Shown piece by piece: positions 1-64,000 of a stretch of DNA of 64,000 bases. The stretch lies in contig JAPLYG010000016.1 of assembly GCA_026395685.1 (NCBI GenBank), forward strand, positions 65,035 to 129,034, given 5' to 3'. Under the pieces are notes generated by a model that was given only the letters and a program-made list of their open reading frames with translations, ran no database searches and was not told where the DNA came from. This DNA comes from Candidatus Parcubacteria bacterium (GTDB taxonomy: Bacteria > Patescibacteriota > Patescibacteriia > CAIXNZ01). A program made the translations under genes and the position numbers. How positions within the stretch are numbered: the stretch's first letter is position 1; every line of letters starts with the position of its first letter.

Positions 1-189
1 CAAATCGCCGATGTCTGCCTTTACAAACTTATAGTTAGGATTGTTTTCAATGTCTTTTAAATTATCCAGATTGCCGGCGTAAGTCAAAATATCCAAATTA
101 ACAATTTGGTCGTCTGGATAATTGGCCAGCCAATAGCGGATAAAATTGGAGCCGATGAATCCGGCGCCGCCAGTAATGAGTAATTTCAT
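1..189 (-). CDS. rfbB: dTDP-glucose 4,6-dehydratase, N-terminal portion (gene continues past window start)
   Basis: Reverse complement of 1-189 reads from ATG at 187-189 as MKLLITGGAGFIGSNFIRYWLANYPDDQIVNLDILTYAGNLDNLKDIENNPNYKFVKADIGDL. This is the Rossmann GxxGxxG N-terminus and conserved block of RmlB-type 4,6-dehydratases. It is absent from the ORF track because it is truncated by the window edge. Confidence 0.75.
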   Translation of the reverse strand, partial: MKLLITGGAGFIGSNFIRYWLANYPDDQIVNLDILTYAGNLDNLKDIENNPNYKFVKADIGDL

Positions 190-329
190 AGGTATAATAA
201 AACACTGATCAATTCTCACTGATTACACTGATTCAATCTGTGTTATCTGTGGAATAAATCTGTGGTTAAGTTATCAAATATATGTTAAAATATATATATA
301 CATTACCACTTAATTATTCAAAATTCAAT

Positions 330-806
330 ATGAAAGTTTCTGTTTTAAAAGGATTCAGTTTTGGCCTGACTTCTGGTGTGATTACCACCTTGGGCTTAAT
401 GGTCGGGCTTTATGCCACTACCCACTCCAAACTAGTCATGATTGGTGGGATTTTATCAATTGCTGTAGCCGACGCTTTTTCCGATGCTTTAGGCATGCAT
501 ATTTCCGTGGAATCAGAGAATAAACACAAGACTAAGTATGTCTGGATGGCGACCATCAGCACTTTTGCCGCTAAATTTGTTTTTGCCATATCATTTGTTT
601 TACCGATTATTTTATTCAGCGATTTTACGGCCATTATTATCGGCTGTATCTGGGGCATTCTAGTGCTAACGGCTTATTCTTTTTTTCTGGCTAAACAGGA
701 GAATGCCCAGCCTTACAAAATAATCGGCGAGCATGTGGGCATTGCCATTCTGGTCATTATTATCACTAATTTTGTGGGACAGTGGATTGAAAAAATATTT
801 AGATAA
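330..806 (+). CDS. VIT1/CCC1-family (DUF125-like) membrane protein, putative iron/manganese transporter
   Basis: ORF 282-806. A likely start is Met17 (MKVSVLKGFSFGLTSGVITTLGLMVGL...). It has multiple hydrophobic helices with the GLxxGxxTTLGLMxG and SIAxADAxSDALG blocks typical of the VIT family. Confidence 0.55.
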   Translation: MKVSVLKGFSFGLTSGVITTLGLMVGLYATTHSKLVMIGGILSIAVADAFSDALGMHISVESENKHKTKYVWMATISTFAAKFVFAISFVLPIILFSDFTAIIIGCIWGILVLTAYSFFLAKQENAQPYKIIGEHVGIAILVIIITNFVGQWIEKIFR

Positions 807-813
807 CTTTACA

Positions 814-912
814 AAAAACGCTCAGGCAGAAAAAATATTAATTTTGTAGAGACGCCCCCGCGCTGCGGGGCGTCTCTACAGGAGTTTATCCTATCTGCCT
901 GAGCGTTTTTTT
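814..912. terminator. Nested inverted-repeat (bidirectional) terminator between convergent genes
   Basis: The outer inverted repeat is aaaaaacgctcaggcaga (814-831) paired with tctgcctgagcgttttttt (894-912). The inner GC stem is gtagagacgcccc / ggggcgtctctac (846-879). A/T runs lie on both sides. Confidence 0.6.
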
Positions 913-1366
913 ATTTAATCAAACTTAAATCCTGATTAATCACAATGGGCTGCATACCTTTAATTTCTTCAAAATAGCTGACGCCTTCGGGAATTGGATT
1001 ATATAAATATATCGGCTTCTTCAACCAGTTCGCCAAAGCCATTTCCATCAACGTATTACCGCCGATATAATTGGCTATGTTGTTTTTTTCATAATTTAAA
1101 ACTAAAATCACATCAGCCTGATTTATCTTTTCATTATGCCACGAAATCGCCTGATTTTTACGTTCCCATACCCAGTCTAGGCTTTCACCCTTTTCCACCA
1201 TTTCCTTGCGAATACGATAATATTCTTCAACCGGAATCATTTCCCCATCTTTATTGGGAACCTCATGGGGCGGGGTTAAGACTTGATGCCCTAACGTTTC
1301 TAATTGTTTCTTAACCTCAACGATCTGAGGCCAGAACTTTATGGAGGCGCAAATAGTAATTGTCAT
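911..1366 (-). CDS. Nucleoside 2-deoxyribosyltransferase-like (Rossmann/flavodoxin-like) protein
   Basis: 151 aa. It has an N-terminal TICASIKFW block, then ADVILVLNY...GGNTLMEMALA, resembling the PF05014-like fold. Assigned by eye only. Its start overlaps the stop of the upstream gene (ATGA at 1363-1366). Confidence 0.4.
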   Translation of the reverse strand: MTITICASIKFWPQIVEVKKQLETLGHQVLTPPHEVPNKDGEMIPVEEYYRIRKEMVEKGESLDWVWERKNQAISWHNEKINQADVILVLNYEKNNIANYIGGNTLMEMALANWLKKPIYLYNPIPEGVSYFEEIKGMQPIVINQDLSLIK

Positions 1367-2268
1367 ATTATCTTTTTATTAGCTGCCGATTTACGATGAC
1401 TTAAAACAAAATCTAGATCTTTTTTATACTGTTTTCTTCTATCTGCTAATTCTTCATTATGCTGTTTTTTACGGATTGCCAAAACTTCTTTTGTGGAAAA
1501 AACTGGAGTATCATCATGTTCCACCAAAACTTCCAAAGCCCTATCCATTCCGTAATTCAATTTTTCACCCTGTGGAAAAGGCTTGGCATACTTAGTTAAA
1601 CAGGCTGTAATATATTTTTGTTCAATTACCCCTCTGAGCATAACTTTACCCTGCCTGGAACCTGCGATTTGCGAGACTAAGGAAGCTGGCAGATCTAAAA
1701 CAATAACCAAATTTCCGTATTTAGCTGCTTCATAAGGGTCAGTCGTAGCAGAAATAAAGGGCGAAAACGCGGAATGAGAACTGCCTCGGCTATGAAAAAA
1801 ATGCAATTGCTTGATTATTTCGCTTATTGGATTGCCTAAAATCACTCTCTCCTTAATTTTTTTTAAATCCTGATCAAGATACATTGTTTCCTCATATGGC
1901 AATAAAGGTCGAACCGCTTCTACGTATTTTAAAAAACTCTCATAAGATAAATTTATTGCCAAATTTGCCACAGTGCGCTTTAATTCATTAAATCTCTCCT
2001 GATCAAATTTATCACTTTTTGTTTTAATTTTACGCAAGGCGTATGGCAATTGTTCCAACATGCTTTCATCCGAATTAACCATTCCGCGGTAAACACGAAG
2101 CATTTTTTCCTTAACAGGCTGCTCCCTTTCGAGAACAATTACCTGCTGAAAGATATCATCATTTGCAGGATAATCTTTATGGCGAATATGCGCCTGCTTT
2201 AAAACGCGTTCAACAGCATTTGTAATGGCTGATCTTTCTAAATTTTTGCTCTCAAAATCATTAAACAT
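1363..2268 (-). CDS. Hypothetical protein (301 aa), translationally coupled to the downstream NDT-like gene
   Basis: Long ORF with no recognisable family. It contains RG...SxFSPFISATTD...E motifs (see findings). It sits in an operon with arfB and the NDT-like gene. Confidence 0.5.
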   Translation of the reverse strand: MFNDFESKNLERSAITNAVERVLKQAHIRHKDYPANDDIFQQVIVLEREQPVKEKMLRVYRGMVNSDESMLEQLPYALRKIKTKSDKFDQERFNELKRTVANLAINLSYESFLKYVEAVRPLLPYEETMYLDQDLKKIKERVILGNPISEIIKQLHFFHSRGSSHSAFSPFISATTDPYEAAKYGNLVIVLDLPASLVSQIAGSRQGKVMLRGVIEQKYITACLTKYAKPFPQGEKLNYGMDRALEVLVEHDDTPVFSTKEVLAIRKKQHNEELADRRKQYKKDLDFVLSHRKSAANKKII

Positions 2269-2273
2269 ATTTA

Positions 2274-2675
2274 TTAATACTCAAATTTAGATTTTCTTAA
2301 TTTCTTTATTTTAGAAACATGCTTTTTGGATTCCAGCCTTCTTTCCTTGGAACTCTTGGTAGGATTAGTTTTAAATCTAGCTTTGGCAGGAATTAAGGCC
2401 TCATTCACCAGCTGATTAAGCCTGGCAATAACAACTTCCTTATTTTGTGACTGAGCACGTTCGCTTTGCGACCAGAGAATAAGCTCACCCTTTTCAGTTA
2501 TTCTGCCGTGTAATTTGTGAAGAATTATATGTTTTTGTTCGGGACTTAAAACCTGTGAATTATAAACATCCCAGCGCAAAGTCGCTTTGGTTTCAACTTT
2601 ATTGACATTCTGTCCCCCTTTTCCCCCGCTTCGGGAAAAAGTAATTTCTAATTCTTTTTCCGGTATTTGAATCAT
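2274..2675 (-). CDS. arfB: Alternative ribosome-rescue factor ArfB (peptidyl-tRNA hydrolase, GGQ family)
   Basis: 133 aa. It has the GGQ motif (SGGKGGQNVNKVETK) and a basic C-terminal tail (SKERRLESKKHVSKIKKLRKSK), as in YaeJ/ArfB. Confidence 0.85.
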   Translation of the reverse strand: MIQIPEKELEITFSRSGGKGGQNVNKVETKATLRWDVYNSQVLSPEQKHIILHKLHGRITEKGELILWSQSERAQSQNKEVVIARLNQLVNEALIPAKARFKTNPTKSSKERRLESKKHVSKIKKLRKSKFEY

Positions 2676-2716
2676 AAATAAGATTTATATTGACTACACT
2701 TCTATTTAATTTTTTA

Positions 2717-3406
2717 TTATTCTGCCGAATCAATTAATTCCTGATAATTCAAGCTGGTATACGGCCAATTTTCCGGCAAGCCGTGTTTGAGGTGGTTATA
2801 CACCGTATAGTTATAACGATTTTCAAAATCTTTTTCAGATACCAGATGGTTTTCATGGAATCTGATAAAGTGGTCGAAAAATGATTTTTGCCAGCGGAAT
2901 TTTGGGTAGGGATTTGTCCCATTGTAAACTGTAACAAACCTAGCTCTTAATTCATTTATCCGTTTTAAAGGATATTCGCCTTCGTCGCCCATTCGTAGGC
3001 GACACAAGCTTGTGTCGCCTACGAATGGCACGCCTACTTGAGATGCGCTAAAACTTTTCGTTAAGTCGCCTACTAATGTAACGTCTGCGCTAGACGCGCC
3101 AAAACTTCCCGTAAAACCTGATGTAATATTTATATTCCTAGAAACATTACGCTTTAAAGATTTTAAGATTTGCGAAATATTAAAGATCTGCCCTGGCGCA
3201 ATTAATAAATTCACGTGATCGTATATAATTGAAAATCCATACAGCTTAAAAGCCTTTAACTTCTTGCAAATATTCAAATCCTCAATAAAGGAATCGCAAA
3301 AAATAGCCTCCTTAAAATACGGATAATTATTATGGGTCTTAATTACGATATAATAAACTGCACCGGGAAAATAAATTCTTTTAAACGAATTTTTATGCAA
3401 TAACAT
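2717..3406 (-). CDS. IS200/IS605-like (REP-associated tyrosine transposase-like) HuH protein with a degenerate HuH motif and an in-frame ~50-codon repeat insertion
   Basis: The N-terminus GAVYYIVIKTHNNYPYF...LYGFSIIYDHVNLLI and C-terminus YNYTVYNHLKHGL match the Y1 HuH transposase fold. The HuH motif reads H-V-N rather than H-u-H. The central segment (VSRNINITSGFTGSFGASSADVTLVGDL...) is encoded by palindromic repeat DNA at 2940-3130. Confidence 0.55.
   Translation of the reverse strand: MLLHKNSFKRIYFPGAVYYIVIKTHNNYPYFKEAIFCDSFIEDLNICKKLKAFKLYGFSIIYDHVNLLIAPGQIFNISQILKSLKRNVSRNINITSGFTGSFGASSADVTLVGDLTKSFSASQVGVPFVGDTSLCRLRMGDEGEYPLKRINELRARFVTVYNGTNPYPKFRWQKSFFDHFIRFHENHLVSEKDFENRYNYTVYNHLKHGLPENWPYTSLNYQELIDSAE
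2940..3130. repeat. Palindrome-rich insertion inside the RAYT-like gene
   Basis: There is a perfect 38-bp palindrome cattcgtaggcgacacaag|cttgtgtcgcctacgaatg at 2990-3027. Several gtaggcgac / gcgctagacgcgcc repeats follow. The reading frame is kept open. Confidence 0.6.
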
Positions 3407-3408
3407 TT

Positions 3409-3861
3409 TTAATCAATTTTAAAAGGCGAGGCCGGATCCTTTTCCCAGCGGATTTCATCAACTTCTTCAGTCTTGCCTTCTCCTTTATATAATTTATCCG
3501 GTAAATTAATGGAATAAGCAGACTCTTTTGAAATACACTTATAACCATGCACTACTCCCGGGGGGACCGAAACACCAACCGGGTTATTCTCCCCCACTTC
3601 AATTAATTCCTTTTGCCCAAAAGTCTCACTATCCTTACGATTGTCCCAAAGATACAAATTAAAACTTCCCGGCCCGACAAAAACGAAAAAATCACTTTGC
3701 GCCTTATGCTCATGAGGCCCGCGAATAATACCTGGATTGGTTACGGAAACATAGCCCATGGCCGGCTGATAATTAGCTTCGTCGCGACGGTAAATTTCCG
3801 ATAACCAGCCGCGCTCATCAGAAAACTTTTCCAATTTTTTTATAATTACTCCCTGCAGCAT
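3409..3861 (-). CDS. dTDP-4-dehydrorhamnose 3,5-epimerase-family cupin (RmlC-like)
   Basis: 150 aa. It carries the RmlC-like blocks DERGWLSE, RGPHEHK, DSETFGQK and PPGVVHGY. Confidence 0.6.
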   Translation of the reverse strand: MLQGVIIKKLEKFSDERGWLSEIYRRDEANYQPAMGYVSVTNPGIIRGPHEHKAQSDFFVFVGPGSFNLYLWDNRKDSETFGQKELIEVGENNPVGVSVPPGVVHGYKCISKESAYSINLPDKLYKGEGKTEEVDEIRWEKDPASPFKID

Positions 3862-4232
3862 AAAGATATTAAATAATAACTAATTATAGCGCTGGCGACT
3901 CCGACTAAAAGCGCCAGATAGCCGATTTGTCTGGTAAAATAAGTGCTGATTAATCCCAAAAGAATAGCACAGAAAATTATTGCGGAATAATCCAAAAAAT
4001 TTAAATTATTTTTTTCTCGAACTTTAGGCTGATATAAAAATACTGTTATTAAACCAAAAAGCAGAAGCAGCCCCAGCATTAAATCCAGGCTAACATAACT
4101 TAAGATTATCCGGGGTTTAATAGCTTCCGCGATGGTAAATACCAAAAACAAAGCAAACAAAGCCAAAAACAAATCTTTAGCGACAATACTAATTAAATCC
4201 CTTGTTTCCTGTTTAATATTGATTTTTAACAT
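3846..4232 (-). CDS. Small polytopic membrane protein, hypothetical
   Basis: 128 aa with 3-4 predicted hydrophobic helices. It overlaps its neighbours, consistent with an operon. Confidence 0.4.
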   Translation of the reverse strand: MLKINIKQETRDLISIVAKDLFLALFALFLVFTIAEAIKPRIILSYVSLDLMLGLLLLFGLITVFLYQPKVREKNNLNFLDYSAIIFCAILLGLISTYFTRQIGYLALLVGVASAIISYYLISLCCRE

Positions 4233-4800
4233 AGGTAAAATAATTCATTAAATTTTGCCAGATATTATCCTGCCAAATCGGCTTTCTTTCCAGCCGGACC
4301 TTGATTCCTAAAATTTCAATTCCCCCTTTTCCAATGTCATACTCAGGTACTGAAATCATAAACCTCAGCTTGCCATTATTAATATTTTTATCAGCCAAGT
4401 CATACTCTGCCATTCCAATTTTATAACTATTTGACGAATCTTTCAACTCATTTAGCGGTTTTAAATCCCAGCCATTTTTCAAATTCGGGCCAAGCAGGAT
4501 CTTATTGCCGTATTCATTTTTATATTTCATTTCAACTTTTATCCTAATAAAGTCCCTGGGCAAATACAAATCAAAATAAACCGGTTCAGCCTGCAGATAA
4601 TTTGTCTTAGCCATAACTATGCGATCCTGGGGTTTGAGCACGGAAAAATATGGCGTGAATTTCAGAAAATCAGTTTTTATTTCCCGATAACCCAGCCAGG
4701 CAAAATCCTGTAAAAATACAAACAATAATATAGCCGCAGTGCCGACTATGACGATAATACTTAAAATTTTACTGATTGTCATTCTCTTCATAATCGACAA
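4213..4800 (-). CDS. Membrane-anchored hypothetical protein
   Basis: 195 aa with an N-terminal TM helix (ILSIIVIVGTAAILLFVFL). No recognisable family. Confidence 0.4.
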   Translation of the reverse strand: MSIMKRMTISKILSIIVIVGTAAILLFVFLQDFAWLGYREIKTDFLKFTPYFSVLKPQDRIVMAKTNYLQAEPVYFDLYLPRDFIRIKVEMKYKNEYGNKILLGPNLKNGWDLKPLNELKDSSNSYKIGMAEYDLADKNINNGKLRFMISVPEYDIGKGGIEILGIKVRLERKPIWQDNIWQNLMNYFTYVKNQY

Positions 4801-6412
4801 ATTCTATTTTATACAGGCTTTCCTTGGCTGTTATTTCCTTTTTATCTCTTAACTCCAGGCCATACTGATTTAAAAGCAGATTAAATTTATTTAAAAAATC
4901 TTCGCCTTCATAAGAATAATAATAAAGGGGCACTTTGTTTTCAATAATATTAGCCCAGCGATCATAATCATCTTCTTGCCAGCGTCCAATCACTTTGCGT
5001 TCAGGAAAAAATACCTTATCACTGCGCTGGCTTATAATAATCGCCTGATCTTCAGTCAGCGCCAAGACCTTTTGCGAAATTGCCTGATAATCCTTCAAAT
5101 TCCCTGCAATTTTAATTAAATTATCTTCTCCGCTAAAGTATACGAGATTTAAGCTAAAGGCAAATAACGAGATGAAGACAAAAATCCCGGCTGCTATTTT
5201 TAATTTTTTACCGTCAAATAAACCAATCAGCCAGTAATAAAAGATTGCCGCAAACGGCAGGGCCAAAATATATATCGGCAAGAAATAACGCACGTACGAA
5301 ATGCCCAGATGATTCAGCTGCAGAGTCATAACATCTTCAAAAATCCAGCTGCCGTAATAAGCAAGCAAATAAATACTGACCAAGAAAAAAACCAAAAAAT
5401 ATACTGCCTGTTTTTGCGCCTGATATTTCTTAAAAAAAATCAAAATGCCTAAAAGCGCGCCCACAAAATATAAGGGGAAAAGCTGAAGTACATAAGTATT
5501 AAAATTCGCCAGGATCGCGCGCGGATGCAGGCCAAACGGTAAAATTAAAAATTTGGTCAGGTTGATGAATTCCGAGCTGGTTGCTTTAAATTCAGTGGGC
5601 AAAGCAGAGGCCAGAGTCGGACCATTTTGCAGGCGCAAATAACCGAATGACAGAAAATAGCCGTAAGTCTGCTGATTAAAATAAAAAATCGGCAAAAAAA
5701 CTAAAATACATATTGCGCAAAAAATCAGACCAAATTGCCACTTGATATTCTTGCGATAAACCAAAGCTAACAGCAATAAAATTCCCAGGATCCAGATGAA
5801 CTCATTTGTGCGGATGGCCAAAGCCAAGGCAATAAACAATAAACCAACGGCGATCCTCAAATAATTTATTTTAATGTTCTGGTTTAAACTCACAATTAAA
5901 TAAAAACCAACCAGTAAAAAAGCAATGAAGGCGGTATTGGGCAAAAATGAAAAATTGGCATAATACCACCAGCCTGGAAAAATAAACATTAAAAGTGCGC
6001 TGAAAAAAGCAATTTTCGGCTCAAAAATTTTCAGCAATAATTTATAGAAAAAGATAACGCCGATAACCGCCAATAACGAGGTAACAAATCCCACAAGTCC
6101 GATACCGATTATTTTCCCGATTAATCCATAAAGCAAAAGCATTCCCAGAAACGAGCCGGGCACCAGATTCCCCTGATAGACATTAAAGCTTCTGGGTTTA
6201 ATTATATTATCAACGTTTAAATTTATCGGCTCAGCAAAGCTAAAATTACTCTGGCTGACAAAATTCTTAATAAAAAAATAATTGGCAGTTTCATCCGGCC
6301 AGGTAAAATGGCTGCCTGGATTTGAGAAAATCAAAAACGAATAAACAAAAAAGAATACCACTGCTAAGGATGATAGAATCAAGATTGGTTTGGTTTTTAG
6401 GTTTAAGCTCAT
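4769..6412 (-). CDS. GT-C-fold polytopic membrane glycosyltransferase (ArnT/PMT-like), putative
   Basis: 547 aa with more than 10 TM helices. A W-P-D-E-T-A-N-Y acidic motif sits in the first extracytoplasmic loop, as in GT39/GT83 enzymes. Confidence 0.45.
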   Translation of the reverse strand: MSLNLKTKPILILSSLAVVFFFVYSFLIFSNPGSHFTWPDETANYFFIKNFVSQSNFSFAEPINLNVDNIIKPRSFNVYQGNLVPGSFLGMLLLYGLIGKIIGIGLVGFVTSLLAVIGVIFFYKLLLKIFEPKIAFFSALLMFIFPGWWYYANFSFLPNTAFIAFLLVGFYLIVSLNQNIKINYLRIAVGLLFIALALAIRTNEFIWILGILLLLALVYRKNIKWQFGLIFCAICILVFLPIFYFNQQTYGYFLSFGYLRLQNGPTLASALPTEFKATSSEFINLTKFLILPFGLHPRAILANFNTYVLQLFPLYFVGALLGILIFFKKYQAQKQAVYFLVFFLVSIYLLAYYGSWIFEDVMTLQLNHLGISYVRYFLPIYILALPFAAIFYYWLIGLFDGKKLKIAAGIFVFISLFAFSLNLVYFSGEDNLIKIAGNLKDYQAISQKVLALTEDQAIIISQRSDKVFFPERKVIGRWQEDDYDRWANIIENKVPLYYYSYEGEDFLNKFNLLLNQYGLELRDKKEITAKESLYKIEFVDYEENDNQ

Positions 6413-6460
6413 TGATTTGTTTTAATTAAGCTACTAATTTACTAATTGGATACTAATCTA

Positions 6461-6913
6461 CTAATTTAAGAATTTTCTAAACTTACTTAAATTTAATTCA
6501 GCTGATTTTGTTTCCATACCAGTGGATAAATTTACGACTCTTAAGTAATTAACACCTTTGGGCGTAAAATTTACCAAAATCGCCAGATCCTTTTTTGTTG
6601 CCTGCAAATAACCCTTTACCTGATCAAAATCAGCTTTAGCAAATCTTTTACCAACTTTCAACTCCAAGACAATTTTATCCTCAATTAAAAAATCCAAATA
6701 ATAGCGGCCTATCGCTTTACCCTTAAAAATTAATTTAAATGGCACCTGCTTCTGATATTTGATTCCCTGTAAATCAAGGCTGCGCTCAATCGCTTTTTGG
6801 TAGTATTTTTCCTGATACCCATAACCCAGCTCATTATAGACATTAAAAAGCACCCCAACCACCTTGTAGCTCAATTCCTTATGTAATAAATCATCCCTAT
6901 AATTCCCCGCCAT
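6461..6913 (-). CDS. GxxExxY-family protein (PD-(D/E)XK-like)
   Basis: 150 aa. The opening LLHKELSYKVVGVLFNVYNELGYGYQEKYYQKAIE shows the signature G-x-x-E-x-x-Y. Confidence 0.7.
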   Translation of the reverse strand: MAGNYRDDLLHKELSYKVVGVLFNVYNELGYGYQEKYYQKAIERSLDLQGIKYQKQVPFKLIFKGKAIGRYYLDFLIEDKIVLELKVGKRFAKADFDQVKGYLQATKKDLAILVNFTPKGVNYLRVVNLSTGMETKSAELNLSKFRKFLN

Positions 6914-6994
6914 AGTATTAGTAGATTAGATATAATTAGCTGATTAGTAACCCTATTACCTTTTATTTTAGCAAAAATATGATAAAATTAAAAC

Positions 6995-9124
6995 ATGTAT
7001 AAAATAATTTCTCTCATTACATGTAGTACGCTAATATTAGCCATTTTATTAAATTTAAACTGGCTCCACTCCTCTTATCTCGGGGTAATTTTAAGTTTAG
7101 CCTACCTGATAATCTTTGGCTATTTGCTGGGCAAACTGGTATTTCCTTCATTTGAAAAATCCTGGCAATGCCTCATGGGTACATTTTCCCTGATATGCAG
7201 CTATTCCCTCTTAGGCGCGTTTGTTTACTATTTTTACCGCCTGGACCAGCTTGTCGTCAGTATTCTTTTAACCGTAATTTCAGTAGTTATCTTATATCTA
7301 TATTTTCCCAAATTCCAAAATTTCAGATCTCAGCTCTCAGATCTCAGCTCTCAAATCAAAGCAACCTCATACAACTTCATAAAACCTAATATAACTTCAT
7401 ATAACATAGTTCTCACATTCACCTATTTACTCCTTTTCAGCGTCGCCACCGTCCTCTTATTCTCCTGCCAAACCACCGAGGCCATCAAATCCACCTGGCA
7501 AGTCATTCCCAAATCATTTTTCCTGATTTACTTTTTAGCATCCCTTAATTTATTATTACTTCTAATTAAATCTCAAGCAACCTCATACAACATAATACAA
7601 CATAATAAAACTTCATATAACTTGTTTCTAATCAGCCTACATTTCTTCCTCACAACTTCTGTCGCCCTAATCATCTACAAACTCGGCTACGGCTTTGACC
7701 CGTTCATCCACCAGGCCACGGAATCAGCAATTTTCAAGCAGGGATTTATTTTACCCAAGCCTTTATATTATTTGGGGCAATATTCCATAGTGATCATATT
7801 GTCTCATCTGTTTCAAATCTCAACCGACTGGATTGATAAACTTTTATTGCCGATTTTGCTGTCAGTCTTTTTACCATACACAATTTATACGAGTTTAACC
7901 AAAGCTTTTCACTGGGCGAAAAATCAGGCGCTGACTTTGTCCTTAATATTTTTAATCTTGCCTTTTGAACTTTTTATTGTAACTAACCCCCAAGCCCTGG
8001 CCAATTTGCTGGCAATTATAATTTTATTCCTGTCATTTTTGTATTTAAAAGACAAACAAATTCCTTTTTGGTTTTTAGTCTTTTTAACTTTAATAACTTT
8101 GGCAATTCATGCGCTGGCTGGCATCCCCATTTTGATCTATTTAATCCTAATCTACTTAACCAGCCACAACGGCAAAGCCAGCCGAGTAATTACCCCGATT
8201 TTTTCAATTGTCGCAGCCTGTATTTTACCAGTAGCTTTATATATAAATTCTTTAGTCTCAAGTTATAAAGTTCAATTCAACTGGCAATCATTTGATTTAA
8301 TAAGCTGTCCGACAATTTTTTCCAAACAATTTAATTACTTTTTAGATTTAGCTTATCTGTACAAAAATAGTATTCACTGGTTAATTTTAATTCTAGCCTT
8401 AATTACCTTTGTTATCCTGATTCGACGTAAAATTACTAGTTATTTCATTCCCAGTTTACTGACCTTTTTCATCCTGATTGCCAATGCCATTTTCCTGAAT
8501 TTCACCAACGTATCCATGATTATCAATTATGAACAAGGCGAATTTAGCGAGCGGGTATGGCAACTGGCGTTTTACTTTTTACTGCCCACTTGTTGTTATG
8601 GCATTTATCTAGTCTTAGAAAAAATTGAGCTCAAACCGTTTATCTATAAGTTTGCCTTTATTTCTGCTTTTAGCATAGCCATAACCGCTTCCCTTTACCT
8701 GAGCTACCCGCGCTTTGATGATTATGATAATTCCAAATTTATCAACGTATCAGCAGCTGACTTTGACGCTTTAAATTTTATTGAAAAAAACAGCGCTGGC
8801 AAGCCATACATTGTCATTACCAACCAATCTACTTCGGCGGCAGCTTTAAAAACCTTTGGCTTTACCCGCTACTACCATGGACACTATTTTTATCCGATTC
8901 CAACCGGAGGAGAATTATACAAATATTATGAAAGCATGATATATGAAAAAGCCAGCAAAGAGACTATGATTAAAGCCATGGATTTGGCTGATGTCGATAT
9001 TGCCTATTTTGTACTTCCCTTTTACTGGAGTCGCTTTGAAACCATCAGCAAACAAGCTGAAGCCTCAGCTGATGCAGTCTATAATTTGGGCAATAAGGTT
9101 ATGGTTTTCAAATATTACAAATAA
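6995..9124 (+). CDS. Large polytopic membrane protein (709 aa), possible glycan-polymerase/GT-C-like
   Basis: More than 12 hydrophobic helices plus a ~200-aa soluble C-terminal domain. There is an internal sequence duplication (QIKATSYNFIKPNITSYN and IKSQATSYNIIQHNKTSYN). Confidence 0.45.
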   Translation: MYKIISLITCSTLILAILLNLNWLHSSYLGVILSLAYLIIFGYLLGKLVFPSFEKSWQCLMGTFSLICSYSLLGAFVYYFYRLDQLVVSILLTVISVVILYLYFPKFQNFRSQLSDLSSQIKATSYNFIKPNITSYNIVLTFTYLLLFSVATVLLFSCQTTEAIKSTWQVIPKSFFLIYFLASLNLLLLLIKSQATSYNIIQHNKTSYNLFLISLHFFLTTSVALIIYKLGYGFDPFIHQATESAIFKQGFILPKPLYYLGQYSIVIILSHLFQISTDWIDKLLLPILLSVFLPYTIYTSLTKAFHWAKNQALTLSLIFLILPFELFIVTNPQALANLLAIIILFLSFLYLKDKQIPFWFLVFLTLITLAIHALAGIPILIYLILIYLTSHNGKASRVITPIFSIVAACILPVALYINSLVSSYKVQFNWQSFDLISCPTIFSKQFNYFLDLAYLYKNSIHWLILILALITFVILIRRKITSYFIPSLLTFFILIANAIFLNFTNVSMIINYEQGEFSERVWQLAFYFLLPTCCYGIYLVLEKIELKPFIYKFAFISAFSIAITASLYLSYPRFDDYDNSKFINVSAADFDALNFIEKNSAGKPYIVITNQSTSAAALKTFGFTRYYHGHYFYPIPTGGELYKYYESMIYEKASKETMIKAMDLADVDIAYFVLPFYWSRFETISKQAEASADAVYNLGNKVMVFKYYK

Positions 9125-9139
9125 ATTAATTCGCATAAA

Positions 9140-9172
9140 AATAAAACGGGTCACTCTTTAGTGCCCGTTTTT
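9140..9172. terminator. Intrinsic terminator between convergent genes
   Basis: Hairpin aaacgggtcactctttagtgcccgttttt followed by a T-run. Confidence 0.55.
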
Positions 9173-9184
9173 AATATTGTTTAT

Positions 9185-10570
9185 TTATCTTTTAACCCCG
9201 TTTTCCACCCAGACCGTATTGGAACAGCTGGAATTGCCGGTTAAATCCAGAGCGCAAACGCGATAGTATACATTGCCAGGACTGGTGATATTTACCTCTT
9301 TATCCAAATAATTTTCTACCCCCTTGGACTTAATGGCCAAATAACCGATACTGGGATATTTAGGCTCTGGTTCAGTAATTGATTTAATTAAACGATATTC
9401 CTTAAAATCAGCTTCGGTATTTGCGCTCCAAGTTAAATTTACGCCATAAACTGAAACTTCTCCAGAAAGTATTGGGCTGTTTGGCGGTGTAGAATCTTTT
9501 TCTTTTGTTTCAATGCTGACCACATTACCGCAAACAACTTTGTCAGAACTTTTGACTACGCAAATTCGATAATAATATAATTGCCCAAAATCCGTCTCCT
9601 GATCAATATAGCTTGCCAAGTCTTGGTTTGTTGAAGTTTTTATGGCCGCATCTTCCGGATACTTTAAGGCAATATTATTTTTGGAGCGCACTATTTTAAA
9701 AGACTTAAAATTATCTTTAGTATAAGCTGACCAAGTAAGTGAAATCCCGGCATCTTTTTGCTCAGCCTTGATCTGCAGAGTGTCAAAAACTTCTTCAAAA
9801 TCAGGTTCCAATTCCGGCAACTGGTCACTGACGCCTTTATCCTGATCAAAATTCCACTGGTACCAGCTTTCTTTGGTTAATAATTTTACGTCAAAATTTT
9901 CGATTTTTAACATATCTTTTTTGGCAGCCTGTAAATTAACAAGGCACTTTTCATTGAGATCCAGACGACTGGCAAGAACTATTTCATCCTGATTGAGAAT
10001 TTCCAGATTAACCTTATTCTCGAAAACAAAGACAGCCAAACTTTCCTGATCTTTATTGCTGATAACTTCAAATTTTGTTCCCAGCGCAGTAATTTTGGTG
10101 TTTAGAAAGTTTATCTGGTAATTTCCGTCCTTGGCTATATTATTATAGCTGCGGCCGCTTATCTGTTCAATAATTACTTGGCCTTCTGACAAACTCTTCA
10201 AAAAAATTTCAGAATTAGCTGCCAGACGTATTTTGGTATCATCTTCCAACTTTAAAACTGCCAGGCTATTTTCTCCGGTTTTAATTTTGTCGCCCTGATG
10301 CAGGATAGCCTGGTCAATCGCCTTCTCATATCCTTTTTCCCCGATATTAACCTGCACATCTTCTTGGATCAGGCTTATTTCCCCACCAATAATTTTTTCT
10401 GCCGCTAAGCTATTGGAATTTACCTCTTCGTTCGTCTTGGACCCGGACAAATCAATTTTAGAGAAATAATTAAAATAGAACCAATAGACCATCGCGCCCA
10501 AGGCCATAAAAACAAAGATAATAATCACCCATTTAAACGGGTTGCTTTTACGTTTGTAGTAATACATCAT
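9185..10570 (-). CDS. FecR-domain membrane protein with C-terminal Fn3-like repeats
   Basis: The ORF-track start at 10603 lies inside repeat element A1, so the start is more likely MMYYYKRK (about 10570). It has an N-terminal TM helix. A FecR-like block follows (ISLIQEDVQVNIGEKGY...HQGDKIKTGENSLAVLKLEDDTKIRLAANSEIFL). Two Fn3-like units are present (SLTWSAYTKDNFKSFKIVRS and NLTWSANTEADFKEYRLIKS). Confidence 0.5.
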   Translation of the reverse strand: MMYYYKRKSNPFKWVIIIFVFMALGAMVYWFYFNYFSKIDLSGSKTNEEVNSNSLAAEKIIGGEISLIQEDVQVNIGEKGYEKAIDQAILHQGDKIKTGENSLAVLKLEDDTKIRLAANSEIFLKSLSEGQVIIEQISGRSYNNIAKDGNYQINFLNTKITALGTKFEVISNKDQESLAVFVFENKVNLEILNQDEIVLASRLDLNEKCLVNLQAAKKDMLKIENFDVKLLTKESWYQWNFDQDKGVSDQLPELEPDFEEVFDTLQIKAEQKDAGISLTWSAYTKDNFKSFKIVRSKNNIALKYPEDAAIKTSTNQDLASYIDQETDFGQLYYYRICVVKSSDKVVCGNVVSIETKEKDSTPPNSPILSGEVSVYGVNLTWSANTEADFKEYRLIKSITEPEPKYPSIGYLAIKSKGVENYLDKEVNITSPGNVYYRVCALDLTGNSSCSNTVWVENGVKR

Positions 10571-10574
10571 ACCG

Positions 10575-10705
10575 GTAAATAACCAATCATCAATAATCAA
10601 CATCCAAACAAATCATAAATTCTAATTTTAAATATCAAAACAATTTAGAATTTAATTATTGTATATTAGTTATTGTTTGATGATTGCGTTATTGATTATT
10701 GGATA
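10575..10705. repeat. Family-A intergenic palindromic element (copy A1)
   Basis: Reads aaccaatcatcaataatcaacatccaaacaaatcataaattctaatttt ... caatttagaatttaatt ... attgtttgatgattgcgttattgattattgg. Its left arm would encode the first 11 codons of the track ORF 9185-10603. Confidence 0.65.
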
Positions 10706-11884
10706 TTATAACTGCAATAATTTATAAATATAGTTTTTAATATCCCATTCCTTTGCTCTCATTTTAGCATTTTCCGACATTTGTGTTAACTTGCTAATAT
10801 TTTGCAGGCTAAAATTAAGCTTATTCAAAAGTCCGATTTTACTGCCAGCCTCAAAAAGATAGCCATTTACACCTTCCTGCACCAGCTCCGATATGCCACC
10901 GATCGCTGAAGCAATGACCGGGGTGCTGAAATTAAAACTGTCATATATCACGCTGGGGGAATTTTCATAGCATAAAGACGGTACAATGGCATAATGTATT
11001 TTCTTAAAAACCTGCTGGCTGAGCAAATTGGCCGGAATATAGCCTAAAAACTCTACCCATTTTTTTCCTTGATATTCAGTATTTAACCTGTCAGCAAGCT
11101 TGCCATTACCCACCACATAGAGCTTTACCTCCTTATTATTTGCAAATTCCTGAAAAACATCCAACAGCAACAAAATGCCCTTATGCTCTTCCAATTGGCC
11201 CAAAAAAAGATAATTAACGGTCGAGTCAGCAATATTTTTTTTATAATTTTCATTTTCTAAGATAACAGGGTTTGGCAAAACAACTTTGCGTATTTTTTTA
11301 AAAAATCCAGCCTGATCATAAAAGTCGAGCAACCACCTTGAAGGTGAAATTATCACTGAAGCATTATTAAATAAGTATCTGGTAATAAGGGAGTATAAAT
11401 AGCAAGATAAAGGCTGCGTTTCCTGACCTTTGATTATTAAGCCGGAAGGATTTACCAATTGCACGTCATGCAAGGTATGAAAACATCTAGTTTTTGACTT
11501 CTTAATCGCCAGCAGAGTCAAATAGCCCAATCCTTTAAGATTATGGCTCAGGACTATATCTGGATTTTCCAGCTGTATGATTTTTTTAATCTGAAAATAT
11601 GAATGCAGATTAAAAGTGTCAATCAGATGCCAGATCAGACGCTTCCACCTTGGCTGGCTGCCAATATCGACAAAGGAAAAAATATTTTTCGGATAAAAAC
11701 GATAAATTTTTATATCATCCATTTCCGTTAAAAAAAACTTTGTTTTTTCCGGCTTGGCGGAAATAGTAATGACAAAAATATCATGGCCATCCTTTTTCAA
11801 TTCCTTGACCAGATTGGAAAAAACAACCTCAGCTCCCCCGCGGCGATAAGGTTTGTACAAACTGTTTATTAGGGCAATCTTCAT
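10706..11884 (-). CDS. Glycosyltransferase family 4
   Basis: The N-terminus is MKIALINSLYKPYRRGGAEVV. The C-terminus has an E-x7-E-like block (CYENSPSVIYDSFNFSTPVIASAIGGISELV). Confidence 0.8.
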   Translation of the reverse strand: MKIALINSLYKPYRRGGAEVVFSNLVKELKKDGHDIFVITISAKPEKTKFFLTEMDDIKIYRFYPKNIFSFVDIGSQPRWKRLIWHLIDTFNLHSYFQIKKIIQLENPDIVLSHNLKGLGYLTLLAIKKSKTRCFHTLHDVQLVNPSGLIIKGQETQPLSCYLYSLITRYLFNNASVIISPSRWLLDFYDQAGFFKKIRKVVLPNPVILENENYKKNIADSTVNYLFLGQLEEHKGILLLLDVFQEFANNKEVKLYVVGNGKLADRLNTEYQGKKWVEFLGYIPANLLSQQVFKKIHYAIVPSLCYENSPSVIYDSFNFSTPVIASAIGGISELVQEGVNGYLFEAGSKIGLLNKLNFSLQNISKLTQMSENAKMRAKEWDIKNYIYKLLQL

Positions 11885-13047
11885 AAATTTGGGGGGACTT
11901 TAACCAATTCTTCGTAAACTTTATTTAATTTATTAATCAAAACATCCTGGCTATACATTTTCTCGGCCCGTTCTTTGGCAGCCTGACCGAATTGAGACAA
12001 TAAGGCATCGTCCGTAAAAATTTTTCTGACTTTTATCACCAAGTCATGCTGGTCTAAAACTTCAAAAGTAAAGCCGCTGACTCTGTTTTCAAAAACACTG
12101 CGCACTCCAGGCAAATTAGCCGCCAGCACCGGCTTGGCACAAGCCATCGCTTCGATTAAAACAATGCCAAACGCTTCTGATTTATCAATTGACGGCAAAA
12201 TAATGGCATCTGCCAGATTATAAAAATTAACCAGCTCGCGGTCATGAGCAAAACCTGCAAATAAAATTTTATCGATCAAGCCCAAATCTAAAACATGCTT
12301 TTGATATTCATTTTTCAGATCACCTTCGCCGACAATAATAATTTTCAAATTATCCAGGCCGATTGCCTTATAAGAATCAATCAGGAAATGAATGCCTTTA
12401 AAATAATGGGCCTGGTCCAGCGCGCCGACAAAAAGCAGGACTTTCTCATTGGCTTTAATATCAAACTTTTTCATTAAAATTTGATCGTTTATCGCCGGTT
12501 TAAATATATTCAAATTCACGCTCGGTGGGATTTCAACAAATTTATCCGAACGCTGAATGATCAGCTCCTTGATATTGGAATTTTTGGCATAATCAAAGCT
12601 GGAAACAATCACCTTATCAGCGCTGGCAATTATCTTTGGCATAAAATGCTTGGTATGAAAAGAAAAAATACTTTTTTTCCAGCCGCTGCCGACCACATCC
12701 ATCTGATAATTTATGACTAATTTTAATTTCTTGCCTAAATATTTTTTTAACAGCCAGACAACCTCTGCCCCGCCAAAAAACGGATAATGGAGATTAACCA
12801 GATCAAAGTCTCTCAACTCCCAAAATAGCTGGGGCAAAAATCCGCTATTACCAAAGCTAAATAAAGGTTTGAGCCGCCTGACTTCAAATTCGGCAAATTT
12901 TACTTCATTATCCTTAGAATCAACTAATGGCGTGAAAACAGTGACCTGATGACCTAATTTTGACAAACCCAAAGCATAGTCATAAGCCACATTGCTGATG
13001 CCTCCTTTATATGGTTTAAACCTGCACACGACTTGAGCTATCTTCAT
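11881..13047 (-). CDS. Glycosyltransferase family 4
   Basis: The N-terminus is MKIAQVVCRFKPYKGGISNVAY. The C-terminus has SEAFGIVLIEAMACAKPVLAANLPGVRSVF. There is a 4-bp overlap with the upstream GT4. Confidence 0.8.
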   Translation of the reverse strand: MKIAQVVCRFKPYKGGISNVAYDYALGLSKLGHQVTVFTPLVDSKDNEVKFAEFEVRRLKPLFSFGNSGFLPQLFWELRDFDLVNLHYPFFGGAEVVWLLKKYLGKKLKLVINYQMDVVGSGWKKSIFSFHTKHFMPKIIASADKVIVSSFDYAKNSNIKELIIQRSDKFVEIPPSVNLNIFKPAINDQILMKKFDIKANEKVLLFVGALDQAHYFKGIHFLIDSYKAIGLDNLKIIIVGEGDLKNEYQKHVLDLGLIDKILFAGFAHDRELVNFYNLADAIILPSIDKSEAFGIVLIEAMACAKPVLAANLPGVRSVFENRVSGFTFEVLDQHDLVIKVRKIFTDDALLSQFGQAAKERAEKMYSQDVLINKLNKVYEELVKVPPNL

Positions 13048-13270
13048 AGGATACTAATTTACTAATAAGCTACTAATATACTAATTTTTTAAGTTATTCG
13101 TAGATTAGAAGCCAATTCGTAGCATTAGTAGTATTACCAAGTTATCAAATCTTTTATAATCTGCCAATAGGTTATGTTACTAATTTACTAATTAAGTAAT
13201 TTGAGTTCGGAAATTCGCAGATTAGTAGCCAATTCGTAGCATTAGTAGCCTTACCAAATTATCAAAAGCT
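13048..13270. repeat. Tandemly duplicated ~125-bp intergenic unit rich in TACTAAT heptamers
   Basis: Unit 1 is at 13048-13165 and unit 2 at 13175-13270, about 85% identical. Each has a tactaatttactaat block and a tcg(t/c)agattag(a/t)agccaattcgtagcattagtag block. Similar heptamer clusters occur at 6415-6460 and 6915-6955. Confidence 0.6.
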
Positions 13271-14297
13271 TAACTAAAAACCAGTATGCGTTAAATATAG
13301 GGTTAGCAAGATATTTTAAGATCCAATTATCAATTTCCTGATTTTCAATTTTTCCGGTAAATAACTCGACAAGTTCCCTATCCCTTCTTACCCTTATTAT
13401 TCTTTTTTCCCTTCTTTCCTTTCTAATTTTCCCCCAATTATCAATACTTAAAAACCAGGCGTATACTTTCAGTTTCTCTTGCCAAAAGCCAGATTTTAAT
13501 GAAAACAGGAATAAGCCAGCTTCCATGACAACTAAAGCCGGCAAAATCAAAAGCAAAGTCGCCAATTTATAATTTTCAAAAAGGCAGATGAAACGATTGC
13601 GCTCCATGAAATAATATTTTTTTATACTTTTGGAAAACTGATATTTATGATAAATAACTGCCACGGGTACCAGCAAAATGTCATAGCCTGCCATTCGCAG
13701 GCGCCAGCCCAGATCCAAATCCTCATGATACATAAAAAAGTCAGGATCGAATAATCCGACTTTCTCCAAAGTTGATTTACGATACAAGACTGCGGCGCCG
13801 CTGGCATAGGCTATTTTTCTGGGCTGTAAATTGTTATCAAACTGCTGATAGCCGCCGGCTGAAAATCCAAAGCCCAGATAATGGATAGCATTGCCCAGTG
13901 AATTAACCTTATCCTTTTCCGGATAGAGCATAAGCCTGGGCTGGACAGCGCCGATTTGATGATCAGCTTCAATAACAGCCAGCAATTTTTTTAAAAAATC
14001 AGGTTCACATATCGTATCCTGATTTAATAAAAAAAGATATTCAAAATTTTCAGACATTGCCTGTTTAATTCCGATATTATTACCTAGAGCAAAACCGGTA
14101 TTTTCCTGATTTTTAATAATGGCAATGTCAGGATAATTACTTTGCACAAAATTAAGAGAATCATCAGTTGAGGCATTATCCACAAAAAAAATCTTAAAAT
14201 TTTCCGGGGGATAATCCAGCTTCGCCAAACTAGCCAAACAATCAGGCAAATATACCAGGCCATTATAATTGACAATAATGATTGCGACCTTATTCAT
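13251..14297 (-). CDS. Glycosyltransferase family 2
   Basis: The opening VAIIIVNYNGLVYLPDCLASL...FFVDNASTDDS is the GT2 DxD-containing N-terminal domain. TM helices lie near the C-terminus. Confidence 0.8.
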   Translation of the reverse strand: MNKVAIIIVNYNGLVYLPDCLASLAKLDYPPENFKIFFVDNASTDDSLNFVQSNYPDIAIIKNQENTGFALGNNIGIKQAMSENFEYLFLLNQDTICEPDFLKKLLAVIEADHQIGAVQPRLMLYPEKDKVNSLGNAIHYLGFGFSAGGYQQFDNNLQPRKIAYASGAAVLYRKSTLEKVGLFDPDFFMYHEDLDLGWRLRMAGYDILLVPVAVIYHKYQFSKSIKKYYFMERNRFICLFENYKLATLLLILPALVVMEAGLFLFSLKSGFWQEKLKVYAWFLSIDNWGKIRKERREKRIIRVRRDRELVELFTGKIENQEIDNWILKYLANPIFNAYWFLVKLLIIW

Positions 14298-14345
14298 AGG
14301 CTAAGCTGAAAATCTCCCCCGTTTTTTGGGAGAGACTTTGAGTTA

Positions 14346-15371
14346 TTAATCTTGTATTGATTGAACATTATTCCAGTCGATCATCACACTGTGAGCTTTG
14401 CCATAAAGCACTGTTTCTTCCAGACCCTGCTCCAGAGTAACAATCGGAAACCACTGGAGTTTATCTTTTGCTAAACTAATATCCGGCATCCCCAAGCGTG
14501 ACATGAAAAGCAGTGGTTCGGCATATTGTATTTCCGATTTGGAATTGGTCATTTGAATAATCATCTTGGCAATATCCGAAATCTTATGCTGCTGAGGACT
14601 GCCGATATTAAGCGGACCAAATTCAGTAGAAGCCATCATTTTCAAAACCGCGTCAATCACATCTGAAATATAGCATAAAGTAGTGGTAAAATTTTGATCG
14701 CCGTAAATCATCAGGGGCTTATTATCCAAAGCAGATACAATAAAATCAGGAATCATGTGTCCGACAAAAAGAGGCATGCGCGGACCGTAAGAAGTAAAAA
14801 TTCTTAAAATCTTGCTATCAATATTAAAATACTGGCGATAAGTATAAACTAATGTTTCGGCAAAACGCTTACCCTCATCATAGCAGGCTCTGGGAGTTAA
14901 GGGTGAAGAAGGAAAAAACATATTTTCTTTCATGTCCGGAGTATCATTGACAGCTGAGCCGTAGACGACAGAAGAAGAAAAATGTAAAATTTTTGCCTTA
15001 TATTTGACGGCCAAATCAAGGGCGCGGATTACCCCGACAGAATTTGTCCAGGCGGTCAGAATCGTATTTTTGGTAAAATCTTTAGGATCGGTAGGACAAG
15101 CCAGATTGTAAATTTCCTGAATTCCTCTCACCCCGAGTTGGAACCTGTCTAAATCACTGAAATTTTCCAGGCTGACCAGATTATTCACATCTTCATTTAA
15201 GAAAATAAAATTTTCATTCTGCAAAAGATGCTCAATGTTTTCCCTGCGTCCGGAAATAAAATTATCAACACAGATAACATTGCTGTCTGCGACCAGCCGG
15301 TCGCAGAGATGAGAGCCCACAAATCCGGCTCCGCCCAAAACTAAAATATTTTTTTTATCTAAAACCCCCAT
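14346..15371 (-). CDS. NAD-dependent epimerase/dehydratase (UDP-glucuronate decarboxylase-like, SDR family)
   Basis: The opening ILVLGGAGFVGSHLCDRLVADSNVICVDNFISG is a Rossmann motif with a UXS-like N-terminus. The YxxxK region is present. Confidence 0.7.
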   Translation of the reverse strand: MGVLDKKNILVLGGAGFVGSHLCDRLVADSNVICVDNFISGRRENIEHLLQNENFIFLNEDVNNLVSLENFSDLDRFQLGVRGIQEIYNLACPTDPKDFTKNTILTAWTNSVGVIRALDLAVKYKAKILHFSSSVVYGSAVNDTPDMKENMFFPSSPLTPRACYDEGKRFAETLVYTYRQYFNIDSKILRIFTSYGPRMPLFVGHMIPDFIVSALDNKPLMIYGDQNFTTTLCYISDVIDAVLKMMASTEFGPLNIGSPQQHKISDIAKMIIQMTNSKSEIQYAEPLLFMSRLGMPDISLAKDKLQWFPIVTLEQGLEETVLYGKAHSVMIDWNNVQSIQD

Positions 15372-15487
15372 AAAAAAATTTTATTATTTAATTGAGCGTT
15401 ATACGCTCCTGTAATTATTTTAACAAATAATTATAAAAAAAGAAAGTACTTATTTTTTCGCTAACTTTAAAATAAAAACGCCAAAAA

Positions 15488-15874
15488 TTATACCCGAAAA
15501 GTCCAATATTTATTTGCCCCGAAATTCCAAAATAAACCGATAACTGTAGCTGCGGCTTTTACCCACAAATCAGGCCAGCCAAAATAGTTAACGCCGATGA
15601 ATATCAAACCATTATTCAGAATAAAATAAACCAAATTTACCAACGCAAACTTAAAATATTGAGTTTTTACCTGTTTATCATTATTTTTAAAAGTCCATTT
15701 CTTATTAAGAAAAAAACTAGCAGTCATGGCCAGAAAAACAGAAATCAAGTTGGCAAATAAATAGTATACGCCCAGCGCCCGGGTAAGAAAATAATAAACC
15801 ACAAAATCAAAAGCAGTATTGAATACTCCGACCAGACAAAATTTTAGAAACTGTTTAGCCATGATTTTTCGCAA
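15488..15874 (-). CDS. GtrA-family membrane protein
   Basis: 128 aa, 4 TM. Shows FLKFCLVGVFNTAFDFVVYYFLT and KKWTFKN, as in GtrA-like flippase components. Confidence 0.7.
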   Translation of the reverse strand: MRKIMAKQFLKFCLVGVFNTAFDFVVYYFLTRALGVYYLFANLISVFLAMTASFFLNKKWTFKNNDKQVKTQYFKFALVNLVYFILNNGLIFIGVNYFGWPDLWVKAAATVIGLFWNFGANKYWTFRV

Positions 15875-15879
15875 AAGGC

Positions 15880-17496
15880 TTATTTTAAAGACATTGTAGA
15901 TTCAATTGTCGGCGCGTTAAGCTGCTCGGCAAAAGGATCAAAATTATAAACGGTTTCTAAGGGCTCTCCGACGCTATAGCTGATAAAAAATGATTCCGAA
16001 ATATCATTTACCTGAGTTTGCCAATATGGACCGTAATACCTGGTTAAAAAGTTCACATCTTTGATCCAGCGCAGTTTTGCGCCAATGGCGACGACATAGA
16101 CGCGCGGATCTGACTGGATTTTCAGCAGGCTGCCGGGACGATAAGTAACGAGGCCGGCCAGGGGCAATGAAGCCAAAACACTATCATCAACTATTTTAAT
16201 GTCTTTAAAAGTGCCAAACCAGTTGACATAGACTTTTTCATCAGGGAAAACATAGCGTTTGCCGTTATCCGCCAGATAATAAACAGTCGAACTAGCTCCT
16301 TTTATTAATTGATTGCTGGCTGATAAACTCTTAATCACATTAAAAATTTTTAGCGGATCAATCATGCCTTTGCCGATTTTTCCTTTCATGGTTAAATTCT
16401 GGCTGTCGATATTCCTGGTATTTTTCAAAATAAAATCACGGATTTCAATATTGGTAAGTTCGGGATAAGTTGACTTGATCAGGGCAGCAATGCCGGAAAC
16501 AACCGGTGCAGCCAAAGAAGTGCCTGAATAATCTCCTCCATAAAACTCTGACAAGCCCGGAACGGCGGGATTAACTACCTGCAAACCATAAAAATTGGAT
16601 CCGGGCGCAACAATGTCCAGACAAGACGAACCGTAATTAGAATAATAAGCTAATTTATCATCTTCATCAGTTGCACCGACTCCAATTACCATATTGGCGC
16701 CTGTATTTCCATCGTAACAAACCGGATACCTTTTTTCCAGATCTAAATTTATAGGATAAGCAATTTGAACCACATCATGCTGCTTTTCTCTGATTTCCCA
16801 AATGAACTCCTCATTACCGGCGGAAGCAACGATAATCAGTCCGGCATTATAAGCGCGATTAATGGCATTGGCAAAATCACCATCATACGGGATACTGACA
16901 AAACTCATATTTAAAATATCGGCTTTTTTATCAATTGCGTAATTAATAGCCTCAACCACATCGGGAATCGTGCCAGTGCCATACTCGTCCAATACCCGCA
17001 AGGGCATGATTTTTGTACTTTGCCAGGCAATACCGGCAATACCAATAGTATTATTGCCAATTGCTGCGGCGACACCGGCAACCAGGGTGCCATGGTAAAT
17101 TGCCTCTTTTTCACAAGAATTAGTTTCCAGGCAATCCAGAGCATAATCAGGAGCCGGATTATTATCATCGGCAATAAAATCCCAGCCATTAATATCATCA
17201 ATGTAGCCGTTCTTATCATTATCAATGCCGTCACCATCGATTTCAGCCTGATTAACCCAGACATTATCATGTAAATCAGGATGGGAAATATCAATACCCG
17301 AATCAATTACCGCAATAATAGTGTTTTTATGCTTTAAATTCTGTACCCAGATATCCGGCATATTCAAACGGCTCAGATACCATTGCCTGTAATAAAAAGG
17401 GTCATTGGGAGTAAGGCCCTGGGCAAAACAAAAATTAGCCAAAATAAATTGGGCTACTAAAATGACCATAATTACTCGACTTAACCTCATAATCAA
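15880..17496 (-). CDS. Secreted subtilisin-like serine protease (S8) with Ca-binding Asp-rich repeats and a C-terminal unnamed ~110-aa domain
   Basis: Has a signal peptide. The catalytic triad contexts are VIDSGIDISHPDL (Asp), HGTLVAGVAAA (His) and GTSLAAPVVSGIAAL (Ser). A DGDGIDNDKNGYIDDINGWD repeat is present. The C-terminal domain is shared with two surface proteins (see findings). Confidence 0.85.
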   Translation of the reverse strand: MIMRLSRVIMVILVAQFILANFCFAQGLTPNDPFYYRQWYLSRLNMPDIWVQNLKHKNTIIAVIDSGIDISHPDLHDNVWVNQAEIDGDGIDNDKNGYIDDINGWDFIADDNNPAPDYALDCLETNSCEKEAIYHGTLVAGVAAAIGNNTIGIAGIAWQSTKIMPLRVLDEYGTGTIPDVVEAINYAIDKKADILNMSFVSIPYDGDFANAINRAYNAGLIIVASAGNEEFIWEIREKQHDVVQIAYPINLDLEKRYPVCYDGNTGANMVIGVGATDEDDKLAYYSNYGSSCLDIVAPGSNFYGLQVVNPAVPGLSEFYGGDYSGTSLAAPVVSGIAALIKSTYPELTNIEIRDFILKNTRNIDSQNLTMKGKIGKGMIDPLKIFNVIKSLSASNQLIKGASSTVYYLADNGKRYVFPDEKVYVNWFGTFKDIKIVDDSVLASLPLAGLVTYRPGSLLKIQSDPRVYVVAIGAKLRWIKDVNFLTRYYGPYWQTQVNDISESFFISYSVGEPLETVYNFDPFAEQLNAPTIESTMSLK

Positions 17497-18017
17497 TCCG
17501 CTAAAACATTAATTTTAAAAACCGAATGATCCCCTAACTCATAGTTTCGCCATGAACAATATCTAAAAAGAGAAATATCAGATACTAAACCATGACTAAT
17601 TGGGTTATCATGAATATATTTTAATTTTTCTTCAAATTTCTTATGGGAATAAATATTAAAATCGAAAAATCGATGTTTCCATAAAGCTCCGCTACGTTGC
17701 AAATATTTATTGATCTTTCTAGCAGTAACCCCTTTTATTTTTTTGCCTATATAAGAGATACCAAACTCGTTAAGCGAAGATTCCGGGGTATCACCGAATT
17801 TATTCGGTGATCCGTAGGCAAACACTTGACCAATTAATAAATGAACATGATCGGGTACGATAACGAATCCATAAATATCAAAACTTAATTCCGTTCTCAA
17901 TCTATCTAATTCCTCTAAAAATATATCACAGCACTTATCATCTTTAAAAAACGGCACGTTATTTGCAGTTTTAAAAGTGACAAAGTGTATATGACCGGGG
18001 TCATCAAACTTTTCCAT
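17493..18017 (-). CDS. REP-associated tyrosine transposase-like (IS200/IS605 TnpA-like HuH) protein carrying an in-frame REP hairpin insertion
   Basis: The HuH motif is VPDHVHLLI and the catalytic Tyr context is YIHDNPISHGLV. The segment AYGSPNKFGDTPESSLNEFGISY is encoded by a copy of the REP palindrome (ggtatcaccgaatttattcggtgatccg) at about 17775-17835. Confidence 0.7.
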   Translation of the reverse strand: MEKFDDPGHIHFVTFKTANNVPFFKDDKCCDIFLEELDRLRTELSFDIYGFVIVPDHVHLLIGQVFAYGSPNKFGDTPESSLNEFGISYIGKKIKGVTARKINKYLQRSGALWKHRFFDFNIYSHKKFEEKLKYIHDNPISHGLVSDISLFRYCSWRNYELGDHSVFKINVLAD

Positions 18018-18044
18018 TTAAAAATAACATTATTTTTCTCATAA

Positions 18045-18330
18045 GCCTCATCGGGTATCACCGAATTTATTCGGTGATCCGTGCTCGCCCATACAACCCC
18101 GAATGAATTCAGGGTTACCCTGCGGAAGTTGTTCCAATCAAACGCGCAGTCTCGGGGTATCACCGAATTTATTCGGTGATCAGTCCGCGCCCATACAACC
18201 CCGAATGAATTCGGGGTTACCCTGTACAAATTGTTCAGGCAGAACTTTCGGATTGGGGGTATCACCGAATTTATTCGGTGATACGTCCGCGCCCATACAA
18301 CCCCGAATGAATTCGGGGTTACCCCGTGAA
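18045..18330. repeat. REP/BIME-like array of three ~100-bp units of two alternating palindromes
   Basis: Each unit has ggtatcaccgaatttattcggtgat, then gcgcccatacaa, then ccccgaatgaattcggggttaccc. It lies immediately adjacent to the RAYT-like gene. ORFs 17915-18265(-) and 18103-18381(+) are artefacts of this array. Confidence 0.8.
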
Positions 18331-18358
18331 TCCGTACGTGTCCATATAACTAAACTTA

Positions 18359-19717
18359 CTAAAGTCCTTTATCAACATTAATCGACGTGGCTGCATTTTG
18401 TACTGTTATAGGCGAAAAGTCGCTGGTACTGCTAATAGGTAAGCCCACTGTATAATTCACGAAAAACGGATCAGGCACATCTTCCACCAGACTGCCCCAA
18501 TTTGCGCCATAAAGGGCCACTGCAATGGCTTCCGTGGTAACCCAGCGCAAAGTACCCTTTGGGCCGACAGCGTAAACCTTGGGGTCAGTAGTGATTTTGA
18601 CCAATTTAACTCCGGGCTTATAAGTAACATTCCCGCCAATAGTAATAGTACCCAAATCCAAATCTGCGATAGTTACTATATTCAAAAAGTCAGGATACCA
18701 GGTTTTATAAGTATTTAAATTCGGAAAAACATAACGCTTACCGTCATTGCCAAAATAATAAAGCGCCGCGCCAGATGCCTTAATCAAATCCCCTGCTTTA
18801 TAGGCATTTACCGGTGTTGTGGGCGGAACTACAGGAGGAACTGCGATAGCGACATTAACAGTAATTTCTTCGCTTTGGCCTGGGTTACTACCCTGGTCAG
18901 AAGAAGTAACTTTAATCTTATGCTCGCCAGTGGCAATATTTTGCCAGACATATTGCCAGGTATAAGTCGTGTCATCAAAAATTGAAATTACATTTTTCTG
19001 CCCGTCAATATAAATAAAACGGTCTTTAATAGAAGTAGCGCCCTGATCACGAATCATGCCTTTAATCACAAACGAGTCGCTCTCAATTGTCTGGCCAGCC
19101 TGTAAATTTGTAAAGTTTACTTTTGGTCCCAGACTATCAACCGTAGTCAGCCCCACTACCTGCACATTATCATTAACAATATTTGCATTAGTCGGGCCAT
19201 TATTGCCTGAATCCATAAAAATACCCATATCACCCAAATCAAAACTTCCATTAGCATTAGTATCAATTAGTTTGGGAATCTGCATTTGGACAGAGCCTGT
19301 TTTAGTTATATAGGAAGAAATTTCCGCACTGACAAAATATCTCTGGCTGTCAGCAATATTTTCGCTCAAATTATTCAGATACCAGTTTTGCAGAGTGCTA
19401 AAGTAAATTAAATTCCCAATTTTACGGTCAATGCCCATGCCCTGAAAACCGACAGGTCCGTCATCAGCCCACAATGTCAGGTAATCAAGCTGGTACGCGT
19501 CAGTTAAAGTTCCCAAATTCTGCAGGCTTAGAGCTTTTAAAGTATCAGGCCTGGCTGTAACCAAAGTAAAATCAAAAACCAGGTTATCAAATGTACCCCG
19601 AAAAAAAGTATCATAAGGAACTTCAGTCTTAACTATTGATTGCGTGTCAAAAGCCAGGCTAAAATTTACGCTAAATAATACGCCCAAAATCACCAGAAAA
19701 AAAGTAAATTTTTTCAT
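18359..19717 (-). CDS. Secreted surface protein with Ig-like central region and C-terminal unnamed ~110-aa domain
   Basis: The likely start is MKKFTFFLVILGVLFSVNFSLA, a signal peptide. The C-terminal ~120 aa (ASGAALYYFGNDGKRYVFPNLNTYKTWYPDF...TDPKVYAVGPKGTLRWV...) are homologous to the S8 protease C-terminus and to the N-terminus of the 1198-aa protein. Confidence 0.55.
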   Translation of the reverse strand: MKKFTFFLVILGVLFSVNFSLAFDTQSIVKTEVPYDTFFRGTFDNLVFDFTLVTARPDTLKALSLQNLGTLTDAYQLDYLTLWADDGPVGFQGMGIDRKIGNLIYFSTLQNWYLNNLSENIADSQRYFVSAEISSYITKTGSVQMQIPKLIDTNANGSFDLGDMGIFMDSGNNGPTNANIVNDNVQVVGLTTVDSLGPKVNFTNLQAGQTIESDSFVIKGMIRDQGATSIKDRFIYIDGQKNVISIFDDTTYTWQYVWQNIATGEHKIKVTSSDQGSNPGQSEEITVNVAIAVPPVVPPTTPVNAYKAGDLIKASGAALYYFGNDGKRYVFPNLNTYKTWYPDFLNIVTIADLDLGTITIGGNVTYKPGVKLVKITTDPKVYAVGPKGTLRWVTTEAIAVALYGANWGSLVEDVPDPFFVNYTVGLPISSTSDFSPITVQNAATSINVDKGL

Positions 19718-19904
19718 AAAAAACAAGGTTAATTGAATTAATATATCCTGTCTATATTTTACCAAAATTAACCTGTTTCAACAACTAATCCAAAACCTTT
19801 ATTCGGTCATTACCAACCCCGGGGGCTTGGGGGATGAGAACGAAGCTCTTTTGTTCGCTTCAAACTCACACGTCCACTACTTCGATTTATTCAAATTTTT
19901 CTGA

Positions 19905-19990
19905 TTAAATCGCTTTCCCTTCACCCGGGGTCTGGGGGCCGAACTAAGCGCCGTTATCAATGCTACGAACTTTCCATTTGCACTAGCGCA
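19905..19990 (+). ncRNA. Candidate structured small RNA / terminator-containing element (family C, copy 2; partial copy at 19797-19850)
   Basis: The stem ctgggggcc...ggcccccag encloses conserved gaactaagcg / tacgaac / cat.tgcactagcgcattga blocks, followed by a T-rich tract. A perfect AT-rich hairpin ggtacttttt-gctgtc-aaaaagtacc lies at 19995-20020. It is homologous to 30867-30990. Confidence 0.4.
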
Positions 19991-20199
19991 TTGAGGCCCC
20001 CAGCAGTTTTGGCGGTACTTTTTGCTGTCAAAAAGTACCAAATATTCAGGAGATACAATTATTTTGAATTATAAATATTTTTTGCTTTGCACAAATCAAT
20101 TTTACCATATAATTTATTGTTTGAAGTTATATTTTAAGTTGTATTATTAACAATTAAGTTTTTACTTCAAACTCACCTGGCTCATTACAGTGGCGTTTT

Positions 20200-20246
20200 T
20201 TCAAATAACACAAAACCTCCCCTCCCGCAAAAGCGGAAGAGGAGGC
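20200..20246 (-). terminator. Intrinsic terminator downstream of the 1198-aa gene
   Basis: On the minus strand: cctcctcttccgc-tttt-gcgggaggggagg, followed by ttttgtgttatttg. Confidence 0.6.
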
Positions 20247-20288
20247 TTGGACAGTTTTAAGCTGCTGACAAACTTTGAAGGAGTACTA

Positions 20289-23200
20289 TTATGGCTTGAT
20301 CAAAGCTCCACCATATTGAGTGCCTCGGAAGATAATTGTACCTCTTTGGTAATCAGCAGGTGTTTGTTCAATGACACGCCATTTGATATTTCCGTCAGCG
20401 CCATCAGATAATGACATTTGGACTGAATCACCAGCAGTTGTAAGATCAGCACCAGTAGCTAATGAAGTATCCATGTAAACATAAACTGTCTTGGATAGGC
20501 CTGCCGGAATATTATAACTTCCAGCAACAATGGAGCCGAAATCCAATACAACGTCATCAGTATTTGCTGCTAAAGTAGTATCGGTACCTAGAGTTATGCT
20601 TCCATCTTTAAATGTAACAAGTCCAGCAGCACCCGCACCAGCCATATCCAAATGAACGATTACGCAACCTTCATTAGCAACAGCGCAAGCGCCATTATTA
20701 TTACCCTTAGTGAATACCAAGTCATCATTAGCACCAGCAGTAATAGTAAAGCTGCCGATTAGAGTACTTGCACCTGGGACTAAGTTTCCAGAAGGAGTAG
20801 CTGAAGTAGCGACAACCGGGAAATTCTTATAAGTGTAAGCATTTTGGATAGAAGTATTGTTCAATTTGCTAATACCGGTTACGCCAGTATCAGTTAGACC
20901 AAGTAATTTCTTGTTTGAAGAAACACCCAAGACAATGAAATCATTAGTCATAATTTGTTCAGCTGCATTCCAGGTATCAGCAGTGATAAGACCTAATCTT
21001 ACAGCGGCATCATTAATAGCGCCGGCTGCATAAGAGTTAAGGTCAGCACTGATTGTCATTACAGCACTGCTATTGACCGGAACATACATATCCAATTGGC
21101 CGTCAAGAAAAGTTACTGAGCTGACAACGCCAGTTGTTGATATGTCGCCAAGCTTAGTTTCGGTAGTACCGCTGGCATTCTTATAAGAAACTTTAACCTT
21201 AGCGAGATTTATTTCATTAGCAGCTGTTTGTAGTTCGATCTTAGCGCCTTTTACTGTAAATGCTTCGTCAACAGCAGATACTTTGTATTTTGACAATACA
21301 ACATCGCTATTGCCTAAAGTTGCCAAGGAAGCTAATGGAGTGCCGCTATCAACAGCAACCACTACATTACCACTGGTCTTTATGGTCTGCATTACAGTAG
21401 GAGTTCCGGCTAGTCCGTCAAAGTTGAAATTAGTAGCTGACAAAGTAGTTAATAAACTGCCAGTGCTATTTTCAACTTCCAAATCTTCTGAAGGTTTGAT
21501 ACTAACAGCAGTATATTTAGGACCGACTATTGTATTACGATAAGCTAATCTGACTGTTAATTTCTTTTGAGCGCCTGCTGGAATAGCATAAGCTAAATTA
21601 GTGAAATCAGCTCTATAATATTCACCAACCTGCCAAACGCCATCGCCACCTCCAATTTCTATCAGAGTTAAATTGACAGGACCCTTAACTAAAGTAGAGC
21701 CATCATATAAACTAGCTGTTTCAACAAGCAATTTAGCATCTTCATTACCAGTATAAATAACACCAACTCCGCCGCCATCAGTGTCAAAATCAGCATTATC
21801 ATCACCATAAACTCTAGCCTGTAAGCGATTCAATTTTAAGGAATCAGCAATACCGGCAGAAAGGTTAATGCCTAATGCATCACCAGCTTGAGTGCCTCTG
21901 ACAAAAGCAGCTGAGGTTGGAATACCAGCCAAAGTAACTGTTAAGCCAGAAGTTGTAACTGTCTGACTAACACCAGCAACTGAAGATGGGACAATATTGG
22001 TATTTAAGACATATTCAGAAGAATCATTGTCATAAACAAAGCTTGCAGTGCTTAAATCAAAGGTAGCAGCAAGAACAGTGCTATTAGGGGTCAAAGAGTC
22101 AAAATCAGCCTTGATTGCTAAATGTCTGGTTGTGCCAGCAGTTAAATCATAGGTGTCAGATGACCTTAACCAGCAGCCTGCATTCAAGTGAGCAGCAGTT
22201 GTACAAGCCGTTGCACCGCCTTGAGTTGTCTTAAAGCCGCCTAAATCAGCAGCATAAATCAAAGTTGTACCGCTGTCCAAGTCAACTAATTTGACATTCT
22301 TAATGTATGTTTCCAAATCATCATTAGCAGCGCCGGTTGTCTGTACTTTAAGATCTGTCTTTCTGACTGTTGCATTTCTTTCAGAAGAAACATTTACTTT
22401 CAAGATAGCATTGCCGTTTGTGTTTGCTGAGAAAGTAGTAGCTGCCGGGCCTGCGTTTCCTAAAGTAATTTGACCGCCTTGCATAGTAACAGTCTGGTCA
22501 CCAGCTGCATCATATGAAGGGTCAATAATGATATTAGCACCAACGCCATATAGAGCATCCTGGATATTTAAATCAGTTCTTTGGTCAACATAGAATTGAA
22601 CAGTATCGTTGGTTCTGCCGCCTGTAATATCAGCAAAAACAGAGAAATTCTTAACCTGGCCTTTGGCAACTGTAAATGGAGCGCCCAAGACAAAAATTGC
22701 CTTATCGCTAGACATTGCAGCAACTGAAGCCAATTCATAAGAACCCTGCTTTAATTTCAAGTTGGCAATATTGGTGTTTGTCAATTTGCCGCCTTGTCTT
22801 AAAGTAATAGCATAAACAGTTGCATCATTAAGACCAGCGGTAATAGAGAATTTAGCTAATTCTGCACCAGCTGTTCCCAAAGTAACATTCCAGTTAGCTG
22901 AGGTACCTCTGATAGTAACATCAGAAGCTGCAGCATTACCAATAGTCATCAAATTGCCCATTACACCGGCAACAGCATTGCCGTTGATTGACTGAATAGA
23001 CAAAGCATTTTGATCGGTTGCTCTAGCAGCATTATCAGTGACATCAACTTTTGCAGTCAAAGTGACAGAGCCACTGATTGCTAAATTGATGTTGGTGAAA
23101 GTAACTGTATTGGTATCAGAAGAAATGCTTCTGCCAGATGTTAATCTGGTATTGCCATTGTATAGGTAAACAGAGACATAGTCGCTTGCGTTACCTAAAC

Positions 23201-23885
23201 CAGTTCTCTTTAAGATAACTTCATTTAAAGTTCCGCTACCAGAAAGAGTGAATTTCAAGACTGGAACGCCAGTAGCTTTTTGAGCCAAGGTTGCAGCTGC
23301 TGGATTATCAGATGCCAATGAAGCATTGAAAGCAGCCTGGTTGCCGCCGGATAAGCCTTTATCAACATTGATAGAGACAGCGGTAGAAGTAGCAGTTGCA
23401 GGTACAAAATCAGCACATGCATTGATCGGAGCGCCGATTGTGTAATTTACAAAAAATGCGTCTGAAATATCATCAACCTTTGTTCCCCAAGTTGCGCCAT
23501 ATAAGCATTCAGCAATGGCAGCTGTGGTTACCCACCTTAATGTGCCGTTAGCTGCAATAGCGTAGACTTTAGGATCAGTGGTAATTTTACCTAATTTTAC
23601 GCCCGGTCTCATGGTTACATTACCGCCAATTGGAATAGCAGCCAGTTCAGCGTCGGTAATTGTTTTAACAGTTGAAAAATCAGGATACCAGGTCTTGTAT
23701 GTTTTCTCATTTGGGAAAACATATCTTTTTCCGTCAGCTGCGTAGTAATAAACAGCAGCGCCGGAAGCCTTGATCAAGTCGCCAGAAGTAACTGCTGCTT
23801 GAGCGACTGGAACAAATGCTGCTAAGCCGACAGCCCAAAAAATTGTAAGGACTACGACACTAACAGTAAAAATCCTTTTAATCAT
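20289..23885 (-). CDS. Giant secreted surface protein (1198 aa): signal peptide, the unnamed ~110-aa domain, then long Thr/Ser/Gly/Asn-rich beta-rich repeat region
   Basis: The signal peptide is MIKRIFTVSVVVLTIFWAVGLAAFVPVAQA. Then comes ASGAAVYYYAADGKRYVFPNEKTYKTWYPDF...TDPKVYAIAANGTLRWV. The remainder is low-complexity and Ig/beta-sandwich-like. Confidence 0.6.
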   Translation of the reverse strand: MIKRIFTVSVVVLTIFWAVGLAAFVPVAQAAVTSGDLIKASGAAVYYYAADGKRYVFPNEKTYKTWYPDFSTVKTITDAELAAIPIGGNVTMRPGVKLGKITTDPKVYAIAANGTLRWVTTAAIAECLYGATWGTKVDDISDAFFVNYTIGAPINACADFVPATATSTAVSINVDKGLSGGNQAAFNASLASDNPAAATLAQKATGVPVLKFTLSGSGTLNEVILKRTGLGNASDYVSVYLYNGNTRLTSGRSISSDTNTVTFTNINLAISGSVTLTAKVDVTDNAARATDQNALSIQSINGNAVAGVMGNLMTIGNAAASDVTIRGTSANWNVTLGTAGAELAKFSITAGLNDATVYAITLRQGGKLTNTNIANLKLKQGSYELASVAAMSSDKAIFVLGAPFTVAKGQVKNFSVFADITGGRTNDTVQFYVDQRTDLNIQDALYGVGANIIIDPSYDAAGDQTVTMQGGQITLGNAGPAATTFSANTNGNAILKVNVSSERNATVRKTDLKVQTTGAANDDLETYIKNVKLVDLDSGTTLIYAADLGGFKTTQGGATACTTAAHLNAGCWLRSSDTYDLTAGTTRHLAIKADFDSLTPNSTVLAATFDLSTASFVYDNDSSEYVLNTNIVPSSVAGVSQTVTTSGLTVTLAGIPTSAAFVRGTQAGDALGINLSAGIADSLKLNRLQARVYGDDNADFDTDGGGVGVIYTGNEDAKLLVETASLYDGSTLVKGPVNLTLIEIGGGDGVWQVGEYYRADFTNLAYAIPAGAQKKLTVRLAYRNTIVGPKYTAVSIKPSEDLEVENSTGSLLTTLSATNFNFDGLAGTPTVMQTIKTSGNVVVAVDSGTPLASLATLGNSDVVLSKYKVSAVDEAFTVKGAKIELQTAANEINLAKVKVSYKNASGTTETKLGDISTTGVVSSVTFLDGQLDMYVPVNSSAVMTISADLNSYAAGAINDAAVRLGLITADTWNAAEQIMTNDFIVLGVSSNKKLLGLTDTGVTGISKLNNTSIQNAYTYKNFPVVATSATPSGNLVPGASTLIGSFTITAGANDDLVFTKGNNNGACAVANEGCVIVHLDMAGAGAAGLVTFKDGSITLGTDTTLAANTDDVVLDFGSIVAGSYNIPAGLSKTVYVYMDTSLATGADLTTAGDSVQMSLSDGADGNIKWRVIEQTPADYQRGTIIFRGTQYGGALIKP

Positions 23886-24372
23886 ATTAATTTTATCCTT
23901 TCTTAACTCCTGAACAAATTTACGGATAAGAATATAAATTTTACCAAGCCCGAAGGCTCGACGGGGAAAATCCCCTGCCCATAAACTTTCAAAAGCCGAC
24001 CGGATAAATCCGACGTCGACCTTTACTTTTGAATGTTTAGGAACTTATATCCTTATTTAACCCGCGAAATCCATTCAAGAGGGTTAGTTAGCTACCCGAA
24101 ACCCGGATTTAATATCCAGGAGGGTAATTCCTATATACCCCCAAGGCATTTAGGAATCTGCACCAAAGGTGCAAACCCTGACTTTTCACTAAACTTAGTC
24201 AAAAGGCAAGGCCTGAACCGCACAAATAAATTTTAAATATCAAATTTTAAATTTAAATTGTAGGTGGATTGTGTTTAATTTTAAATTTTTAATTTTAAAT
24301 TTTAATTTTTGGAGTTTGTATTTTAATTTACAATAAATCATTTTCCAATATTTAAAACTTATAATTTAAAAT

Positions 24373-24756
24373 TTATAATTTTTCAAGATTCTTTTTATTC
24401 TCAATGGTAATTACGATTTTTGAAAATATCAGGATCAATTCATGAATTTCCTGCATTAATGGCTTGCCTTCAGTCTCTAACCCAGAGTTTGCCATAATAA
24501 CCAATCTTAACCAATATTTCGTTTCTTTTGCTTCTTTTTTACAGATACAAATTTTATTTTTAAAATCTTTCTCAGAACTTGCGCCATTTGCTTCATGATA
24601 ATTCGCTCCCACTTGTTCCTGACCTTACTATTTGTCTAATTATGGGTAAATTTACAGCGGTTTTGGGAATTTTTTTAGCAAATTTTATAATATTTTCGGC
24701 AAATACAATTGTTCTTTCTTCCAAATCAAATTTAAATTCTTTTTCCGACATTTATA
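24373..24756 (-). pseudogene. Four-helix-bundle protein gene (23S rRNA IVS / Avd-like family) disrupted by a frameshift
   Basis: The upstream minus-strand reading frame runs MSEKEFKFDLEERTIVFAENIIKFAKKIPKTAVNLPIIRQIVRSGTSGSELS and stops at about 24601. The family continues in another frame as GANYHEANGASSEKDFKNKICICKKEAKETKYWLRLVIMANSGLETE (ORF 24373-24612). The two halves together match the E-G-x-G-R-x-S-x-K-E-F...E-x-x-Y-W-L pattern of IVS-family proteins. Confidence 0.5.
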
Positions 24757-24836
24757 ATTTAAAATTTATAATTTAAAATTTTCAACTCATTATATTTACT
24801 TGCTATTTGGGATTTGTCTTTTGGTACTTCAATCAA

Positions 24837-26168
24837 TTATTTCTTTTCGGGAACAGTATTTACATTTGCCGGTTCTGGAATAGTTGCAGGCGCAGGTGTT
24901 TCAGCCGCTTGTGGCTTTGGCGCTTCCAGATATTCTTTATTTGCCTCAATAACGTCTTCAGCTAATTCAATGATATCATTGGCATCTTTTAATTTGGAGT
25001 ATGACCATAAAACTTCTTTAGTTATCAAATAGCCCTTGGATTCAAGTAATAATTTCTGAGCATCTGCTAATTTCACCTTAATTTCAGCTGGTGATGGTAA
25101 AACCACTTCAGGCGCCTTTACTTCAATTGGCGTTACATCAGTAGGCGGATTTAAATTAATATTTTCGATAGTTTCAACTAATGCTTCAACAGGTGTTTCT
25201 GCTGGCTTAACTTCGGTTGTAGCAGCAGGGGTTTCAGTCCCTGTCTCAATCGCAGTTGCCGCAGCTGCAGCGGCTGCTTTTTCTGCTTCAGCCTTGGCTT
25301 TGGCTTCTTCCGCTGCCTTAGCTTTAGCCAAATCATCAGCTATTTTTTTATTGACAATAATCTTATCTAAATCTTCATTATCTCTTCCTAAGCGATAATT
25401 TAAATCAGCCATTTTCTTTTCCAGACTTTGAATCACGGTATCCAGGGTCACTTCCTTACTGCCTGCCTTATATTCATTAATAATCATATCCAAAGCTTTT
25501 TCTGCCATGGCCTTAGAGGAGGTAATCGCTTCAAGAGTAGCTTCGGTCTTTTTCAAATCAGGATTTTTATCTTTTTGTTGGGTTAAAATCTCAACATAAT
25601 TTTTAGTCTTTTCATCCACTAATTTGGCAACTTTGACAGCGACATTACTGTCTGTTTTTTCCAGTTTAGCCAGACTGGTTTTCATATTATTGATGCTTTC
25701 CTGAAATTTCTGCAAAGAAACCTGGACATTTTCCTTTTGCTTGTCATCATTGACCGGCTGATCAGTGATTTTCTGCAGTTCCTCAAGCCTGCGTTCAGCA
25801 AAGGCTATTTCTAAATTAGCCTTTTTTTCATCATTATTGGCCAGATTGATTTTCATTCTTTCAGAAGTGATTTTAATAGGATACAAAAAATCGCCGGGCA
25901 AACTATTTTTTGTTGCGCCGACGGTCATAACATAACTGCCTAAAACTATGCCAAAAACTAATATAAAACCAGCTACCGGCTTATATAAAGAAACTGTTAA
26001 TCGTTTAAAAAACAAGGAGGACCAATTGATTTTATTCTGAACAGTGTCACTGGTCTGCGCCTTGATTTGAGACAGCAAAATATCCCGATTGAGCTGTTTC
26101 CAGGCTGCATCAGGTTTAACTTCATTTTTCAGATTATTCAATTGTTTTAAGAAGTCACGCTTGCGCAT
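24837..26168 (-). CDS. Putative anti-sigma factor (single-TM, DUF5667-like periplasmic coiled-coil region; Ala/Glu/Lys/Pro-rich C-terminus)
   Basis: It lies immediately downstream of the ECF sigma gene and is co-oriented with it. It has a cytoplasmic N-terminus, one TM helix (LYKPVAGFILVFGIVLGSYVMTV) and then LANNDEKKANLEIAFAERRLEELQ repeats. Confidence 0.5.
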   Translation of the reverse strand: MRKRDFLKQLNNLKNEVKPDAAWKQLNRDILLSQIKAQTSDTVQNKINWSSLFFKRLTVSLYKPVAGFILVFGIVLGSYVMTVGATKNSLPGDFLYPIKITSERMKINLANNDEKKANLEIAFAERRLEELQKITDQPVNDDKQKENVQVSLQKFQESINNMKTSLAKLEKTDSNVAVKVAKLVDEKTKNYVEILTQQKDKNPDLKKTEATLEAITSSKAMAEKALDMIINEYKAGSKEVTLDTVIQSLEKKMADLNYRLGRDNEDLDKIIVNKKIADDLAKAKAAEEAKAKAEAEKAAAAAAATAIETGTETPAATTEVKPAETPVEALVETIENINLNPPTDVTPIEVKAPEVVLPSPAEIKVKLADAQKLLLESKGYLITKEVLWSYSKLKDANDIIELAEDVIEANKEYLEAPKPQAAETPAPATIPEPANVNTVPEKK

Positions 26169-26326
26169 GTATTTAATTGAGTTTAAAGTTGAAAGTCAAA
26201 AGTTATAAAGTTGGGAGTTGATTATATTTTGGAATATTTTAACCACAGATTAAATTCACAGATAGCACTGAATTTCGAATTCATCACTCATCTATATAAT
26301 CTGCATCTGCAAGAAAAAATCAGTGT

Positions 26327-26893
26327 TTATTTTTCGCCCATTAGCTCCCGCAAGGCATTTGTTGCCCGATAAAGAATGACTCTGACAGCTCCATTTTTCT
26401 TTTCCACTATCTCAGCGATCTCTCCAATTGATAATCCGTCAACATATCGTAAAATAATAATTTCCCGATAATCATCTTTTAAACCCTGGAGCTTATCCTG
26501 TATTTTTTCCAGCTGAATCTTACTATCAAGTTCATCCTGGCCTTGAGTAATCATTATATTATCAACCCGCAGATTTTCTCCCCCGCTGTCCAGAGCATCC
26601 AAAGAAACTCCTTTATGCGCTGCTTTACGATAATAATCAATTACCAAGTTACGGGCTACTTTATATAAGTAAGCATTTAGGTTGGAAATCTCTTTGCCGC
26701 TGATAATATATTCCCAGGTCTTCAAAAACACCTCCGAGGTTAAATCTTGGGCTTCTTCCTTACTATTTATCTTAAAAAAAACAAAGCGATAAATCTTATC
26801 CACATAGAGGTCGTAAATCTTACTGTAGGCCTCGGGATCTTTATTTCTCGCTTTAAATAGTAAATATTTTTCTGTAATTATATTAGCTGTCAT
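26327..26893 (-). CDS. RNA polymerase sigma-70 factor, ECF subfamily
   Basis: Region 2 reads EAQDLTSEVFLKTWEYI...YLYKVARNLVIDYYR. Region 4 has the HTH LSIGEIAEIVEKKNGAVRVILYRATNALRE. Confidence 0.85.
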   Translation of the reverse strand: MTANIITEKYLLFKARNKDPEAYSKIYDLYVDKIYRFVFFKINSKEEAQDLTSEVFLKTWEYIISGKEISNLNAYLYKVARNLVIDYYRKAAHKGVSLDALDSGGENLRVDNIMITQGQDELDSKIQLEKIQDKLQGLKDDYREIIILRYVDGLSIGEIAEIVEKKNGAVRVILYRATNALRELMGEK

Positions 26894-26895
26894 TT

Positions 26896-26928
26896 TATAA
26901 GACGTGTGAATTAAAAAAATGTTACAAC
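26896..26928 (-). promoter_or_regulatory. Candidate ECF-type autoregulatory promoter (AAC-N16-CGTCT) just upstream of the sigma gene
   Basis: Minus-strand sequence reads tgtaaca-tttttttaattcaca-cgtcttataaa-ATG. The GTAACA / CGTCT spacing is as in ECF sigma promoters. The -10 is only about 6 nt from the ATG, suggesting a leaderless transcript. Confidence 0.35.
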
Positions 26929-27214
26929 CATTATAACATCTTTTAACGTGTTTTTATTATAACATGGAAACAAATATTGTTCAATGGCTTTTACTCCTTG
27001 CCAATAGCCAAATTTTGGGACAAATTGTGCATATCCTGTAACCTTGCTTTATTGAGTAAAAACCCTAAAAATAAAGGATTATGTTCTAATAATAGACACC
27101 TGCTAAGAAATAAGCTTTTCCAGCAAATCCTAGCTTTTGCTGTAATATTTTGGAGATAACGAATACCTCTTGTCAACCTTATCACTTTCTTGCTATATTA
27201 CCATTGAACCTTAA

Positions 27215-27369
27215 TTTTGTCCACACTAATCTAGACAAAGTAAATAGGCTGAGGGTTAAGGTAATGATGCTGGTAAGTGAATTAGGCAAAGTGAATAGTA
27301 AAAATTACCAATTACCTAACCCTTACATTTACCAGCATCCTAACACTAACACCATTCACCAACTTATAT
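27215..27369. repeat. Family-B intergenic imperfect palindrome (copy B1)
   Basis: The left arm is gagggttaaggtaatgatgctggtaagtgaattaggcaaagtgaatag. The right arm is ccaattacctaacccttacatttaccagcatcctaacactaacaccattcacc. It abuts the ATG of the 27370 gene. Confidence 0.6.
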
Positions 27370-27663
27370 ATGCCTGATATCAATCAAATAAGAGTCTCAA
27401 TCTCAGAAGCTGCACGACTTTTTGGCGTAGATGCCAAAACAATCCGCCGGGCAATCAAGACCCAGGAGATCCGCTATGTGGTTGTGCGTGGCCGCTATAA
27501 GCTTAACTTTGAAAGCCTGATCAAGTGGTCACAGCGCAAAACAACCGTACGCAATAAAAGCAATAATCAGGGCATTGGCCAGTATGTTGGCCAGTGGAAG
27601 ATCAGTAATAAGCTTTACTCACCCAATCCGCCTAAGGATACTGAATTAGAAAATAAAAAATAA
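27370..27663 (+). CDS. Small helix-turn-helix DNA-binding protein (excisionase/MerR-like HTH_17-type)
   Basis: 97 aa. The opening VSISEAARLFGVDAKTIRRAIKTQEIRYVVVRGRYK is a classic Xis-like winged HTH. Confidence 0.5.
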   Translation: MPDINQIRVSISEAARLFGVDAKTIRRAIKTQEIRYVVVRGRYKLNFESLIKWSQRKTTVRNKSNNQGIGQYVGQWKISNKLYSPNPPKDTELENKK

Positions 27664-27800
27664 TTGAAATAAATAATCAATACTCAATCATCAAACAATA
27701 TCAAATATCTAATAACAAAATTCTAAACTTGTTTGGTAATTTGATATTATAGTTTAGTAATTGTTTGATTATCCCGAAGGGATCCCTTTGGGATTGATGA
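27664..27800. repeat. Family-A intergenic palindromic element (copy A2)
   Basis: The left part is aaataatcaatactcaatcatcaaacaatatcaaat...ctaaac, the centre is gtttagtaatt, and the right part is attgtttgattatc...gattgatgattgatgtttgatgatt. Confidence 0.6.
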
Positions 27801-27821
27801 TTGATGTTTGATGATTAAAAA

Positions 27822-27862
27822 ATAACAAAACCCCGCGTCCTTTCGGAACACGGGGTCTTGTT
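27822..27862. terminator. Intrinsic terminator between convergent genes
   Basis: Hairpin aaaaccccgcgtcctttcggaacacggggtcttgttttg. Confidence 0.5.
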
Positions 27863-27876
27863 TTGTATCTAATTAG

Positions 27877-29046
27877 TTATGCACTTTTAATTTCCATCTG
27901 GGTAACAGTTTTCTGATTCTTAGAGCTTAAAACTGAATTATAGGCATCAATTGTCTTTTTAACAATGTTCTCCCAATTATATTCAATTTCAGATCGATAC
28001 TGTAATTTTTCACCCATTTCCTGAACAACTTCAGGATGGTTCAATAAATACTGCAATTTCTGGCTTAAATCCGTAATGCTTTTACTGATAAAAGTTAAGC
28101 CGATTTCAGAAACCGCTTCCCTGTTAGGCGCGATATCACTGACTAATACTCCTTTGCCATAGCTCATTGCTTCCAATAAAGCGATTGATAAGCCTTCAGC
28201 TTCTGAAGGCTGCACAAATAAATAGGCATTAGAATATAATTCAGCTAAAGCTGTACCGGTTTGGTTGCCGGTAAAAATGATATTAGGATTGTCACCAGCC
28301 AAAGATTTCAAATACTGCACATAATCTTCAGTAAAATTGGCATCGCCAACAATTACTAATTTTTTGTCAGTATTTTTCAAGATGGAATAAGCTCTGATTA
28401 AATAATGCAAGCCTTTATGGCGAATCAGCCTGGAAACGGCCAAAATATAGTCATTACCGACTAATCCCCATTTAGCAGTGATTATTTGAGGTTTAATAGC
28501 AGCTGGTTGGTTTACACCATTAGGAATATAATCCAATTCGCCATTGAATTCCTGGCTATGAACCTGGGACTGATATTGAGAAACAGCAATGCACTTATCA
28601 GACCATTTAACAGAAATGTAAGCGCCTAAGCCTAAAAATTTTCTAGCCCAAACACCCCACTTTTTATGTTTCCTGTCGTCAGAGTGAAAAGTAGAAATGA
28701 CTTTGGCAGATCTTTTAAATAATTTAGGAATCCATAACAAACTGGAAGGTCCGATTGCATGATAATGAATAATATCAGCATCACGTCTTAAGACATCCAA
28801 GCTGGCTAACAAAGTATGAGAGATTGCATCCAAATGCTTAGTTTTAATGCTGGGCAAATGGATTAATTTTACGCCCTTATATTCAGTTAAACCTTTAGGA
28901 GTAAAATAATTTCTGCAATACACAAAAACTTCGTGACCTTCTTTCACTAATCTGGTAGCTAATTCCTCAACGTGGCGTTCAACGCCACCGGAAATAGCCG
29001 GTATTCCTTTTTGTCCGATAAAATAAATCTTCATATTTTTATACAA
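27877..29046 (-). CDS. Glycosyltransferase family 4
   Basis: Shows MKIYFIGQKGIPAISGGVERHVEELATRL and EAEGLSIALLEAMSYGKGVLVSDI. Confidence 0.8.
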   Translation of the reverse strand: MYKNMKIYFIGQKGIPAISGGVERHVEELATRLVKEGHEVFVYCRNYFTPKGLTEYKGVKLIHLPSIKTKHLDAISHTLLASLDVLRRDADIIHYHAIGPSSLLWIPKLFKRSAKVISTFHSDDRKHKKWGVWARKFLGLGAYISVKWSDKCIAVSQYQSQVHSQEFNGELDYIPNGVNQPAAIKPQIITAKWGLVGNDYILAVSRLIRHKGLHYLIRAYSILKNTDKKLVIVGDANFTEDYVQYLKSLAGDNPNIIFTGNQTGTALAELYSNAYLFVQPSEAEGLSIALLEAMSYGKGVLVSDIAPNREAVSEIGLTFISKSITDLSQKLQYLLNHPEVVQEMGEKLQYRSEIEYNWENIVKKTIDAYNSVLSSKNQKTVTQMEIKSA

Positions 29047-29289
29047 TATTAGATGAATTAATCCCCAAAGTACTAGGAAATTAAGACATTGGGGATTTAA
29101 TATTTAATATTGTATATTAGCATAAATTTGCTTCTTTGTCAACTATTTATTCTTAATTTAAGTAGCAAATGGCTAATTTTAGCCTTTTAAATCAATAAAT
29201 AAGGCAAAAATCACCTCTTGGGATTAATTACCTTACTATAATCTTTCTCCTATTGTCAAGTTTATTTTTTATTATATTTTGGGCTATAT

Positions 29290-29540
29290 AGGCGCGGACT
29301 AATCACCGAATGAATTCGGTAATACCCGAACAATCACCTGCGGGGTAACCCCGAATTTATTCGGGGTTGTATGGGCGCGGACTGATCACCGAATGAATTC
29401 GGTGATACCCGGAGACTGCGCGTTTGCATGGAACAACTTCCGTGGGGTAACCCCGAATTTATTCGGGGTTGTATGGGCAAGGACGAATCACCGAATGAAT
29501 TCGGTGATACCCCAAAAATTCCCGCGGGGTTACCCCGAAA
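29290..29540. repeat. Second REP/BIME-like array, about 2.5 units, in inverted orientation relative to 18045-18330
   Basis: Alternating (a/g)atcaccgaatgaattcggt(g/a)ata and ggggtaaccccgaatttattcggggttgtatgggcgcggac. It is the reverse complement of the unit architecture at 18045-18330. Confidence 0.8.
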
Positions 29541-29603
29541 AAAAGCGTTTTAATTGTTAATATTTTATTTTGAAAACATTTACAAATAGCGTATAATTAA
29601 ACC

Positions 29604-30755
29604 ATGAAAACTTTACAAAAAATCTGCCTGGCCATTGTAAAAATAAAAATTTCCATTTGCTGGCAAATTGGGTGTTTTTTTATTAAACCCAAGGCTGCTG
29701 ATTTACAAAAATTATCAGCTGACGGTCAGTTTAAAAATATTCTGGTTTGCGAATTGAATTTTATCGGCGATGCTTTATTGATCACCCCCTGCCTGCGGCA
29801 GATCAAACAAAATTATCCGCAAAGTAAAATTACTGTTCTAACCGGATTAAAAGCCAGCCAACAACTTTTAACCAATAATCCCAACATTGACCATCTGCTA
29901 ACAGCAAAAAATCATTGGCAGATTTTTATCTTCAGCCTTAAGAATAGAAACAAATTTGATATTTTGCTTGATTTTAGCGCCAACTTTTATAAGGCCTTTT
30001 TGCTTACTTTATCCAATATCCCCTATCGCATCGGAACCAAACCAAAACAAAAAATCCTCCTTAAAAATCGCGACGGCTTTGGCTGGCTTTATACCCATAC
30101 AAAAAACTTTAGCAGCCAGACACACATTGCTGATTATTTTCTAAGCTTGCTTGAATTTTTAGGCAACAATATTCTGGATAATCATCTGGAGATTTATCTG
30201 GATGATAAAGAAAAAAAAGACAGCTTTAAGCTGCTGACAAAATATAATCTAAACGAGAATCAGTTTTTAGTCTTGCATCCCGGGGTAAATGACCAGGGCA
30301 AAGCCTGGAATATTAAAGCCTGGCAGGAACTGGCGCAAAAATTAGTCAGCCAATATAAACTTGTGTTTACCGGCTCAACCGAAGACCAAGATTTGATTGC
30401 TGAAATTTGTCAAGATTTAAAACCCGGACAAGCTCTTAATCTGGCGGGAAAATTAGAAATCAGGCAAACAGCCACCCTGATTTTCCGAGCGCAGGCTTTT
30501 ATTGGCGTTGATACAGGGCCATTACATATTGCAGTCAGCTTTAATAAACCGATTGTTGCTATTTTTAATACCACTCACCCGCAAAACTATTTGCCCAGCC
30601 GCAATAATATTGAAATTCTGAATACCCCGGAAAAATGCAAACAGCATTTTACTTTAAATTACATCAAAACCAAAAGACAGTATAAACAAAATGAATGTTC
30701 TCAAATAATCAAGCCGCAGCAAGTACTTGAGGCTTTGGAAAAGCTGGAAAAATAA
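29604..30755 (+). CDS. Glycosyltransferase family 9 (heptosyltransferase-like)
   Basis: Shows ILVCELNFIGDALLITPCLRQIKQNYPQSKITVL and GVDTGPLHIAVSFNKPIVAIF, which are characteristic GT9 blocks. Confidence 0.75.
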   Translation: MKTLQKICLAIVKIKISICWQIGCFFIKPKAADLQKLSADGQFKNILVCELNFIGDALLITPCLRQIKQNYPQSKITVLTGLKASQQLLTNNPNIDHLLTAKNHWQIFIFSLKNRNKFDILLDFSANFYKAFLLTLSNIPYRIGTKPKQKILLKNRDGFGWLYTHTKNFSSQTHIADYFLSLLEFLGNNILDNHLEIYLDDKEKKDSFKLLTKYNLNENQFLVLHPGVNDQGKAWNIKAWQELAQKLVSQYKLVFTGSTEDQDLIAEICQDLKPGQALNLAGKLEIRQTATLIFRAQAFIGVDTGPLHIAVSFNKPIVAIFNTTHPQNYLPSRNNIEILNTPEKCKQHFTLNYIKTKRQYKQNECSQIIKPQQVLEALEKLEK

Positions 30756-30866
30756 ATGATCTCTTATAATAGGATACCTACGGCAAAATAGCTGGCGGTA
30801 TTTATGTTACAGGCTACGACCGCGATAGCGGTTAATTAAAACTAACGAACCTAAACGTTTTTATCC

Positions 30867-30965
30867 CTCCCTGGGGGCTTGGGGGTGCGAACTAAGCGTC
30901 AAGTTCAAAGTTACGAACAAACCATCTGCACTAGCGCATTGAGCACCCCCAAAACTTTTTTGATT
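30867..30965 (+). ncRNA. Candidate structured small RNA / terminator-containing element (family C, copy 3)
   Basis: The stem cttgggggtgc...gcacccccaa encloses gaactaagcg / tacgaac / catctgcactagcgcattga. It is followed by aaaactttttttg and the AT hairpin ttactttttt-agttat-aaaaaagtaa (30966-30992). The stem changes are compensatory relative to copy 2. Confidence 0.4.
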
Positions 30966-30989
30966 ACTTTTTTAGTTATAAAAAAGTAA

Positions 30990-31040
30990 GATGCCGACCT
31001 ACGTCGGCCGAAGCCGACTTCGGTCGGCGCAGGCCGGAGG
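30990..31040. terminator. Pair of GC-rich hairpins between convergent genes
   Basis: The hairpins are gccgacctacgtcggc and gccgacttcggtcggc. They are strikingly GC-rich against the AT-rich background. Confidence 0.4.
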
Positions 31041-31229
31041 CAGAATTTATTAGATTTTCGTCTAAAGCTACTTTTTTTTCCTAAACTTTTTTATATATTT
31101 AATGTATTATAACTTGCTGATCCACAAGCTTCATTCTAAACACACACGCCTGCTACGCAGGAGAATTTTCAAGTAAAAACAAAGGCAACACAATCTTGTG
31201 CCGCCTATATTGTTATTTCATGTATCTTT

Positions 31230-32450
31230 TTATTTAAGTAATTGTTTATATATTTTAATAATCTCAGCAAGATGCTTTTGCGGATCGCAGTTTGTTTCCA
31301 CCCAACGGCGGCAATTTTCGCCAATTACTTTAAGTTCAGCATCATTATTATAAAGACTTTTAATTTTATCGGCTAAATCATAATCATCCCCGGGAACAAA
31401 AACCAATCCGGTTTTATTGTCTTTAACCAGCTCGGGAATGCCTCCCAAATCAGAACCGATCACCGGCTTACCAAGAGCAAAAGCCTCTAATATCGCCAGC
31501 GGATTATTTTCATACCAAAGCGAAGGGGCAATTACAATTTTTGACTGGCTGATCAAATCCATTAATTCCTGCCCTGATTTATAACCAATCATTTTTATAT
31601 TTTCCAGATTATGGTCTTTAAGATACTGCCTAATTTCAGCCTCAATCGGCCCAGTGCCTATAATGGTCAATTTTATCTCCGGCAAGCTTTTACAGGCCTC
31701 TAAAAGCGTAAAAATGCCCTTTTCCGGGCTCAAACGCCCGATATAGCATATTCCCTCCCCCAATTTATTCTGGGGCTTAAATCGCGTCAAATCAAAGGAA
31801 TAATAAAGCTGCTTTATTTTTTGTTCTGGCAAATGCCAGTCTTTGATTTTTTGGGCTAAAAATTTGCTGGGAGCAATAAATATCTTGACCTGGTTATAAC
31901 TTTTTAAAATTATTTTGTGTCCGTACATTTCCAGCATTGCCAAAAAGCTTAAACTGCCTGAATTTTTTAAACACCTGTATTTCCAGCAATTATAATATTT
32001 ATGGACCTTGCATCGTTCACAAACTTCGCCCTGAGTAAAAAGCTGATAATTAGGACAAATCGCCTTATAATCATGCAGTGTCCAGACAACCGGAATTTTA
32101 TGCTTTTTTAAAACTCCTAAAATTGAGGGGGTGAGCTGAAAATTAAAATTATGCAGATGAGCAATGTCAGGCTTTTCTTCCCTGATTAATTTGCCCAGTT
32201 TCTTTTTGGCTTCACAAGAATAAAGCAAATGCAGAGCTTTTTTCAGATCCTTAAACCAGCCTTCGCGTTTATCAAAATTTATATTTTTTATAAAATACCG
32301 GCTGTATTTGGAATTCCTGTTTTTTTCATCCTGCATGGAAAATTCAATAACTTCATGTCCAGCTTTTTTCAATAACTCGGACAAGGCAAAAAAATAGGTT
32401 TCGCTTCCGCCCTTGGGATAAAAAAATTTATTAATCTGGAGAATCTTCAT
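31230..32450 (-). CDS. Glycosyltransferase family 4
   Basis: Shows MKILQINKFFYPKGGSETYFFALSELLKKAGHEV and YENNPLAILEAFALGKPVIGSDLGGIPELV. Confidence 0.8.
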   Translation of the reverse strand: MKILQINKFFYPKGGSETYFFALSELLKKAGHEVIEFSMQDEKNRNSKYSRYFIKNINFDKREGWFKDLKKALHLLYSCEAKKKLGKLIREEKPDIAHLHNFNFQLTPSILGVLKKHKIPVVWTLHDYKAICPNYQLFTQGEVCERCKVHKYYNCWKYRCLKNSGSLSFLAMLEMYGHKIILKSYNQVKIFIAPSKFLAQKIKDWHLPEQKIKQLYYSFDLTRFKPQNKLGEGICYIGRLSPEKGIFTLLEACKSLPEIKLTIIGTGPIEAEIRQYLKDHNLENIKMIGYKSGQELMDLISQSKIVIAPSLWYENNPLAILEAFALGKPVIGSDLGGIPELVKDNKTGLVFVPGDDYDLADKIKSLYNNDAELKVIGENCRRWVETNCDPQKHLAEIIKIYKQLLK

Positions 32451-32476
32451 ATTTAAAAATTCAAATTAACTTTAAA

Positions 32477-33226
32477 TTAATCTTTTGTGCCAATAGCAAA
32501 AATCATCTCATCCACTATTTTTGGCACTGGCGTAAAATTCACCCAAAAACGAAATTTCCAACAGGCATTAGATATTTTTTGCAGTAAAAAGCGCAGTATA
32601 CGAGAAAGAGTATTTAAAGGCATAGCAAACGGCTTAATTTCAACTTCACTAAAACCTGAGACCGTTAAAACTTGATTAAGGCTGAATTCTGTAAAACCGA
32701 CTTCATGGGTAAAATCAGAATAACGCATCCGCGCCCCGGTAATTGACGCCAAGTTATTGGTTTTAATAAGCAAACGGCCGCCCTTTTTTAAAGCCGCATA
32801 AATTATCTCCAAATCCGTAATTATTTCATTTTTAGGCAAATGCTCGATAACATCATTTAAAACAACTAAATCGTAGATATTATTTTTATTGCGTAAAAAT
32901 TCCGCCAAAGAACTGATTTCCTCCACTTTGTCAGTCACATTCTGTTTGCAAATATTTAGCATTTGCTCGCTGATATCAATTCCTAAAAAATTTTTATAGC
33001 CCTTTTCTTTAAGCCATGATAAAAACTGCCCCAGGCCGCAGCCAATATCTAAAATGGCGACTTTTTTATCTTCAGGCAAAAAATTTTTATAATTCCATTC
33101 ATAAGTTTGCGCCATATTCCGCAGATTAGCTTCAAAAGAGCCGAACTCTTTAACCGAGGTCATGCCGCTGGAATGAAATTGATTGAATATTTTTTCATTT
33201 TTATTAGCCATATATTTAAATAACAT
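32477..33226 (-). CDS. Class I SAM-dependent methyltransferase
   Basis: The SAM-binding motif I is VAILDIGCGLGQF. The acidic loop is LGIDISEQM. Confidence 0.75.
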   Translation of the reverse strand: MLFKYMANKNEKIFNQFHSSGMTSVKEFGSFEANLRNMAQTYEWNYKNFLPEDKKVAILDIGCGLGQFLSWLKEKGYKNFLGIDISEQMLNICKQNVTDKVEEISSLAEFLRNKNNIYDLVVLNDVIEHLPKNEIITDLEIIYAALKKGGRLLIKTNNLASITGARMRYSDFTHEVGFTEFSLNQVLTVSGFSEVEIKPFAMPLNTLSRILRFLLQKISNACWKFRFWVNFTPVPKIVDEMIFAIGTKD

Positions 33227-33234
33227 TTAGTAAA

Positions 33235-34599
33235 TTAGCTCAAATATCTGACTTTATATAATTTTAAAGTAGCCAAGGCCAAGCCAACCGGCAGCCAGGT
33301 TTTTACAATATAATAGCTGGTGCCGAATAATTGAAAAATAAAAACTCCGATAACAGCCAGAAAAAATCCCAAGATGACCCAGGAATATTCGGCCTTGGCA
33401 TTTTGCTGGTAAGCTTTATAAATAATATAAATAAAGTAAAAGATCAAAAAGCAAAAGCAGGCAGTGCCTACAAAACCAGTTTCTGCCAAATTTTTAAAAA
33501 TAAAACCGTGAGAATCCAAGGCTGAGCCGTATTCAATGATATACCATTTAACCTGGGACATTATTTGGGTAAAGATACCAACACCGCTGCCAAATAAAGG
33601 ATATTTTCTAAAGAGCATAAACGACACTTCAATCAGTTTTAAACGATTTAAAGTCGCGCTTTCCGTAATACCGGCCTGCGTTAATTTATACATTAAAAAT
33701 ATGGCCGGGATCAATACAATTGCTAAAAGATATAAAGCAGCCGGACTTAATATTTTCTTCATCTGCTGGCGATATTTGAGCCAGACCAAAATCGCCAGTT
33801 GCACACCCAATGCTATCCAACCGGAACGAGATAAAGTCAGTAAATTTATGCCTGCCATCAGTATTGCGCCGCTCAGATAAATATTTTTCCAAAATATATT
33901 TTTCTCCTGCCAGAATAAAATCAAAGCCATGGGAATCAGGAAAATAAACACTTCTGATAAAAGATTATGATTTTGCCCCAGAGGATAAACGCCTAAAATC
34001 GAAATCGGCAAAACGCGCCTGGCGCCGACTACGGGCGGGAAAAGAAGCGACCAGACACCGGTAAATGCCAGGGTGACCCCCAAAACAAATAAAATCTGCA
34101 AAACATTTTTCAGCTTTTTCAAAGTATCAACCAGATTAAAAGGCAAAACAACAAACATCAGATAGAAAAAAATTATCGGCCGCAATAAATATTTCAGACA
34201 AAAACTAAAATATTCATGTTCAACATTCAATAAAGACAAAAAGCAGGCAATCACATAAAGTGCCATAAAAAACAGACCCGGAAACATTTTCAGGGTGAGA
34301 GGCTCTCTTTTCTCCATAAATGACTGGCGAATCATCCAGGCGATAAAAAGCATTAAGGCAACAAGGTCAACATAGGGTACATTTAAATCACCATAGACAA
34401 ATTCTAAATAGGTAAAAGGAAACAATAAGGCAATCAGATAAATCCCGACCTGCGGGTAGCGTACCAATAAAGTAACCGCTAAGATAAGGGCGATAAAAAC
34501 CAAAATATAATATAAAGGCAAATCAGCCTGAGAAAACCCCATGCTAATAAATCCTGACAGCAACAATAAGCCAATTAGTATTTTTTTTATTCCAGACAT
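33235..34599 (-). CDS. O-antigen ligase/polymerase-like (Wzy_C family) polytopic membrane protein
   Basis: 454 aa with more than 10 TM helices. A large loop contains LTLSRSGWIALGVQLAIL, typical of O-antigen-ligase family proteins. Confidence 0.6.
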   Translation of the reverse strand: MSGIKKILIGLLLLSGFISMGFSQADLPLYYILVFIALILAVTLLVRYPQVGIYLIALLFPFTYLEFVYGDLNVPYVDLVALMLFIAWMIRQSFMEKREPLTLKMFPGLFFMALYVIACFLSLLNVEHEYFSFCLKYLLRPIIFFYLMFVVLPFNLVDTLKKLKNVLQILFVLGVTLAFTGVWSLLFPPVVGARRVLPISILGVYPLGQNHNLLSEVFIFLIPMALILFWQEKNIFWKNIYLSGAILMAGINLLTLSRSGWIALGVQLAILVWLKYRQQMKKILSPAALYLLAIVLIPAIFLMYKLTQAGITESATLNRLKLIEVSFMLFRKYPLFGSGVGIFTQIMSQVKWYIIEYGSALDSHGFIFKNLAETGFVGTACFCFLIFYFIYIIYKAYQQNAKAEYSWVILGFFLAVIGVFIFQLFGTSYYIVKTWLPVGLALATLKLYKVRYLS

Positions 34600-34601
34600 A
34601 A

Positions 34602-35582
34602 TTATAAGTTAACGCCAAAAATCTTAGCTTTAATAATCCAGCCAATGACCCGGGGCGCGTGTCTTTCCATTGCATAACGCGCCGTGCACATCATCCAGTT
34701 CTGATTTATTTTTTCCAAAGAAATCGCCTCTTGGGAGACTTTACTGTAATATAAGTCGCTAAAATTATTAAATTCTTTTAAATTACCCATAATATGGCCA
34801 GAAACATCAGCAGGATAGACATTGCCCAGCGGATCAATAAAAATATTATCCTGGCCCGAATAATTAGGCAGTAAACGCTTGCCCGTAGCTAAAAACTTGT
34901 ATAAAGCATAGGCAAAATAAGCACGCAGCCAGCGCTTTACATTCCAGGTGTTCAATTCTTCCTTAATCAGCAGGCCAAACTCCTGCCTGAATTCTTCCAG
35001 CTTAGTTATCTTATTGTCTGTGGTATTAAAATAATTTTCCGCATTATGTATGGCTGCCAAAGTAAATTCAGTGCCTAATTCTTGGGATAACTGATAAACC
35101 TTATATAACTGGTCAATATTATAATCCCCTGCCGTATAGGCTAAGCGGATATTTTTCACGCCCAAAGCTTTTAATTCTTTGATTGTTGCCAAGACTTTTT
35201 GAAAACCGCCCGGTATGCCGCGAATTTGGTCATGGATTTCGCCAATCCCGTCAACTGAAATACCAATGCCAATCTCCGGCTTAATTTTTAAAATCTCCTG
35301 CATTTTTGCCTTGATTAATTCTGTAGCAAAGCCATTACTGGAAATAACTATTCTGGCTTGCGGATTTTTGGCTACCAATAACTTAATCAGATCCACCAGA
35401 TCAGGCCGTAAAAACGGCTCGCCTCCGCTGATATTTATATCTTTAAAGCTAGCCGGTAATTTTTCATATTCTGACAATGCTAAAACAGGCAAAGGTTCAC
35501 TTTTCCAGATATTGCACATCCGACATTTGGAATTGCAATTGTATGTGACTGCGAGAACTAAATCTCGGGGTAATTTGGACAT
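34602..35582 (-). CDS. Radical SAM domain protein
   Basis: The CxxxCxxC cluster is CNSKCRMCNIW. A glycine-rich SAM motif (NISGGEPFL) follows. Confidence 0.8.
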   Translation of the reverse strand: MSKLPRDLVLAVTYNCNSKCRMCNIWKSEPLPVLALSEYEKLPASFKDINISGGEPFLRPDLVDLIKLLVAKNPQARIVISSNGFATELIKAKMQEILKIKPEIGIGISVDGIGEIHDQIRGIPGGFQKVLATIKELKALGVKNIRLAYTAGDYNIDQLYKVYQLSQELGTEFTLAAIHNAENYFNTTDNKITKLEEFRQEFGLLIKEELNTWNVKRWLRAYFAYALYKFLATGKRLLPNYSGQDNIFIDPLGNVYPADVSGHIMGNLKEFNNFSDLYYSKVSQEAISLEKINQNWMMCTARYAMERHAPRVIGWIIKAKIFGVNL

Positions 35583-35893
35583 AGTTTATTAGTCGTTCGT
35601 TATACAATTACGATAAATCGTTACGTTTTTCGTCCTACGATGGGCGTTACATTAAACGTTAAACGTCTGACGTAACGAACTTCGATGCCATTAAACGATT
35701 AAATTAATTATATCATATTTTCGCTAAATCTTCATTCAAAGATTCAATAGAAACAAATCATCCCGAACCTACAAGGTACGGGACGATATATTAATTGATG
35801 GCATAGTATTTAGGTAAAGAAATTAACGGATTCAAGTGCCAGTGCAATGTATTACTTTGCACTAGCTAGCATCCTAATCTTAACCCAGCCACT

Positions 35894-36679
35894 TTATTTC
35901 AAATGATCATGCATAGTTATAATTTTGGTGTTTTTTTGTTTGGCAGCATATTCAGCATCAAAACCAAAAGATTTGTCCTCAAGCAGGGTTGAATCCATAT
36001 TATTCCCCTGCTGGTCATTTTGAGTATATACTTTGTGAGGATGATAAGCTGTTTGCTGATATCTTTGCATTCTGCGGGAAGCGCGTAAAATCACATAATA
36101 ACTGCCGATTACCAAGCCGGCAATCAAAGCAACAATAAGATTTAAAGCAACATTGGGTCTGACCGGATATTTACTGATAAAAACATCATCAACTACTTTG
36201 ATTTCCACATCAGTACCGCCGCCATGATAATCTGAACCTTTATTAACCAAAACATAAGCAATCGTTTTAACTAATTGAGACGCGAGACCGCGATCAACAT
36301 CATAAACAGTAATTTCCAAAATACCTGATTCAGGGATAACATCAGCTTCTATATTTTTCTTCCAGGCCTTACGTCTTTCAGTTGGATCTGAAGGAAATTT
36401 AGAGGTAAGCTCGCTGTTTGTTTCCAAAACTTCATTATAAAAGACAGAAGTATAGATAATGCTTGCTAAATTCTTACCGATTCTTTCTGCTGATTTGGTG
36501 GCAGTATAAGCATCTAAATTTTGCTCCTGCTTTTGAATAATTAAAATTTTTGTAGAAGCAGAATACTGAAAAGGTGAAAATAAACTTACAACTAACGCAA
36601 TAACAATCGCCAAGCCAGTAAACAAAGCGATTAATTCCCAATTCTTGCTTAATATCTTAAAATATTGAACATTCTCCAT
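35894..36679 (-). CDS. Wzz/chain-length-determinant-like protein (two TM helices flanking a periplasmic domain)
   Basis: The N-terminus KNWELIALFTGLAIVIALVVSLFSPFQYSASTKILI resembles the Wzz N-terminal motif. A C-terminal TM (LIVALIAGLVIGSYYVIL) follows before an RRM-rich tail. Confidence 0.55.
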   Translation of the reverse strand: MENVQYFKILSKNWELIALFTGLAIVIALVVSLFSPFQYSASTKILIIQKQEQNLDAYTATKSAERIGKNLASIIYTSVFYNEVLETNSELTSKFPSDPTERRKAWKKNIEADVIPESGILEITVYDVDRGLASQLVKTIAYVLVNKGSDYHGGGTDVEIKVVDDVFISKYPVRPNVALNLIVALIAGLVIGSYYVILRASRRMQRYQQTAYHPHKVYTQNDQQGNNMDSTLLEDKSFGFDAEYAAKQKNTKIITMHDHLK

Positions 36680-36787
36680 ATAATTTGTTAGATAATAATA
36701 TTAATTGGATAATATCATAATATTGGAAGTTTGTCAAGGTTGTGTCCTAATTATACTTATCTTTTATTTCCAAATCATTGCTCTTTT

Positions 36788-36824
36788 TAACAAAAATAAA
36801 ATCCGCCCAAAGGAGGATTTTATT
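36788..36824 (-). terminator. Possible intrinsic terminator
   Basis: On the minus strand: aaaatcc-tcctttgggc-ggatttt followed by atttttgtt. Confidence 0.35.
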
Positions 36825-36838
36825 TAAAATTAGCAAAT

Positions 36839-37987
36839 TTATTTCAACTTGATATTTACTTCTTCCTCTTTATCCTCGCGCCAATATTTTATGCGTACCT
36901 CCTGCCCTGTCTTATAACTTAATAATAAATCATTTAAATCAATATTAGCATCCAAATTATTATTTTCCAGGCTTAAAATAATATCGCCCTTTACCACCTT
37001 ACCAGCCAAAGGGCTGTCCTCTTCCAGTGACCAGACATAAGCGCCCTTGGGAGAATTGGGATTAGCCAAAAATTCGCTGTTATAAGCCACTCTAAATAAA
37101 TTTATGTAATTTAGTCCCAGATACGGCCTATTTATCTTTTCTCCTTTTAATATCTGGCTCATAATCTGCATAAAATAATTAGCCGGTATTACCCGACTGC
37201 CTGATGAACCAAGCTGCTGATCCCAAAACCCGATAATAGATCCTTCCAAATTAAAGACCGGGCTGCCTGCCAAATTAACGGGTAATTGCTTATTTATCAA
37301 TACATATTTATTTATCTCTTCACTATTGATAATAAGAATATTTTTATCTGCAGTTGACCGGTATCCGCGATCAAGGATATTAGCCAAGTGGACTTGATTA
37401 TTAAAATTATCAATTACAAAGACCTGCTGTCCCGGCACAATATTTTGGGCGTCCGCCAGCTTCACGACCGGTAAATTCTGGGCATTTATTTTAATAAAAA
37501 CGCAATCCGTCGGCACATCTTTTACCAATTTTTCAATCTGATATACTTTATTATTATATAAAATTACCATATCCTCCTGAGCCCTGCTGGCGCTAGAAGT
37601 TGAGGTAATCAACCAACCATCGCTGGTCAGTACAAAAGCCTGACCCAACATATCATCAGCTAGAAAAACATTGTCTGTTATAGTTTTTCCCAATTTTTTA
37701 TTTTTAAACAAACTAAGGACTGTCGGCTGAATTTCACTTACCAGTTGCTTAAGCCTTAAATCCTGTTCCACAACTACCTTTTTGGGGTCATTAATAATCA
37801 ATTCCCTATCGCCCAAATCATTAGAGCCGCTAAAGTAAAAATCGCTGAAGATATCGAGTTTAGACAGGTATGCCCTGGTAAAAATTTCGCCAAAAATACC
37901 GGCGACAAAGCTTAATAAAATCAACAAACCCAACAAAAGCAGCTTATTTCTTAATAGTTTTGGCGCTGTAGATTGTTTTTGTTCCAT
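36839..37987 (-). CDS. Membrane-anchored trypsin-like protease / PDZ-domain protein (HtrA-like architecture, catalytic motifs degenerate)
   Basis: There is an N-terminal TM helix. A chymotrypsin-fold-like central region (LAGSPVFNLEGSIIG sits in place of GDSGGP). A C-terminal PDZ-like block reads KGAYVWSLEEDSPLAGKVVKGDIILSLENNNL. Confidence 0.4.
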   Translation of the reverse strand: MEQKQSTAPKLLRNKLLLLGLLILLSFVAGIFGEIFTRAYLSKLDIFSDFYFSGSNDLGDRELIINDPKKVVVEQDLRLKQLVSEIQPTVLSLFKNKKLGKTITDNVFLADDMLGQAFVLTSDGWLITSTSSASRAQEDMVILYNNKVYQIEKLVKDVPTDCVFIKINAQNLPVVKLADAQNIVPGQQVFVIDNFNNQVHLANILDRGYRSTADKNILIINSEEINKYVLINKQLPVNLAGSPVFNLEGSIIGFWDQQLGSSGSRVIPANYFMQIMSQILKGEKINRPYLGLNYINLFRVAYNSEFLANPNSPKGAYVWSLEEDSPLAGKVVKGDIILSLENNNLDANIDLNDLLLSYKTGQEVRIKYWREDKEEEVNIKLK

Positions 37988-37996
37988 ATAATTAGA

Positions 37997-38770
37997 TTAA
38001 ACCCAATGTGAAGTTAATAAAATAACGATTATTAATAAAATGCTTATTATTATATAGCGCAATAATATCTTTTTGTCCAGCCCCTGTACTATTTTTGCCC
38101 GAAGCGTGCCTAAGACAAAATAGTAAATTATCGTTAAGATCATCGCAGCGACATAAAAATTAATGGGCAGAAAAGAAATAGCCCAAAAAAATTCCATCAC
38201 CATAACCAAGATAACCAAAACATAAACCCAGCGGATCGGCTTATTTATTTTTAAAATCCAAAAAAGCTGAACGAGAATCAAAAAGGTAATAGCCAACAAA
38301 ATCAAAATCAATAACCATAAATAATAATTCAATAAACTGTTGATGGCATTCAAATCTAAAACTATTAAGAAAAAAATCATCAGATTATAAAAAGAAGCGG
38401 TATTTTCCAGCGAATTTACCTGGTAGCTGCTGCGATTATAATAAAATAAGAATAAATTCTCAAAATAAGCATAGGTTATAAGCGCAAATAAGACTGCAAC
38501 TAAATGGCGCAATATCCCGGGGCTCAAAATCAAAATAAAATTACAGACTGCCAAGTAAAGCAACAGCGGCAAAATTGCCAAGCCCCAAAAATTCTTTGTC
38601 CGTACTTTTTCTTTGATGATCACTTTCAAACTTATCAGCAAAACACAAAACAAGGCACCCAAAATACCGAAAACAAAGCGCGGATCGCGATAAAAATAAT
38701 TCAAAGACTCAAAAGCTAAAAAAGACAATATCGGAGTAGTAATAATAATTATTCTTCTAAAAAATATCAT
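37997..38770 (-). CDS. Polytopic membrane protein, hypothetical
   Basis: 257 aa with about 7 hydrophobic helices. Confidence 0.4.
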   Translation of the reverse strand: MIFFRRIIIITTPILSFLAFESLNYFYRDPRFVFGILGALFCVLLISLKVIIKEKVRTKNFWGLAILPLLLYLAVCNFILILSPGILRHLVAVLFALITYAYFENLFLFYYNRSSYQVNSLENTASFYNLMIFFLIVLDLNAINSLLNYYLWLLILILLAITFLILVQLFWILKINKPIRWVYVLVILVMVMEFFWAISFLPINFYVAAMILTIIYYFVLGTLRAKIVQGLDKKILLRYIIISILLIIVILLTSHWV

Positions 38771-39524
38771 TGAGGGTATTTATATTAAAAATTTTGATTT
38801 TTAAAGTAGCCTTTTTATCCGCTAAAACAAAGCCTTCGACCTGAAAAGCGCCTTGTGTGACTGCCAACGCTGAATTCAGGGAATTTGTCAGTACATTTTC
38901 CACTAAAATTGAACCGCAAAATTTTGGTAAAGAAAGATCTCCCAGTTTAAAGCTATCCACCTTTATGGCTAACTTATTTTGAATAATTTCCGGTATAAAA
39001 TTCAGAGTAAAAATCCAATTTTCAGGGTCATTGGCGACCAAAAATAATTGCATATAATCAGGCGAAACAGCGATTTGCCACGATTTAACCTTCGAATCGA
39101 CTACTTCATTGGACTTTTCCCAGGTATTTAATAAGGCAGTTAATTCCTGTTCGCTCAAATCCAGGCTAATCATAATATTTTCAGTGCTTTGCCTTTTAAG
39201 TGCTTCAGCCCTGGCCAATTGCGATATTCTATTGGCAAGTGCTTTTTCATCGAATGATATTTTGGCAACTTCATAAACCGGCTCAGGCTGGTGATAAAAA
39301 TAAGCGCTGAAAACCGGAATCTGAGCAACGCCGCTTTTAGCCGCCAAATATCCGGCTAAAACAGCCAGACTTAAAACAACCAGCAACAAACCGAACAAGC
39401 ATGTGCCGCAATTAACAAACTTTTTGCTTTGCTTTTTTTTCAGCTGTTTCTTTAAATGCTCAATCTCGCTCATCATTCCATCAAGCGCTTGCCCCTGATT
39501 ATTTTCATTTTCGATTCTGGTCAT
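38757..39524 (-). CDS. Membrane-anchored hypothetical protein
   Basis: 255 aa. An N-terminal coiled-coil is followed by a CGTC motif and a TM helix (LFGLLLVVLSLAVLAGYL). Confidence 0.4.
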   Translation of the reverse strand: MTRIENENNQGQALDGMMSEIEHLKKQLKKKQSKKFVNCGTCLFGLLLVVLSLAVLAGYLAAKSGVAQIPVFSAYFYHQPEPVYEVAKISFDEKALANRISQLARAEALKRQSTENIMISLDLSEQELTALLNTWEKSNEVVDSKVKSWQIAVSPDYMQLFLVANDPENWIFTLNFIPEIIQNKLAIKVDSFKLGDLSLPKFCGSILVENVLTNSLNSALAVTQGAFQVEGFVLADKKATLKIKIFNINTLNDIF

Positions 39525-39621
39525 ATTATTTGGGTGAATTTAACCACTGATTTATACTCGCAGATTACTCTGATATCGATTCGTGTTATCGGTGAACAAA
39601 AATCCGCGGTTTCGAATTCCT

Positions 39622-40674
39622 TTATTCAAGTTTTATTTCCCGAGAATGTTTCTGATCCAAAAAATCCTGAAAAAAAACGCTTACAGCAGTTGCCAACGGT
39701 ATCGCAATAATTACGCCGACGAATCCGCCTAAAGTAGCGCCGACTAAAAGCGAAACAATACTTAAGACAGGATTTAAGCCGACTGCCTTACGCATAATAT
39801 TCGGCACCAAAATATTATTTTCAAAAACCTGAATCACTATATAACAAATTAAAACTAACAGCGCCTGAAGCGGAGAATGCATTAAAGTAATAGATACGGC
39901 TATAAAGCCTGAAAAAGTTGGTCCTAAATAAGGGATGAATTCTAACAAGCCGGCAATAATCGCAAAAATTAAAGCATACTTAACTCCCAATACTAAAAGC
40001 ACCCCATAAACCAAAGTAAAAATACAAAAGCATAAAATTAACTGGCCGCGCAACCAAAGCCCCAGCTGCTTCTGGATGCGGTTAAACATTTGAAGCGCAT
40101 AAGGTAAATAATCAGGGGGCATAAGAGAATGCAGGATCTTTTTGACTGCGTTTTCCTCAACCAGCAAATAGAAAGTGATTACTAAAACTACAAATCCGGC
40201 AAGAATATCACTGAAAAAATCTCCGATTTTTTCCAGCAAGTCAACAGAGTTCAGCTGAAAACTTTGGCTGATTGATAATAAAGATGACTTAAAAGTGTCG
40301 GCCAGACCGTAATTATTCAAAATCCTGGCAAAATCAGACAAGCCTTCAATAGCCTTATTCCAATAATTGGGAAAATTTACCTGCAATTGAGCAGCCTGAT
40401 CAAAAATAGGCGGAGTCAACAAAATAATAATTAAAAGTAAAACCGCCAATAAAAAACAATAGACAATTAGCACTGCTAATAATTTCGGGACTTTTTTCCC
40501 TTTCAACCAATCAACCATTGGTTCTAAGATGGAAACTAAAATAAAAGCAAAAAACAAAATCACTATTACTCCCCTGATTAAATAAGCCAGGATAATCAAA
40601 GCGCATAGAAACAGGACTTTATATAATGTCTGAATAGAAATATCAATGCTGATTTTTTTGTTAATATTATCCAT
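39622..40674 (-). CDS. AI-2E family (PerM/UPF0118) transporter
   Basis: 350 aa, 8 TM. Shows LVSILEPMVDWLKGKKVPKLLAVLIVY, the typical AI-2E signature region. Confidence 0.7.
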   Translation of the reverse strand: MDNINKKISIDISIQTLYKVLFLCALIILAYLIRGVIVILFFAFILVSILEPMVDWLKGKKVPKLLAVLIVYCFLLAVLLLIIILLTPPIFDQAAQLQVNFPNYWNKAIEGLSDFARILNNYGLADTFKSSLLSISQSFQLNSVDLLEKIGDFFSDILAGFVVLVITFYLLVEENAVKKILHSLMPPDYLPYALQMFNRIQKQLGLWLRGQLILCFCIFTLVYGVLLVLGVKYALIFAIIAGLLEFIPYLGPTFSGFIAVSITLMHSPLQALLVLICYIVIQVFENNILVPNIMRKAVGLNPVLSIVSLLVGATLGGFVGVIIAIPLATAVSVFFQDFLDQKHSREIKLE

Positions 40675-40974
40675 AAATAAGGAAAACCGCCTTCATAAAT
40701 TAAAATAAATAAAAAGCGGTAACTGATAACAATTAAGATGTTTCATTGCTTATATTATATAAAATTAATGCCTTTTGGTCAATCAGCGTTTTAATCTTGA
40801 CAAAATAAGATAAAAGTGATAATTTATTATATTGAACCTTAAATTAATACCCACAGGGCCTCTAATTAAAAAAAATCTATTACCCCTTTCTTTCTTAATT
40901 TTTTAGGCTCTATGGGTATTAACTTGCGGTTGAATGAGGAAGGCAAGTTGCCTTCTTTCTTTATTTACTTTAAT

Positions 40975-41121
40975 TACAATGTTATTATTTAAGGTGTAAA
41001 GTGAATGGGTAAAGATGCTAGTAAGTGTTAAGTGCTTAGGTTATGTGTTTTTTAAGGACTTAACCCCAAACACCATTCACCTACCAGCCTCCTAACCTGA
41101 ACACTATTCACTATCTAATTT
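40975..41121. repeat. Family-B intergenic imperfect palindrome (copy B2)
   Basis: Reads gtgtaaagtgaatgggtaaagatgctagtaagtgttaagtgcttaggtt ... ccaaacaccattcacctaccagcctcctaacctgaacactattcac. It abuts the smpB start. Confidence 0.6.
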
Positions 41122-41580
41122 ATGCCCTCCCTAGCTATCAATAAAAAAGCCCGATTTGACTACGAAATACTGGAAACTCATGAAGCCGGTATTGTTTTGA
41201 GCGGACAAGAAGTCAAATCAGCTAAAGCCGGCCAAATAAGTTTAAACGGCGCTTATGTTGTAGTTGATAATAACCGCAATCTAAATTTACTGAATGCCTC
41301 TATAACGCCGTACAAAATGGCAGGCCCCTTGCCCAGCTATGATCCTGGCCGTACCCGCCGGCTGCTTTTGCACAAGAATGAAATCGATCATTTAGCAGGA
41401 AAAATCCAGCAGCAAGGGTTGACGCTGATACCCCTTTCATTGTATACTAAGCATAACAAAATTAAGGTTGAAATCGGACTTGGCCGGGGTAAAAAAAAGT
41501 ATGATAAGCGCGAAACGATCCGCAAAAGAGAAGATGACCGCCAAATCAGCCGTCTTTTGAAAATGAAAAATCACCAATAA
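41122..41580 (+). CDS. smpB: SsrA-binding protein SmpB
   Basis: Opens KKARFDYEILETHEAGIVLSGQEVKSAKAGQISLNGAYV and has the basic C-terminal tail typical of SmpB. Confidence 0.9.
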   Translation: MPSLAINKKARFDYEILETHEAGIVLSGQEVKSAKAGQISLNGAYVVVDNNRNLNLLNASITPYKMAGPLPSYDPGRTRRLLLHKNEIDHLAGKIQQQGLTLIPLSLYTKHNKIKVEIGLGRGKKKYDKRETIRKREDDRQISRLLKMKNHQ

Positions 41581-41700
41581 CACAATCATCAATCATCAAG
41601 CAAATTCTAAACCCAAATGACTAAATAACTAATTTGGTAATTAGAATTTCGGTAATTAAGTATTGTTTGGATATTGTTTATTGATTATTGGTTATTAAAC
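41581..41700. repeat. Family-A intergenic palindromic element (copy A3) between smpB and ssrA
   Basis: Reads cacaatcatcaatcatcaagcaaattctaaac ... tttggtaattag ... attgtttggatattgtttattgattattggttatta. Confidence 0.6.
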
Positions 41701-41703
41701 CAT

Positions 41704-42086
41704 GGGGATGATCGGACTCGATAGATCGATCTTTATCTAAGGCTGCAAGCCGAGCTGCTATCATGCTCGATAAACTGTTAGCCACTTTATAAGTGCAAAC
41801 AAATTTTTAAGCGGAGTTAAAGCAGCTTTTGCTTTTAACTTTGCTCCTGTTGCCGCTTAATCGCCGCAACCATCTGGACCTTTAACGCCTGATAAAAGGC
41901 TCCGGGTGTCAAAACATCAGGCTCGCCAAGTAAGGAGCGCCTTTGCCAGCTTGGCCAAAAAATTAAGGCATGATATAAGAATTTTGTCGGGATTAACATC
42001 TTATATTTAAATTTAACCCCGAACAAGCTTGTAGACGCCTGGCCGAAGACTTTCTAGACGCGGGTTCAATTCCCGCCATCTCCACA
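41704..42086 (+). ncRNA. ssrA: tmRNA (SsrA)
   Basis: The 5' end is ggggatgatcggactcgat. The 3' tRNA-like domain has gacgcgggttcaattcccgccatctcc plus a discriminator a; CCA is not encoded. The internal tag ORF ...GVKAAFAFNFAPVAA ends in gcc-gct-taa (AA-stop). It is adjacent to smpB. Confidence 0.8.
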
Positions 42087-42206
42087 TAAATTTTTACTTC
42101 GTAAAAATTTGGGTACTTAGTAGTTTGTACTTTGTATTTTGGGAAGAAGTAAAAATTTATCCTACACTACAAAATACACATACTCACACAAAAATAAAAA
42201 ATATGT

Positions 42207-42235
42207 TTGACTTCGAAAAATTAGATGTATATAAT
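42207..42235 (+). promoter_or_regulatory. Near-consensus sigma-70 promoter
   Basis: TTGACT at 42207-42212, a 17-nt spacer, then TATAAT at 42230-42235. It sits upstream of the short IVS-family ORF and of infC. Confidence 0.5.
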
Positions 42236-42252
42236 AAAGAGCTTCTATCAGT

Positions 42253-42468
42253 ATGGTAATAAATATTACTGAAGGTAGCGGAAAATTCTCTAAAGCTGAC
42301 AAACGAAATTTCTATACTATAGCTCGTGCTTCAACTTATGAATGTGTATCATTACTAGAAATTATTCTCGAAGAAGATCAAATCAGCCGCGAAGAGTATA
42401 ACGATTTTTATTCAAAATACGAAATTATTTCCAAAATGCTACTTGGCTTAATTAACAGCCAAAAATAA
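42253..42468 (+). CDS. Short four-helix-bundle protein (C-terminal half of the 23S rRNA IVS / Avd-like family)
   Basis: 71 aa. Shows INITEGSGKFSKADKRNFYTIARASTYECVSLLEII, matching the IVS-family core. An in-frame stop lies 6 codons upstream of the ATG, so the N-terminal half is absent. Confidence 0.5.
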   Translation: MVINITEGSGKFSKADKRNFYTIARASTYECVSLLEIILEEDQISREEYNDFYSKYEIISKMLLGLINSQK

Positions 42469-42491
42469 CTTTAATAATTAATTTTAAAACA

Positions 42492-43058
42492 TTGAAACGT
42501 ATCAAATTCGCCAGAAAACAATGGCAAAGACTGGCTCCGCCTCCGGAAATTTATCCGGTTAATGAAAAAATAAGATTCCCCCAACTAAGGGTTATTGATG
42601 AAAATAGCCAGATGTTAGGCGTTCTGCCAACGGTTGAAGCTCTGCAACTTGCCAAAGAACGTGAACTGGACCTGGTTGTTGTTTCTCCTAAAGCAGAGCC
42701 TCCAGTCGCAAAATTTATTAATTACAGTAGTTTCAAATACCAGAAAGAAAAAGAGGCTAGAAAACAAAAAGCACAGCAAAAAATCGGAGAAATGAAAGAA
42801 ATCCGCCTCTCGCCCAGAATTGGCAAGCATGATTTGGATATCCGGCTTAAGCAGGCTGAAAAATTTTTAAGACGCGGAGATAAAGTAACTGTTTCCATTT
42901 TCTTAAAAGGACGCGAAAAACAGCATGCTGACTTAGGACGGGAAATGCTGGAAACTTATATCAAGGAATTAAGCCAATTACTTGATATTAAGTTTGAACA
43001 GGAAATAAAACGAACCGGCGGCAGCTTTTCTGCCATTATTTTGGCAAATAAGCAATAA
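42492..43058 (+). CDS. infC: Translation initiation factor IF-3
   Basis: Shows LRVIDENSQMLGVLPTVEALQLAKERELDLVVVSPKAEPPVAKFINY and KEIRLSPRIGKHDLDIRLKQAEKFLRRGDKVTV. The track start at 42492 is TTG. The true start is probably a non-ATG codon (TTG or ATT/ATA near INEKIR), as is usual for infC. Confidence 0.8.
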   Translation: MKRIKFARKQWQRLAPPPEIYPVNEKIRFPQLRVIDENSQMLGVLPTVEALQLAKERELDLVVVSPKAEPPVAKFINYSSFKYQKEKEARKQKAQQKIGEMKEIRLSPRIGKHDLDIRLKQAEKFLRRGDKVTVSIFLKGREKQHADLGREMLETYIKELSQLLDIKFEQEIKRTGGSFSAIILANKQ

Positions 43059-43171
43059 CTCTTGACTTTTTATCAAGAAAAAGCTAAAATAACCTTAAAT
43101 TAGCTTGACGGCTAATTTTAAGTTTAAAAATTCTCATAATCTAACATTAAAAACCTAAAATCTATATCAAT

Positions 43172-43378
43172 ATGCCAAAAATGAAAACTCATCAATCCAT
43201 TGCCAAACGCTTTAAAATGACAAAAAAAGGCAAAATGTTAAAAAAGAAAGCAGGACAGAATCACTTCAACGCCCGCGAAAAAGGCAGTGTTACCAGGAAT
43301 AAAAGACGCATACAGAATACCAACGAAAGAATTGCCTCTCCCTTGAAGCATCTTATCCCCTATTCTACTAAATATTAA
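43172..43378 (+). CDS. rpmI: 50S ribosomal protein L35
   Basis: Opens MPKMKTHQSIAKRFKMTKKGKMLKKKAG. Confidence 0.9.
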   Translation: MPKMKTHQSIAKRFKMTKKGKMLKKKAGQNHFNAREKGSVTRNKRRIQNTNERIASPLKHLIPYSTKY

Positions 43379-43429
43379 TTTAAAGGCTTTAAAGACTTTT
43401 GACTTTAAACTTTATAACTAAACAAAGAT

Positions 43430-43774
43430 ATGTCCAGAGTAAAACGAGGCGTCATTCATTTAAAAAAAAGACGCACTATCAGAAAAGCAACTAAAGGCTA
43501 CATGTGGGGCCGTAAGAAGACCATCAGACTCGGCCATACTGCCATGCTCAAAGCCGGCAATTATGCCTTTGCTCACCGTCGCGATAAAAAAGGCGTTTTC
43601 CGCAAATTATGGAACACCAGAATCAATGCTGCGGTCAGAGAACAGGGTTTAAGCTATTCCAAATTCATTGATTTGCTCGCTAAGAAAAAAATTGAGCTTG
43701 ACCGCAAAGTCCTCGCAGACCTTGCCATGAATTACCCTCTAGTTTTTGCTAAAATCATTGAAGCAGTCAAATAA
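43430..43774 (+). CDS. rplT: 50S ribosomal protein L20
   Basis: Opens MSRVKRGVIHLKKRRTIRKATKGYMWGRKKTIR...AFAHRRDKK. Confidence 0.9.
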   Translation: MSRVKRGVIHLKKRRTIRKATKGYMWGRKKTIRLGHTAMLKAGNYAFAHRRDKKGVFRKLWNTRINAAVREQGLSYSKFIDLLAKKKIELDRKVLADLAMNYPLVFAKIIEAVK

Positions 43775-43779
43775 AAAAA

Positions 43780-43810
43780 ATTCTCCGTACCGCGGAGAAT
43801 TTTTTTTATT
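43780..43810 (+). terminator. Intrinsic terminator after rplT
   Basis: Hairpin attctccg-tac-cgcggagaat followed by a T9 run. Confidence 0.7.
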
Positions 43811-43814
43811 AGTG

Positions 43815-43935
43815 TTTTCGTGTGTAGGTTAAGATGCTGGAAAGTGCTAGGTGTAAAGGGAAAGTGTCAAAATGACACATCACCTTGACCTTAACACCTA
43901 CTAACATCCTTACCTATTCACTTTACCTTAACTAT
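43815..43935. repeat. Family-B intergenic imperfect palindrome (copy B3)
   Basis: Reads gtaggttaagatgctggaaagtgctaggtgtaaaggg ... ccttaacacctactaacatccttacctattcactttacc. Confidence 0.55.
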
Positions 43936-44583
43936 TTAATCAATCTTTATCAATTCAATACTATTAATAATAACGTCTTTTGTCGGATGGTCATTTTCAT
44001 TCACCTTAACTGCTTCAATCTTATCAACCACATCCATGCCCTCAACTACTGTGCCAAAATTCGTATGCTTGCCGTCCAGCCAGCTCGTGGCAGCCGCTGT
44101 AACGATAAAAAACTGAGAGCCATTGGAATCTGGACCGGAATTGGCCATGGCCAGGCTGCGACGAACTAATTTATAGCTATTGATTTCGTCTTTAAATTTA
44201 TAGCCCGGATCTCCTGTGCCGTCATTGCTCCAATCATCATCTTTACTATTGGGATCGCCACCCTGAATCATAAAATCAGGAATTACCCGATGGAACTTGG
44301 TATTATTATAGAATCCTTTTTTTGCCAAATTTAAAAAATTATTTACCGTTAAAGAAGCGTCTCCATTATAGAACTTAACTTTAATATCGCCAAAATTTGT
44401 TTTTAAAATTGCGCAGTTATACTGACTTAACAAATCTTCCAGACCCAATTCCTTATACGCCTGATTTAGTTCCTCCTGTTTTTTATCTGCCATATTATTG
44501 ACATTAGCCTTAAAATTTTGATTTTGGGCTTGGCAGCCGGCTATTAGAACAGCTACAATTAAAATTAAAAAAATTCTTTTCAT
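43936..44583 (-). CDS. ppiB: Peptidyl-prolyl cis-trans isomerase, cyclophilin type, lipoprotein
   Basis: The lipobox is LIAGCQA. Cyclophilin blocks are [33 protein letters not shown] and [19 protein letters not shown]. Confidence 0.85.
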
Positions 44584-44589
44584 ATATTT

Positions 44590-44713
44590 AAAAGTTGTTA
44601 GTATCTGGGTTAAGGTAAAGATGCTAGTAATTGCAAAGTATTAAGATCAAGTAAAAATACATTGCCCTAGCACCATCTACTTACCAGCTTCTCTACCCAA
44701 AGACTATTCACGA
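44590..44713. repeat. Family-B intergenic imperfect palindrome (copy B4)
   Basis: Reads gggttaaggtaaagatgctagtaattgcaaagt ... cctagcaccatctacttaccagcttctctacccaaagactattcac. Confidence 0.55.
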
Positions 44714-45727
44714 TTATTTTAGATCCTCCCCCTTTACAAACGTATCCAGCCATTCCTGGTTCACAACATTAACAGCATCCCAGCTCCAGCCTTTGGCTTT
44801 AAATATTGTTTCACTAGGAATGTATTGCTGAATTAATTCGTGCAAATAATAGACCCTCGGACTATTAGCCAACTTTACCAGTTTGGGATAGGTAAAAATT
44901 GCCCGAGCCGGCCCATCAGCATGTTTGGTGACAAAACTATAATCATGAATGGCGTTCATCAGCAAATCATAACCATAGCGATGATTAGGGCCATCTTTGG
45001 TATCGCCGGAATCATTAGTGATAAATTCCTTTGTCGCATCATCGTAGCCGATGATAACCAACATGTGATAAGATGTTCCTCTGGGCGCCGGCACAAAAGG
45101 GATATTCTTATTTTGCAAATCAAACCCATACACAGGCACGATTACCGGCCGGTTCTGCTGCAATTCTTTTTTTATCTGAGAAATTGTCGGCTTTTCAATA
45201 ATGGTCGCATTATAGATCGTGTTATCATTAATAAGCTTGGCTGTCCTGACAGCGTCAGAATTGGCATTGCCTCCCCATAATTTATTTTGCGCGTTAAATA
45301 ACTCAGTCATCATTTTTTCCGCTTCCAGGACAGAAACAGTGCTTCTGCCATAATAATATTTATCAACCATAGTTATACACGCCTCTTCGCAGGCGTTTTT
45401 CCACGGACCAGTCCAGGAATTATCAGGTGATTCATTAATATAAGGAACAGACAAAAGCACCTTGCTGACATTCACAACAGGAGTCACTACTGGCTGATTA
45501 ATATTTATCGGCTTATTTACATTAACATTCTGAGTTACCGCATTATTTACGGATTTTACTGTTGCCGCATTTGTTGAATTACCACTGGAATTAGCCTCCA
45601 AAGGCGCGTCGTCCAAAATTGCAGACAACAAAAAATAACCTCCCACCAAAACGACAAGCACAATTATAATAAATTTAAATATATTTTTCATATAATTAAT
45701 AATAACATAAAAAAATGAAAATGGCAA
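44714..45727 (-). CDS. Membrane-anchored protein with papain-like (C39-like) cysteine peptidase domain, putative
   Basis: There is an N-terminal TM helix. The Cys context is WKNACEEACITM. The His and Asp contexts are SYHMLVIIGYDD and NDSGD, reminiscent of C39_2 / BtrH-like domains. Confidence 0.4.
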   Translation of the reverse strand: MPFSFFYVIINYMKNIFKFIIIVLVVLVGGYFLLSAILDDAPLEANSSGNSTNAATVKSVNNAVTQNVNVNKPININQPVVTPVVNVSKVLLSVPYINESPDNSWTGPWKNACEEACITMVDKYYYGRSTVSVLEAEKMMTELFNAQNKLWGGNANSDAVRTAKLINDNTIYNATIIEKPTISQIKKELQQNRPVIVPVYGFDLQNKNIPFVPAPRGTSYHMLVIIGYDDATKEFITNDSGDTKDGPNHRYGYDLLMNAIHDYSFVTKHADGPARAIFTYPKLVKLANSPRVYYLHELIQQYIPSETIFKAKGWSWDAVNVVNQEWLDTFVKGEDLK

Positions 45728-45887
45728 TTCTAAAATCTATTGGTAAGTGACAAAAAGTGCTATGCCGAGTTTAAAATTGCCTTCTGTTTTTGTGCTGATT
45801 TATTAGATATTAGTTTTATTTTAATTATAAATACAAATCTTAATTCATTTTTTTTAATTGTAACGAGGGACTAATGCTGTCTCCAAA

Positions 45888-45921
45888 TACAAAAAGGCTC
45901 TGCCAAGCAGAGCCTTTTTCG
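45888..45921. terminator. Bidirectional intrinsic terminator downstream of the 1569-aa gene
   Basis: Reads aaaaa-ggctctgc-caag-cagagcc-tttttc. Confidence 0.6.
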
Positions 45922-45943
45922 CTTATCTTAAATTTTCAAACTT

Positions 45944-48900
45944 TTATTGAGCAAAGATGTACCCCCAAGCTCTGACAGTTGACCAGGCTAATGGGTTAAC
46001 TGGAGAATGTCCAAACATTTCACGGAATTTAAGAATACCTAATCTTTCTTTAACCAAATCACGGGCAAAACGGATACGATACATCATAGTATTCCAAGCC
46101 AGATCATCCTTGGCATCCTTGAAATTCGGAGCATGGCCAAACATGGTTTTGAAAGTCGCTAACACTCTGCCGACCTGAGCCTGTTCTTTGGCCAGATTCC
46201 TGTAAATCGGTTTGTGGCCGGTTGCCATAAGTTCAATATCAGACCAGACAACATCAGCGCGCACAACTGTTTCAAAATAATCCCTGATAATCGCCCTTCG
46301 TTCACCTGAGCCGAATTTAATCGTTGCTGTAGAATTACCGTAAACAATAAAATTCACAATGGCATCCAGTTGAGCTTCGGTTAAGGTTAAGCCAAATTCC
46401 TTGGCATCAGCCAGTACTAATATCCGGTATCTAGCTTCTTCAGACTGATTTTCAATTAAGCCATAAGTAGCCAATAGAGAAGTTAAATTTGAAGGATCAA
46501 TTATAGTTACTGCCGGAGTTTCAGTCACTACCGGCTCTTCAGTAACAACTGCAACATAATTAATCGTATCGGAAAGTGCAGCAGAGACAGATCCTGTGGA
46601 ATTTTTAAATTTGGCATAGACTGTCTTAGAACCATAATTATCACTTAAGGTCCATGTTTTGGAAGTGGCATAAGTTTCCCAAATACCTCCTGAAAAATCA
46701 GCGTTATTGGAAATTGCCATCTGAACTGCATTGGTAGCGGCTATAGCCAAACTGACAGATTGAGAACTTGTTTGTGTTGCTCCGCCGGCAATAACCAAAG
46801 AAGTTCCGACCGGTAAAGTAGCATCAACAGGAGGTGTGGTGTATCCTCCGCCTCCGCCTCCGCCACTTAACGTTGCTGTAGTAGTGAATGTAGCGCTTAG
46901 GGGAGCAGCCAGAGAATTACCAACTAAATCATCAGCAACAGTAACACTTATTGTATGGGTACTGTTATAAGCATAAGCAGTATGAGTAATTGTAGCAATT
47001 GTATCGGTCGGATCCCAAGATATTCCGGTAGAATTATCTAAGGTGTAAGCAAAAGTGCCGGTATTAACTGGCTCATCAAAAGTAATGACAACATTTGCTG
47101 ACAAAGCAACTCCGGTTGCGCCGTTTGCCGGGCTGAATAAAGCGGTCGGAGCAGTATTATCAGCTCCAAAATCACTGAATCCATCAGTGTCAAAAGTCAA
47201 ATGAGTACCATCCCAAGCATAATTATCCAAAATATGGGTGCCATCATTTATGCCATCACCAGAAGCAGTATTTGACACATAGCCACTTATATTTCCTAAA
47301 TTATCATAAACAACTAAACCTGGCTGGACTCCGCCCGGAACCATGATAGAGATTGATGCCGCGAAATCCAAATCAGCGAGCGCTGCGCTATTAATTCCGA
47401 CATTAGCCGTTCCAGAACCGTCGCTAGCATTGATTGTAATATTGTCTCCAAAATCTATCAAGGCAGTAATCGTCGCAGAATCGGTTAAATTAACATTATT
47501 AATGAAGGTAATGCTTGCCAAATCATTTACTCCGTCATTGGCATTGAAGGTTAAGCTTGGCACATCAGTAAAGTCAGTAATCAATGACCAATCCGTGGTA
47601 TTGCTGGGAGGATTTGCCAATAATGGATCCAAATCAACTGGATTAATGCCGAATACTGCGCCAAAAGAATCTGTGCTACCCGTGCTAAAAGCAACATTTC
47701 CTGATTCATCAACCAAATAAAGATTCATTGCATATCCGCCCGGTAATGTCGGGATACCGAAAGTTGCCACCGGAAGGATAAACTCATATTCATTAGCCCC
47801 TAAATCATTTGTAAAATTTATATAATCAGTACCTGGAACTCCGGTTTCAAAATCATTCGGTCCAACAACTGAACACAAATCAGTCCTGTCATCATTAGCC
47901 AAAGATTGAGTGCAAGCCTTAAGCGCAGAAAGAGGCTGATCAGAAGTTACGCTAAATCTAATGCTTTGGCCGGCATAGTAATACCAATTGTTAGTTACGC
48001 CAACTGGATTGCCTCCGGCTTGTAGCAAGGCCTTGATTTGAGTAATTGCAGGAGCCGTCGTATCAACTGTGACTGAAGATCCTAAAGTACCAGAGGCAAT
48101 AGAAGCGGGATTAAGTGCTGAATCAGTCATATCAATGGTGAAATCAGCCAATGCGGCATCAGTATCAGGAGGCGTGCCCGTAACTGGAGCACAAGCGGTC
48201 CAGATAAGATCCCCTGAAACTGCATCACAGCCTGTTCCATCATCAACCGCTCCAACAACTCCGGCAGCCGGATTGTTGAAATTCACTGTCTGACTCAACA
48301 ATGTTTCACTGGGCGTAAATTCAACTATGACTAGCTTCCCGACGCCAGCTAAGGTAGTATCAAAAGCATTGTCAGAATATACACTATCAAAAGTCAAAAT
48401 CGGCTCTACATTATCTACAGGCGCCGTATCTGTTGAAGTAATGGGACCGGTTGAATTAGGAACGAGAGCATTATCAGTTACAGTCACATCAAAGGTATTT
48501 GTACCCTCATCATCATCTGCTGCTACAAGTAAATCATATGTCCAAAGACCATCACTCGTCGTAACATCGCCATTAGTGCCGTCATCATACATTACTTGAG
48601 CTGGATTACCACCAAATGGGCTTAAATCTGCAATAACAGAAGCAATGTCTCCATTATAACCGGTTGGATTATCACCGGCGCTGGTATTATCCCAAGTAAA
48701 AAGAATATGATCGCCTAATCTGCAGACACCAGCTCCAGTGCAGGTTGATTCATCAGCCATCAAACTTCCGGCATTGACTGTCGGTGCTGTTGTATCTGCT
48801 GTATATCCTGTGAGCTGACCACCCGCACCATCAACTATGGCCGCCATGGGATTTCCAGCCACATCAGTAATGTTGGATAATGTTCCATCTGTAATTGTGA

Positions 48901-50653
48901 CAAAAGAATCAGCAAGCGAAGTATAAAGCCCACCATTAGCTTTTAAGGCATTTAAATCAGCGTCGGATAATGTAAAAACCAGTGTAGCTGGCCCTGTATA
49001 AGCAGCAGTTGAAGTTGCTAACGTTATTGAGGTACCTGCAGTCGCAGCATCCTGTAAAGTAAGCTGGGTTGCATCTACCACCTGCGTTGTATCCATGTTT
49101 TCAATAAATACTACGGTGAGTGTATGCACATTATCATTCATATCAATAACGGCGCTGATTGCCACCGGCGCCACATTATCAATATTGGCAAAATCGGGAA
49201 CAGTGGCTGTCGGAGCGCCTGATTGGGTATTGCCAGCATCGTCAGTTACTGTTTCATTGGCTGAAAAAGCTACATTATCATCATCGTCTGCAATAATTAA
49301 AACTGCACCCGGAGCTTGAGTAGCTGATAAGCCATAAGCTAACAAGTCCACTGTCCAGCTAGCTCCGTCTCCAATTGTTTCTGTACCTATCACATATGTA
49401 ATAGTATCGCCAATTGAAGCTATGCCATCACCACCCACATCAGTCAAGTTTATTGTGCCGGGAACTGTGACAATAGGTATTATATTATCCAATGAAATAG
49501 TTGTAGCATCAATAACATTAGTTGCTGTTGTAACCGCATTACCAGCATCATCAGTGTCTGTAACATTAAAAGCATAAGCTGCGTTATCAACCGCGCCAGG
49601 GGCAACTGTAACTGCCACAGTATTGGCTTGAGTTGCTGAAGCGCCTCCGCCCAAAGGACTTGCATCCCAGGTAATGACATCGGTATCCCCGACAGCACTT
49701 GTGGCATTAACATCGACCGCATCAGCTGCGACTATTCCGCCGTTTACTGCGGCTACACCGCCTACGCCATTATCGGTTGATATTGTTAAGCCTGATGTTG
49801 CCAAGATAGGCATTATATTATCCAATGAAATAGTTGTAGCATCAATAACATTAGTTGCTGTTGTAACCGCATTGCCTGCATTATCAGTGGCCGTAACATT
49901 AAAAGCATAAGCTGCGTTATCAACCGCGCCAGGGGCAACTGTAACTGCCACATTATTGGCTTGAGTTGCTGAAGCGCCACCGCCCAAAGGACTTGCATTC
50001 CAGGTAATGATATCTGTATCCCCTACGGTAACCGTAGCATTAACTTTTACCGCATCAGCTGCGACTATTCCGCCGTTTACTGCGGCTACGGCGGGAACGC
50101 CGTTATCGGTTGATATTGTTAAGCCTGATGTTGCCAAGATAGGAGCGATGGTATCTACAGCACTTGCCATTGAATTTGAATTTGCATTTGGACCTGGTAT
50201 ATCATCTGCATCAGCAGTAACCACATTAACCTGAGAAAGCGCGTTAGCCGCACCAACATCAATACCAGCACCACCAGCATTTGCAACTGGAAAATCAAGT
50301 CTCATTATGTCATGTAACCCTGCATTATCAGTAAGGCAAGACAAAGCAACGGCAGCACCGCCTCCATAGGCTGTTAAATTTGCGGTAGCAGTTGTTACCG
50401 CAGTACAACCGCCATCTGCATTGCTTACATCCAAGTCCACTCTGATCGTATCGCCAATATTAGTAATGCCGTTTACAGGAGAATCTGTTTGAAGAGTAAG
50501 CGTCACGCTAGTGATTGTAATACTTAAAGCTGCTGCTTCAACCTGTTCTTGCGGCAAATTCGTCCAAAAACCGACAGCTAAGCCCAGCATCATCAACCCC
50601 GCCACCGACAATGGCAGGATCCTGAATAATTGTTTTTTAACTTTTTGAGCCAT
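45944..50653 (-). CDS. Giant secreted surface protein (1569 aa) with Ig-like repeats including two near-identical ~110-aa tandem repeats, a Gly7 linker and a distinct C-terminal globular domain
   Basis: The signal/TM is LFRILPLSVAGLMMLGLAVGFW. Repeats ...ILATSGLTISTDNGV..AAVNGGIVAADAV.VNAT... occur twice. SGGGGGGGYTTPP lies near residue 1290. The C-terminal ~200 aa are non-repetitive. Confidence 0.6.
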   Translation of the reverse strand: MAQKVKKQLFRILPLSVAGLMMLGLAVGFWTNLPQEQVEAAALSITITSVTLTLQTDSPVNGITNIGDTIRVDLDVSNADGGCTAVTTATANLTAYGGGAAVALSCLTDNAGLHDIMRLDFPVANAGGAGIDVGAANALSQVNVVTADADDIPGPNANSNSMASAVDTIAPILATSGLTISTDNGVPAVAAVNGGIVAADAVKVNATVTVGDTDIITWNASPLGGGASATQANNVAVTVAPGAVDNAAYAFNVTATDNAGNAVTTATNVIDATTISLDNIMPILATSGLTISTDNGVGGVAAVNGGIVAADAVDVNATSAVGDTDVITWDASPLGGGASATQANTVAVTVAPGAVDNAAYAFNVTDTDDAGNAVTTATNVIDATTISLDNIIPIVTVPGTINLTDVGGDGIASIGDTITYVIGTETIGDGASWTVDLLAYGLSATQAPGAVLIIADDDDNVAFSANETVTDDAGNTQSGAPTATVPDFANIDNVAPVAISAVIDMNDNVHTLTVVFIENMDTTQVVDATQLTLQDAATAGTSITLATSTAAYTGPATLVFTLSDADLNALKANGGLYTSLADSFVTITDGTLSNITDVAGNPMAAIVDGAGGQLTGYTADTTAPTVNAGSLMADESTCTGAGVCRLGDHILFTWDNTSAGDNPTGYNGDIASVIADLSPFGGNPAQVMYDDGTNGDVTTSDGLWTYDLLVAADDDEGTNTFDVTVTDNALVPNSTGPITSTDTAPVDNVEPILTFDSVYSDNAFDTTLAGVGKLVIVEFTPSETLLSQTVNFNNPAAGVVGAVDDGTGCDAVSGDLIWTACAPVTGTPPDTDAALADFTIDMTDSALNPASIASGTLGSSVTVDTTAPAITQIKALLQAGGNPVGVTNNWYYYAGQSIRFSVTSDQPLSALKACTQSLANDDRTDLCSVVGPNDFETGVPGTDYINFTNDLGANEYEFILPVATFGIPTLPGGYAMNLYLVDESGNVAFSTGSTDSFGAVFGINPVDLDPLLANPPSNTTDWSLITDFTDVPSLTFNANDGVNDLASITFINNVNLTDSATITALIDFGDNITINASDGSGTANVGINSAALADLDFAASISIMVPGGVQPGLVVYDNLGNISGYVSNTASGDGINDGTHILDNYAWDGTHLTFDTDGFSDFGADNTAPTALFSPANGATGVALSANVVITFDEPVNTGTFAYTLDNSTGISWDPTDTIATITHTAYAYNSTHTISVTVADDLVGNSLAAPLSATFTTTATLSGGGGGGGYTTPPVDATLPVGTSLVIAGGATQTSSQSVSLAIAATNAVQMAISNNADFSGGIWETYATSKTWTLSDNYGSKTVYAKFKNSTGSVSAALSDTINYVAVVTEEPVVTETPAVTIIDPSNLTSLLATYGLIENQSEEARYRILVLADAKEFGLTLTEAQLDAIVNFIVYGNSTATIKFGSGERRAIIRDYFETVVRADVVWSDIELMATGHKPIYRNLAKEQAQVGRVLATFKTMFGHAPNFKDAKDDLAWNTMMYRIRFARDLVKERLGILKFREMFGHSPVNPLAWSTVRAWGYIFAQ
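49476..50142. repeat. Intragenic tandem duplication (2 x ~333 bp, about 95% identical; degenerate third unit follows)
   Basis: The unit ggcattatattatccaatgaaatagttgtagcatcaataacattagttgctgttgtaaccgcatt... starts at 49476 and again at 49809. Confidence 0.8.
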
Positions 50654-51009
50654 ACATTTGAATTTAAGGTCTAATTTTTAATTATTAGTTTTTAATTTTA
50701 TATTTAATATATTAATAATTGATAAGGAAATAAAAAAATAGTGCCAACCCAAAACACTATTTCCTAAATAAAACATAAAGGAATTTATTATAACTCCAAT
50801 TATTCTTTCTAAATCTCTCCATTTCGCAAAAATTTTAATTTCTTACTTCTATTATAGCACAAAAATAGTTTGTACGGTACTTTTTTCCACAAGCAGAAGT
50901 AGCCATAATTTTTCATCTCCCAGGGAATCTTTAGTAAATATTTCGATTGACCTAATCCAGCACATATGCTAAATTTTATTTAAACCAAAGAATATAGGGG
51001 GACTTAAAA

Positions 51010-51591
51010 ATGGTACAAATTCTTGGTCTGAGGCATGGGGAAAAAGACGGCGATAAACTCACCATTAGCGGTGAAAATCAGGTCCTGGCAGCTGGCCATC
51101 GTTTATTATCTCAGGGATTTTGTTTTGACCGGCTTATTCATTCCGGAGCCAACCGCACCAGGCGATCATTAGAAATTCTGATTACTGCCATGAAGATCTT
51201 TCATTTGCCTTTGGAAGAAAATGAAAATTTCAGTTATAACGTTGGCAAAAATTTTCATGCCAGCCGTGAAGAATTCGCAGCTGAAATGGAAAAAATCCAG
51301 CAAGCCGGCGGTACCTTGGATATAGCGCTTAGGCTGAGCAAATATGCTCAGGAAGTACGCAGATATATTTATGGGTCAATCATTGACCTGGGCCGGGAGA
51401 TGGAAAGTAAAAGCCAAAAAAGCGCTCTGGTCTTTTCCCACTCCCCGTTGATTGTGACTGCCGCTCCTGTTCCCGAAGAAACTCCCTATGGACTGTATGA
51501 ATGCGACGGAATTCTCTACACTTATGAGCGCGGTAAAATCAAAAAATCGGAAATCATCAGAGCGCCGATACGAGGTAAAACTCTCTGGTAA
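51010..51591 (+). CDS. Histidine phosphatase superfamily (phosphoglycerate-mutase-like) protein
   Basis: The N-terminal RHG motif is ILGLRHGEKDGD. A second His context is VFSHSPLIV. Confidence 0.55.
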   Translation: MVQILGLRHGEKDGDKLTISGENQVLAAGHRLLSQGFCFDRLIHSGANRTRRSLEILITAMKIFHLPLEENENFSYNVGKNFHASREEFAAEMEKIQQAGGTLDIALRLSKYAQEVRRYIYGSIIDLGREMESKSQKSALVFSHSPLIVTAAPVPEETPYGLYECDGILYTYERGKIKKSEIIRAPIRGKTLW

Positions 51592-51595
51592 ACCA

Positions 51596-51682
51596 CTCAA
51601 GGCCGCCCGCTTCTCGGGAGGCCTTTTTTATTTCTCAGGCAAAAACGCCCTCCGAAGCCTTTGCGAAGGAGGGGCGTTTTTG
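51596..51682 (+). terminator. Two consecutive intrinsic terminators
   Basis: First hairpin: ggccgcccgcttctcgggaggcc-tttttta. Second hairpin: acgccctccgaagcctttgcgaaggaggggcg-ttttt. Confidence 0.65.
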
Positions 51683-51795
51683 CCCAGGACTCCCCTTGCC
51701 AAGGTAATAAAATATTGCTATAATATTCTCACAAGGTCTAAAAACCTTATTTTTAATTTATAAATATTCCTAAGTTTTAACTTTTGAATTAATTT

Positions 51796-51870
51796 GGAGT
51801 GGTAGCTCAGTTTGGTTAGAGCGCCGCCCTGTCACGGCGGAGGTCGCGGGTTCGAGCCCCGTCCACTCCG
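51796..51870 (+). tRNA. tRNA-Asp (GTC)
   Basis: Cloverleaf as follows. Acceptor ggagtgg / ccactcc + g. D-arm gctc-agtttggtt-agagc. Anticodon arm ccgcc-ctGTCac-ggcgg. T-arm gcggg-ttcgagc-cccgt. CCA is not encoded. Confidence 0.9.
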
Positions 51871-52580
51871 AACCAGAAGCACGCAATATCATTTTATTGC
51901 GTGTTTTCGTTTACCCCGTACCGAGCTTCGCTCTGGTACGGGGTTTGGTGAGGCTTCGGTTCGGAGTAGGCCAGTGCCGAACGAACTAGGATATTAAATT
52001 TAAAAATAAACGCCACTCCGAACCAGAAGCACGCAATATCATTTTATTGCGTGTTTTCGTTTACCCCGTACCGAGCTTCGCTCTGGTACGGGGTTTGGTG
52101 AGGCTTCGGTTCGGAGTAGGCCAGTGCCGAACGAACATAGTGAGTTCTGGTTCTGGCCACTCCGTTATTCTTTATCTCTGAGCTCCCTGCTATAATATGT
52201 ATATAATAATTATTATTATAAAATTTATGTACTTTGTTTATTACTTACAAAGCAAAATAAGGCCAACCCAATTTTACGTTGGCTATACAACAAAGTTAGA
52301 TATAAGGATTAGCGACCATAATAAGGGTTTATCCGCTTCAACAAAACCTTATCGACCTTGGGACTTAATTTTTTACGAAGCATATAAAGATAAAAAAGAT
52401 GCCAAAAGGCGTGAAAAGTACTTAAAGACGACCAAAGGACGTAAAGGCTTAAAGTTAATGTTGAGATATTCAATTCCAAAGTAAACGCCAATCCGAACCA
52501 GAAGCACGCAATATCATTTTATTGCGTGTTTTCGTTTACCCCGTACCGAGCTTCGCTCTGGTACGGGGTTTGGCGAGGCT
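51863..52580. repeat. Three copies of a ~125-bp hairpin-rich repeat that begins with the tRNA-Asp 3' end (copies at 51863-51993, 52011-52140, 52488-52580)
   Basis: The unit is ccactccgaaccagaagcacgcaatatcattttattgcgtgttttcgtttaccccgtaccgagcttcgctctggtacggggtttggtgaggcttcggttcggagtaggccagtgccgaacgaac. Copy 1 overlaps the tRNA 3' acceptor strand. Copies 2 and 3 carry cgccac/atccgaacc. Confidence 0.8.
52227..52484 (+). CDS. GIY-YIG nuclease-family protein (YhbQ/UPF0213-like)
   Basis: Reads FYVGYTTKLDIRISDHNKGLSASTKPYRPWDLIFYEAYKDKKDAKRREKYLKTTKGRKGLK, matching the GIY-YIG core. The track start at 52197 is in an A/T run, so ATG 52227 is preferred. Confidence 0.65.
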   Translation: MYFVYYLQSKIRPTQFYVGYTTKLDIRISDHNKGLSASTKPYRPWDLIFYEAYKDKKDAKRREKYLKTTKGRKGLKLMLRYSIPK

Positions 52581-52717
52581 AATGTTGAAATATTCAATAA
52601 TAAAATAAGTCCACTCTGCTCCAACAAAAAGACAATCATTATCGGGTGTTTTCTTGTCTACAACAATTTAAAAAACCCCATTGATGTTATATCTCCGGGG
52701 TTGGTTGTGTCGGGGGA

Positions 52718-53023
52718 TTAGATCCCAAATCGGAGGTCTGAACCCATCTCCTCCAGCTCCTTATTTAAGCTGGGGATGTCGGTCTGCTTCCTCCATTTTT
52801 TCCAGTACGCTCGCTGCTCTTTTTCGGACATCATAAAGAAGTCTGATGGTTTGAGGCAGAAATTTTCTTCCCGCTCTTTGCGTTCCGCGGCTGCCGCTCG
52901 CCTCACATAGTGTTCGATCAACCGAAGCAAGGACACCACGCCCACTGCCTTTAAATAGACCTTTTGCTGGGCAAGTGTCATCTTACTGAACTCAAAAATT
53001 TTCAGAAACGATCCCTTCGCCAT
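52718..53023 (-). CDS. Hypothetical protein in GC-richer islet
   Basis: 101 aa, basic, coiled-coil-like. The local GC is visibly higher than the surrounding genome. Confidence 0.4.
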   Translation of the reverse strand: MAKGSFLKIFEFSKMTLAQQKVYLKAVGVVSLLRLIEHYVRRAAAAERKEREENFCLKPSDFFMMSEKEQRAYWKKWRKQTDIPSLNKELEEMGSDLRFGI

Positions 53024-53180
53024 GGTATCCTCCTTTTTGAAGTGAGAGTAATTACTTTAGTATAAATACTAAAGCAATATTACATTATAGAATAATTATT
53101 TAATTTTGTCAAGCCAATACCGGACTAACAAAAAAAGCCCACTGCGATGCAGGGGCTTGGAATCTCATTTTCTTTAAATC

Positions 53181-53441
53181 TTATTTTGTGATCACGAATT
53201 TTTCTCGGCTTTGGGGCCAATCCTCAATAAAGGCAAAGAATTCTGACAACCGCAGATTAAAGATCTGCGCAAAGACAATCAGCTCGCTGATCTGCTGGGG
53301 CGAACCATACAGCTCCAGCATATAGATATCGTGCTCAGTCTTCTTCAGCTTTTCTGCCAGTTCAGCCATTGACCAGTTCTGCTGTTTCCTGAGGAATTTG
53401 ATGACCTGACGGACTTTCTTATTGTATTCGCAGAGCTCCAT
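53181..53441 (-). CDS. XRE-family (Cro/C1-type) helix-turn-helix transcriptional regulator
   Basis: Shows QNWSMAELAEKLKKTEHDIYMLELYGSPQQISELIVFAQIFNLRLSEFF. It is GC-richer than the flanks. Confidence 0.55.
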   Translation of the reverse strand: MELCEYNKKVRQVIKFLRKQQNWSMAELAEKLKKTEHDIYMLELYGSPQQISELIVFAQIFNLRLSEFFAFIEDWPQSREKFVITK

Positions 53442-53555
53442 CGCTGTCTCCCTTCTTTCATTGAAACTTTGATACCAGCCTTTTAAATTATCACATTATG
53501 TTTAAAATGTCAATTGCCGCAAAAAGCACCCGATCTCTCAGGTGCCACCCTATTA

Positions 53556-53700
53556 ATCACCAAGCTTCAATAACCAATATTCAAACAAATTTTAAATTCT
53601 AATACCAAATTACTAAAAAAAATTAGGGTTTTGGAATTAGTTATTTATTATTGTTTGATGCTTGATTCTTGGTTATTGATTATTCATTCAGCATCTTAAT
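53556..53700. repeat. Family-A intergenic palindromic element (copy A4), right arm overlapping the last codons of pgi
   Basis: Reads caataaccaatattcaaacaaattttaaattctaataccaaattactaaaaaaaattagggttttggaattagttatttattattgtttgatgcttgattcttggttattgattatt. Confidence 0.6.
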
Positions 53701-54978
53701 CATCAGATTCTTGGAATCTTCCACCCCTGGCTGATTAAAAACATCAATGCCTAAAAGTTCTCCCAGATATACCGTGGCCAGTTCAAAAAACTGAAATAAC
53801 TGTCCCAAATAATATTCATTCATTTCCGGTAAAATCAAAGTCGCATTTGCCCGATGATTTTTCATTAAAGAATTAGCCACTGCCAGCTGTTCAATTTTTA
53901 AAAGCTGGTCAAAACTTTTTCCAGCCAGAAATTCCAAACCAAAATTCTTATATAACGGCAGTTTGAAATCAACTACCGGCTTTTCCGCGCGGATAAAAGT
54001 AAAAATCTTATCATTGGCGCCTTCATTATATAACTGCAGCTGAGAATGCTGATCCTTGGGTCCGGCTGAGGCAATAGGAGTAATACCAATGGAAACCAAC
54101 TTCCCTTTTAAATCATACTTTTTACCCAAACTCTCAGCCAAAAGCTGGCGATACCAGAAAGAAAACGAATTCAAAGCTTCCAAATAAGGCATTAAAACCG
54201 CAATATTTTGTTTTCTCTTTTTATAGCCTAAATAGTGCAGAGCAGCATAAATAAACGGTAAATTTTCCCGCCAATTATCATTCTTTGCCATTTTATCCAT
54301 TTCTCGCGCGCCACTTAATAACTTTTTAATATCTAAGCCAAGCCACGCTGCCGGCAATAAACCATTGACTGATAAGACTGAAAATCTACCGCCGCCGGGA
54401 TAATGAGCCAGCAAAGCATATCCTTCTTTTTTGCATATTTCCAACAGTTTCCCGCTTTTTTCATTAGTTGTGATTATAAAATGATCTTTATGTCTATTTA
54501 AACCAACTGCCTTTATGACCTTATCACGCAAATAAATAAAATTTGCCAGAGTTTCCAAGGTCTCCCCTGACTTTGAGACCACATAAAATAATGTTTTTTT
54601 AAGGGATATTTTTGCCAGTAGATTATTCAAAGAATTGGGATCAGTAGTATCTCCAATAAAAAATAAACGGTTATTGGGCATAACTAAGGCCCGGGCTAAA
54701 GCTTTGGCTCCCAAGTCTGAACCGCCGATACCGACTACTACCAAAGCATCGAATTTACCCTGCAGATTCTTCGCTATTTTTTCAATTATATCCGCACTAA
54801 TCAAATCATAGGGCAATTTTCTGAAACTAATTTCAGGTTCAGCTTCCTTCTTTGCCAACTTAGCATTAATCTTTTTCAAATTCTTGCCTAAAGCAACCAG
54901 TTCAGCCTGTTTAAATCCAAAACTAGCGACCTTAGCAGCGGACATGTTTGTGTAATTATATTTTATATTTTGTGACAT
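53680..54978 (-). CDS. pgi: Glucose-6-phosphate isomerase (bifunctional PGI/PMI-type short form)
   Basis: Shows VVGIGGSDLGAKALARAL, the SIS motif, and SKSGETLETL...NEKSGK. Confidence 0.8.
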   Translation of the reverse strand: MSQNIKYNYTNMSAAKVASFGFKQAELVALGKNLKKINAKLAKKEAEPEISFRKLPYDLISADIIEKIAKNLQGKFDALVVVGIGGSDLGAKALARALVMPNNRLFFIGDTTDPNSLNNLLAKISLKKTLFYVVSKSGETLETLANFIYLRDKVIKAVGLNRHKDHFIITTNEKSGKLLEICKKEGYALLAHYPGGGRFSVLSVNGLLPAAWLGLDIKKLLSGAREMDKMAKNDNWRENLPFIYAALHYLGYKKRKQNIAVLMPYLEALNSFSFWYRQLLAESLGKKYDLKGKLVSIGITPIASAGPKDQHSQLQLYNEGANDKIFTFIRAEKPVVDFKLPLYKNFGLEFLAGKSFDQLLKIEQLAVANSLMKNHRANATLILPEMNEYYLGQLFQFFELATVYLGELLGIDVFNQPGVEDSKNLMIKMLNE

Positions 54979-54984
54979 AGAAAT

Positions 54985-55150
54985 ATTAGTTAAAGGTGTT
55001 TAGGTTAGGAGGCTGGTAAATTATGGTGTATAGTGCTTAGGTTAAGAGACTGCTAAGTGCCTAGTGTTGAGATAAAGTGCTTTATCTTACCTTACCAAAC
55101 CACCCTTCACTTACAGCGCCTTTGCCCATTTACTATTCACTGCGTGACTA
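54985..55150. repeat. Family-B intergenic imperfect palindrome (copy B5) in divergent promoter region
   Basis: Reads ggtgtttaggttaggaggctggtaaattatggtgtatagtgcttaggttaagagactgctaagtg ... ccttaccaaaccacccttcacttacagcgcctttgcccatttactattcac. Confidence 0.55.
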
Positions 55151-55231
55151 AATTATACCATATTCCCCTTACCAATTAAACTCTGGTCAAAAAAATGTTA
55201 TAATAAGGACAGCAAAACTAACCTTAAAACT

Positions 55232-55957
55232 ATGAGAAATTTTATTATCTTTCTTCTCGTTTTCTTAGCGGCCTTCTTTTTAATGCTGTTTTTATTGCCT
55301 GATAAATTTTTTATTTTTATTGTAATTTATCTGGCTTTAATCATTTCTGCAATCTGCCTTTTATACTATCTGGGACTTGCGCGCGGCCTTTTCGTCCTGT
55401 TTGCCATTATTGCCCTGCCCTTTATAATTGAATACGCACTTTCATTTCTGCCCTATAGTTTTTTAAAAGGCAATGTTATTAATTATTTATCCTGGCAAAA
55501 AATAGATTTTGCCATCAACTTGAATAATCTGTTTGCCGGCTTCAATATCCCGACGATTTTTATCTGTTCCCTGATTTTCAGCCAAAAAATTGTAGTTTAC
55601 TCTTTTATTAAAAGCGGCCATAAATTGCTGCAAAATATTATTGCTTCCCTGCTTATCGCCTTCACTTTTTTATATATTGATCCGCAAAAAATCGAATACG
55701 CTTCTGCCCTCAAATGGCTGATTATTGCCCTTATTGCCAATTACCTGATTCTCAAACTGATTAAATTTAAAACCGGCACTCCTGAAATATACAAAGAAAT
55801 GCCGATTATTATTTATCTTATTATTTATTTATCCAATTATACCATTACCAACAATTACTATTATCTGATTTTTACCGGCCTGCTGCTGATCTATTATTTA
55901 ATAACTCTCTGGAATGAACACAAAATAAAAATGGCTAACCAGTCTTTTTCTGCTTAA
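55232..55957 (+). CDS. Polytopic membrane protein, hypothetical
   Basis: 241 aa with about 7 hydrophobic helices. Its 3' end overlaps convergently with lgt. Confidence 0.4.
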   Translation: MRNFIIFLLVFLAAFFLMLFLLPDKFFIFIVIYLALIISAICLLYYLGLARGLFVLFAIIALPFIIEYALSFLPYSFLKGNVINYLSWQKIDFAINLNNLFAGFNIPTIFICSLIFSQKIVVYSFIKSGHKLLQNIIASLLIAFTFLYIDPQKIEYASALKWLIIALIANYLILKLIKFKTGTPEIYKEMPIIIYLIIYLSNYTITNNYYYLIFTGLLLIYYLITLWNEHKIKMANQSFSA

Positions 55958-56783
55958 TTTTTATTTTAAAATATTGGATTAATTTATAGCCGAAAATTAT
56001 TAAACAGGCAATAATTATCATCCCACTCATAATCTGCGCCCAGCGAATACCCAGAACATACGGGCTGTAATCTGTGCGTAAAAATTCAGTCATAAACCGG
56101 CCAACCGAATAAAGGAAAAAATAAGCTAAGGTGATATTGCCCAAGCCCTGAACTTTTTCAGGGTTTTTGTATTTTTTCAGGCGTAAAATGTGCCAGCAGA
56201 ATAAGCTGATAAAAATTCCCAGATTATACAGACTTTCATATATAAATGTGGGGTGAAAATAAGCAGCTGTGATATAATTAGCCGGCCGAAATTCCGGCTG
56301 AATCGGGATTCCCCACGGTAAATTTGTGGGCAGGCCAAACAGTTCCTGATTAAAATAGTTGCCCCAGCGGCCAATTGCCATAGCTAAAGCCAAACTGACA
56401 ACCACTAAATCCAAAAGCAGCCAAAAAGATATTTTGTGCCGTTTCCCATAAATTATTAATACTATGATTCCGGCAATCATCGCGCCATGGATGGCCAATC
56501 CCCCTTCCCAAATTTTAAAAATATCCCACAAATTTTGAGAATAGTTTTGCCAGGCGTAAATGACATAATATAAACGATCGCCAATCAAGCCGAAAACAAT
56601 CACATAAAAAGCCAGGTTATAGATATCGTCTTTTTTTAGTCCGTATCTTTTAGCTAAGTAATACAAAGTTAAAAATCCCAGCAAAGCGCCGAGTGCGATT
56701 AACAAGCCATACCAGTGGATTTCCAAAAAACTAAACTTAAATAAAGTCGATTGAGGATTGAAGGTGTGCAAGAAATTAAGCAT
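55935..56783 (-). CDS. lgt: Prolipoprotein diacylglyceryl transferase
   Basis: Shows HWYGLLIALGALLGF, GLIGDRLYYVIY, GGLAIHGAMIAG and the signature GRWGNYFNQELFG. Confidence 0.9.
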   Translation of the reverse strand: MLNFLHTFNPQSTLFKFSFLEIHWYGLLIALGALLGFLTLYYLAKRYGLKKDDIYNLAFYVIVFGLIGDRLYYVIYAWQNYSQNLWDIFKIWEGGLAIHGAMIAGIIVLIIYGKRHKISFWLLLDLVVVSLALAMAIGRWGNYFNQELFGLPTNLPWGIPIQPEFRPANYITAAYFHPTFIYESLYNLGIFISLFCWHILRLKKYKNPEKVQGLGNITLAYFFLYSVGRFMTEFLRTDYSPYVLGIRWAQIMSGMIIIACLIIFGYKLIQYFKIKIKQKKTG

Positions 56784-56839
56784 AAATATTGATTATTAAA
56801 ATGTAAGAACTTCAATTTAAATTATACGCGATTTTTTTA

Positions 56840-56874
56840 GTAAAAAAAAGAGAGGACCCATAAAGAGTCCCTCA
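56840..56874 (-). terminator. Intrinsic terminator downstream of the 73-aa gene
   Basis: On the minus strand: gagggactctttatgggtcctctc followed by T8. Confidence 0.55.
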
Positions 56875-56915
56875 GTTAGGTGGGCAAAGCACGATGGCTA
56901 TAGCCCAAAGTTTGT

Positions 56916-57137
56916 TTAATTGTCGCTTTTACGCGCATGTCTGAAGCTGTTGATACCCGACAGTGTCATCAGGCTCAGGCTGAGCCAGAAGGCCCATTTG
57001 GGCAAAATTGTCGGGATCATAGCATCCACGGACGGCGGAACCATCTGGTTAACCGCCAGAAACGCGCAGATGGCTGCGAAAATGAAAGTAATACCACCCC
57101 ACAGATCACCCTTTTCAGCATGAGATAAATTCTGCAT
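56916..57137 (-). CDS. Small two-TM membrane protein, hypothetical (GC-richer segment)
   Basis: 73 aa with two hydrophobic helices. It is flanked by a terminator. Confidence 0.35.
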   Translation of the reverse strand: MQNLSHAEKGDLWGGITFIFAAICAFLAVNQMVPPSVDAMIPTILPKWAFWLSLSLMTLSGINSFRHARKSDN

Positions 57138-57307
57138 CAGCTTTCCCCCTTTTGAGCGTGGTTAAATGCGAAACTCTTTTCCAGCCTAATGACATTATAG
57201 CATATCTAAACGAAAAAGTCAAGAGATTTATCGGCTAATTTTAGCCCCGAGAAAGTATTTTTACAATATAAAAAGGGACGAGAATCGCCCCTAAAATATT
57301 CAAGATA

Positions 57308-57553
57308 TCACTGTACGATGATCACGGGATACTTGATGAAACAAATGATGGCTGAACCATCGTGAGGATCTGCCAGACAATGCACTAGGATCTGTTTTTT
57401 ACAGTTGGGGCAATCAAGCAGCCCTTCAGGGGTTTCACTGATCGGCGTGTTTATCTTGATTTCCGCCAAAACTTTTTCCTGGCAATGCGGGCATTGTTTT
57501 GAGACATAGGTATGAACGATTGCTCCAGAACCTTTGACGCCTTCCTTTGCCAT
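57308..57553 (-). CDS. Zinc-ribbon protein (CxxC...CxxC), hypothetical
   Basis: The likely start is MAKEGVKGSG (ATG about 57553). It has CPHCQ and CPNCKK 24 residues apart. The longer track ORF would overlap the ppsA terminator hairpins. Confidence 0.4.
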   Translation of the reverse strand: MAKEGVKGSGAIVHTYVSKQCPHCQEKVLAEIKINTPISETPEGLLDCPNCKKQILVHCLADPHDGSAIICFIKYPVIIVQ

Positions 57554-57589
57554 TTTTCCTCCTTCTCTTAAGGACCCTAAGACTTTCTC

Positions 57590-57655
57590 GCAAAAACGGA
57601 AAACCGCCTTGCTTCGGCCTGCCTGCCGTAGCTTCAGCGAAGGCAGGACTTCTAA
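57590..57655 (-). terminator. GC-rich hairpins plus T-run downstream of ppsA
   Basis: On the minus strand: cctgccttcgctgaagctacggcagg, then caggccgaagcaaggcgg, followed by ttttccgttttt. Confidence 0.5.
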
Positions 57656-57660
57656 GATTA

Positions 57661-60024
57661 TCACCTCTTCCGATTTAAGTCAATGGTAGTCTTTATAACC
57701 GTATCGGGATTTAATGACAGGCTATCAATCCCCTCGTCTCTTAAGAATTTAGCATATTCAGGAAAATCGCTGGGCGCCTGTCCGCAAATGCCGATTTTTA
57801 TTTTCTTTTGTTTGGCTATTTTAATTGCCTGCTTAAGCAAAAGTTTCACAGCCTCATTGCGTTCATCAGCAATTTGAGAAATTAATTCTGAGTCGCGGTC
57901 CAAACCTAAAGTCAGCTGGGTCAAATCATTTGACCCGATTGAAAAACCGTCAAAAATATCAGCAAATTTATCAGCTAGAATAACATTGCTGGGAATTTCT
58001 ACCATGACATAGACTTCCAGGCCGTTTTTACCCTGAGTCAATCCGTTTTGCCTTAAAATTTTAATTACCTTTTTACCCTCATCAATCGTGCGGCAAAACG
58101 GGATCATAACCTTAACATTGGTTAAGCCCATTTCATCCCTGACTTTTTTAATGGCTTTACATTCCAAATCAAAAGCCGGCTTAAATTTAGGATCATAATA
58201 GCGTGAAGCCCCGCGCCAGCCAATCATGGGATTGGCTTCTTTGGGTTCATATAATTCTCCGCCAATAAGATTGGCATATTCATTGGTTTTAAAATCTGAA
58301 AAACGCACAATCACATCTTTGGGATAAAAAGCAGCCGCAATCTGAGCAATGCCATAAGCTAATTGGTCGACATAAAATTGCGTTTTATTTTGATACGCCG
58401 AAGTTAATTCCTCAATTTCACTTTTTAAATTCGTCGATAATCCGTGATAATTCGTAAGCGCTAGCGGATGAATTTTAATATATGAAGTAATAATAAATTC
58501 CAAACGGGCCAGGCCAACTCCGCTATTTGGCAAAAAAGAATATTTAAATCCCTGAGTCGGATCACCCAAGTTCATCATTATATTAACTTTTGGCTTTCTA
58601 ATTTTTTTCAAATTGGTTGTCTTGACCTTAAAAGGCAATGTTCCCTGATAAACCTTGCCAATTTCGCCTTCAGCGCAGCTGACTGTCACCGGCTGTCCGT
58701 CTTTCAATATTTTCCTGGCATTTTTTGTACCTACAATCGCCGGTACGCCCAATTCGCGGGAAACAATGGCTGCATGGCAGGTGCGACCGCCGGAATCCGT
58801 TATAATAGCAGCGGCTTTTTTCATGACCGGCTCCCAATCGGGATCTGTCATTTCTGTAACCAAAACTTCTCCGGGCTGAAACTGATTTAATTCCTTAACA
58901 TGTTTTATTACCCGCACTTTACCGCTTGCTATTTTCTGTCCGATACTTTCGCCGGTAATCAAAATTTTACTTTTTTGACTTAATAAAAATTGTTCTAAAA
59001 TATTGGGATTAACGCCGAATTTAACTGTTTCCGGCCGAGCCTGAACAATATATAATTTCTTTTCCCTGCCGTCTTTAGCCCATTCAATATCCATGGGGCG
59101 TTTATAATATTTTTCAATCAGCAATGCCCATTTGGCTAATTGTAAAATTTCCTTATCAGACAAAGAAAACTGCTTGCGCTCTTTCCTGGAAACCAAAATA
59201 TTTTTAGTCGAAATTGCTAAATTTTGAGTGTAAATTAATTTTTGTTTTTTGGTGCCTAATTCCTTTTTAATAATTGCCATCTTTGGCTTATAGACAAAAA
59301 ATTCATCGGGAGTTACCCGCCCTTTTACCACATTTTCTCCCAAGCCATAAGCTGAATTAATTATTACTAAATCCTTAAAACCGGATTCAGTATCAATAGT
59401 AAATATTACCCCGGCTGTTGCCAAATCAGACCTTATCATTTTCTGAATGCCGACTGAAAGATAGACTTTGTCATGCCTGAACTTCTGATCAATACGGTAT
59501 GAAATTGCCCGGTCAGTATAAAGGGAAGCAAAACATTTTCTAACGGCCAAAAGTAATTCTTTAGAACCTCTAATATTCAGATAAGACTCCTGCTGGCCGG
59601 CAAACGATGCTGTAGGCAGATCCTCAGCCGTGGCAGATGAACGCACAGCCACGTCAACATTAACTGCGCGATATTGCTTAGATAAATTCTGGTAATCTTT
59701 AATAATCTGAGTTTCCAAATCAGCGGGGAATTTACCGCGTAAAACCATTTGCCTGATTTTTTGTCCGGCTATTTCCAGCTCCTTGCCCTTATTTTTGCCC
59801 AATTTTTGCAGAATTTTATTTATTTCTCTGCGTAAATTATTGTACTCTAAAAAGTACTTGAAAGCTTCAGCAGTAGTACAGAATCCGTCAGGAATAATAA
59901 TGCCTTTAGGTTTTAATTTCCTCAGCATTTCGCCCAAAGAGGCATTTTTTCCGCCGACTTTGCCGACGTCCTTAATTGTGACTTGGGAAAATTTTAAAAT
60001 GTAATTTTTCATAATTTTATTCAT
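57661..60024 (-). CDS. ppsA: Phosphoenolpyruvate synthase (pyruvate, water dikinase)
   Basis: The N-terminal ATP-grasp begins VGGKNASLGEM. The phospho-His motif is GGRTCHAAIVSRELGVPAIVG. A C-terminal PEP-utilising TIM-barrel domain is present. The track start at 60033 is a TTG inside repeat element A5, so the first ATG (60024) is preferred. Confidence 0.9.
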   Translation of the reverse strand: MNKIMKNYILKFSQVTIKDVGKVGGKNASLGEMLRKLKPKGIIIPDGFCTTAEAFKYFLEYNNLRREINKILQKLGKNKGKELEIAGQKIRQMVLRGKFPADLETQIIKDYQNLSKQYRAVNVDVAVRSSATAEDLPTASFAGQQESYLNIRGSKELLLAVRKCFASLYTDRAISYRIDQKFRHDKVYLSVGIQKMIRSDLATAGVIFTIDTESGFKDLVIINSAYGLGENVVKGRVTPDEFFVYKPKMAIIKKELGTKKQKLIYTQNLAISTKNILVSRKERKQFSLSDKEILQLAKWALLIEKYYKRPMDIEWAKDGREKKLYIVQARPETVKFGVNPNILEQFLLSQKSKILITGESIGQKIASGKVRVIKHVKELNQFQPGEVLVTEMTDPDWEPVMKKAAAIITDSGGRTCHAAIVSRELGVPAIVGTKNARKILKDGQPVTVSCAEGEIGKVYQGTLPFKVKTTNLKKIRKPKVNIMMNLGDPTQGFKYSFLPNSGVGLARLEFIITSYIKIHPLALTNYHGLSTNLKSEIEELTSAYQNKTQFYVDQLAYGIAQIAAAFYPKDVIVRFSDFKTNEYANLIGGELYEPKEANPMIGWRGASRYYDPKFKPAFDLECKAIKKVRDEMGLTNVKVMIPFCRTIDEGKKVIKILRQNGLTQGKNGLEVYVMVEIPSNVILADKFADIFDGFSIGSNDLTQLTLGLDRDSELISQIADERNEAVKLLLKQAIKIAKQKKIKIGICGQAPSDFPEYAKFLRDEGIDSLSLNPDTVIKTTIDLNRKR

Positions 60025-60155
60025 AATAATCAAACATCAATAATCAATATACAAACAAACACTAAATTATAATTGCCAAATAACTAAACAGATTTAAAAT
60101 TATACATTTAGTTATTAGATATTGTTTGATTATTGGTGATTATTTAATACAAGAA
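60025..60155. repeat. Family-A intergenic palindromic element (copy A5)
   Basis: Reads aataatcaaacatcaataatcaatatacaaacaaacactaaattataa ... tttagttattag ... atattgtttgattattggtgattatt. Confidence 0.65.
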
Positions 60156-63100
60156 TTAAAAGCTAGCCACGATTGTAATAATAACCGTCTGGCTATAACT
60201 TCCCGGCAATGTCGCTCCGCTGATCGAAGCGCTATGGCATAATGTAATCGAATCGTCTCCTGTTCCAAAGGCTATGGCAAAGGACTTGTCTGTTGTAGCC
60301 AGCGCCGTAGCATTGGATTCCGTAATTCCCTGATTATTTAATTGAGTGCAAGATAAGCCATTATTTATTTTAACAATATCAACGCTATCGCTCTCACTGG
60401 TAGAAAGACCATACTCTTCATAATTTGCAGTCACATACCCGTCACTGACATTTGTAAAATTATTACTGCCGTAACTAAAATTGCCAATTGTCCGGATATA
60501 GGCGACATATCCATTAGAAGCATTGGTGCTGATATCAATATCATAACTGCAAGTGCTAATTTCCGAAGCAATGAAATTGCCAAACTCGCAATAACTCTTC
60601 GACAATGAAATTGTCATTTCTGGTTCAATGGAAACATCAATATTCATCTCCAAGATTTCAGCTCCCAGCACATTTAATTTTCCGACTAACTGATATCCAA
60701 CATTTCCAAGCGTATCCGCACCCTTAACGCATAAATAATCAGTATACGTAGTGCTAATAGTAAAGTCAGTACTATTGGTAAATGAATTGCCGTAAGTATC
60801 AGAGCCATTACAGGTGCTGTCGGCGCTAAAGCCGTATTGCACTGAAGAAGCATTTAAATTCGCATCCGCTGCCGTAACATTAATGGTATCTGTGGCCACC
60901 GGACCGGCCTCTGTCCCCTCATTAACAACAAAAGTAGGCACCAGATTATCAACTTCAAAATTTGCTGAAGACTGGGGAGTGCCGTCATCAGTAAAATCAT
61001 TAGGCGTTACCCTGACCTTGATATCACTTTGATCTCCGGTTAAAGTGCCGTTACCGTTAGAAGCTGATTTGGTATCCCAGACTATAGTTAAAGTGACACT
61101 GGCAAAATCATCAGTATCAATGCCGTTTACTGTACCCACCTGATAAGTCTGAACGTCATCTAAATCAATTGCCCCATTATTTGGCGCGGCTGAAACTAAA
61201 TCAGGATCGTACCAATTTGTACCGCCGTCATCGGAATATTCAACTTTTAACTTTGTTTCAGAAGAATCTCCGTCAGCAATCGTAGTCTGAAAACTTATAT
61301 AACCTGAAGCGTCTGCATATTGGCTGATAGTTCCCGGCGTAGTCGCTGTCGGCTCTGTATTACCTAGTTCACCTAATTGAAAATCACTAAAGCTGGTTAA
61401 ACCTGTTGTCTGGGTGCTGGTAGATGTTTTTGTTCCAACCGTAGGGTATGACCAGGCAGAGCCTGACCATTTTCCCACTAACAAATTTGAAGTATTTGTC
61501 CCGCCGTCCAAATCACCTGGATTAATAAAATTAAATATTGCGCTGTAATTATTGAAAACAATTCCCGAATTGGTGGCTGTCCAGTATCTGTTTACACTTT
61601 TACTGGGATTTAAATTAGCGCTAGAAATATTGGGATGGTCGCCTGCTGTTGTTGATATGGTCAGATCACCGGGGGTTGTAATAGAGCCAAAGGCAATATC
61701 AGCCGGCGTATAATTTGATGAATCACCGATTTCAAAGGTTTTACTGAGAGCGCCTCCGCTAAAATATTTCTTTAAATTGCCGATAATATAACCGGAATTG
61801 CGGGAAACACTCCCTGTTACATTAATATAAAGGCTATTTGATCCTGTTACGATATTGCCGGAAGTAAGAGTTAAAACCAAAGCAACTGTGGCATCGCCGC
61901 CTAGCGTAGCAGAACCGCTTGCCTGATTAATTGTCAAATTCCTATAATAAATCCCTCTGATTGTCTGAGATGAGCCGTTATAAATCACGGTATTACCGGG
62001 ATTAGTAGCAGTAAAATTCGCAATATCGCAAGTACCGCCAATATATATTTTTGTATTAATATTCTGGTTAAATGTACCGGTTCCGCTTAAAGAATGAGTA
62101 ACAATCAAATTAGTACTGCCATTCTGTACAGTTACTCCGTTAACAACCATATCATAGATTGTAACATTGCCGCTAATAACGGGGGCATTGGCATCAAAAG
62201 TGATTGTCCCGGTGCCTAATGAAAGGGTGCCGTTATTAGTTAAATTACCTTGGAAGGTAATATTGGAATTATCAGGATTAGTAAAGCTGCTGTTGGTGAC
62301 ACTGCCCCTGTATATTTTTACGCCAGTGCCTGAATTTATCATGGTACCACTGCCTGTAAGAGTGCCTGTGACATCAAAAGTATAATTTGAGCCTATAGAC
62401 AATGAACAGCCTGTCCCTAAAAGTAAAGCGCCGCCTACTGTCAGATTAGCGCCTGTAATACCCGTGGCGCTATTCCAAAGGGTAAGATTATTATCAATCG
62501 TTGTTACATCAGTTAAAGTCTTTAAGCCGGTTTGATATAATTCCAAATTATAATATTCAACGGCTTTAACGGTTTGAGCTGAACCACCATATCTCACATA
62601 ATTGCCGCTTGCTGTTGCTGTCAGAGTAGTAATAGTGGAGGTGCCGGTAATGGTTAATCTGGCATTAGTGCCCTGGGTCACTCCGCCTGTCCCGTCTAAA
62701 GCAGTACTGACAGTTAAGGCCGAGGTGCAATTATTAGTTAGAGTAACGCCGTTAACCGTAAGTTTAGCAATAGTTTGGGCAGAGTCACAGTTGAAAATAG
62801 GACTATTGGCGTCAAATGTCATGATACCGCTTCCGACATCCAGCACGCCATTTGCTGTAAGATCATTCTTAAATGTAATATTGGAATTATTTGCATTTCT
62901 AAAAGCGCCGGTGTTATTTATAGTGACATCACCATAATATGTTTTAACGGCAGTGCCTGAATTTGCCAAGGTGCCGGTGACTGTAGTATTGCCGGTAACA
63001 GCTAAAGTATAATTGCTACCGGTAGTGAATGTAGAGAAGGAACCGACTGTAAAATCTCCGCCGATGGTCATATTGGCTGCTGTAGTCGCAGTTAATACTG

Positions 63101-63953
63101 CTGTGCCGGAAGTGGTAAGGTTGCCGTTGATTGTCGTTACTCCGGTTAAAGTTTTGACGCCGCTGGTGCTTAAAGATAAATTGGCATAAGTAACCGGCTT
63201 TACTGTCTGCGCTGTGCCGTTGTAATTGACTGTATTGCCGGCATTGCTGGAAGCATCTAACCCTGTGATGGTTAAATTTGCTGCCGTGGCTCCAATATTT
63301 AAAGTAGCGCTAGCGCCATTGGTCAAAGTACTGGACCCGGCTAATTTCGTGCTTACAGTCAAAATGCCGTTATTTGTGACTGTATTATTAACTGTTAAAA
63401 ATGGTATTGCTCCGGTGCCGGAAATAGTAGTGCTGGCTCCGGTCATGGTAATGCTTACTGTTGTGCTGGCTATACTGGTACTGTTGGCAATTAAACTGCC
63501 TGAAGTAGTTATAATGGCTGCGGCTGATCCGGTTATATTGCCCCCGCTATTTACAGCTACTCCGCCGGAACCGACTGTCAAAGTATAGGTAGTTGCGCCA
63601 AAAGCCAAAGTGCCGGTAATACTTAAACTCTGAGCAACTGCACCGCTTGATAAATCCATAGTAACTATCGCTCCGGTGGCAATCGTCACATCATCACTGG
63701 CTGTCGGCACATTGCCACAGCTCCAGGTGCCTGGAGTATTCCAATTACCGCTACTCGCGGCATTACAGCCAGCTGCTTTTACCTTATGAAAACCTAAAAA
63801 GTAAATGACAAAAATACTCACCGCTAATAAAAACACGGAAAGCACTATTTTTTTTGCTCCCAAGCCCCCTGAAACTCGTTTTTTTACTTTAATGGGCTCT
63901 TTTTTCTTCAATTTTGTTTTCTTAGAATTAGCCACATTTATTAAAATAATCAA
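60156..63953 (-). CDS. Giant surface protein (1265 aa) with N-terminal TM anchor and Thr/Gly/Asn/Ser-rich beta-helix-like repeats
   Basis: The N-terminal basic stretch and TM are KKIVLSVFLLAVSIFVIYFLGF. Long imperfect repeats of the form G-x-T-x-T/N follow, then a Cys-containing C-terminal region. Confidence 0.6.
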   Translation of the reverse strand: MIILINVANSKKTKLKKKEPIKVKKRVSGGLGAKKIVLSVFLLAVSIFVIYFLGFHKVKAAGCNAASSGNWNTPGTWSCGNVPTASDDVTIATGAIVTMDLSSGAVAQSLSITGTLAFGATTYTLTVGSGGVAVNSGGNITGSAAAIITTSGSLIANSTSIASTTVSITMTGASTTISGTGAIPFLTVNNTVTNNGILTVSTKLAGSSTLTNGASATLNIGATAANLTITGLDASSNAGNTVNYNGTAQTVKPVTYANLSLSTSGVKTLTGVTTINGNLTTSGTAVLTATTAANMTIGGDFTVGSFSTFTTGSNYTLAVTGNTTVTGTLANSGTAVKTYYGDVTINNTGAFRNANNSNITFKNDLTANGVLDVGSGIMTFDANSPIFNCDSAQTIAKLTVNGVTLTNNCTSALTVSTALDGTGGVTQGTNARLTITGTSTITTLTATASGNYVRYGGSAQTVKAVEYYNLELYQTGLKTLTDVTTIDNNLTLWNSATGITGANLTVGGALLLGTGCSLSIGSNYTFDVTGTLTGSGTMINSGTGVKIYRGSVTNSSFTNPDNSNITFQGNLTNNGTLSLGTGTITFDANAPVISGNVTIYDMVVNGVTVQNGSTNLIVTHSLSGTGTFNQNINTKIYIGGTCDIANFTATNPGNTVIYNGSSQTIRGIYYRNLTINQASGSATLGGDATVALVLTLTSGNIVTGSNSLYINVTGSVSRNSGYIIGNLKKYFSGGALSKTFEIGDSSNYTPADIAFGSITTPGDLTISTTAGDHPNISSANLNPSKSVNRYWTATNSGIVFNNYSAIFNFINPGDLDGGTNTSNLLVGKWSGSAWSYPTVGTKTSTSTQTTGLTSFSDFQLGELGNTEPTATTPGTISQYADASGYISFQTTIADGDSSETKLKVEYSDDGGTNWYDPDLVSAAPNNGAIDLDDVQTYQVGTVNGIDTDDFASVTLTIVWDTKSASNGNGTLTGDQSDIKVRVTPNDFTDDGTPQSSANFEVDNLVPTFVVNEGTEAGPVATDTINVTAADANLNASSVQYGFSADSTCNGSDTYGNSFTNSTDFTISTTYTDYLCVKGADTLGNVGYQLVGKLNVLGAEILEMNIDVSIEPEMTISLSKSYCEFGNFIASEISTCSYDIDISTNASNGYVAYIRTIGNFSYGSNNFTNVSDGYVTANYEEYGLSTSESDSVDIVKINNGLSCTQLNNQGITESNATALATTDKSFAIAFGTGDDSITLCHSASISGATLPGSYSQTVIITIVASF

Positions 63954-64000
63954 ACCTCAATAATCAATCAACAAACAAATACTAAATTCTAACCTTCAAA
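63954..64000. repeat. Family-A element (copy A6, truncated by window end)
   Basis: Reads aataatcaaacctcaataatcaatcaacaaacaaatactaaattctaa, the same left arm as A1-A5. It abuts the start codon of the giant gene. Confidence 0.55.

What the first reader, a model, noticed from the sequence alone, without database searches (positions are those of the whole stretch)
10575..64000. Family-A recurrent ~120-bp intergenic imperfect palindromes (6 copies in 64 kb)
Copies lie at 10575-10705, 27664-27800, 41581-41700, 53556-53700, 60025-60155 and 63954-64000 (truncated). They share a left arm (c)aataatcaa-N-caataatcaat...caaacaaa...actaaattctaa and a central tttagtaatt(ag) segment. The right arm is a(t)attgtttgat(t)attgg(t)-attat, which is the imperfect reverse complement of the left arm. 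Three copies abut the start codon of a minus-strand gene: the FecR-like gene, ppsA and the giant 1265-aa gene. Their left arms create spurious TTG or ATG N-terminal extensions in the ORF track. One copy lies between smpB and ssrA, and one overlaps the pgi stop codon. The element is either a MITE-like mobile unit or a lineage-specific promoter / 5'-UTR / terminator module. The A5 copy contains tgtataat, an extended -10-like sequence.
Basis: seen in the sequence. Interest (0 to 1): 0.6.

Follow-up and report, generated by a model that had tools for sequence, protein, structure and literature searches.

The report
Gene-less rRNA-intervening-sequence-like hairpin repeats

Summary
Six copies lie at the stated coordinates. 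A model built from any four finds the fifth at E ≤ 4e-15.

The window comes from a Patescibacteria (CPR) genome close to Buchananbacteria.

Each arm uses three of the four bases. The left arm has almost no G and the right almost no C. Both arms show a strong 7-nt period (NNNNCAA / TTGNNNN).

[quoted passage not shown] Family A is therefore that element without its gene. S23p genes with such arms occur in 11 of 15 loci that were fetched by element DNA patterns alone.

ORF-less copies also sit at helix tips of 23S and 16S rRNA and in RNase P RNA of other CPR contigs.

Copies are present or absent at orthologous spacers. Two sites (pgi 3′ end, smpB–ssrA) are conserved among relatives.

I found no compensatory arm evolution, no G·U strand bias, no promoter or terminator signal, and no target-site duplication.

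Best reading: a selfish, IVS-type hairpin insertion tolerated in transcripts, probably cut by RNase III (inferred, not tested). It is a new variant of a known kind.

The parts
10575..10714 (.). Family A copy A1. The G-free arm is 10578-10640 and the C-free arm is 10643-10707. It fills the spacer between the GT4 stop (10706-08, minus strand) and the FecR-like start (ATG about 10571).
   Evidence: The halves align 50/62 and 53/64 to the two arms flanking S23p in L069.
27665..27818 (.). Family A copy A2, between the convergent HTH_17 gene (stop 27661-63, plus strand) and the GT4 gene (stop 27877, minus strand). It carries a nested 20-nt GC-rich mini-palindrome at 27773-27792. A canonical GC-stem plus T-run terminator follows at 27828-27860.
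41571..41702 (.). Family A copy A3, between smpB and tmRNA (41704-42087). The smpB stop TAA (41578-80) and its last 3-4 codons lie inside the first arm units. Orthologous copies exist in L233 and L235. L234 has a 49-nt direct heptamer array instead.
53552..53690 (.). Family A copy A4, in the pgi 3′ UTR. It overlaps the pgi stop (53680-82, minus strand). On the minus strand it is followed by an intrinsic terminator (about 53518-53550) and then by the promoter and SD of the HTH_3 gene. An orthologous copy in L109 carries a 65-nt GC-rich insertion.
60023..60148 (.). Family A copy A5. It fills the spacer between the stop of the 1265-aa G8-domain gene (60156-58) and ppsA (ATG 60012). Relatives L109 and L111 have no element here. 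They have a terminator, a TGTGTTATAAT promoter and a roughly 150-nt leader instead.
63941..64000 (.). Family A copy A6. Only the left arm is present because the window ends. It lies about 10 nt upstream of the probable GTG start (63935) of the 1265-aa gene.
24221..24800 (-). Cargo-bearing element of the same class. It is a frameshifted S23p / four-helix-bundle gene (24373-24751) bracketed by AT-only heptamer arrays (TTTAAAT type; 24221-24372 and 24752-24800).
   Evidence: (I13, I21). The fused translation matches PF05635 at 65.6 bits and TIGR02436 at 83.7 bits.
6427..6950 (-). Cargo-bearing element of the same class. It is a GxxExxY / PDDEXK_3 nuclease-fold gene (6461-6913) bracketed by inverted ACTAAT / ATTAGT arrays ('family C').
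   Evidence: (D7). PF13366 matches at 107.5 bits and TIGR04256 at 105.6 bits.
27253..27365 (.). Example of 'family B', an ORF-less palindrome of the same class with the opposite arm order: the C-free arm GGTAAGGTAATGATGCTGGTAAGTG comes first and the G-free arm second. It ends 4 nt before the HTH_17 ATG. Further copies lie at 41001-41121, 43820-43935, 44600-44713 and 54990-55140.
   Evidence: (D11, I16-I18). Arms of a similar type flank S23p in L063.

Best explanation
Family A is the ORF-less, miniature form of an intervening-sequence (IVS)-type inverted-repeat element that is widespread in Patescibacteria (CPR).

The full form has two 55-70-nt arms, each built of 7-nt units, bracketing a small S23p / four-helix-bundle gene. 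In family A that gene is replaced by a loop of a few bases.

Shown here:
- The element is a dispersed repeat family.
- It shares its arms with the S23p-bearing form.
- It comes and goes at orthologous sites.
- In other CPR genomes it has been inserted at helix tips of 23S and 16S rRNA and in RNase P RNA.
- In this window it occupies only transcribed spacers: just after stop codons, in 3′ UTRs upstream of true terminators, between cistrons, and in the leader of tmRNA.

Inferred, not shown:
- It persists because, once transcribed, the arms pair into a self-contained A·U-rich stem of about 45-55 bp that does not disturb the host RNA.
- As with classical rRNA IVSs, host RNase III probably cleaves that stem. 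This would remove the insert from structural RNAs and cut polycistronic mRNAs between cistrons.
- After cleavage the downstream gene would keep a short, C-free and therefore unstructured leader, which would suit an organism in which most genes lack a Shine-Dalgarno sequence.

How the DNA copies spread is unknown, and so is the role of S23p.
For: 1. Real family.

2. Same arms as the S23p element:
- A1, A3, A4 and A5 left halves align 48-52 of 57-65 nt to the L069 left arm. Their right halves align 40-53 of 49-69 nt to the L069 right arm. The two matches abut within each copy.
- The ORF between the L069 arms matches PF05635 at 41.7 bits (cut-off 33.8) and TIGR02436 at 63.6 bits.
- The right-arm matches in L069 and L004 were not part of the retrieval pattern.

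3. Generality:
- tblastn finds S23p homologues in 15 loci that were fetched only by element-derived DNA patterns.
- In 11 of these 15 loci the inverted-repeat score of the flanks is at or above the 95th percentile of 409 background ORFs.
- In L157 the pattern occurs on both sides of the ORF in inverted orientation.

4. The window itself holds an S23p pseudogene and a GxxExxY gene, each bracketed by heptamer arrays.

5. Insertion into conserved RNAs:
- 23S rRNA: L119 has at least five insertions; L168/L159, L122, L226 and L228 each have one.
- 16S rRNA: L191.
- RNase P RNA: L020, in the P15-P17 region.
- The 23S insertions mapped to the Rfam model (L168, L119) lie in terminal loops of helices, and L122 shows empty homologous loops at two L119 sites, for example GCCCGCC-TCTT-GGCGGGC.

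6. Presence and absence among relatives: the AI-2E spacer is filled only in L233, the ppsA 5′ site only in the window, and the pgi 3′ site is absent in L111.

7. Age: orthologous copies at the pgi 3′ end and in the smpB-ssrA spacer share roughly 75-80% of aligned element columns (my count from the alignments).

8. The element supplies the stop codon and last codons of smpB and pgi.

9. Literature:
- IVSs are stem-loop elements cut by RNase III, and some carry S23p (PMC4990558).
- Short ORF-less insertions in CPR rRNA genes are described as uncharacterised and 'probably IVS' (PMC11270868).
Against: - None of the six window copies is in an rRNA gene, so the defining location of an IVS is not met here.
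- RNase III cleavage was not tested, and I did not check whether this lineage has rnc.
- There is no sign of selection for RNA pairing. Mismatches compatible with G·U pairing are equally common on the transcribed strand (54) and the other strand (52).
- A left arm pairs as well with right arms of other copies (score 50.6) as with its own (54.4).
- RNAalifold gives a covariation term of +0.4, and the paired columns are mostly invariant CAA/TTG.
- No target-site duplication, no near-identical copies (pairwise 60-79%) and no transposase with matching ends were found.
- The CAA/TTG triplets are conserved at a 7-nt period across distant CPR lineages. That looks more like sequence-specific constraint than neutral decay of a selfish insert.
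- The outside loci were chosen by patterns taken from the element, so part of their similarity to it is by construction.
Confidence: 0.68

Rival explanations
1. The element is a domesticated gene-expression module. The C-free heptamer arm placed 6-17 nt upstream of a start codon would act as an unstructured, SD-independent translation-initiation leader, or as a binding array for S1- or CSP-type proteins. The complementary arm would act as an anti-leader that masks it in read-through transcripts.
For: - In about 19 of 46 elements one end lies 6-17 nt (mode 11-12) from an outward ATG with no SD in between, while the gaps on the stop-codon side range from -14 to more than 500 nt.
- Most genes in the window lack an SD.
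- Copies at the pgi 3′ end and in the smpB-ssrA spacer are conserved in relatives.
- L234 has a one-armed heptamer array at the same place before tmRNA.
- TAACTGA heptamer arrays just upstream of SD-less starts are a published precedent (PMC4679880).
Against: - A2 and A4 have no start codon next to either arm and lie in 3′ UTRs.
- Copies also precede RNA genes (tmRNA here; a tRNA in L230) and sit inside rRNA and RNase P RNA, where translation is irrelevant.
- S23p-bearing copies show the same spacing to host start codons. The spacing may therefore only reflect where insertions are tolerated in very short spacers.
Confidence: 0.14
2. The arms are arrays of 7-bp protein-binding sites in DNA. They would be heptad operators or recognition sites for S23p or another oligomeric protein, and the palindrome would reflect two-fold symmetric binding rather than an RNA hairpin.
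For: - The 7-nt period is strong.
- CAA/TTG triplets are invariant while the four positions between them vary.
- There is no compensatory evolution and no strand bias in wobble-type mismatches.
- The same motifs recur across distant CPR lineages.
- From my own knowledge: plasmid pSM19035 omega repressor binds runs of 7-bp heptads in direct or inverted order, and S23p-family proteins are toroidal pentamers (PMC4990558).
Against: - No binding protein has been identified.
- A 7-bp period does not match the DNA helical repeat.
- Different heptamer families (A, B, C and the AT-only type) coexist in one genome, so several specificities would be needed.
- Location inside rRNA genes argues for neutrality at the RNA level rather than for DNA regulation.
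Confidence: 0.1
3. The element is a transcription signal: a bidirectional intrinsic terminator or a portable promoter.
For: - It is a long hairpin directly after stop codons.
- TATTAA-like hexamers lie 5-6 nt before the tmRNA 5′ end and before some ATGs.
- A5 contains tgtataat.
Against: - Promoter-like sites are no more frequent than in shuffles, and no terminator-like site falls in an element.
- Canonical terminators follow A2 and A4, and canonical TTGACA-N17-TATAAT promoters exist elsewhere in this lineage.
- Sister copies lie inside 23S, 16S and RNase P RNA genes.
Confidence: 0.04
4. The copies are not homologous. They would be independently generated AT-rich low-complexity palindromes produced by replication slippage of 7-nt units.
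For: - The arms are low-complexity and heptamer-periodic.
- Orthologous spacers turn over quickly between different repeat types.
Against: - The motif order is conserved over about 125 nt.
- Leave-one-out E-values are 4e-15 or better.
- Shuffles give no matches.
- Orthologous copies align along their length.
- Both halves match the L069 arms at 80-83%.
Confidence: 0.03

Closest known systems
rRNA intervening sequences (IVS) of Coxiella, Leptospira, Xanthomonas, Salmonella and Yersinia (PMC4990558; other examples from my own knowledge)
   Same: - Complementary termini form a long stem-loop.
- Presence among relatives is sporadic.
- Some members carry the S23p (PF05635) ORF in the loop and others have no ORF.
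- Sister copies of family A sit at helix tips of 23S and 16S rRNA.
   Different: - The six window copies lie in mRNA spacers and in the tmRNA leader, not in rRNA.
- The element is a multi-copy dispersed family (six copies in 64 kb).
- The arms are 7-nt-periodic and use three of the four bases.
- It also occurs in RNase P RNA.
- RNase III excision has not been shown.
ERIC/IRU of enterobacteria and Correia/NEMIS elements of Neisseria (my own knowledge)
   Same: They are imperfect palindromes of about 100-150 bp, located in transcribed intergenic regions or UTRs and co-transcribed as hairpins. Correia hairpins are RNase III substrates.
   Different: - There is no sequence relationship.
- Correia elements have a TA target duplication and defined TIRs. 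No duplication was seen here.
- No partner bearing S23p is known for ERIC or Correia elements.
- They have no heptamer periodicity.
Rickettsia palindromic elements (RPE) (my own knowledge)
   Same: They are selfish palindromic repeats in reduced genomes. They are tolerated inside genes, RNA genes included, because they fold or insert harmlessly.
   Different: RPEs are often inserted in frame in protein-coding genes. Family A only overlaps the last few codons and the stop codon.
Intergenic heptamer arrays: cyanobacterial STRR repeats (my own knowledge) and TAACTGA repeats of Beggiatoaceae, cyanobacteria and Bacteroidetes (PMC4679880)
   Same: They are 7-nt tandem units in intergenic DNA, often a few nucleotides upstream of SD-less start codons. 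Their patchy distribution across phyla is unexplained.
   Different: Those are mostly direct arrays. Family A is two inverted arrays forming a hairpin, and it is linked to S23p.
REP elements with their RAYT transposase
   Same: They are dispersed palindromes, and a true REPtron is present in this window (RAYT gene at 17493-18017).
   Different: REPs here are GC-rich hairpins of about 30 nt clustered next to the RAYT gene. Family A is about 125 nt, AT-rich, and not associated with the RAYT gene.

Membership tests
rRNA intervening sequence (IVS) | Inserted in a 16S or 23S rRNA gene at a helix tip. | tested here: not met
   The window has no rRNA gene, and all six copies lie in mRNA spacers or the tmRNA leader. 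Sister copies in other CPR contigs do meet this feature.
rRNA intervening sequence (IVS) | Bordered by complementary sequences that form a stable stem-loop. | tested here: met
   Minimum free energies are -21 to -41 kcal/mol, with z-scores down to -5.4. About 76% of aligned arm positions are complementary.
rRNA intervening sequence (IVS) | Excised from the transcript by RNase III without religation. | not testable with these tools
rRNA intervening sequence (IVS) | Some members carry an S23p (PF05635) ORF between the arms. | tested here: met
   L069 and L004 carry S23p between arms of family-A type. Eleven of 15 S23p loci have inverted heptamer arms. The window copies themselves have no ORF.
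rRNA intervening sequence (IVS) | Sporadic distribution among related genomes. | tested here: met
MITE | Short, non-coding, multi-copy, with terminal inverted repeats. | tested here: met
MITE | Target-site duplication flanking each copy. | tested here: inconclusive
   No direct repeat is visible at the edges of A1-A5. Comparisons of filled and empty sites lack conserved spacer flanks. At rRNA sites the insert replaces a loop with no obvious duplication.
MITE | An autonomous partner with the same ends that encodes a transposase. | tested here: not met
   The larger partner with the same arms encodes S23p, which has no known transposase activity. The RAYT gene in the window goes with different, GC-rich REPs.
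MITE | Near-identical copies that indicate recent transposition. | tested here: not met
   Pairwise identity among window copies is 60-79%.
TIGR (Tas-associated) guide-RNA arrays | [quoted passage not shown] | tested here: not met
   The copies are dispersed singletons. No Tas-like domain appears among the window ORFs scanned. There are zero RTGATGA and zero CTGA motifs in any copy.
Intrinsic terminator | A GC-rich stem followed by a T-run. | tested here: not met
   No terminator-like site falls in an element. True terminators lie beside A2 and A4.
Sigma-70 promoter | -35 and -10 hexamers at 16-18-nt spacing, shared by the copies. | tested here: not met
   Counts are at or below the shuffle expectation, and no site is shared between copies.
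REP / REPtron | Palindromes of about 20-40 nt clustered with a RAYT gene. | tested here: not met
   Family A is about 125 nt and AT-rich, and it is not next to the RAYT gene at 17493-18017.

The most novel reading that the evidence does not exclude
S23p together with heptamer-repeat arms could be a distinct kind of mobile element in CPR bacteria. It would colonise any transcribed locus, including mRNA spacers, tRNA and tmRNA leaders, rRNA and RNase P RNA. It would be rendered harmless at the RNA level by host RNase III, which makes it a functional analogue of an intron without splicing. ORF-less miniatures such as family A would be mobilised in trans. This would explain the long-unexplained origin of rRNA intervening sequences and give a role to the S23p/Avd-like protein family. 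Some copies may have been co-opted as cistron separators and SD-less leaders.
Probability: 0.3. Interest if true: 0.8.

Novelty: new variant of a known kind. Interest (0 to 1): 0.62.

Why it matters
rRNA intervening sequences have been known since 1990, but their origin, their mobility and the role of their S23p gene remain open (PMC4990558). Short ORF-less insertions in CPR rRNA genes are listed as uncharacterised (PMC11270868).

The result here links three things into one sequence family:
- a dispersed intergenic repeat;
- S23p genes that lie outside rRNA;
- the helix-tip insertions in CPR rRNA and RNase P RNA.

If that link holds, IVSs are not specific to rRNA. They would be the rRNA-resident members of a genome-wide hairpin element. 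The questions of how IVSs move and what S23p does would then become testable by comparative genomics, because each genome would offer many copies.

There is also a practical point for annotation. The arms create false TTG/ATG N-terminal extensions, supply stop codons, and inflate rRNA and RNase P RNA genes enough to break model-based detection. L030 RNase P RNA falls below the Rfam threshold for this reason.

Tried and rejected
1. Genome-wide scan. The source genome was not recovered. Look-ups of the window's own SmpB and PpsA found no record. No whole-genome copy number is therefore available.

2. Phage origin. One chance match in 2.9 million viral contigs, with no element there.

3. Known RNA family. 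Rfam finds only tmRNA and tRNA in the window.

4. TIGR-Tas arrays, raised by a literature hit. Rejected because there is no array, no Tas gene and no box C/D motif.

5. Promoter or terminator. Rejected.

6. Strand-specific RNA selection. G·U-compatible mismatches number 54 on the transcribed strand and 52 on the other strand.

7. Compensatory evolution of the arms. Own-arm and cross-copy complementarity are equal, and the RNAalifold covariation term is +0.4.

8. Common orientation of the six copies. This was an artefact of building the model from them.

9. Target-site duplication. None was recognisable.

10. RAYT as the mobilising enzyme. It is associated with a different, GC-rich REP family.

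11. Literature search for MITEs or palindromic repeats in CPR. Nothing relevant was found in the held library.

Full report
OBSERVATION

The six copies exist where stated. A profile built from five of them finds only these six places in the window. In leave-one-out tests each copy is recovered at E between 1e-23 and 4e-15. The core pattern occurs 4 times, against 0.00 in shuffles. Each copy folds into one long imperfect hairpin.

- The left arm has 0-2 G in 60-65 nt and the right arm has 1-3 C, so each arm uses three of the four bases.
- The arms have a strong 7-nt period. Identity at lag 7 is 0.52, against 0.33 in shuffles, and it is 0.55 in 31 elements from other contigs. The conserved part of each unit is CAA on the left arm and TTG on the right.
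- The element is effectively symmetric, so the apparent common orientation of the copies has no meaning.

SOURCE AND CONTEXT

PpsA, read from the ATG at 60012, is 100% identical to a protein of a 'Candidatus Parcubacteria' MAG and 86% identical to one from Buchananbacteria. The window is therefore from the Candidate Phyla Radiation (CPR).

Pfam annotation of the flanking genes places every copy in a transcribed spacer:
- A1 lies between the GT4 stop and the FecR-like start.
- A5 lies between the stop of the G8-domain giant gene and ppsA.
- A6 lies upstream of that giant gene.
- A3 lies between smpB and tmRNA.
- A4 lies between the pgi stop and a canonical terminator.
- A2 lies between the HTH_17 stop and a canonical terminator.

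The elements begin 0-10 nt from a stop codon. For pgi and smpB the stop codon and the last codons lie inside the first arm units. Most genes in the window have no Shine-Dalgarno motif.

Family A is not alone. The window holds other palindrome families with the same design: three-letter arms built of 7-8-nt units. I call them family B (GGTAAAGATGCTAGTAAGTG type), family C (ACTAAT type) and an AT-only TTTAAAT type.

RELATIVES

Syntenic contigs from relatives were fetched.
- The pgi 3′ copy is orthologously present in L109. It shares roughly 75-80% of aligned element columns with the window copy (my count from the alignment), carries a 65-nt GC-rich insertion, and is followed by the same terminator. 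It is absent in L111.
- The smpB-ssrA copy is present in L233 and L235. L234 has a 49-nt direct heptamer array instead.
- The ppsA 5′ copy is unique to the window. Relatives have a terminator, a TGTGTTATAAT promoter and a structured leader there.
- The spacer after the AI-2E transporter gene holds a family-A copy only in L233. The window, L234 and L235 have unrelated spacers of 97, 73 and 33 nt.

The element is therefore gained or lost at some sites and is old at others.

THE WIDER FAMILY

Together they still yielded 68 loci with profile matches. The named ones are Falkowbacteria, Moraniibacteria, Microgenomates, other Patescibacteria, Omnitrophota and a few MAGs with other labels. Their arms use other heptamers (CCAAATY, GCACCAA / TTGGTGC) around the same CAAACAAAT..TCTAAAT core. 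Part of this similarity is by construction, because the loci were selected with patterns taken from the element.

In about 19 of 46 elements one end lies 6-17 nt from an outward ATG with no SD in between.

KEY RESULT 1: COPIES INSIDE RNA GENES

Rfam shows that many of these elements lie inside structured RNA genes.
- 23S rRNA: L119, L168 (and L159, which carries an identical element and flanks), L122, L226 and L228.
- 16S rRNA: L191. The gene is 1646 nt against a 1533-nt model, and the element accounts for the excess.
- RNase P RNA: L020, in the P15-P17 region.
- L030 has three copies in an RNase-P-like region that no longer reaches the Rfam threshold.

Where I mapped the 23S insertions to the Rfam model (L168 and L119), they replace terminal loops of helices. 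An alignment of five 23S genes shows empty homologous loops in L122. For example, GCCCGCC-TCTT-GGCGGGC in L122 corresponds to a 157-nt insert in L119. The same alignment shows at least five such inserts in the one L119 gene.

An element tolerated in the middle of 23S, 16S and RNase P RNA cannot be an obligate promoter or terminator. It must be structurally self-contained in the RNA.

KEY RESULT 2: THE S23p-BEARING FORM

In L069 and L004 a 124-aa ORF sits between a family-A left arm and a family-A right arm. [quoted passage not shown]

The halves of A1, A3, A4 and A5 align at about 80-83% to these two arms, and the two matches abut within each window copy. Family A therefore equals the L069 element minus its ORF.

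tblastn finds S23p homologues in 15 loci that had been fetched only through DNA patterns from the element. In 11 of them the flanks are inverted heptamer arms, scoring at or above the 95th percentile of 409 background ORFs.

The window itself has two cargo-bearing elements of the same design:
- a frameshifted S23p gene (24373-24751) between TTTAAAT arrays;
- a GxxExxY / PDDEXK_3 gene (6461-6913) between family-C arrays.

COMPARISON WITH THE LITERATURE

IVSs are described as parasitic stem-loop elements of rRNA genes. They are excised by RNase III, some carry S23p, and their origin is unknown (PMC4990558). For CPR, short ORF-less rRNA insertions are called uncharacterised and 'probably IVS', and 23S_rRNA_IVP ORFs were seen in rRNA insertions (PMC11270868). 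Searches of the held library found no description of these elements as a dispersed intergenic family or in RNase P RNA.

TESTS OF MECHANISM

- G·U-compatible mismatches number 54 on the transcribed strand and 52 on the other strand.
- A left arm pairs as well with other copies' right arms as with its own: 50.6 against 54.4.
- RNAalifold finds no covariation.

The palindrome is therefore a family-level consensus property. Either both arms decay from a palindromic master copy, or both are held to the same motifs. It is not maintained copy by copy through compensatory change.

Promoter and terminator scans are negative. There is no target duplication, no near-identical pair of copies, and no matching transposase. 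The RAYT gene at 17493-18017 belongs to a separate GC-rich REP family.

CONCLUSION

Family A is real. It is best explained as the ORF-less miniature of an S23p-carrying, IVS-type hairpin insertion element of CPR bacteria.

Shown here: family membership, shared arms with the S23p form, insertion into RNA genes elsewhere, presence and absence at orthologous sites, and an exclusively transcribed location in the window.

Inferred: folding in the transcript, RNase III cleavage, separation of cistrons, and a possible benefit as an SD-less leader.

Unknown: the DNA mobility mechanism, the role of S23p, and the cause of the 7-nt period.

Noticed in passing
window 17493-18338 and 29259-29524: A REPtron. 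ORF 17493-18017 (minus strand) is a REP-associated tyrosine transposase (NF047646, 92.3 bits). GC-rich REP-like hairpins (GGGGTATCACCGAATTTATTCGGTGATCC) lie inside the gene (17784-17815) and in a 102-nt tandem array at 18051-18338. An inverted copy of the array lies 11 kb away (170 nt, 92% complementary). A second, partial RAYT-like ORF lies at 2717-3406.
   Followed up: partly
window 27773-27792; L109 about 18440-18505; L235 about 10465-10500: Small GC-rich mini-palindromes are nested inside family-A arms. In two orthologous series they sit just 5′ of the CAAACAAAT core. They look like a second layer of insertion.
   Followed up: no
window 51795-52611: tRNA-Asp (51795-51871) is followed by 124-nt direct repeats. 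51863-51986 and 52013-52136 are identical, and 52488-52611 is 78% identical. The last two bracket a GIY-YIG ORF (52197-52484). This looks like an integration site or a homing-endonuclease cassette.
   Followed up: no
window about 40780-40965: A candidate small RNA lies upstream of smpB, with a TTGACA-N17-TGATAAT promoter and a GAAGGCAAGTTGCCTTCTTTCTTT terminator. It is conserved in L233, L234 and L235 and has no Rfam match.
   Followed up: partly
window 27253-27365, 41001-41121, 43820-43935, 44600-44713, 54990-55140: 'Family B' palindromes have the opposite arm order: the C-free arm GGTAAAGATGCTAGTAAGTG comes first and the G-free arm second. They often end a few nucleotides before a start codon. 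At the smpB 5′ site each relative carries a different repeat family, so spacers turn over quickly.
   Followed up: partly
window 41704-42087: The ARAGORN tag peptide for the window tmRNA (AATIWTFNA**) looks miscalled. Relatives give ANTFLSGVKSAFAFNFAPVAA, and the window sequence encodes a near-identical tag.
   Followed up: partly
window 19916-20001 and 30864-30949: An 86-nt GC-rich repeat (73% identity) lies in two long intergenic regions. It has no Rfam match and its nature is unknown.
   Followed up: no
whole window: Most genes lack a Shine-Dalgarno motif. Several have a TATAAT-like hexamer 6-7 nt before the ATG (for example 29604 and 52197), which suggests leaderless mRNAs. The few genes with a clear GGAGG are the small HTH and mobile-looking ones (52718-53023, 53181-53441).
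   Followed up: partly
L119 6638-10243; L030 6400-7640: One CPR 23S rRNA gene carries at least five heptamer-palindrome insertions and is 3606 nt long against a 2925-nt model. One RNase-P-like locus carries three copies and falls below the Rfam threshold. Such inserts can hide RNA genes from annotation.
   Followed up: partly
L038 5901-7122; L230 374-855: S23p-bearing elements also lie in the 23S-5S spacer (on the opposite strand to the rRNA) and about 10 nt upstream of a tRNA gene.
   Followed up: no

Follow-up and report, generated by a model that had tools for sequence, protein, structure and literature searches.

A REP-associated tyrosine transposase gene with REP hairpins in its own reading frame in a Candidatus Parcubacteria genome and in related genes

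The RAYT gene and its neighbours

The window (the whole 64-kb stretch of DNA analysed) carries a single copy of a gene for a REP-associated tyrosine transposase (RAYT), together with tagged hairpins that lie in and near it (Table 1). The encoded protein is identical to an NCBI protein (locus tag NTZ49_04580) of a Candidatus Parcubacteria MAG. The NCBIfam model REP_Tyr_transpos (NF047646) scores 92.3 bits on it, against a cut-off of 80, and the match falls into two stretches that are split by an insert. The Pfam match is Y1_Tnp. The IS200 model (NF033573), with a cut-off of 55 bits, reaches 20.2. Among PDB structures, the best relative is 4ER8, the Escherichia coli TnpA-REP (E = 1.2e-10), and structures of IS200-type TnpA follow at about 2e-3. 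Because the RAYT model is above its cut-off, the IS200 model far below and 4ER8 the closest structure, the gene is classified, by sequence, as a RAYT rather than as the ordinary IS200 TnpA that the preliminary description had put up for a check.

Alignments A1 and A2 show no variation at H57, H59, Y134, N138 and P139, which represent the HUH motif and a single tyrosine in a Y..NP helix. In E. coli TnpA-REP, in which Y115 is catalytic (PMC3479197), the region of Tyr134 corresponds by alignment to the YIYINP region. The gene is thus intact with respect to the HUH motif and the predicted catalytic tyrosine, as first described, and indeed all of the features in that description are found where it had placed them.

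Table 1. Positions of the RAYT gene, its motifs and the REP hairpins in the window
Feature	Position	Strand	Basis or detail
RAYT gene, 174 aa	17493-18017	-	NCBIfam REP_Tyr_transpos, Pfam Y1_Tnp, best PDB relative 4ER8
HUH motif D-H-V-H	17841-17852	-	invariant columns, alignments A1 and A2
His57-Val-His59 (in PDHVHLLI)	17841-17849	-	invariant columns, alignments A1 and A2
Predicted catalytic Tyr134 (in KYIHDNP)	17616-17618	-	invariant column, alignments A1 and A2
In-gene REP monomer, tag GGGGTA plus TCACCGAAT-TT-ATTCGGTGA	17784-17815	+	repeat identity, folding
Decayed relic of second in-gene hairpin, CTTAACGAGTTTGGT (L-N-E-F-G)	17760-17774	-	alignment with closest homologues
Array A, three tandem 69-nt inverted REP doublets	18052-18324	+	
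Array A doublets	18052-18120, 18154-18222, 18256-18324		33-nt spacers between
Array B, inverse of array A	29296-29540	+	29296-29516 plus a truncated unit to about 29540
Array B, single REP	29296-29327		
Array B doublets	29342-29410, 29444-29512		
Array B, truncated REP start	about 29524-29540		

The gene order HTH, ECF sigma, DUF5667, giant protein, Big_7, RAYT and S8 peptidase is also found in a relative, L125, at protein identities of 41-72% (RAYT, 42%). Big_7, RAYT and S8 peptidase are in the same order in L141, and Big_7 and RAYT in L121; the synteny with L125 and L141 persists at 42-54% protein identity. This conserved position between the Big_7 protein and the S8 peptidase suggests that the RAYT is chromosomally fixed, i.e. 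domesticated. The S8 peptidase gene downstream begins in overlap with the RAYT stop codon; this 3′ side has no REP, and the gene is flanked by REPs upstream only. A search for phage matches returned none, and the plasmid matches were all below 27% identity.

Hairpins in the window

Twelve complete hairpins, with stems of 9-10 bp and a 5′ GGGGTA tag, are present in the 64 kb. They form three clusters: one in frame in the RAYT gene, array A 35 nt upstream of it, and an inverted copy, array B, 11 kb away. Each palindrome pattern is matched 11-12 times in the window, whereas 0.01-0.02 matches are expected by chance. The palindromes recur as claimed, but the first CC-type hairpin has one mismatch in its stem. 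Folded as single-stranded DNA, a single hairpin has a 9-bp stem and a 4-nt loop; z-scores are -4.2 to -4.8 for the units and -7.8 for the whole array, and no structure was found in the inter-unit spacers. The proposed check by folding therefore does yield paired hairpins.

Array A has the stop codon of the gene for the Big_7 surface protein on one side and the RAYT start codon on the other. Its period of 102 nt agrees with the three units of about 100 bp at 18045-18330 that were initially reported. Each unit is 69 nt long and consists of GGGGTA, TCACCGAAT-TT-ATTCGGTGA, a linker CCG(C/T)GCCCATACAA, CCCCGAAT-GA-ATTCGGGG and TTACCC, such that two REPs are inverted relative to each other between outer tags GGGGTA...TACCC. 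Linkers were said to be conserved, and this is so within the 69-nt unit, but the 33-nt spacers between units vary inside an array.

Array B is situated between divergent GT4 and GT9 genes, with a promoter-like site on either side, at 29142-29114 (-) and 29570-29597 (+). Over 170 nt it matches the reverse complement of array A at 92% identity, one 33-nt inter-unit spacer included. The loop bases follow the strand of the tag: hairpins with a plus-strand tag have TT (6/6), and those with a minus-strand tag have TC (6/6), which reads GA on the plus strand. The earlier account of a reverse-complemented second array with swapped central dinucleotides was thus accurate, and since the loops track the tag strand, array B is not an exact inversion of array A.

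The REP monomer in the RAYT gene shares 94-97% identity with the first REP in the units of array A and folds at -10.1 kcal/mol (z = -4.3). On the minus strand it is translated as G-S-P-N-K-F-G-D-T-P, with SPNKFGD in frame, as the preliminary description had claimed of a hairpin in its own transposase gene. In alignments this insert is missing from non-CPR homologues. The relic of a second hairpin, not described before, has its LNEFG aligned with PNEFG (CCGAATGAATTCGG) in the closest homologues, whose in-gene doublets are intact. RAYT residues 66-83 form a low-confidence unstructured loop in the predicted structure, where the insert residues have pLDDT values below 50 and no secondary structure. 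The model suggests that the insert loops are permissive.

Hairpins in related RAYT genes

The core of the window hairpins is CCGAAT-TY-ATTCGG. Doublets of CCGAAT-NN-ATTCGG, usually GTAGGGCCGAATTCATTCGGCC, were found in more than 116 loci, and the phyla represented include Gamma- and Betaproteobacteria, Bacteroidota, Chloroflexota, Acidobacteriota, Cloacimonadota and others. CCGAAT REPs lie on both sides of a Cloacimonas RAYT that shares 36% identity with that of the window. By their core, the window hairpins are assigned to this widespread GTAG-tagged REP class. As the core is a GTAG-tagged REP type of many phyla, the REP/RAYT reading gains support and the system is not CPR-specific. A REP-like system in a CPR-type genome, singled out at first, stands with respect to the host (a Parcubacteria MAG) and the RAYT, but its core is common elsewhere.

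The related genes were surveyed on CPR-type contigs as 69 distinct RAYT reading frames, with 6-10 kb flanks and this 64-kb window covered and 544 kb sampled around the 69. Perfect tagged hairpins or doublets are found in frame, between the HUH and DFN motifs, in 61 of the 69. All 16 of the closest homologues have, by alignment, an insert at one of two sites. Site 1 is the loop that immediately follows the HUH motif and connects the HUH strand to the next helix; site 2 is the loop from that helix to the W..FYDFN strand, immediately ahead of the latter. At the DNA level, the homologues' inserts are GGGTAG-hairpin-linker-hairpin-CTACCC doublets, as opposed to the window tags GGGGTA-T and GGGGTA-A (GTAT/GTAA). 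The reading frame is constant for each site, xGG GTA Gxx at site 1 and GGT AGC at site 2, and both frames avoid the TAG stop.

The density of tagged hairpins is 2.09 per kb in the gene, 0.78 within 300 bp of it and 0.041 farther off. Extragenic copies nearly always lie within 300 bp of the RAYT gene, and many loci have none at all outside it. Copies of a RAYT's own hairpin at more than 300 bp were found in 2 of the 69 loci (this window and one other) in the 544 kb. The purely extragenic location expected of REPs and REPINs is therefore not found here, since one copy is in frame in this gene and the same holds for the 61 related frames; nor is a dispersed high copy number found, either in the 64-kb window or in the 544 kb around the 69 RAYTs.

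Mismatches occur at 11 of 860 stem positions (about 99% paired), although the proteins are 30-60% identical and the hairpin sequences differ by lineage. In a set chosen for being hairpins, 8/8 stem pairs are changed on both sides. The comparison shows that the in-gene palindromes are maintained across the clade. The in-gene hairpin is a property of the whole CPR RAYT clade and not an accident of this genome; in-frame self-invasion does exist here, as was pointed out originally, but it is not special to this genome.

A proposed protected in-gene copy and other interpretations

The preferred interpretation, to which we assign a probability of roughly 0.65, is that of a domesticated RAYT with its cognate REP hairpins, arranged as inverted doublets like REPINs or BIME-2 clusters, with the gene holding a protected copy. 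If it works like E. coli TnpA-REP, the enzyme would bind a hairpin and its 5′ tag on single-stranded DNA, cut, and rejoin nearby, and so copy REP doublets over short distances, preferentially in cis. Gene-dense genomes would offer almost no neutral intergenic space, and hairpins would therefore persist mainly beside and inside the RAYT gene; in the gene, two surface loops that accept 15-50 additional residues would hold them in frame. As loss of the in-gene copy would endanger the enzyme and the copy is always co-inherited with the RAYT, it may serve as a master from which flanking copies are made or corrected. Array A would be a tandem amplification of the 102-nt unit, and array B would have arisen by duplication of part of array A, in inverted orientation, to a place between divergent promoters 11 kb away.

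There are many similarities to known systems. The E. coli TnpA-REP with its REP/BIME elements (4ER8; PMC3479197) shares the Y1 HUH enzyme, of which it is the best solved relative, hairpins about 20 nt long with a 5′ GTA(G) tag, and conserved linkers between REPs of alternating orientation, clustered in tandem as in BIME-2. Its chromosomally fixed, single-copy gene has a probable parallel here, where the 64 kb hold one RAYT gene. It differs in having no hairpin within the coding sequence, REPs not confined to one side, and hundreds of dispersed REPs as opposed to twelve complete hairpins in three clusters in the 64 kb. The tags also differ. Every base of GTAG is required for cleavage by E. coli TnpA-REP (PMC3479197), and by that analogy the GTAT/GTAA tags of the window are a point against cleavage.

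In the Pseudomonas and enterobacterial REPIN-RAYT systems (Bertels & Rainey; PMC3116915, PMC5581495), inverted doublets accompany a single-copy RAYT that is vertically inherited, as is probably the case here, and there, too, the hairpin sequence diversifies along with the RAYT lineage. REPINs are described as extragenic, typically numbering hundreds per genome and tied to Group 2/3 RAYTs (bioRxiv 10.1101/2021.07.10.451892), whereas the doublets here are mainly in and right beside the RAYT gene, and in Patescibacteria. Protein-coding genes with in-frame GTAG-tagged REPs or dimers, which add loops on translation, have been described, with disruptive intragenic insertions removed by selection (Di Nocera et al., 2013; PMC3733652). 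Those intragenic REPs, and Rickettsia palindromic elements, resemble the present inserts in being translated in frame as loops, but they are scattered over unrelated genes, among them uvrA and further genes for repair; the present inserts are in the RAYT itself and are clade-conserved at two defined loops. The word "transposase" does not occur in the text of five supplementary files of PMC3733652.

Two further observations count against the preferred interpretation. The strand-specific loop rule (TT versus TC) is unexplained by simple inverted duplication. In addition, RAYT alleles are mosaic, as L117 and L126 have a nearly identical 3′ third and unrelated middles, and insert turnover may thus come from recombination rather than transposition.

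Another point is that a near-perfect palindrome within the gene in nearly every clade member may have a function of its own and not be a tolerated passenger. The in-gene hairpin would then be a cis element, either an obligatory substrate or an autoregulatory site, at which binding or nicking, or an mRNA hairpin, limits RAYT expression or starts local DNA processing. We regard this as possible but rather doubtful. Rolling-circle HUH initiators provide a precedent: phiX174 gene A and pT181 repC have the nick site within their own coding sequence, which favours action in cis. Those sites are replication origins of autonomous replicons, however, and the RAYT is chromosomal and has no sign of replication initiation. 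Stem pairing despite deep divergence, loci devoid of extragenic copies and tandem in-frame arrays in some reading frames (e.g. P0031, P0114) all favour a cis element, as does the presence of a GTAG palindrome at two unrelated sites and in a second RAYT-like family (L125 7687-8265; L123), directly after HUH. Passive retention fits decayed inserts that persist as plain coding sequence (the LNEFG relic here, L202/L203) and inserts at different sites in orthologous loci; a variable site also argues against one fixed regulatory geometry. Among the stem mismatches, G-T is not in excess over A-C, and hence a role at the RNA level is without sign.

The arrays had also been proposed to invert or mobilize the 11-kb module between them. 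As recombination sites they would invert the surface-protein/ECF-sigma segment (phase variation), or the segment would be a unit moved by the RAYT. A 170-nt inverted repeat does bracket it, doublets offer a hairpin in either orientation, and surface proteins are encoded within; nonetheless, the proposal is unsupported and we consider it improbable. L125 has the segment genes in the same order and orientation beside the orthologous RAYT and S8 genes without the arrays, which indicates that the module is ancestral. The sign of the GC skew is constant across the segment, and together with synteny this is indirect evidence against a fixed inversion. The 68 other RAYT loci have essentially no remote copies, and a Pfam scan of ten reading frames in the segment revealed no evident gene for a serine or tyrosine recombinase.

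A reading of the locus as an active IS200/IS605-type insertion sequence, whose left and right ends would be the hairpins, agrees with the predicted Y1 HUH chemistry, the Y1_Tnp match and the hairpins adjoining the gene, but is very improbable given the low IS200 score, the single copy in 64 kb, the stop codon overlapping the next gene, the hairpin-free 3′ side and a syntenic position kept where RAYTs are only 42% identical. That the arrays are CRISPR-like, as their regular period and variable 33-nt intervals might suggest, is hardly credible and had been doubted from the start: the repeat is a composite of two hairpins in only 2-3 units, one "spacer" is common to both arrays in inverted form, the same hairpin is inside the RAYT gene, an Rfam search matched no CRISPR repeat or other family, and a Pfam scan of neighbouring genes yielded no cas domains.

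The new point is that hairpins within the gene are the rule for these related RAYT genes, which is unusual among REP/RAYT systems.

The RAYT gene and its chromosomal setting

The REP-associated tyrosine transposase (RAYT) of the window has the same sequence as a protein that a Candidatus Parcubacteria MAG encodes on a 143-kb contig. It scores 92.3 bits with the NCBIfam model REP_Tyr_transpos (cut-off 80), and the match falls into two stretches because an in-gene insert interrupts it. The IS200 model gives 20 bits (cut-off 55). At the profile level, the clade matches the E. coli TnpA-REP (4ER8) at 1.2e-10 and IS200-type TnpAs only at ~2e-3. The window gene is thus a RAYT and not an IS200 transposase. 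The preliminary description had proposed a REP/RAYT system in a candidate-phyla-radiation (CPR) genome, and this core reading holds: the system is a genuine one. An active IS200 element was rejected on the subthreshold model score and on a syntenic position conserved with the locus L125 (GCA_028714455.1). A phage or plasmid origin was also rejected: the search returned zero phage matches, and the plasmid matches are all distant, with less than 27% identity.

The L125 locus has genes for HTH_17, ECF sigma, DUF5667, giant, Big_7, RAYT and S8 peptidase proteins in the order and orientation of the window from 27663 to 15880. Protein identities are 41–72%, and 42% for the RAYT. The succession Big_7–RAYT–S8 is found again in locus L141, and Big_7–RAYT in L121. 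The RAYT appears to be chromosomally fixed. The window has two hairpin arrays, A and B, and the 11-kb module that they bracket had been suggested to undergo inversion or mobilization. This suggestion is not supported: L125 has the synteny without arrays, and GC skew is negative all along the segment, so that neither supports a recent inversion. Since gene order and orientation are kept in L125, the segment is ancestral chromosome rather than cargo.

Two surface proteins of this segment had been described as sharing an unnamed domain. The domain is present, but three proteins carry it, not just two. It is ∼145 aa long, with 40–69% identity and no Pfam match, and the same sharing is seen in L125, L137, L141 and L121. 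In addition, the window has a truncated frame of a 23S rRNA intervening-sequence protein (Avd-like), covering profile positions 43–101 of 106. Full-length Avd-like copies are found a few kb from RAYTs in loci L117 and L124. In L125, a reverse transcriptase gene (RVT_1) is situated at a distance of 9 kb from the RAYT.

Several other elements are present in the window. A GC-rich element of ∼70–86 nt occurs in two copies that are 73% identical. Its closing stem displays compensating changes (GGGGGCC/GGCCCCC versus GGGGGTGC/GCACCCCC), both copies retain the conserved cores CGAACTAAGCG and CTGCACTAGCGCATTGAG, and an AT-rich hairpin of 11–12 bp follows each copy. An Rfam search with the first copy gave no match, and none of 206 other loci contains the element, which may be a small RNA or a regulatory element not described before. 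The remaining repeats, together with the tmRNA gene, are listed in the table.

Several CPR loci contain a further RAYT-like (Y1 HUH) family, distinct from the first and ∼2 kb away from it; a search across the window did not find this family there. Directly after its HUH motif is an in-frame GTAG palindrome, TGTAGAGAC...GTCTCTACA, translated as CRDRVYPVST or RRDAIYRVST.

Coordinates of features in the window and in related loci
Feature	Location	Strand	Description
RAYT	window 17493-18017	-	174 aa; PDHVHLLI (HUH), KYIHDNP (catalytic Tyr134)
In-gene REP	window 17784-17815		32 nt; copy of first REP of array A unit; in-frame translation SPNKFGD
Array A	window 18052-18324		upstream of RAYT start
Array B	window 29296-29516, truncated unit to ~29540		reverse complement of array A
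S8 peptidase	window 15880-17496	-	shared domain at C-terminus
Big_7 protein	window 18359-19765	-	shared domain at C-terminus
1198-aa protein	window 20289-23885	-	shared domain at N-terminus
Avd-like frame	window 24373-24612	-	truncated
Avd-like genes	L117 4071-4412; L124 12971-13330		full length
Second RAYT-like family	L125 7687-8265; L123 6845-7336, 8166-8657; also L135, L136, L139, L146		
GC-rich element	window 19916-20001; 30864-30949		two copies
AT-rich hairpins	window 20016-20041; 30964-30989		one after each GC-rich copy
tmRNA gene	window 41704-42087		
Tandem pair	window 49473-50105		300 nt, 91% identity
tRNA-Asp	window 51795-51871		adjoins 124-nt family
124-nt family	window 51863-52611		three copies (two identical, one 78%)
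AT-rich intergenic families	window 10578, 27665, 53555, 60025, 63945		~50-100 nt

REP hairpins and arrays of the window

Array A begins 35 nt upstream of the RAYT start codon; in it, a 69-nt unit occurs three times, once every 102 nt. A unit reads GGGGTA-TCACCGAAT-TT-ATTCGGTGA, then a conserved linker, then CCCCGAAT-GA-ATTCGGGG-TTACCC. The intact in-gene REP is 94–97% identical to the first REP of array A, and a second in-gene hairpin has decayed to CTTAACGAGTTTGGT (LNEFG). The two arrays match in inverted orientation over 170 nt with 92% identity, and one 33-nt inter-unit spacer lies within the match. The palindrome patterns have 11–12 matches each in the window, against 0.01–0.02 expected. 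As single-stranded DNA, each hairpin is predicted to form a 9-bp stem (z about −4.5 per unit and −7.8 for the array), and no folding is predicted for the inter-unit spacers. A CRISPR reading of the arrays was rejected, as the neighbouring genes scanned have no cas domain, Rfam gave no match and one spacer is common, in inverted form, to both arrays.

The loops follow a strand rule. Within 17784–18324 and 29296–29516, all six REPs tagged on the + strand have TT and all six tagged on the − strand have TC. Array B is therefore the reverse complement of array A everywhere but in the loops. Each array is internally uniform, and yet one spacer is common to both. Both TT and TC loops are present in the wider REP class. 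A simple model of strand-specific C-to-T deamination of an exposed strand was rejected as the cause, as GC skew of the + strand is negative throughout, and the model would need the opposite of this C-rich strand. Array A separates the stop of the Big_7 gene from the start of the RAYT; a consensus scan placed no sigma-70-like site in this interval, and hence the array is probably transcribed. Array B sits between two divergent promoter-like sites.

The distribution of these hairpins was determined by searching one genome per species for doublets of the pattern CCGAAT-NN-ATTCGG, a doublet being two inverted REPs, as in REPINs. At least 116 loci were found, against roughly 0.1 expected by our own estimate. 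The matches listed include Gamma- and Betaproteobacteria, Bacteroidota, Chloroflexota, Acidobacteriota, Armatimonadota, Cloacimonadota and others; no additional contig of the source genome is among them. The usual form is GTAGGGCCGAAT-TC/TT-ATTCGGCC; it is GTAG-tagged and often found as inverted doublets or tandem runs. By this comparison, the hairpins of the window are REPs of a widespread class, whose usual form is the classic GTAG-tagged REP. A Cloacimonas RAYT among the listed loci, 36% identical to that of the window, has such REPs on both flanks and a clean reading frame. Among the matches listed (L001–L116), a 5′ GTAG with a CCGAAT-TY-ATTCGG core is common to at least seven phyla, and there are often many core loci per genome, e.g. 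in an Emticicia MAG and a Pseudomonas MAG. Binding and cleavage by the E. coli TnpA-REP need both the 5′ GTAG and the hairpin, and the enzyme cuts single-stranded DNA at CT dinucleotides (PMC3479197). Unlike the E. coli tag, those of the window are GTAT and GTAA; its closest relatives have GGGTAG...CTACCC.

REP doublets inside RAYT reading frames

The in-gene hairpin is a clade-wide trait and is not particular to the window genome. All 16 of the closest homologues (40–60% identical; the named ones are Parcubacteria, Buchananbacteria or Patescibacteria) have an insert at one of two sites, and more distant RAYTs have none. Site 1 is directly after the HUH motif; site 2 follows a conserved Ser-Gly and precedes the W..FYDFN strand. 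All inserts whose DNA was checked are tagged REP doublets of the form GGGTAG-hairpin-linker-hairpin-CTACCC. At the translated level, the palindromes give peptides such as PNEFG, SPNLFG and EHLL...EQML. Each site has its own fixed frame, xGG GTA Gxx for site 1 and GGT AGC for site 2, and these are the two frames without a TAG stop. In a structure model of moderate quality (mean pLDDT 64), used solely to place the inserts in loops, residues 66–83 belong to an unstructured loop that leads from the HUH strand to the next helix, and site 2 is in the following loop. Some representatives (P0030, P0031 and P0114) have both sites occupied or tandem in-frame arrays; these come from a protein-level scan whose motif pattern parsed 48 of 150 representatives, and serve as examples only.

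After 80 further loci from metagenomes had been added, a census covered 69 distinct RAYT frames, with 544 kb of sequence around them. In 61 of the frames, HUH and DFN have between them a perfect hairpin with a stem of 7 bp or more. Copies of the same hairpin are present outside the gene within 300 bp at 18 loci, and farther away at only two, array B of the window and L141. The density of tagged hairpins is 2.09/kb in the gene, 0.78/kb within 300 bp and 0.041/kb beyond. In a tag-anchored count, a hairpin adjoins 97 of 170 GGTA/TACC occurrences compared with 18 of 276 random positions; stem mismatches are found at 11 of 860 positions, and G-T is not in excess. Hairpin sequences vary by lineage, with both-side changes at 8/8 stem pairs. 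There is some circularity in this covariation count, the sequences having been selected as hairpins; the tag-anchored and census counts are the unbiased figures. The palindromes are maintained while their sequence diversifies. The chromosomal position of the RAYT is likewise conserved.

The doublet is not always at the same site in syntenic loci. L117/L118 and L126 share the arrangement Cpn60 ... pyruvate kinase–RAYT–zinc-ribbon protein–giant protein; the doublet is at site 1 in L117/L118 and at site 2 in L126. Between L117 (6001–6531) and L126 (10001–10609), the 3′ third of the RAYT is almost identical, with two differences in ∼170 nt. Conservation is only partial in the 5′ parts, whereas the middles, with their different REP doublets, are unrelated. 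These mosaic alleles suggest recombination of an N-terminal-plus-REPIN cassette.

Maintenance of the hairpins and its implications

REPINs are described as extragenic, typically numbering hundreds of copies, found in ∼10% of bacteria and associated with Group 2/3 RAYTs (bioRxiv 10.1101/2021.07.10.451892; PMC5581495). In contrast, the hairpins of this clade lie in frame within the RAYT at two defined loops, with almost no copies elsewhere in 544 kb around 69 RAYTs. In-frame intragenic REPs are known from unrelated genes, e.g. uvrA, and from Rickettsia (PMC3733652); five supplementary files of that paper gave zero occurrences of "transposase" in a text search. No mention of REPs within RAYT frames, or of RAYTs in Patescibacteria, was found in the literature searched, whose coverage is incomplete. 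Clade-wide REP doublets inside the RAYT frame are a notable feature worth following up.

The cognate tagged hairpins are clustered in and beside the RAYT gene, and those within it occupy two loops and two frames only. The most likely explanation is local maintenance. The RAYT would bind tag and hairpin on single-stranded DNA, and doublets would be copied or corrected by it across short distances. In gene-dense genomes, durable sites for hairpins would exist only beside the RAYT gene and in its permissive loops, and the in-gene copy would be protected and always co-inherited with the RAYT. The main rival gives the in-gene hairpin a function of its own, either as a substrate in cis or as a site of autoregulation. 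Rolling-circle HUH initiators have the nick site inside their own gene (phiX174 gene A, pT181 repC), and under this rival the RAYT with its hairpin would be similar to them. Near-universal retention favours a functional hairpin, but decayed relics and the variable insertion site count against it.

Perhaps the REPIN–RAYT partnership has collapsed into one gene in this Patescibacteria clade. The hairpin substrate would be obligate in the enzyme's own frame, with a REPIN population near one, and the palindrome would be kept since the enzyme acts in cis on its own gene, in autoregulation or locally initiated DNA processing. This reading is tentative, with perhaps one chance in four of being correct. 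If it is true, the clade would be a minimal natural system for learning what RAYTs do.

At the level of annotation, the inserts split profile matches and may mislead the naming of such genes. Few domesticated transposases are as widespread as RAYTs. The clade extends REP/RAYT biology to Patescibacteria, shows a mode of survival of REP elements in streamlined genomes and, as a minimal pair of enzyme and substrate, lends itself to testing RAYT function by biochemistry and genetics.

Follow-up and report, generated by a model that had tools for sequence, protein, structure and literature searches.

Known surface-anchoring, wall-binding and structurally related systems

EccB, a component of the type VII (ESX) secretion machine (PF05108; PDB 4kk7, 3x3m, 7nps), comprises an N-terminal transmembrane helix and four repeats, R1–R4, arranged around a central sheet, each repeat being a unit of ∼55–62 residues with a four-stranded sheet and two helices. 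Its gene neighbours are those of the type VII system (EccC, EccD, MycP, WXG100). The repeats of EccB1 have been proposed to bind peptidoglycan, and R1 was earlier reported to be related in fold to PlyCB (PMC4769845). PlyCB, from the streptococcal phage endolysin PlyC (PDB 4f88), is a single small α/β unit, assembled into an octameric ring (PMC4769845), and is a demonstrated binder of the wall polysaccharide polyrhamnose (bioRxiv 10.1101/2021.03.19.436156).

The CWB2 module of Clostridioides difficile (PF04122) is a tandem-repeat terminal module carried by the S-layer protein, by the maturation protease Cwp84 and by many enzymes, and its genes are clustered beside the locus that makes the bound wall polymer (PMC4973711). 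SLH modules (PF00395) are known from Bacillus and related bacteria. The signals handled by sortases (LPXTG) and exosortases (PEP-CTERM) consist of a short C-terminal motif, a hydrophobic transmembrane helix and a basic tail that are removed during covalent attachment, and they always occur together with a dedicated processing enzyme.

The domain described here is an unnamed, Patescibacteria-wide extracellular module of ∼145 residues. It resembles CWB2 and SLH in what appears to be its functional logic, but is unrelated to them in sequence (no Pfam match) and has another fold, with two repeats in place of three. With the sortase and exosortase signals it shares an occurrence on many surface proteins per genome and the company of a dedicated protease-like enzyme; in contrast to those signals, it is large and folded, is usually N-terminal and has no membrane helix.

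Three copies in neighbouring secreted proteins

The window, by which we mean the whole stretch of 64,000 nucleotides that was analysed, encodes a subtilase, a 468-residue protein and a 1198-residue protein in neighbouring minus-strand genes. All three proteins are secreted, with predicted signal peptides that are cleavable rather than N-terminal transmembrane helices, and each carries one copy of the domain.

23352..23786, minus strand: domain copy 1, residues 34–178 of the 1198-residue protein (tblastn; HMM E 5e-69)
20289..23885, minus strand: secreted 1198-residue protein, MCX6740477.1, annotated 'hypothetical' (ORF)
20213..20248, minus strand: strong intrinsic-terminator-like hairpin just 3' of the 1198-residue gene (stem of 16 bp with nine GC pairs, then a T-rich tail)
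18362..18796, minus strand: domain copy 2, C-terminal 145 residues of the 468-residue (452-residue) protein (tblastn; HMM E 2e-65)
18359..19765, minus strand: secreted Ig-like (Big_7) protein of 468 residues, domain at the C-terminus (ORF)
15883..16308, minus strand: domain copy 3, C-terminal 142 residues of the S8 protease (tblastn; HMM E 2e-53)
15880..17496, minus strand: secreted subtilase (Peptidase_S8) of 538 residues, with DSG, HGT and GTSLA triad motifs intact

With each copy in turn as the tblastn query, only these three sites were found in the window. The copies of the 468- and 1198-residue proteins share 68% identity (E 7e-65), and the S8 copy shares 42% with that of the 1198-residue protein (E 2e-37) and 37% with that of the 468-residue protein (E 6e-30). 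Homology among the three copies is far above chance, which bears out the proposal of a first-pass annotation that a domain is common to the S8 protease and two large surface proteins. An HMM built from 44 sequences recovers the three copies from a six-frame translation of the window at E values from 1e-53 to 2e-69; a fourth is absent from this translation, the best further match having an E value of 0.4. The shared stretch spans 142–145 residues and extends through the conserved ...FFVNYTxGxPI...DFxP...SINVDKGL motifs. The same annotation had placed the copies at the right sites, but made the C-terminal end of each slightly too short and the domain only ∼110 residues long.

Copy 1 begins four residues past the predicted signal-peptide cleavage site (AQA/AV). 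Copy 3, from the S8 protease, is the most divergent, yet retains every residue that is invariant in the family. The 468-residue ORF is annotated by NCBI in a 452-residue form from the ATG at 19717 (MKKFTFF...), which is likely to be the true start. The 1198-residue protein is acidic (pI 4.8) and rich in Ala, Thr, Gly and Val; its composition, gene position and terminator make it a candidate major surface or S-layer-like protein.

An unnamed family in Patescibacteria

The domain corresponds to no named family in Pfam-A, NCBIfam or the PDB sequences. Scans of the three window proteins and 44 domain sequences against Pfam-A and NCBIfam, taken down to E≤10, gave no match to SLH, CWB2, LysM, SH3b, PG_binding or choline-binding models. 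The matches that do occur at this threshold, to AstE_AspA_hybrid, NdhS and others, are noise, and PDB profile matches to designed propellers ('VYAInpnGkLkW') and to the antibody motif 'AVYYCA' are short-motif artefacts, the former of a β-hairpin. The initial view that this is not a named wall-binding module holds at the level of sequence. Searches of the literature on DUF5667 and on Patescibacteria S-layers or wall binding yielded neither a description of the domain nor binding experiments on it.

The family is large. A profile search at E≤1e-3 found 5,398 cluster representatives (clustering at 50% identity), of which 2,397 also pass E≤1e-30, and the domain occurs at no fewer than 589 places in species-representative genomes. 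Every credibly named source lineage belongs to the Patescibacteria (Parcubacteria, Falkowbacteria, Uhrbacteria, Veblenbacteria, Minisyncoccota); metagenome bins are the source of most relatives, and distribution beyond the Patescibacteria was judged from the best-scoring matches.

Fold and structural relatives

The domain is a tandem duplication of an α/β unit of ∼62 residues, followed by a tail of ∼20 residues. The two halves align in register with 20–28% identity (hhalign P 0.005), and the AlphaFold2 model of the full domain has a pLDDT of 96.7. In Foldseek comparisons all of the best 12 PDB matches to the single unit, except that at rank 9, are to EccB1, EccB3 or EccB5, the best having TM scores of 0.66–0.71 and rmsd values of 2.2–2.4 Å over 57–63 columns, with 21–24% identity. 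Both Foldseek and hhalign assign the single unit to the EccB-type repeat fold, a four-stranded sheet with two helices. When aligned by hhalign with a profile of 120 EccB sequences, the repeat profile matches R4, R1 and R3 with a probability of 72% (P 3.5e-5), and the motif YYxxxxGxRYxxPNxxT is common to both; we regard this sequence link as only moderately significant. A PDB profile search reaches EccB1 only at an E value of about 0.5, and PF05108 (T7SS_ESX1_EccB) is matched by none of the three proteins or 44 domain sequences (hmmscan, E≤10).

As judged from the predicted model, the EccB repeat appears to be the closest fold relative, its own wall ligand being a proposal. EccB and the domain are both extracytoplasmic and occur in bacteria with a Gram-positive-type wall. 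Unlike EccB, the domain has two repeats and a tail, with neither a core nor a membrane helix, and occurs as a mobile module at the termini of many different proteins. No FtsK/SpoIIIE, EccD or WXG100 family member was found among the window ORFs scanned, and a mycosin connection of the S8 domain, as an echo of type VII secretion, was rejected (146 bits against a cut-off of 279, with other T7SS genes absent).

The likeness to PlyCB is weaker (4f88_P at rank 24, E 2.5, TM 0.54, rmsd 2.8 Å over 50 columns), and there is no detectable sequence relation between the two. A parallel with PlyC is seen on one phage contig, identified by its terminase genes, which encodes a signal peptide plus the domain in a gene whose start overlaps the stop of a gene for a membrane-anchored lysozyme-like protein. 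A search of IMG/VR yielded only two contigs with the domain, and tblastn found no relative among GenBank phages. It is conceivable, but in our estimation quite unlikely, that the EccB-repeat-like unit represents an ancient, hitherto unrecognised glycan-binding superfamily spanning EccB, the phage-lysin components that bind the wall, and the principal anchor of Patescibacteria surface proteins, and that in these episymbionts it might bind the wall polysaccharide of the host in place of their own wall, tethering proteases, glycosidases, nucleases and peptidoglycan hydrolases there.

Domain architecture and fusion partners

Among 144 representatives the domain is terminal in 141, directly after the signal peptide in 114, at the extreme C-terminus in 15 and at both ends in 12. 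Many proteins of ∼180 residues consist of a signal peptide and the domain alone. Fusion partners, drawn from 41 Pfam families at E≤0.001, are unrelated to one another and all extracytoplasmic: Ig-like domains (Big_7, fn3, Big_1, TIG), peptidases (C25, trypsin, S8), glycoside hydrolases (GH10, GH26, GH114), the peptidoglycan enzymes M23 and S11 DD-carboxypeptidase, SNase nuclease, cupredoxin and a chagasin-type inhibitor. An extracytoplasmic, terminal module common to many unrelated secreted proteins has the features of a surface anchor, as do its fusions to peptidoglycan enzymes and its linkage to genes for wall-polymer synthesis.

The same partners could be read in another way. Patescibacteria are widely seen as episymbionts, and GH10, GH26, GH114, nuclease, protease and M23 partners would suit foraging or attack by proteins whose domain faces outward, as an adhesin or carbohydrate-binding module that tethers the episymbiont or its hydrolases to the polysaccharide of a partner or of the environment. 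Phage lysin components that bind the wall, as well as small actinophage proteins, are among the fold relatives, and this would be in keeping with such a role. We give outward binding a small share of the probability. SLH-anchored glycosidases provide a precedent for the self-anchoring of such enzymes, and the most conserved carrier is a ∼1200-residue structural protein encoded in a locus for the cell's own envelope glycans. Moreover, domain identity between genomes is 60–77%, and its conservation to this degree across lineages with probably different hosts points to a conserved self ligand. The remainder of the ∼1200-residue orthologues is only ∼29% identical, and this disparity is the pattern expected where an anchor is conserved while the exposed portion attached to it varies.

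Gene neighbourhood and synteny

The domain genes lie within a conserved gene order that is headed by a sigma factor and ends in a group of glycan-synthesis genes (10706..15371).

26327..26893, minus strand: ECF-type sigma factor, first gene of the conserved order
24837..26168, minus strand: DUF5667 single-pass membrane protein, an anti-sigma-like partner by synteny
15488..15874, minus strand: GtrA-family membrane protein, directly 3' of the S8 gene
14346..15371, minus strand: NAD-dependent sugar epimerase/dehydratase (SDR), glycan-synthesis group
13251..14297, minus strand: GT2, glycan-synthesis group
11881..13047, minus strand: GT4, glycan-synthesis group
10706..11884, minus strand: GT4, glycan-synthesis group

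Elsewhere in the window are genes for Wzy, Wzz, a flippase-like protein, an RmlC-like protein, GT9 and more GT4 enzymes. The full order (sigma, DUF5667, ∼1200-residue, 468-like, S8, GtrA, SDR, GT2, GT4) recurs in locus L017; L004 has the same order from the sigma to the SDR gene, the last that this locus covers, and L027 has it from the 468-like gene to GT4. Orthologues of the 468-residue protein are in the matching position in L001, L004, L017 and L027, and a GtrA gene follows the S8 gene in these four and in L033. Of 80 related loci, 26 have the ∼1200-residue orthologue directly behind an ECF sigma–DUF5667 pair, and 48 contain at least two domain genes. Control of the locus by the ECF sigma factor is suggested by gene order; a crude k-mer search upstream of the ∼1200-residue genes found nothing convincing as a shared ECF-type promoter.

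The glycan-synthesis genes are candidate makers of the wall polymer that the domain would bind. Their position beside the domain genes mirrors the arrangement in C. difficile, in which the slpA/cwp84 locus adjoins the PSII polymer locus (PMC4973711), although such synteny could equally be that of a general envelope island.

Nine of the 80 loci contain an S8 gene, which in eight of them is followed by a GtrA or SDR gene. Its synteny with the domain genes in these loci is what would be expected if, as was first suggested by way of a speculative analogy, the domain were a sorting or recognition tag by which the S8 protease processes or attaches its neighbours in the manner of a sortase or exosortase. 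Cwp84 of C. difficile processes SlpA (PMC4973711), so that a protease–substrate relation within the locus is plausible. As an account of the domain itself, however, this idea now seems very improbable. A folded, globular domain of 145 residues, N-terminal in 114 of 144 representatives, is not a short motif with a transmembrane helix; the protease itself bears the domain, stand-alone proteins of ∼180 residues exist, in 71 of the 80 loci domain genes occur without an S8 gene, and the domain is missing from three of the syntenic S8 genes.

Gene clustering also bears on the possibility that the domains of neighbouring products bind one another, building a surface complex or lattice rather than attaching to the wall. 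Two domain genes are co-oriented and less than 2 kb apart in 44 of the 80 loci, and within a genome the copies on the ∼1200-residue and 468-type proteins are at least as alike as orthologues (78% compared with 64–69% for L001). The signal of concerted evolution within a genome is mixed and not decisive, the N-terminal copy of the ∼1200-residue protein and the C-terminal copy of the 468-type protein appearing homogenised in part, and the S8 copy not. EccB repeats, moreover, pack together in the ESX periplasmic assembly (PMC4769845; PDB 7nps and 7np7 are among the matches), and the PlyCB ring offers a further example. We nonetheless judge protein–protein assembly unlikely as the explanation, because the many unrelated enzyme fusions and abundant stand-alone forms better suit a common anchor; that some carrier proteins have two copies, and that a single genome can have the same domain type at several distinct loci, also speaks against it. 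Assembly and wall anchoring are mutually compatible.

A proposed non-covalent surface anchor

The reading that we favour, at somewhat better than even confidence, is that the domain is a non-covalent anchor to the cell wall or a wall polysaccharide, working by analogy in the manner of SLH and CWB2. The terminal placement, the fusions, the EccB/PlyCB-like fold and the clustering with wall-glycan genes all fit the original suggestion of a lineage-specific envelope-anchoring domain. Once exported by Sec, the domain would attach to a constituent of the wall of its own cell, either to peptidoglycan or, more probably, to a secondary polysaccharide linked to it and synthesised by the products of the adjacent glycosyltransferase genes, and would so keep otherwise unrelated proteins at the cell surface. 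In the present locus the large, fast-evolving and putatively S-layer-like 1198-residue protein, the Ig-like accessory protein and the S8 protease would all be held on one wall polymer, and the protease might process or trim the anchored proteins beside it.

Implications

Much of bacterial diversity belongs to the Patescibacteria (the candidate phyla radiation, CPR), and to our knowledge almost nothing is known of the construction of their cell surface or of its contacts with hosts. The domain marks thousands of secreted proteins, which could allow the surface proteome to be listed from sequence alone, and it indicates a candidate S-layer locus with genes for a sigma factor, an anti-sigma-like protein, a ∼1200-residue protein, an accessory protein, a protease and glycan synthesis. 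Being small and predicted to fold well (pLDDT 97), it is a possible probe of wall polymers in organisms that are mostly uncultured. The family deserves a Pfam or InterPro entry. Its likeness to the EccB repeats bears on whether the periplasmic repeats of mycobacterial type VII EccB bind the cell wall; if it is true that their Patescibacteria relatives bind wall glycans, the wall-binding proposal for EccB would be strengthened.

A shared terminal domain in three exported proteins

Three genes of this Candidatus Parcubacteria metagenome-assembled genome, all oriented on the minus strand, encode the proteins that carry the domain:

15880-17496, minus strand, S8 protease of 538 aa (Peptidase_S8 match, E 1e-50)
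18359-19765, minus strand, 468-aa protein with a Big_7 domain (452 aa in the NCBI form, 'Ig-like domain-containing protein')
20289-23885, minus strand, 1198-aa protein (NCBI annotation 'hypothetical'; no Pfam domain)

Each of the three proteins has a signal-peptide-like start, and inspection of the protease sequence shows the triad motifs DSG, HGT and GTSLA to be intact. Searches of the window with each copy of the domain (tblastn) gave matches at 15883-16308, 18362-18796 and 23352-23786 only, with pairwise E-values of 6e-30 to 7e-65 and identities of 37-68%, and an HMM built from 44 sequences detected no fourth copy in the six-frame translation of the window. The homology proposed in the first-pass annotation is thus borne out; its length was underestimated at ~110 aa, the homologous stretch being 142-145 aa.

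The same annotation recognised no named wall-binding module here, and at the level of sequence this holds. Across 44 members the domain has no match in Pfam-A (2025 copy) or NCBIfam (2026), even at E≤10; comparison with PDB sequence profiles yields short-motif artefacts only, and a full-text literature search found no description of it. Judged in this way, the domain represents a sequence family that is new and worth naming. Its size is considerable: among 1.84 billion cluster representatives, a profile search identified 5,398 at E≤1e-3 and 2,397 at E≤1e-30, and a scan of species-representative genomes found at least 589 places with the domain. Among the best 80 of these places, the records that name a lineage are nearly all Patescibacteria (Parcubacteria, Falkowbacteria, Uhrbacteria, Minisyncoccota); a separate search adds Veblenbacteria to the carriers. 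Many other records among the 80 are titled generically 'uncultured Gammaproteobacteria', and a few bear the names of other taxa; we read these unverified titles as placeholder or mis-binned labels.

Predicted fold and probable relation to EccB and PlyCB

The AlphaFold2 model of the full domain, calculated from the 44-sequence alignment, is very confident (pLDDT 96.7, pTM 0.87) and shows the same secondary-structure pattern two times over. Since residues 1-62 and 60-125 also align in full register, with 20-28% identity (hhalign P 0.005), the domain is a ~62-aa unit duplicated in tandem and followed by a ~20-aa tail. Aromatic residues are abundant (17-22 of 145), and Y13, R21, F24, W33, K67, Y75, W100, Y115 and G118 are invariant.

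When the whole-domain model is compared with the PDB (Foldseek), the type VII secretion (T7SS) proteins EccB1, EccB3 and EccB5 occupy ranks 1-11 (E 2.4e-3, probability 0.98), with a low global TM-score because the two units differ in orientation. The result for a single unit (model pLDDT 85) is much cleaner. Its top twelve matches are EccB proteins, except for the endolysin LysIME-EF1 at rank 9, and the best of them give TM-scores of 0.66-0.71 and rmsd values of 2.2-2.4 Å over 57-63 columns, with 21-24% identity. PlyCB, the wall-binding subunit of the phage endolysin PlyC (4f88_P), follows behind EccB with a TM-score of 0.54. A comparison with BFVD shows a resemblance to actinophage proteins that are small and uncharacterised (E 1e-5, TM 0.73), and weak matches to C-terminal regions of CHAP, lysozyme and amidase proteins from phages.

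Profile comparisons point in the same direction. A profile of the stacked repeats places EccB1 at ranks second to fifth in the PDB (E about 0.5), the matching motif being sMYYIDPQGVRYGVPNAETAKSL against AVYYYAADGKRYVFPNEKTYKTW, and alignment of the repeat profile with 120 EccB sequences (hhalign; 72% probability, P 3.5e-5) lands on EccB repeats R4, R1 and R3. Remote homology between the domain unit and the EccB repeat unit is probable. Although the unit has the EccB repeat fold, we do not regard the domain as a member of the EccB family, because its architecture differs, PF05108 gives no match, and a family scan of the window ORFs found no T7SS genes near the domain genes. In NCBIfam, the S8 catalytic domain itself scores best against a T7SS model, the mycosin TIGR03921 (146 bits against a cut-off of 279), which is noteworthy given the EccB-like repeats on the same protein; since the window holds no other T7SS gene, this is probably generic subtilase similarity.

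Those who solved the EccB1 structure reported the likeness of the EccB1 repeat to PlyCB and proposed from it, without test, that EccB1 binds peptidoglycan (PMC4769845). The ligand of PlyCB is a wall polysaccharide (bioRxiv 10.1101/2021.03.19.436156). From fold and profile comparisons together, the domain is probably related, at a distance, to the EccB repeat/PlyCB fold.

Position and fusion partners

In 114 of the 144 best representatives the domain directly follows the signal peptide; it lies at the extreme C-terminus in 15 and at both ends in 12. Many proteins of ~180 aa consist solely of signal peptide and domain. Elsewhere the partner modules are numerous, mutually unrelated and all extracytoplasmic:

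Ig-like: Big_7, fn3, Big_1, TIG
Peptidases: C25, trypsin, S8
Glycoside hydrolases: GH10, GH26, GH114
Peptidoglycan enzymes: M23 endopeptidase, S11 DD-carboxypeptidase
Others: staphylococcal-type nuclease, beta-helix, chagasin-type inhibitor, cupredoxin

To judge from these architectures, terminal position combined with varied exported partners is the mark of a mobile anchoring module. The hydrolase partners would also suit an outward-facing adhesin or carbohydrate-binding module directed at a host or substrate; we consider this unlikely, as it fits less well with a domain that is conserved across lineages and whose link to the glycan locus of the cell itself is also conserved.

A protein of signal peptide plus domain is also encoded on a phage contig of IMG/VR (IMGVR_UViG_3300014208_000414; locus L082, 5357-6813), which carries genes for the large and the small terminase. 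The start of its gene overlaps the stop of a gene for a membrane-anchored lysozyme-like protein, whose SLT_3 match is below the Pfam threshold (23.5 bits against 27). The pair recalls two-part lysins and may be one, belonging to a phage of Patescibacteria.

Gene neighbourhood

At least two domain genes are present in 48 of 80 related loci, and in 44 of the 80 two of them are co-oriented and less than 2 kb apart. Two cluster types recur. The first has the order seen in the window: ECF sigma factor, DUF5667 membrane protein, ~1200-aa protein (domain N-terminal), Ig-like protein (domain C-terminal), S8 protease, GtrA, sugar epimerase/dehydratase, GT2 and GT4. This order is complete in locus L017, extends in L004 to the epimerase gene, where the locus ends, and in L027 runs from the Ig-like protein to GT4. 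The second groups three proteins that all carry the domain N-terminally: one of ~180 aa, an Ig-like one of ~470 aa and a cupredoxin protein of ~270 aa. A GtrA or epimerase gene follows the S8 gene in eight of the nine S8-bearing loci; six of the nine S8 genes carry the domain, and one of the other three has FG-GAP repeats instead.

The adjacency of domain genes is also what a protein-protein assembly module would show, as are the partial homogenisation of domain copies within one genome and the oligomers formed by both EccB repeats and PlyCB. We think assembly an improbable role for the domain, albeit one that is compatible with simultaneous wall binding.

Other landmarks of the window are:

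9185-10603, FecR-domain membrane protein
24837-26893, ECF sigma and DUF5667 gene region, directly before the ~1200-aa gene
41704-42087, tmRNA, with an SmpB gene nearby
51795-51871, tRNA-Asp

The rest of the window is rich in envelope-glycan genes, with four GT4, one GT2 and one GT9, Wzy (Wzy_C), Wzz, a flippase-like protein (Polysacc_synt_C), a dTDP-sugar isomerase that is RmlC-like and an FdtA-like protein. The last five, scattered over the ORFs, make up a full Wzx/Wzy-type polysaccharide gene set. On this set, the GT9, the several GT4 and the FecR-domain protein, most of the window is, by gene content, an envelope-glycan island.

The DUF5667 protein is a single-pass, anti-sigma-like membrane protein, and the segment of sigma factor, DUF5667 and large protein occurs in 26 of the 80 related loci. 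There the pair always lies directly 5' of the ~1200-aa surface-protein gene, a position which suggests that the main surface protein is under envelope-stress control. Upstream of the ~1200-aa genes, a crude search revealed no promoter motif common to them.

Between the S8 and 468-aa genes lies a REP-associated tyrosine transposase-like gene (Y1_Tnp/IS200-like; 17493-18017, minus strand), and beside it three 102-nt units form an array (18053-18338); every unit has two palindromes, GTATCACCGAATTTATTCGGTGAT and AACCCCGAATGAATTCGGGGTT. Homologous genes occupy equivalent intergenic positions in L004. Gene and array look like a REP/RAYT system in a Parcubacterium.

The 1198-aa protein and other large secreted proteins

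With a pI of 4.8, the 1198-aa protein is acidic; Ala, Thr, Gly and Val are abundant in it, and a strong terminator-like hairpin lies 3' of its gene. Between genomes, the N-terminal domains of its orthologues are 60-77% identical and the remainder about 29%. S-layer-type proteins typically combine a conserved anchor with a fast-evolving exposed part, the pattern found here, and we infer an S-layer role for this protein. Upstream of its gene is an unusually long, AT-rich non-coding gap of 951 nt (23886-24836) that holds many promoter-like hexamer pairs and could be a long leader or multi-promoter region, as occur at S-layer genes elsewhere.

Two other large secreted proteins in the window lack the domain. 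The first (45944-50653, minus strand; 1569 aa, Big_5, pI 4.05) has in its C-terminal ~70 aa a duplicated motif, F[KR]xMFGHxP...LAW[NS]T, which has no Pfam match and may serve as a terminal module of another kind, for anchoring or sorting. The second (60156-63953, minus strand; 1265 aa) is rich in Thr, Gly, Ser and Asn and contains a G8 domain.

Proposed role

The first-pass annotation had suggested either envelope anchoring or protease recognition, the latter by a speculative analogy with sortase and exosortase sorting signals. Of these, anchoring is indirectly supported by the position of the domain, its fusions and the glycan-gene context. A sorting signal or recognition tag is very improbable, given that the domain is large, folded and mostly N-terminal, that the S8 protease itself carries it, and that 71 of the 80 related loci lack an S8 gene. 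Of the analyses suggested there, structural comparison of the isolated domain ranks EccB repeats best and PlyCB weaker, and profile searches place it in no known family.

[quoted passage not shown] The most plausible candidate for the ligand would be a secondary polysaccharide that the adjoining genes produce, and some cleavage by the S8 protease may also be involved. In C. difficile, CWB2 repeats are common to SlpA, to Cwp84, the protease that matures it, and to about 27 further proteins, and bind the polymer PSII, whose synthesis locus directly adjoins the slpA/cwp84 cluster (PMC4973711). The window follows the same logic, with a module shared by surface protein and protease and with glycan genes adjoining, and the domain is probably used in the manner known from SLH and CWB2 systems.

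The domain provides a sequence handle on the surface proteome of Patescibacteria, and the window-type gene order is a candidate S-layer locus. Indirectly, the data also strengthen the proposal of wall contact by EccB repeats.
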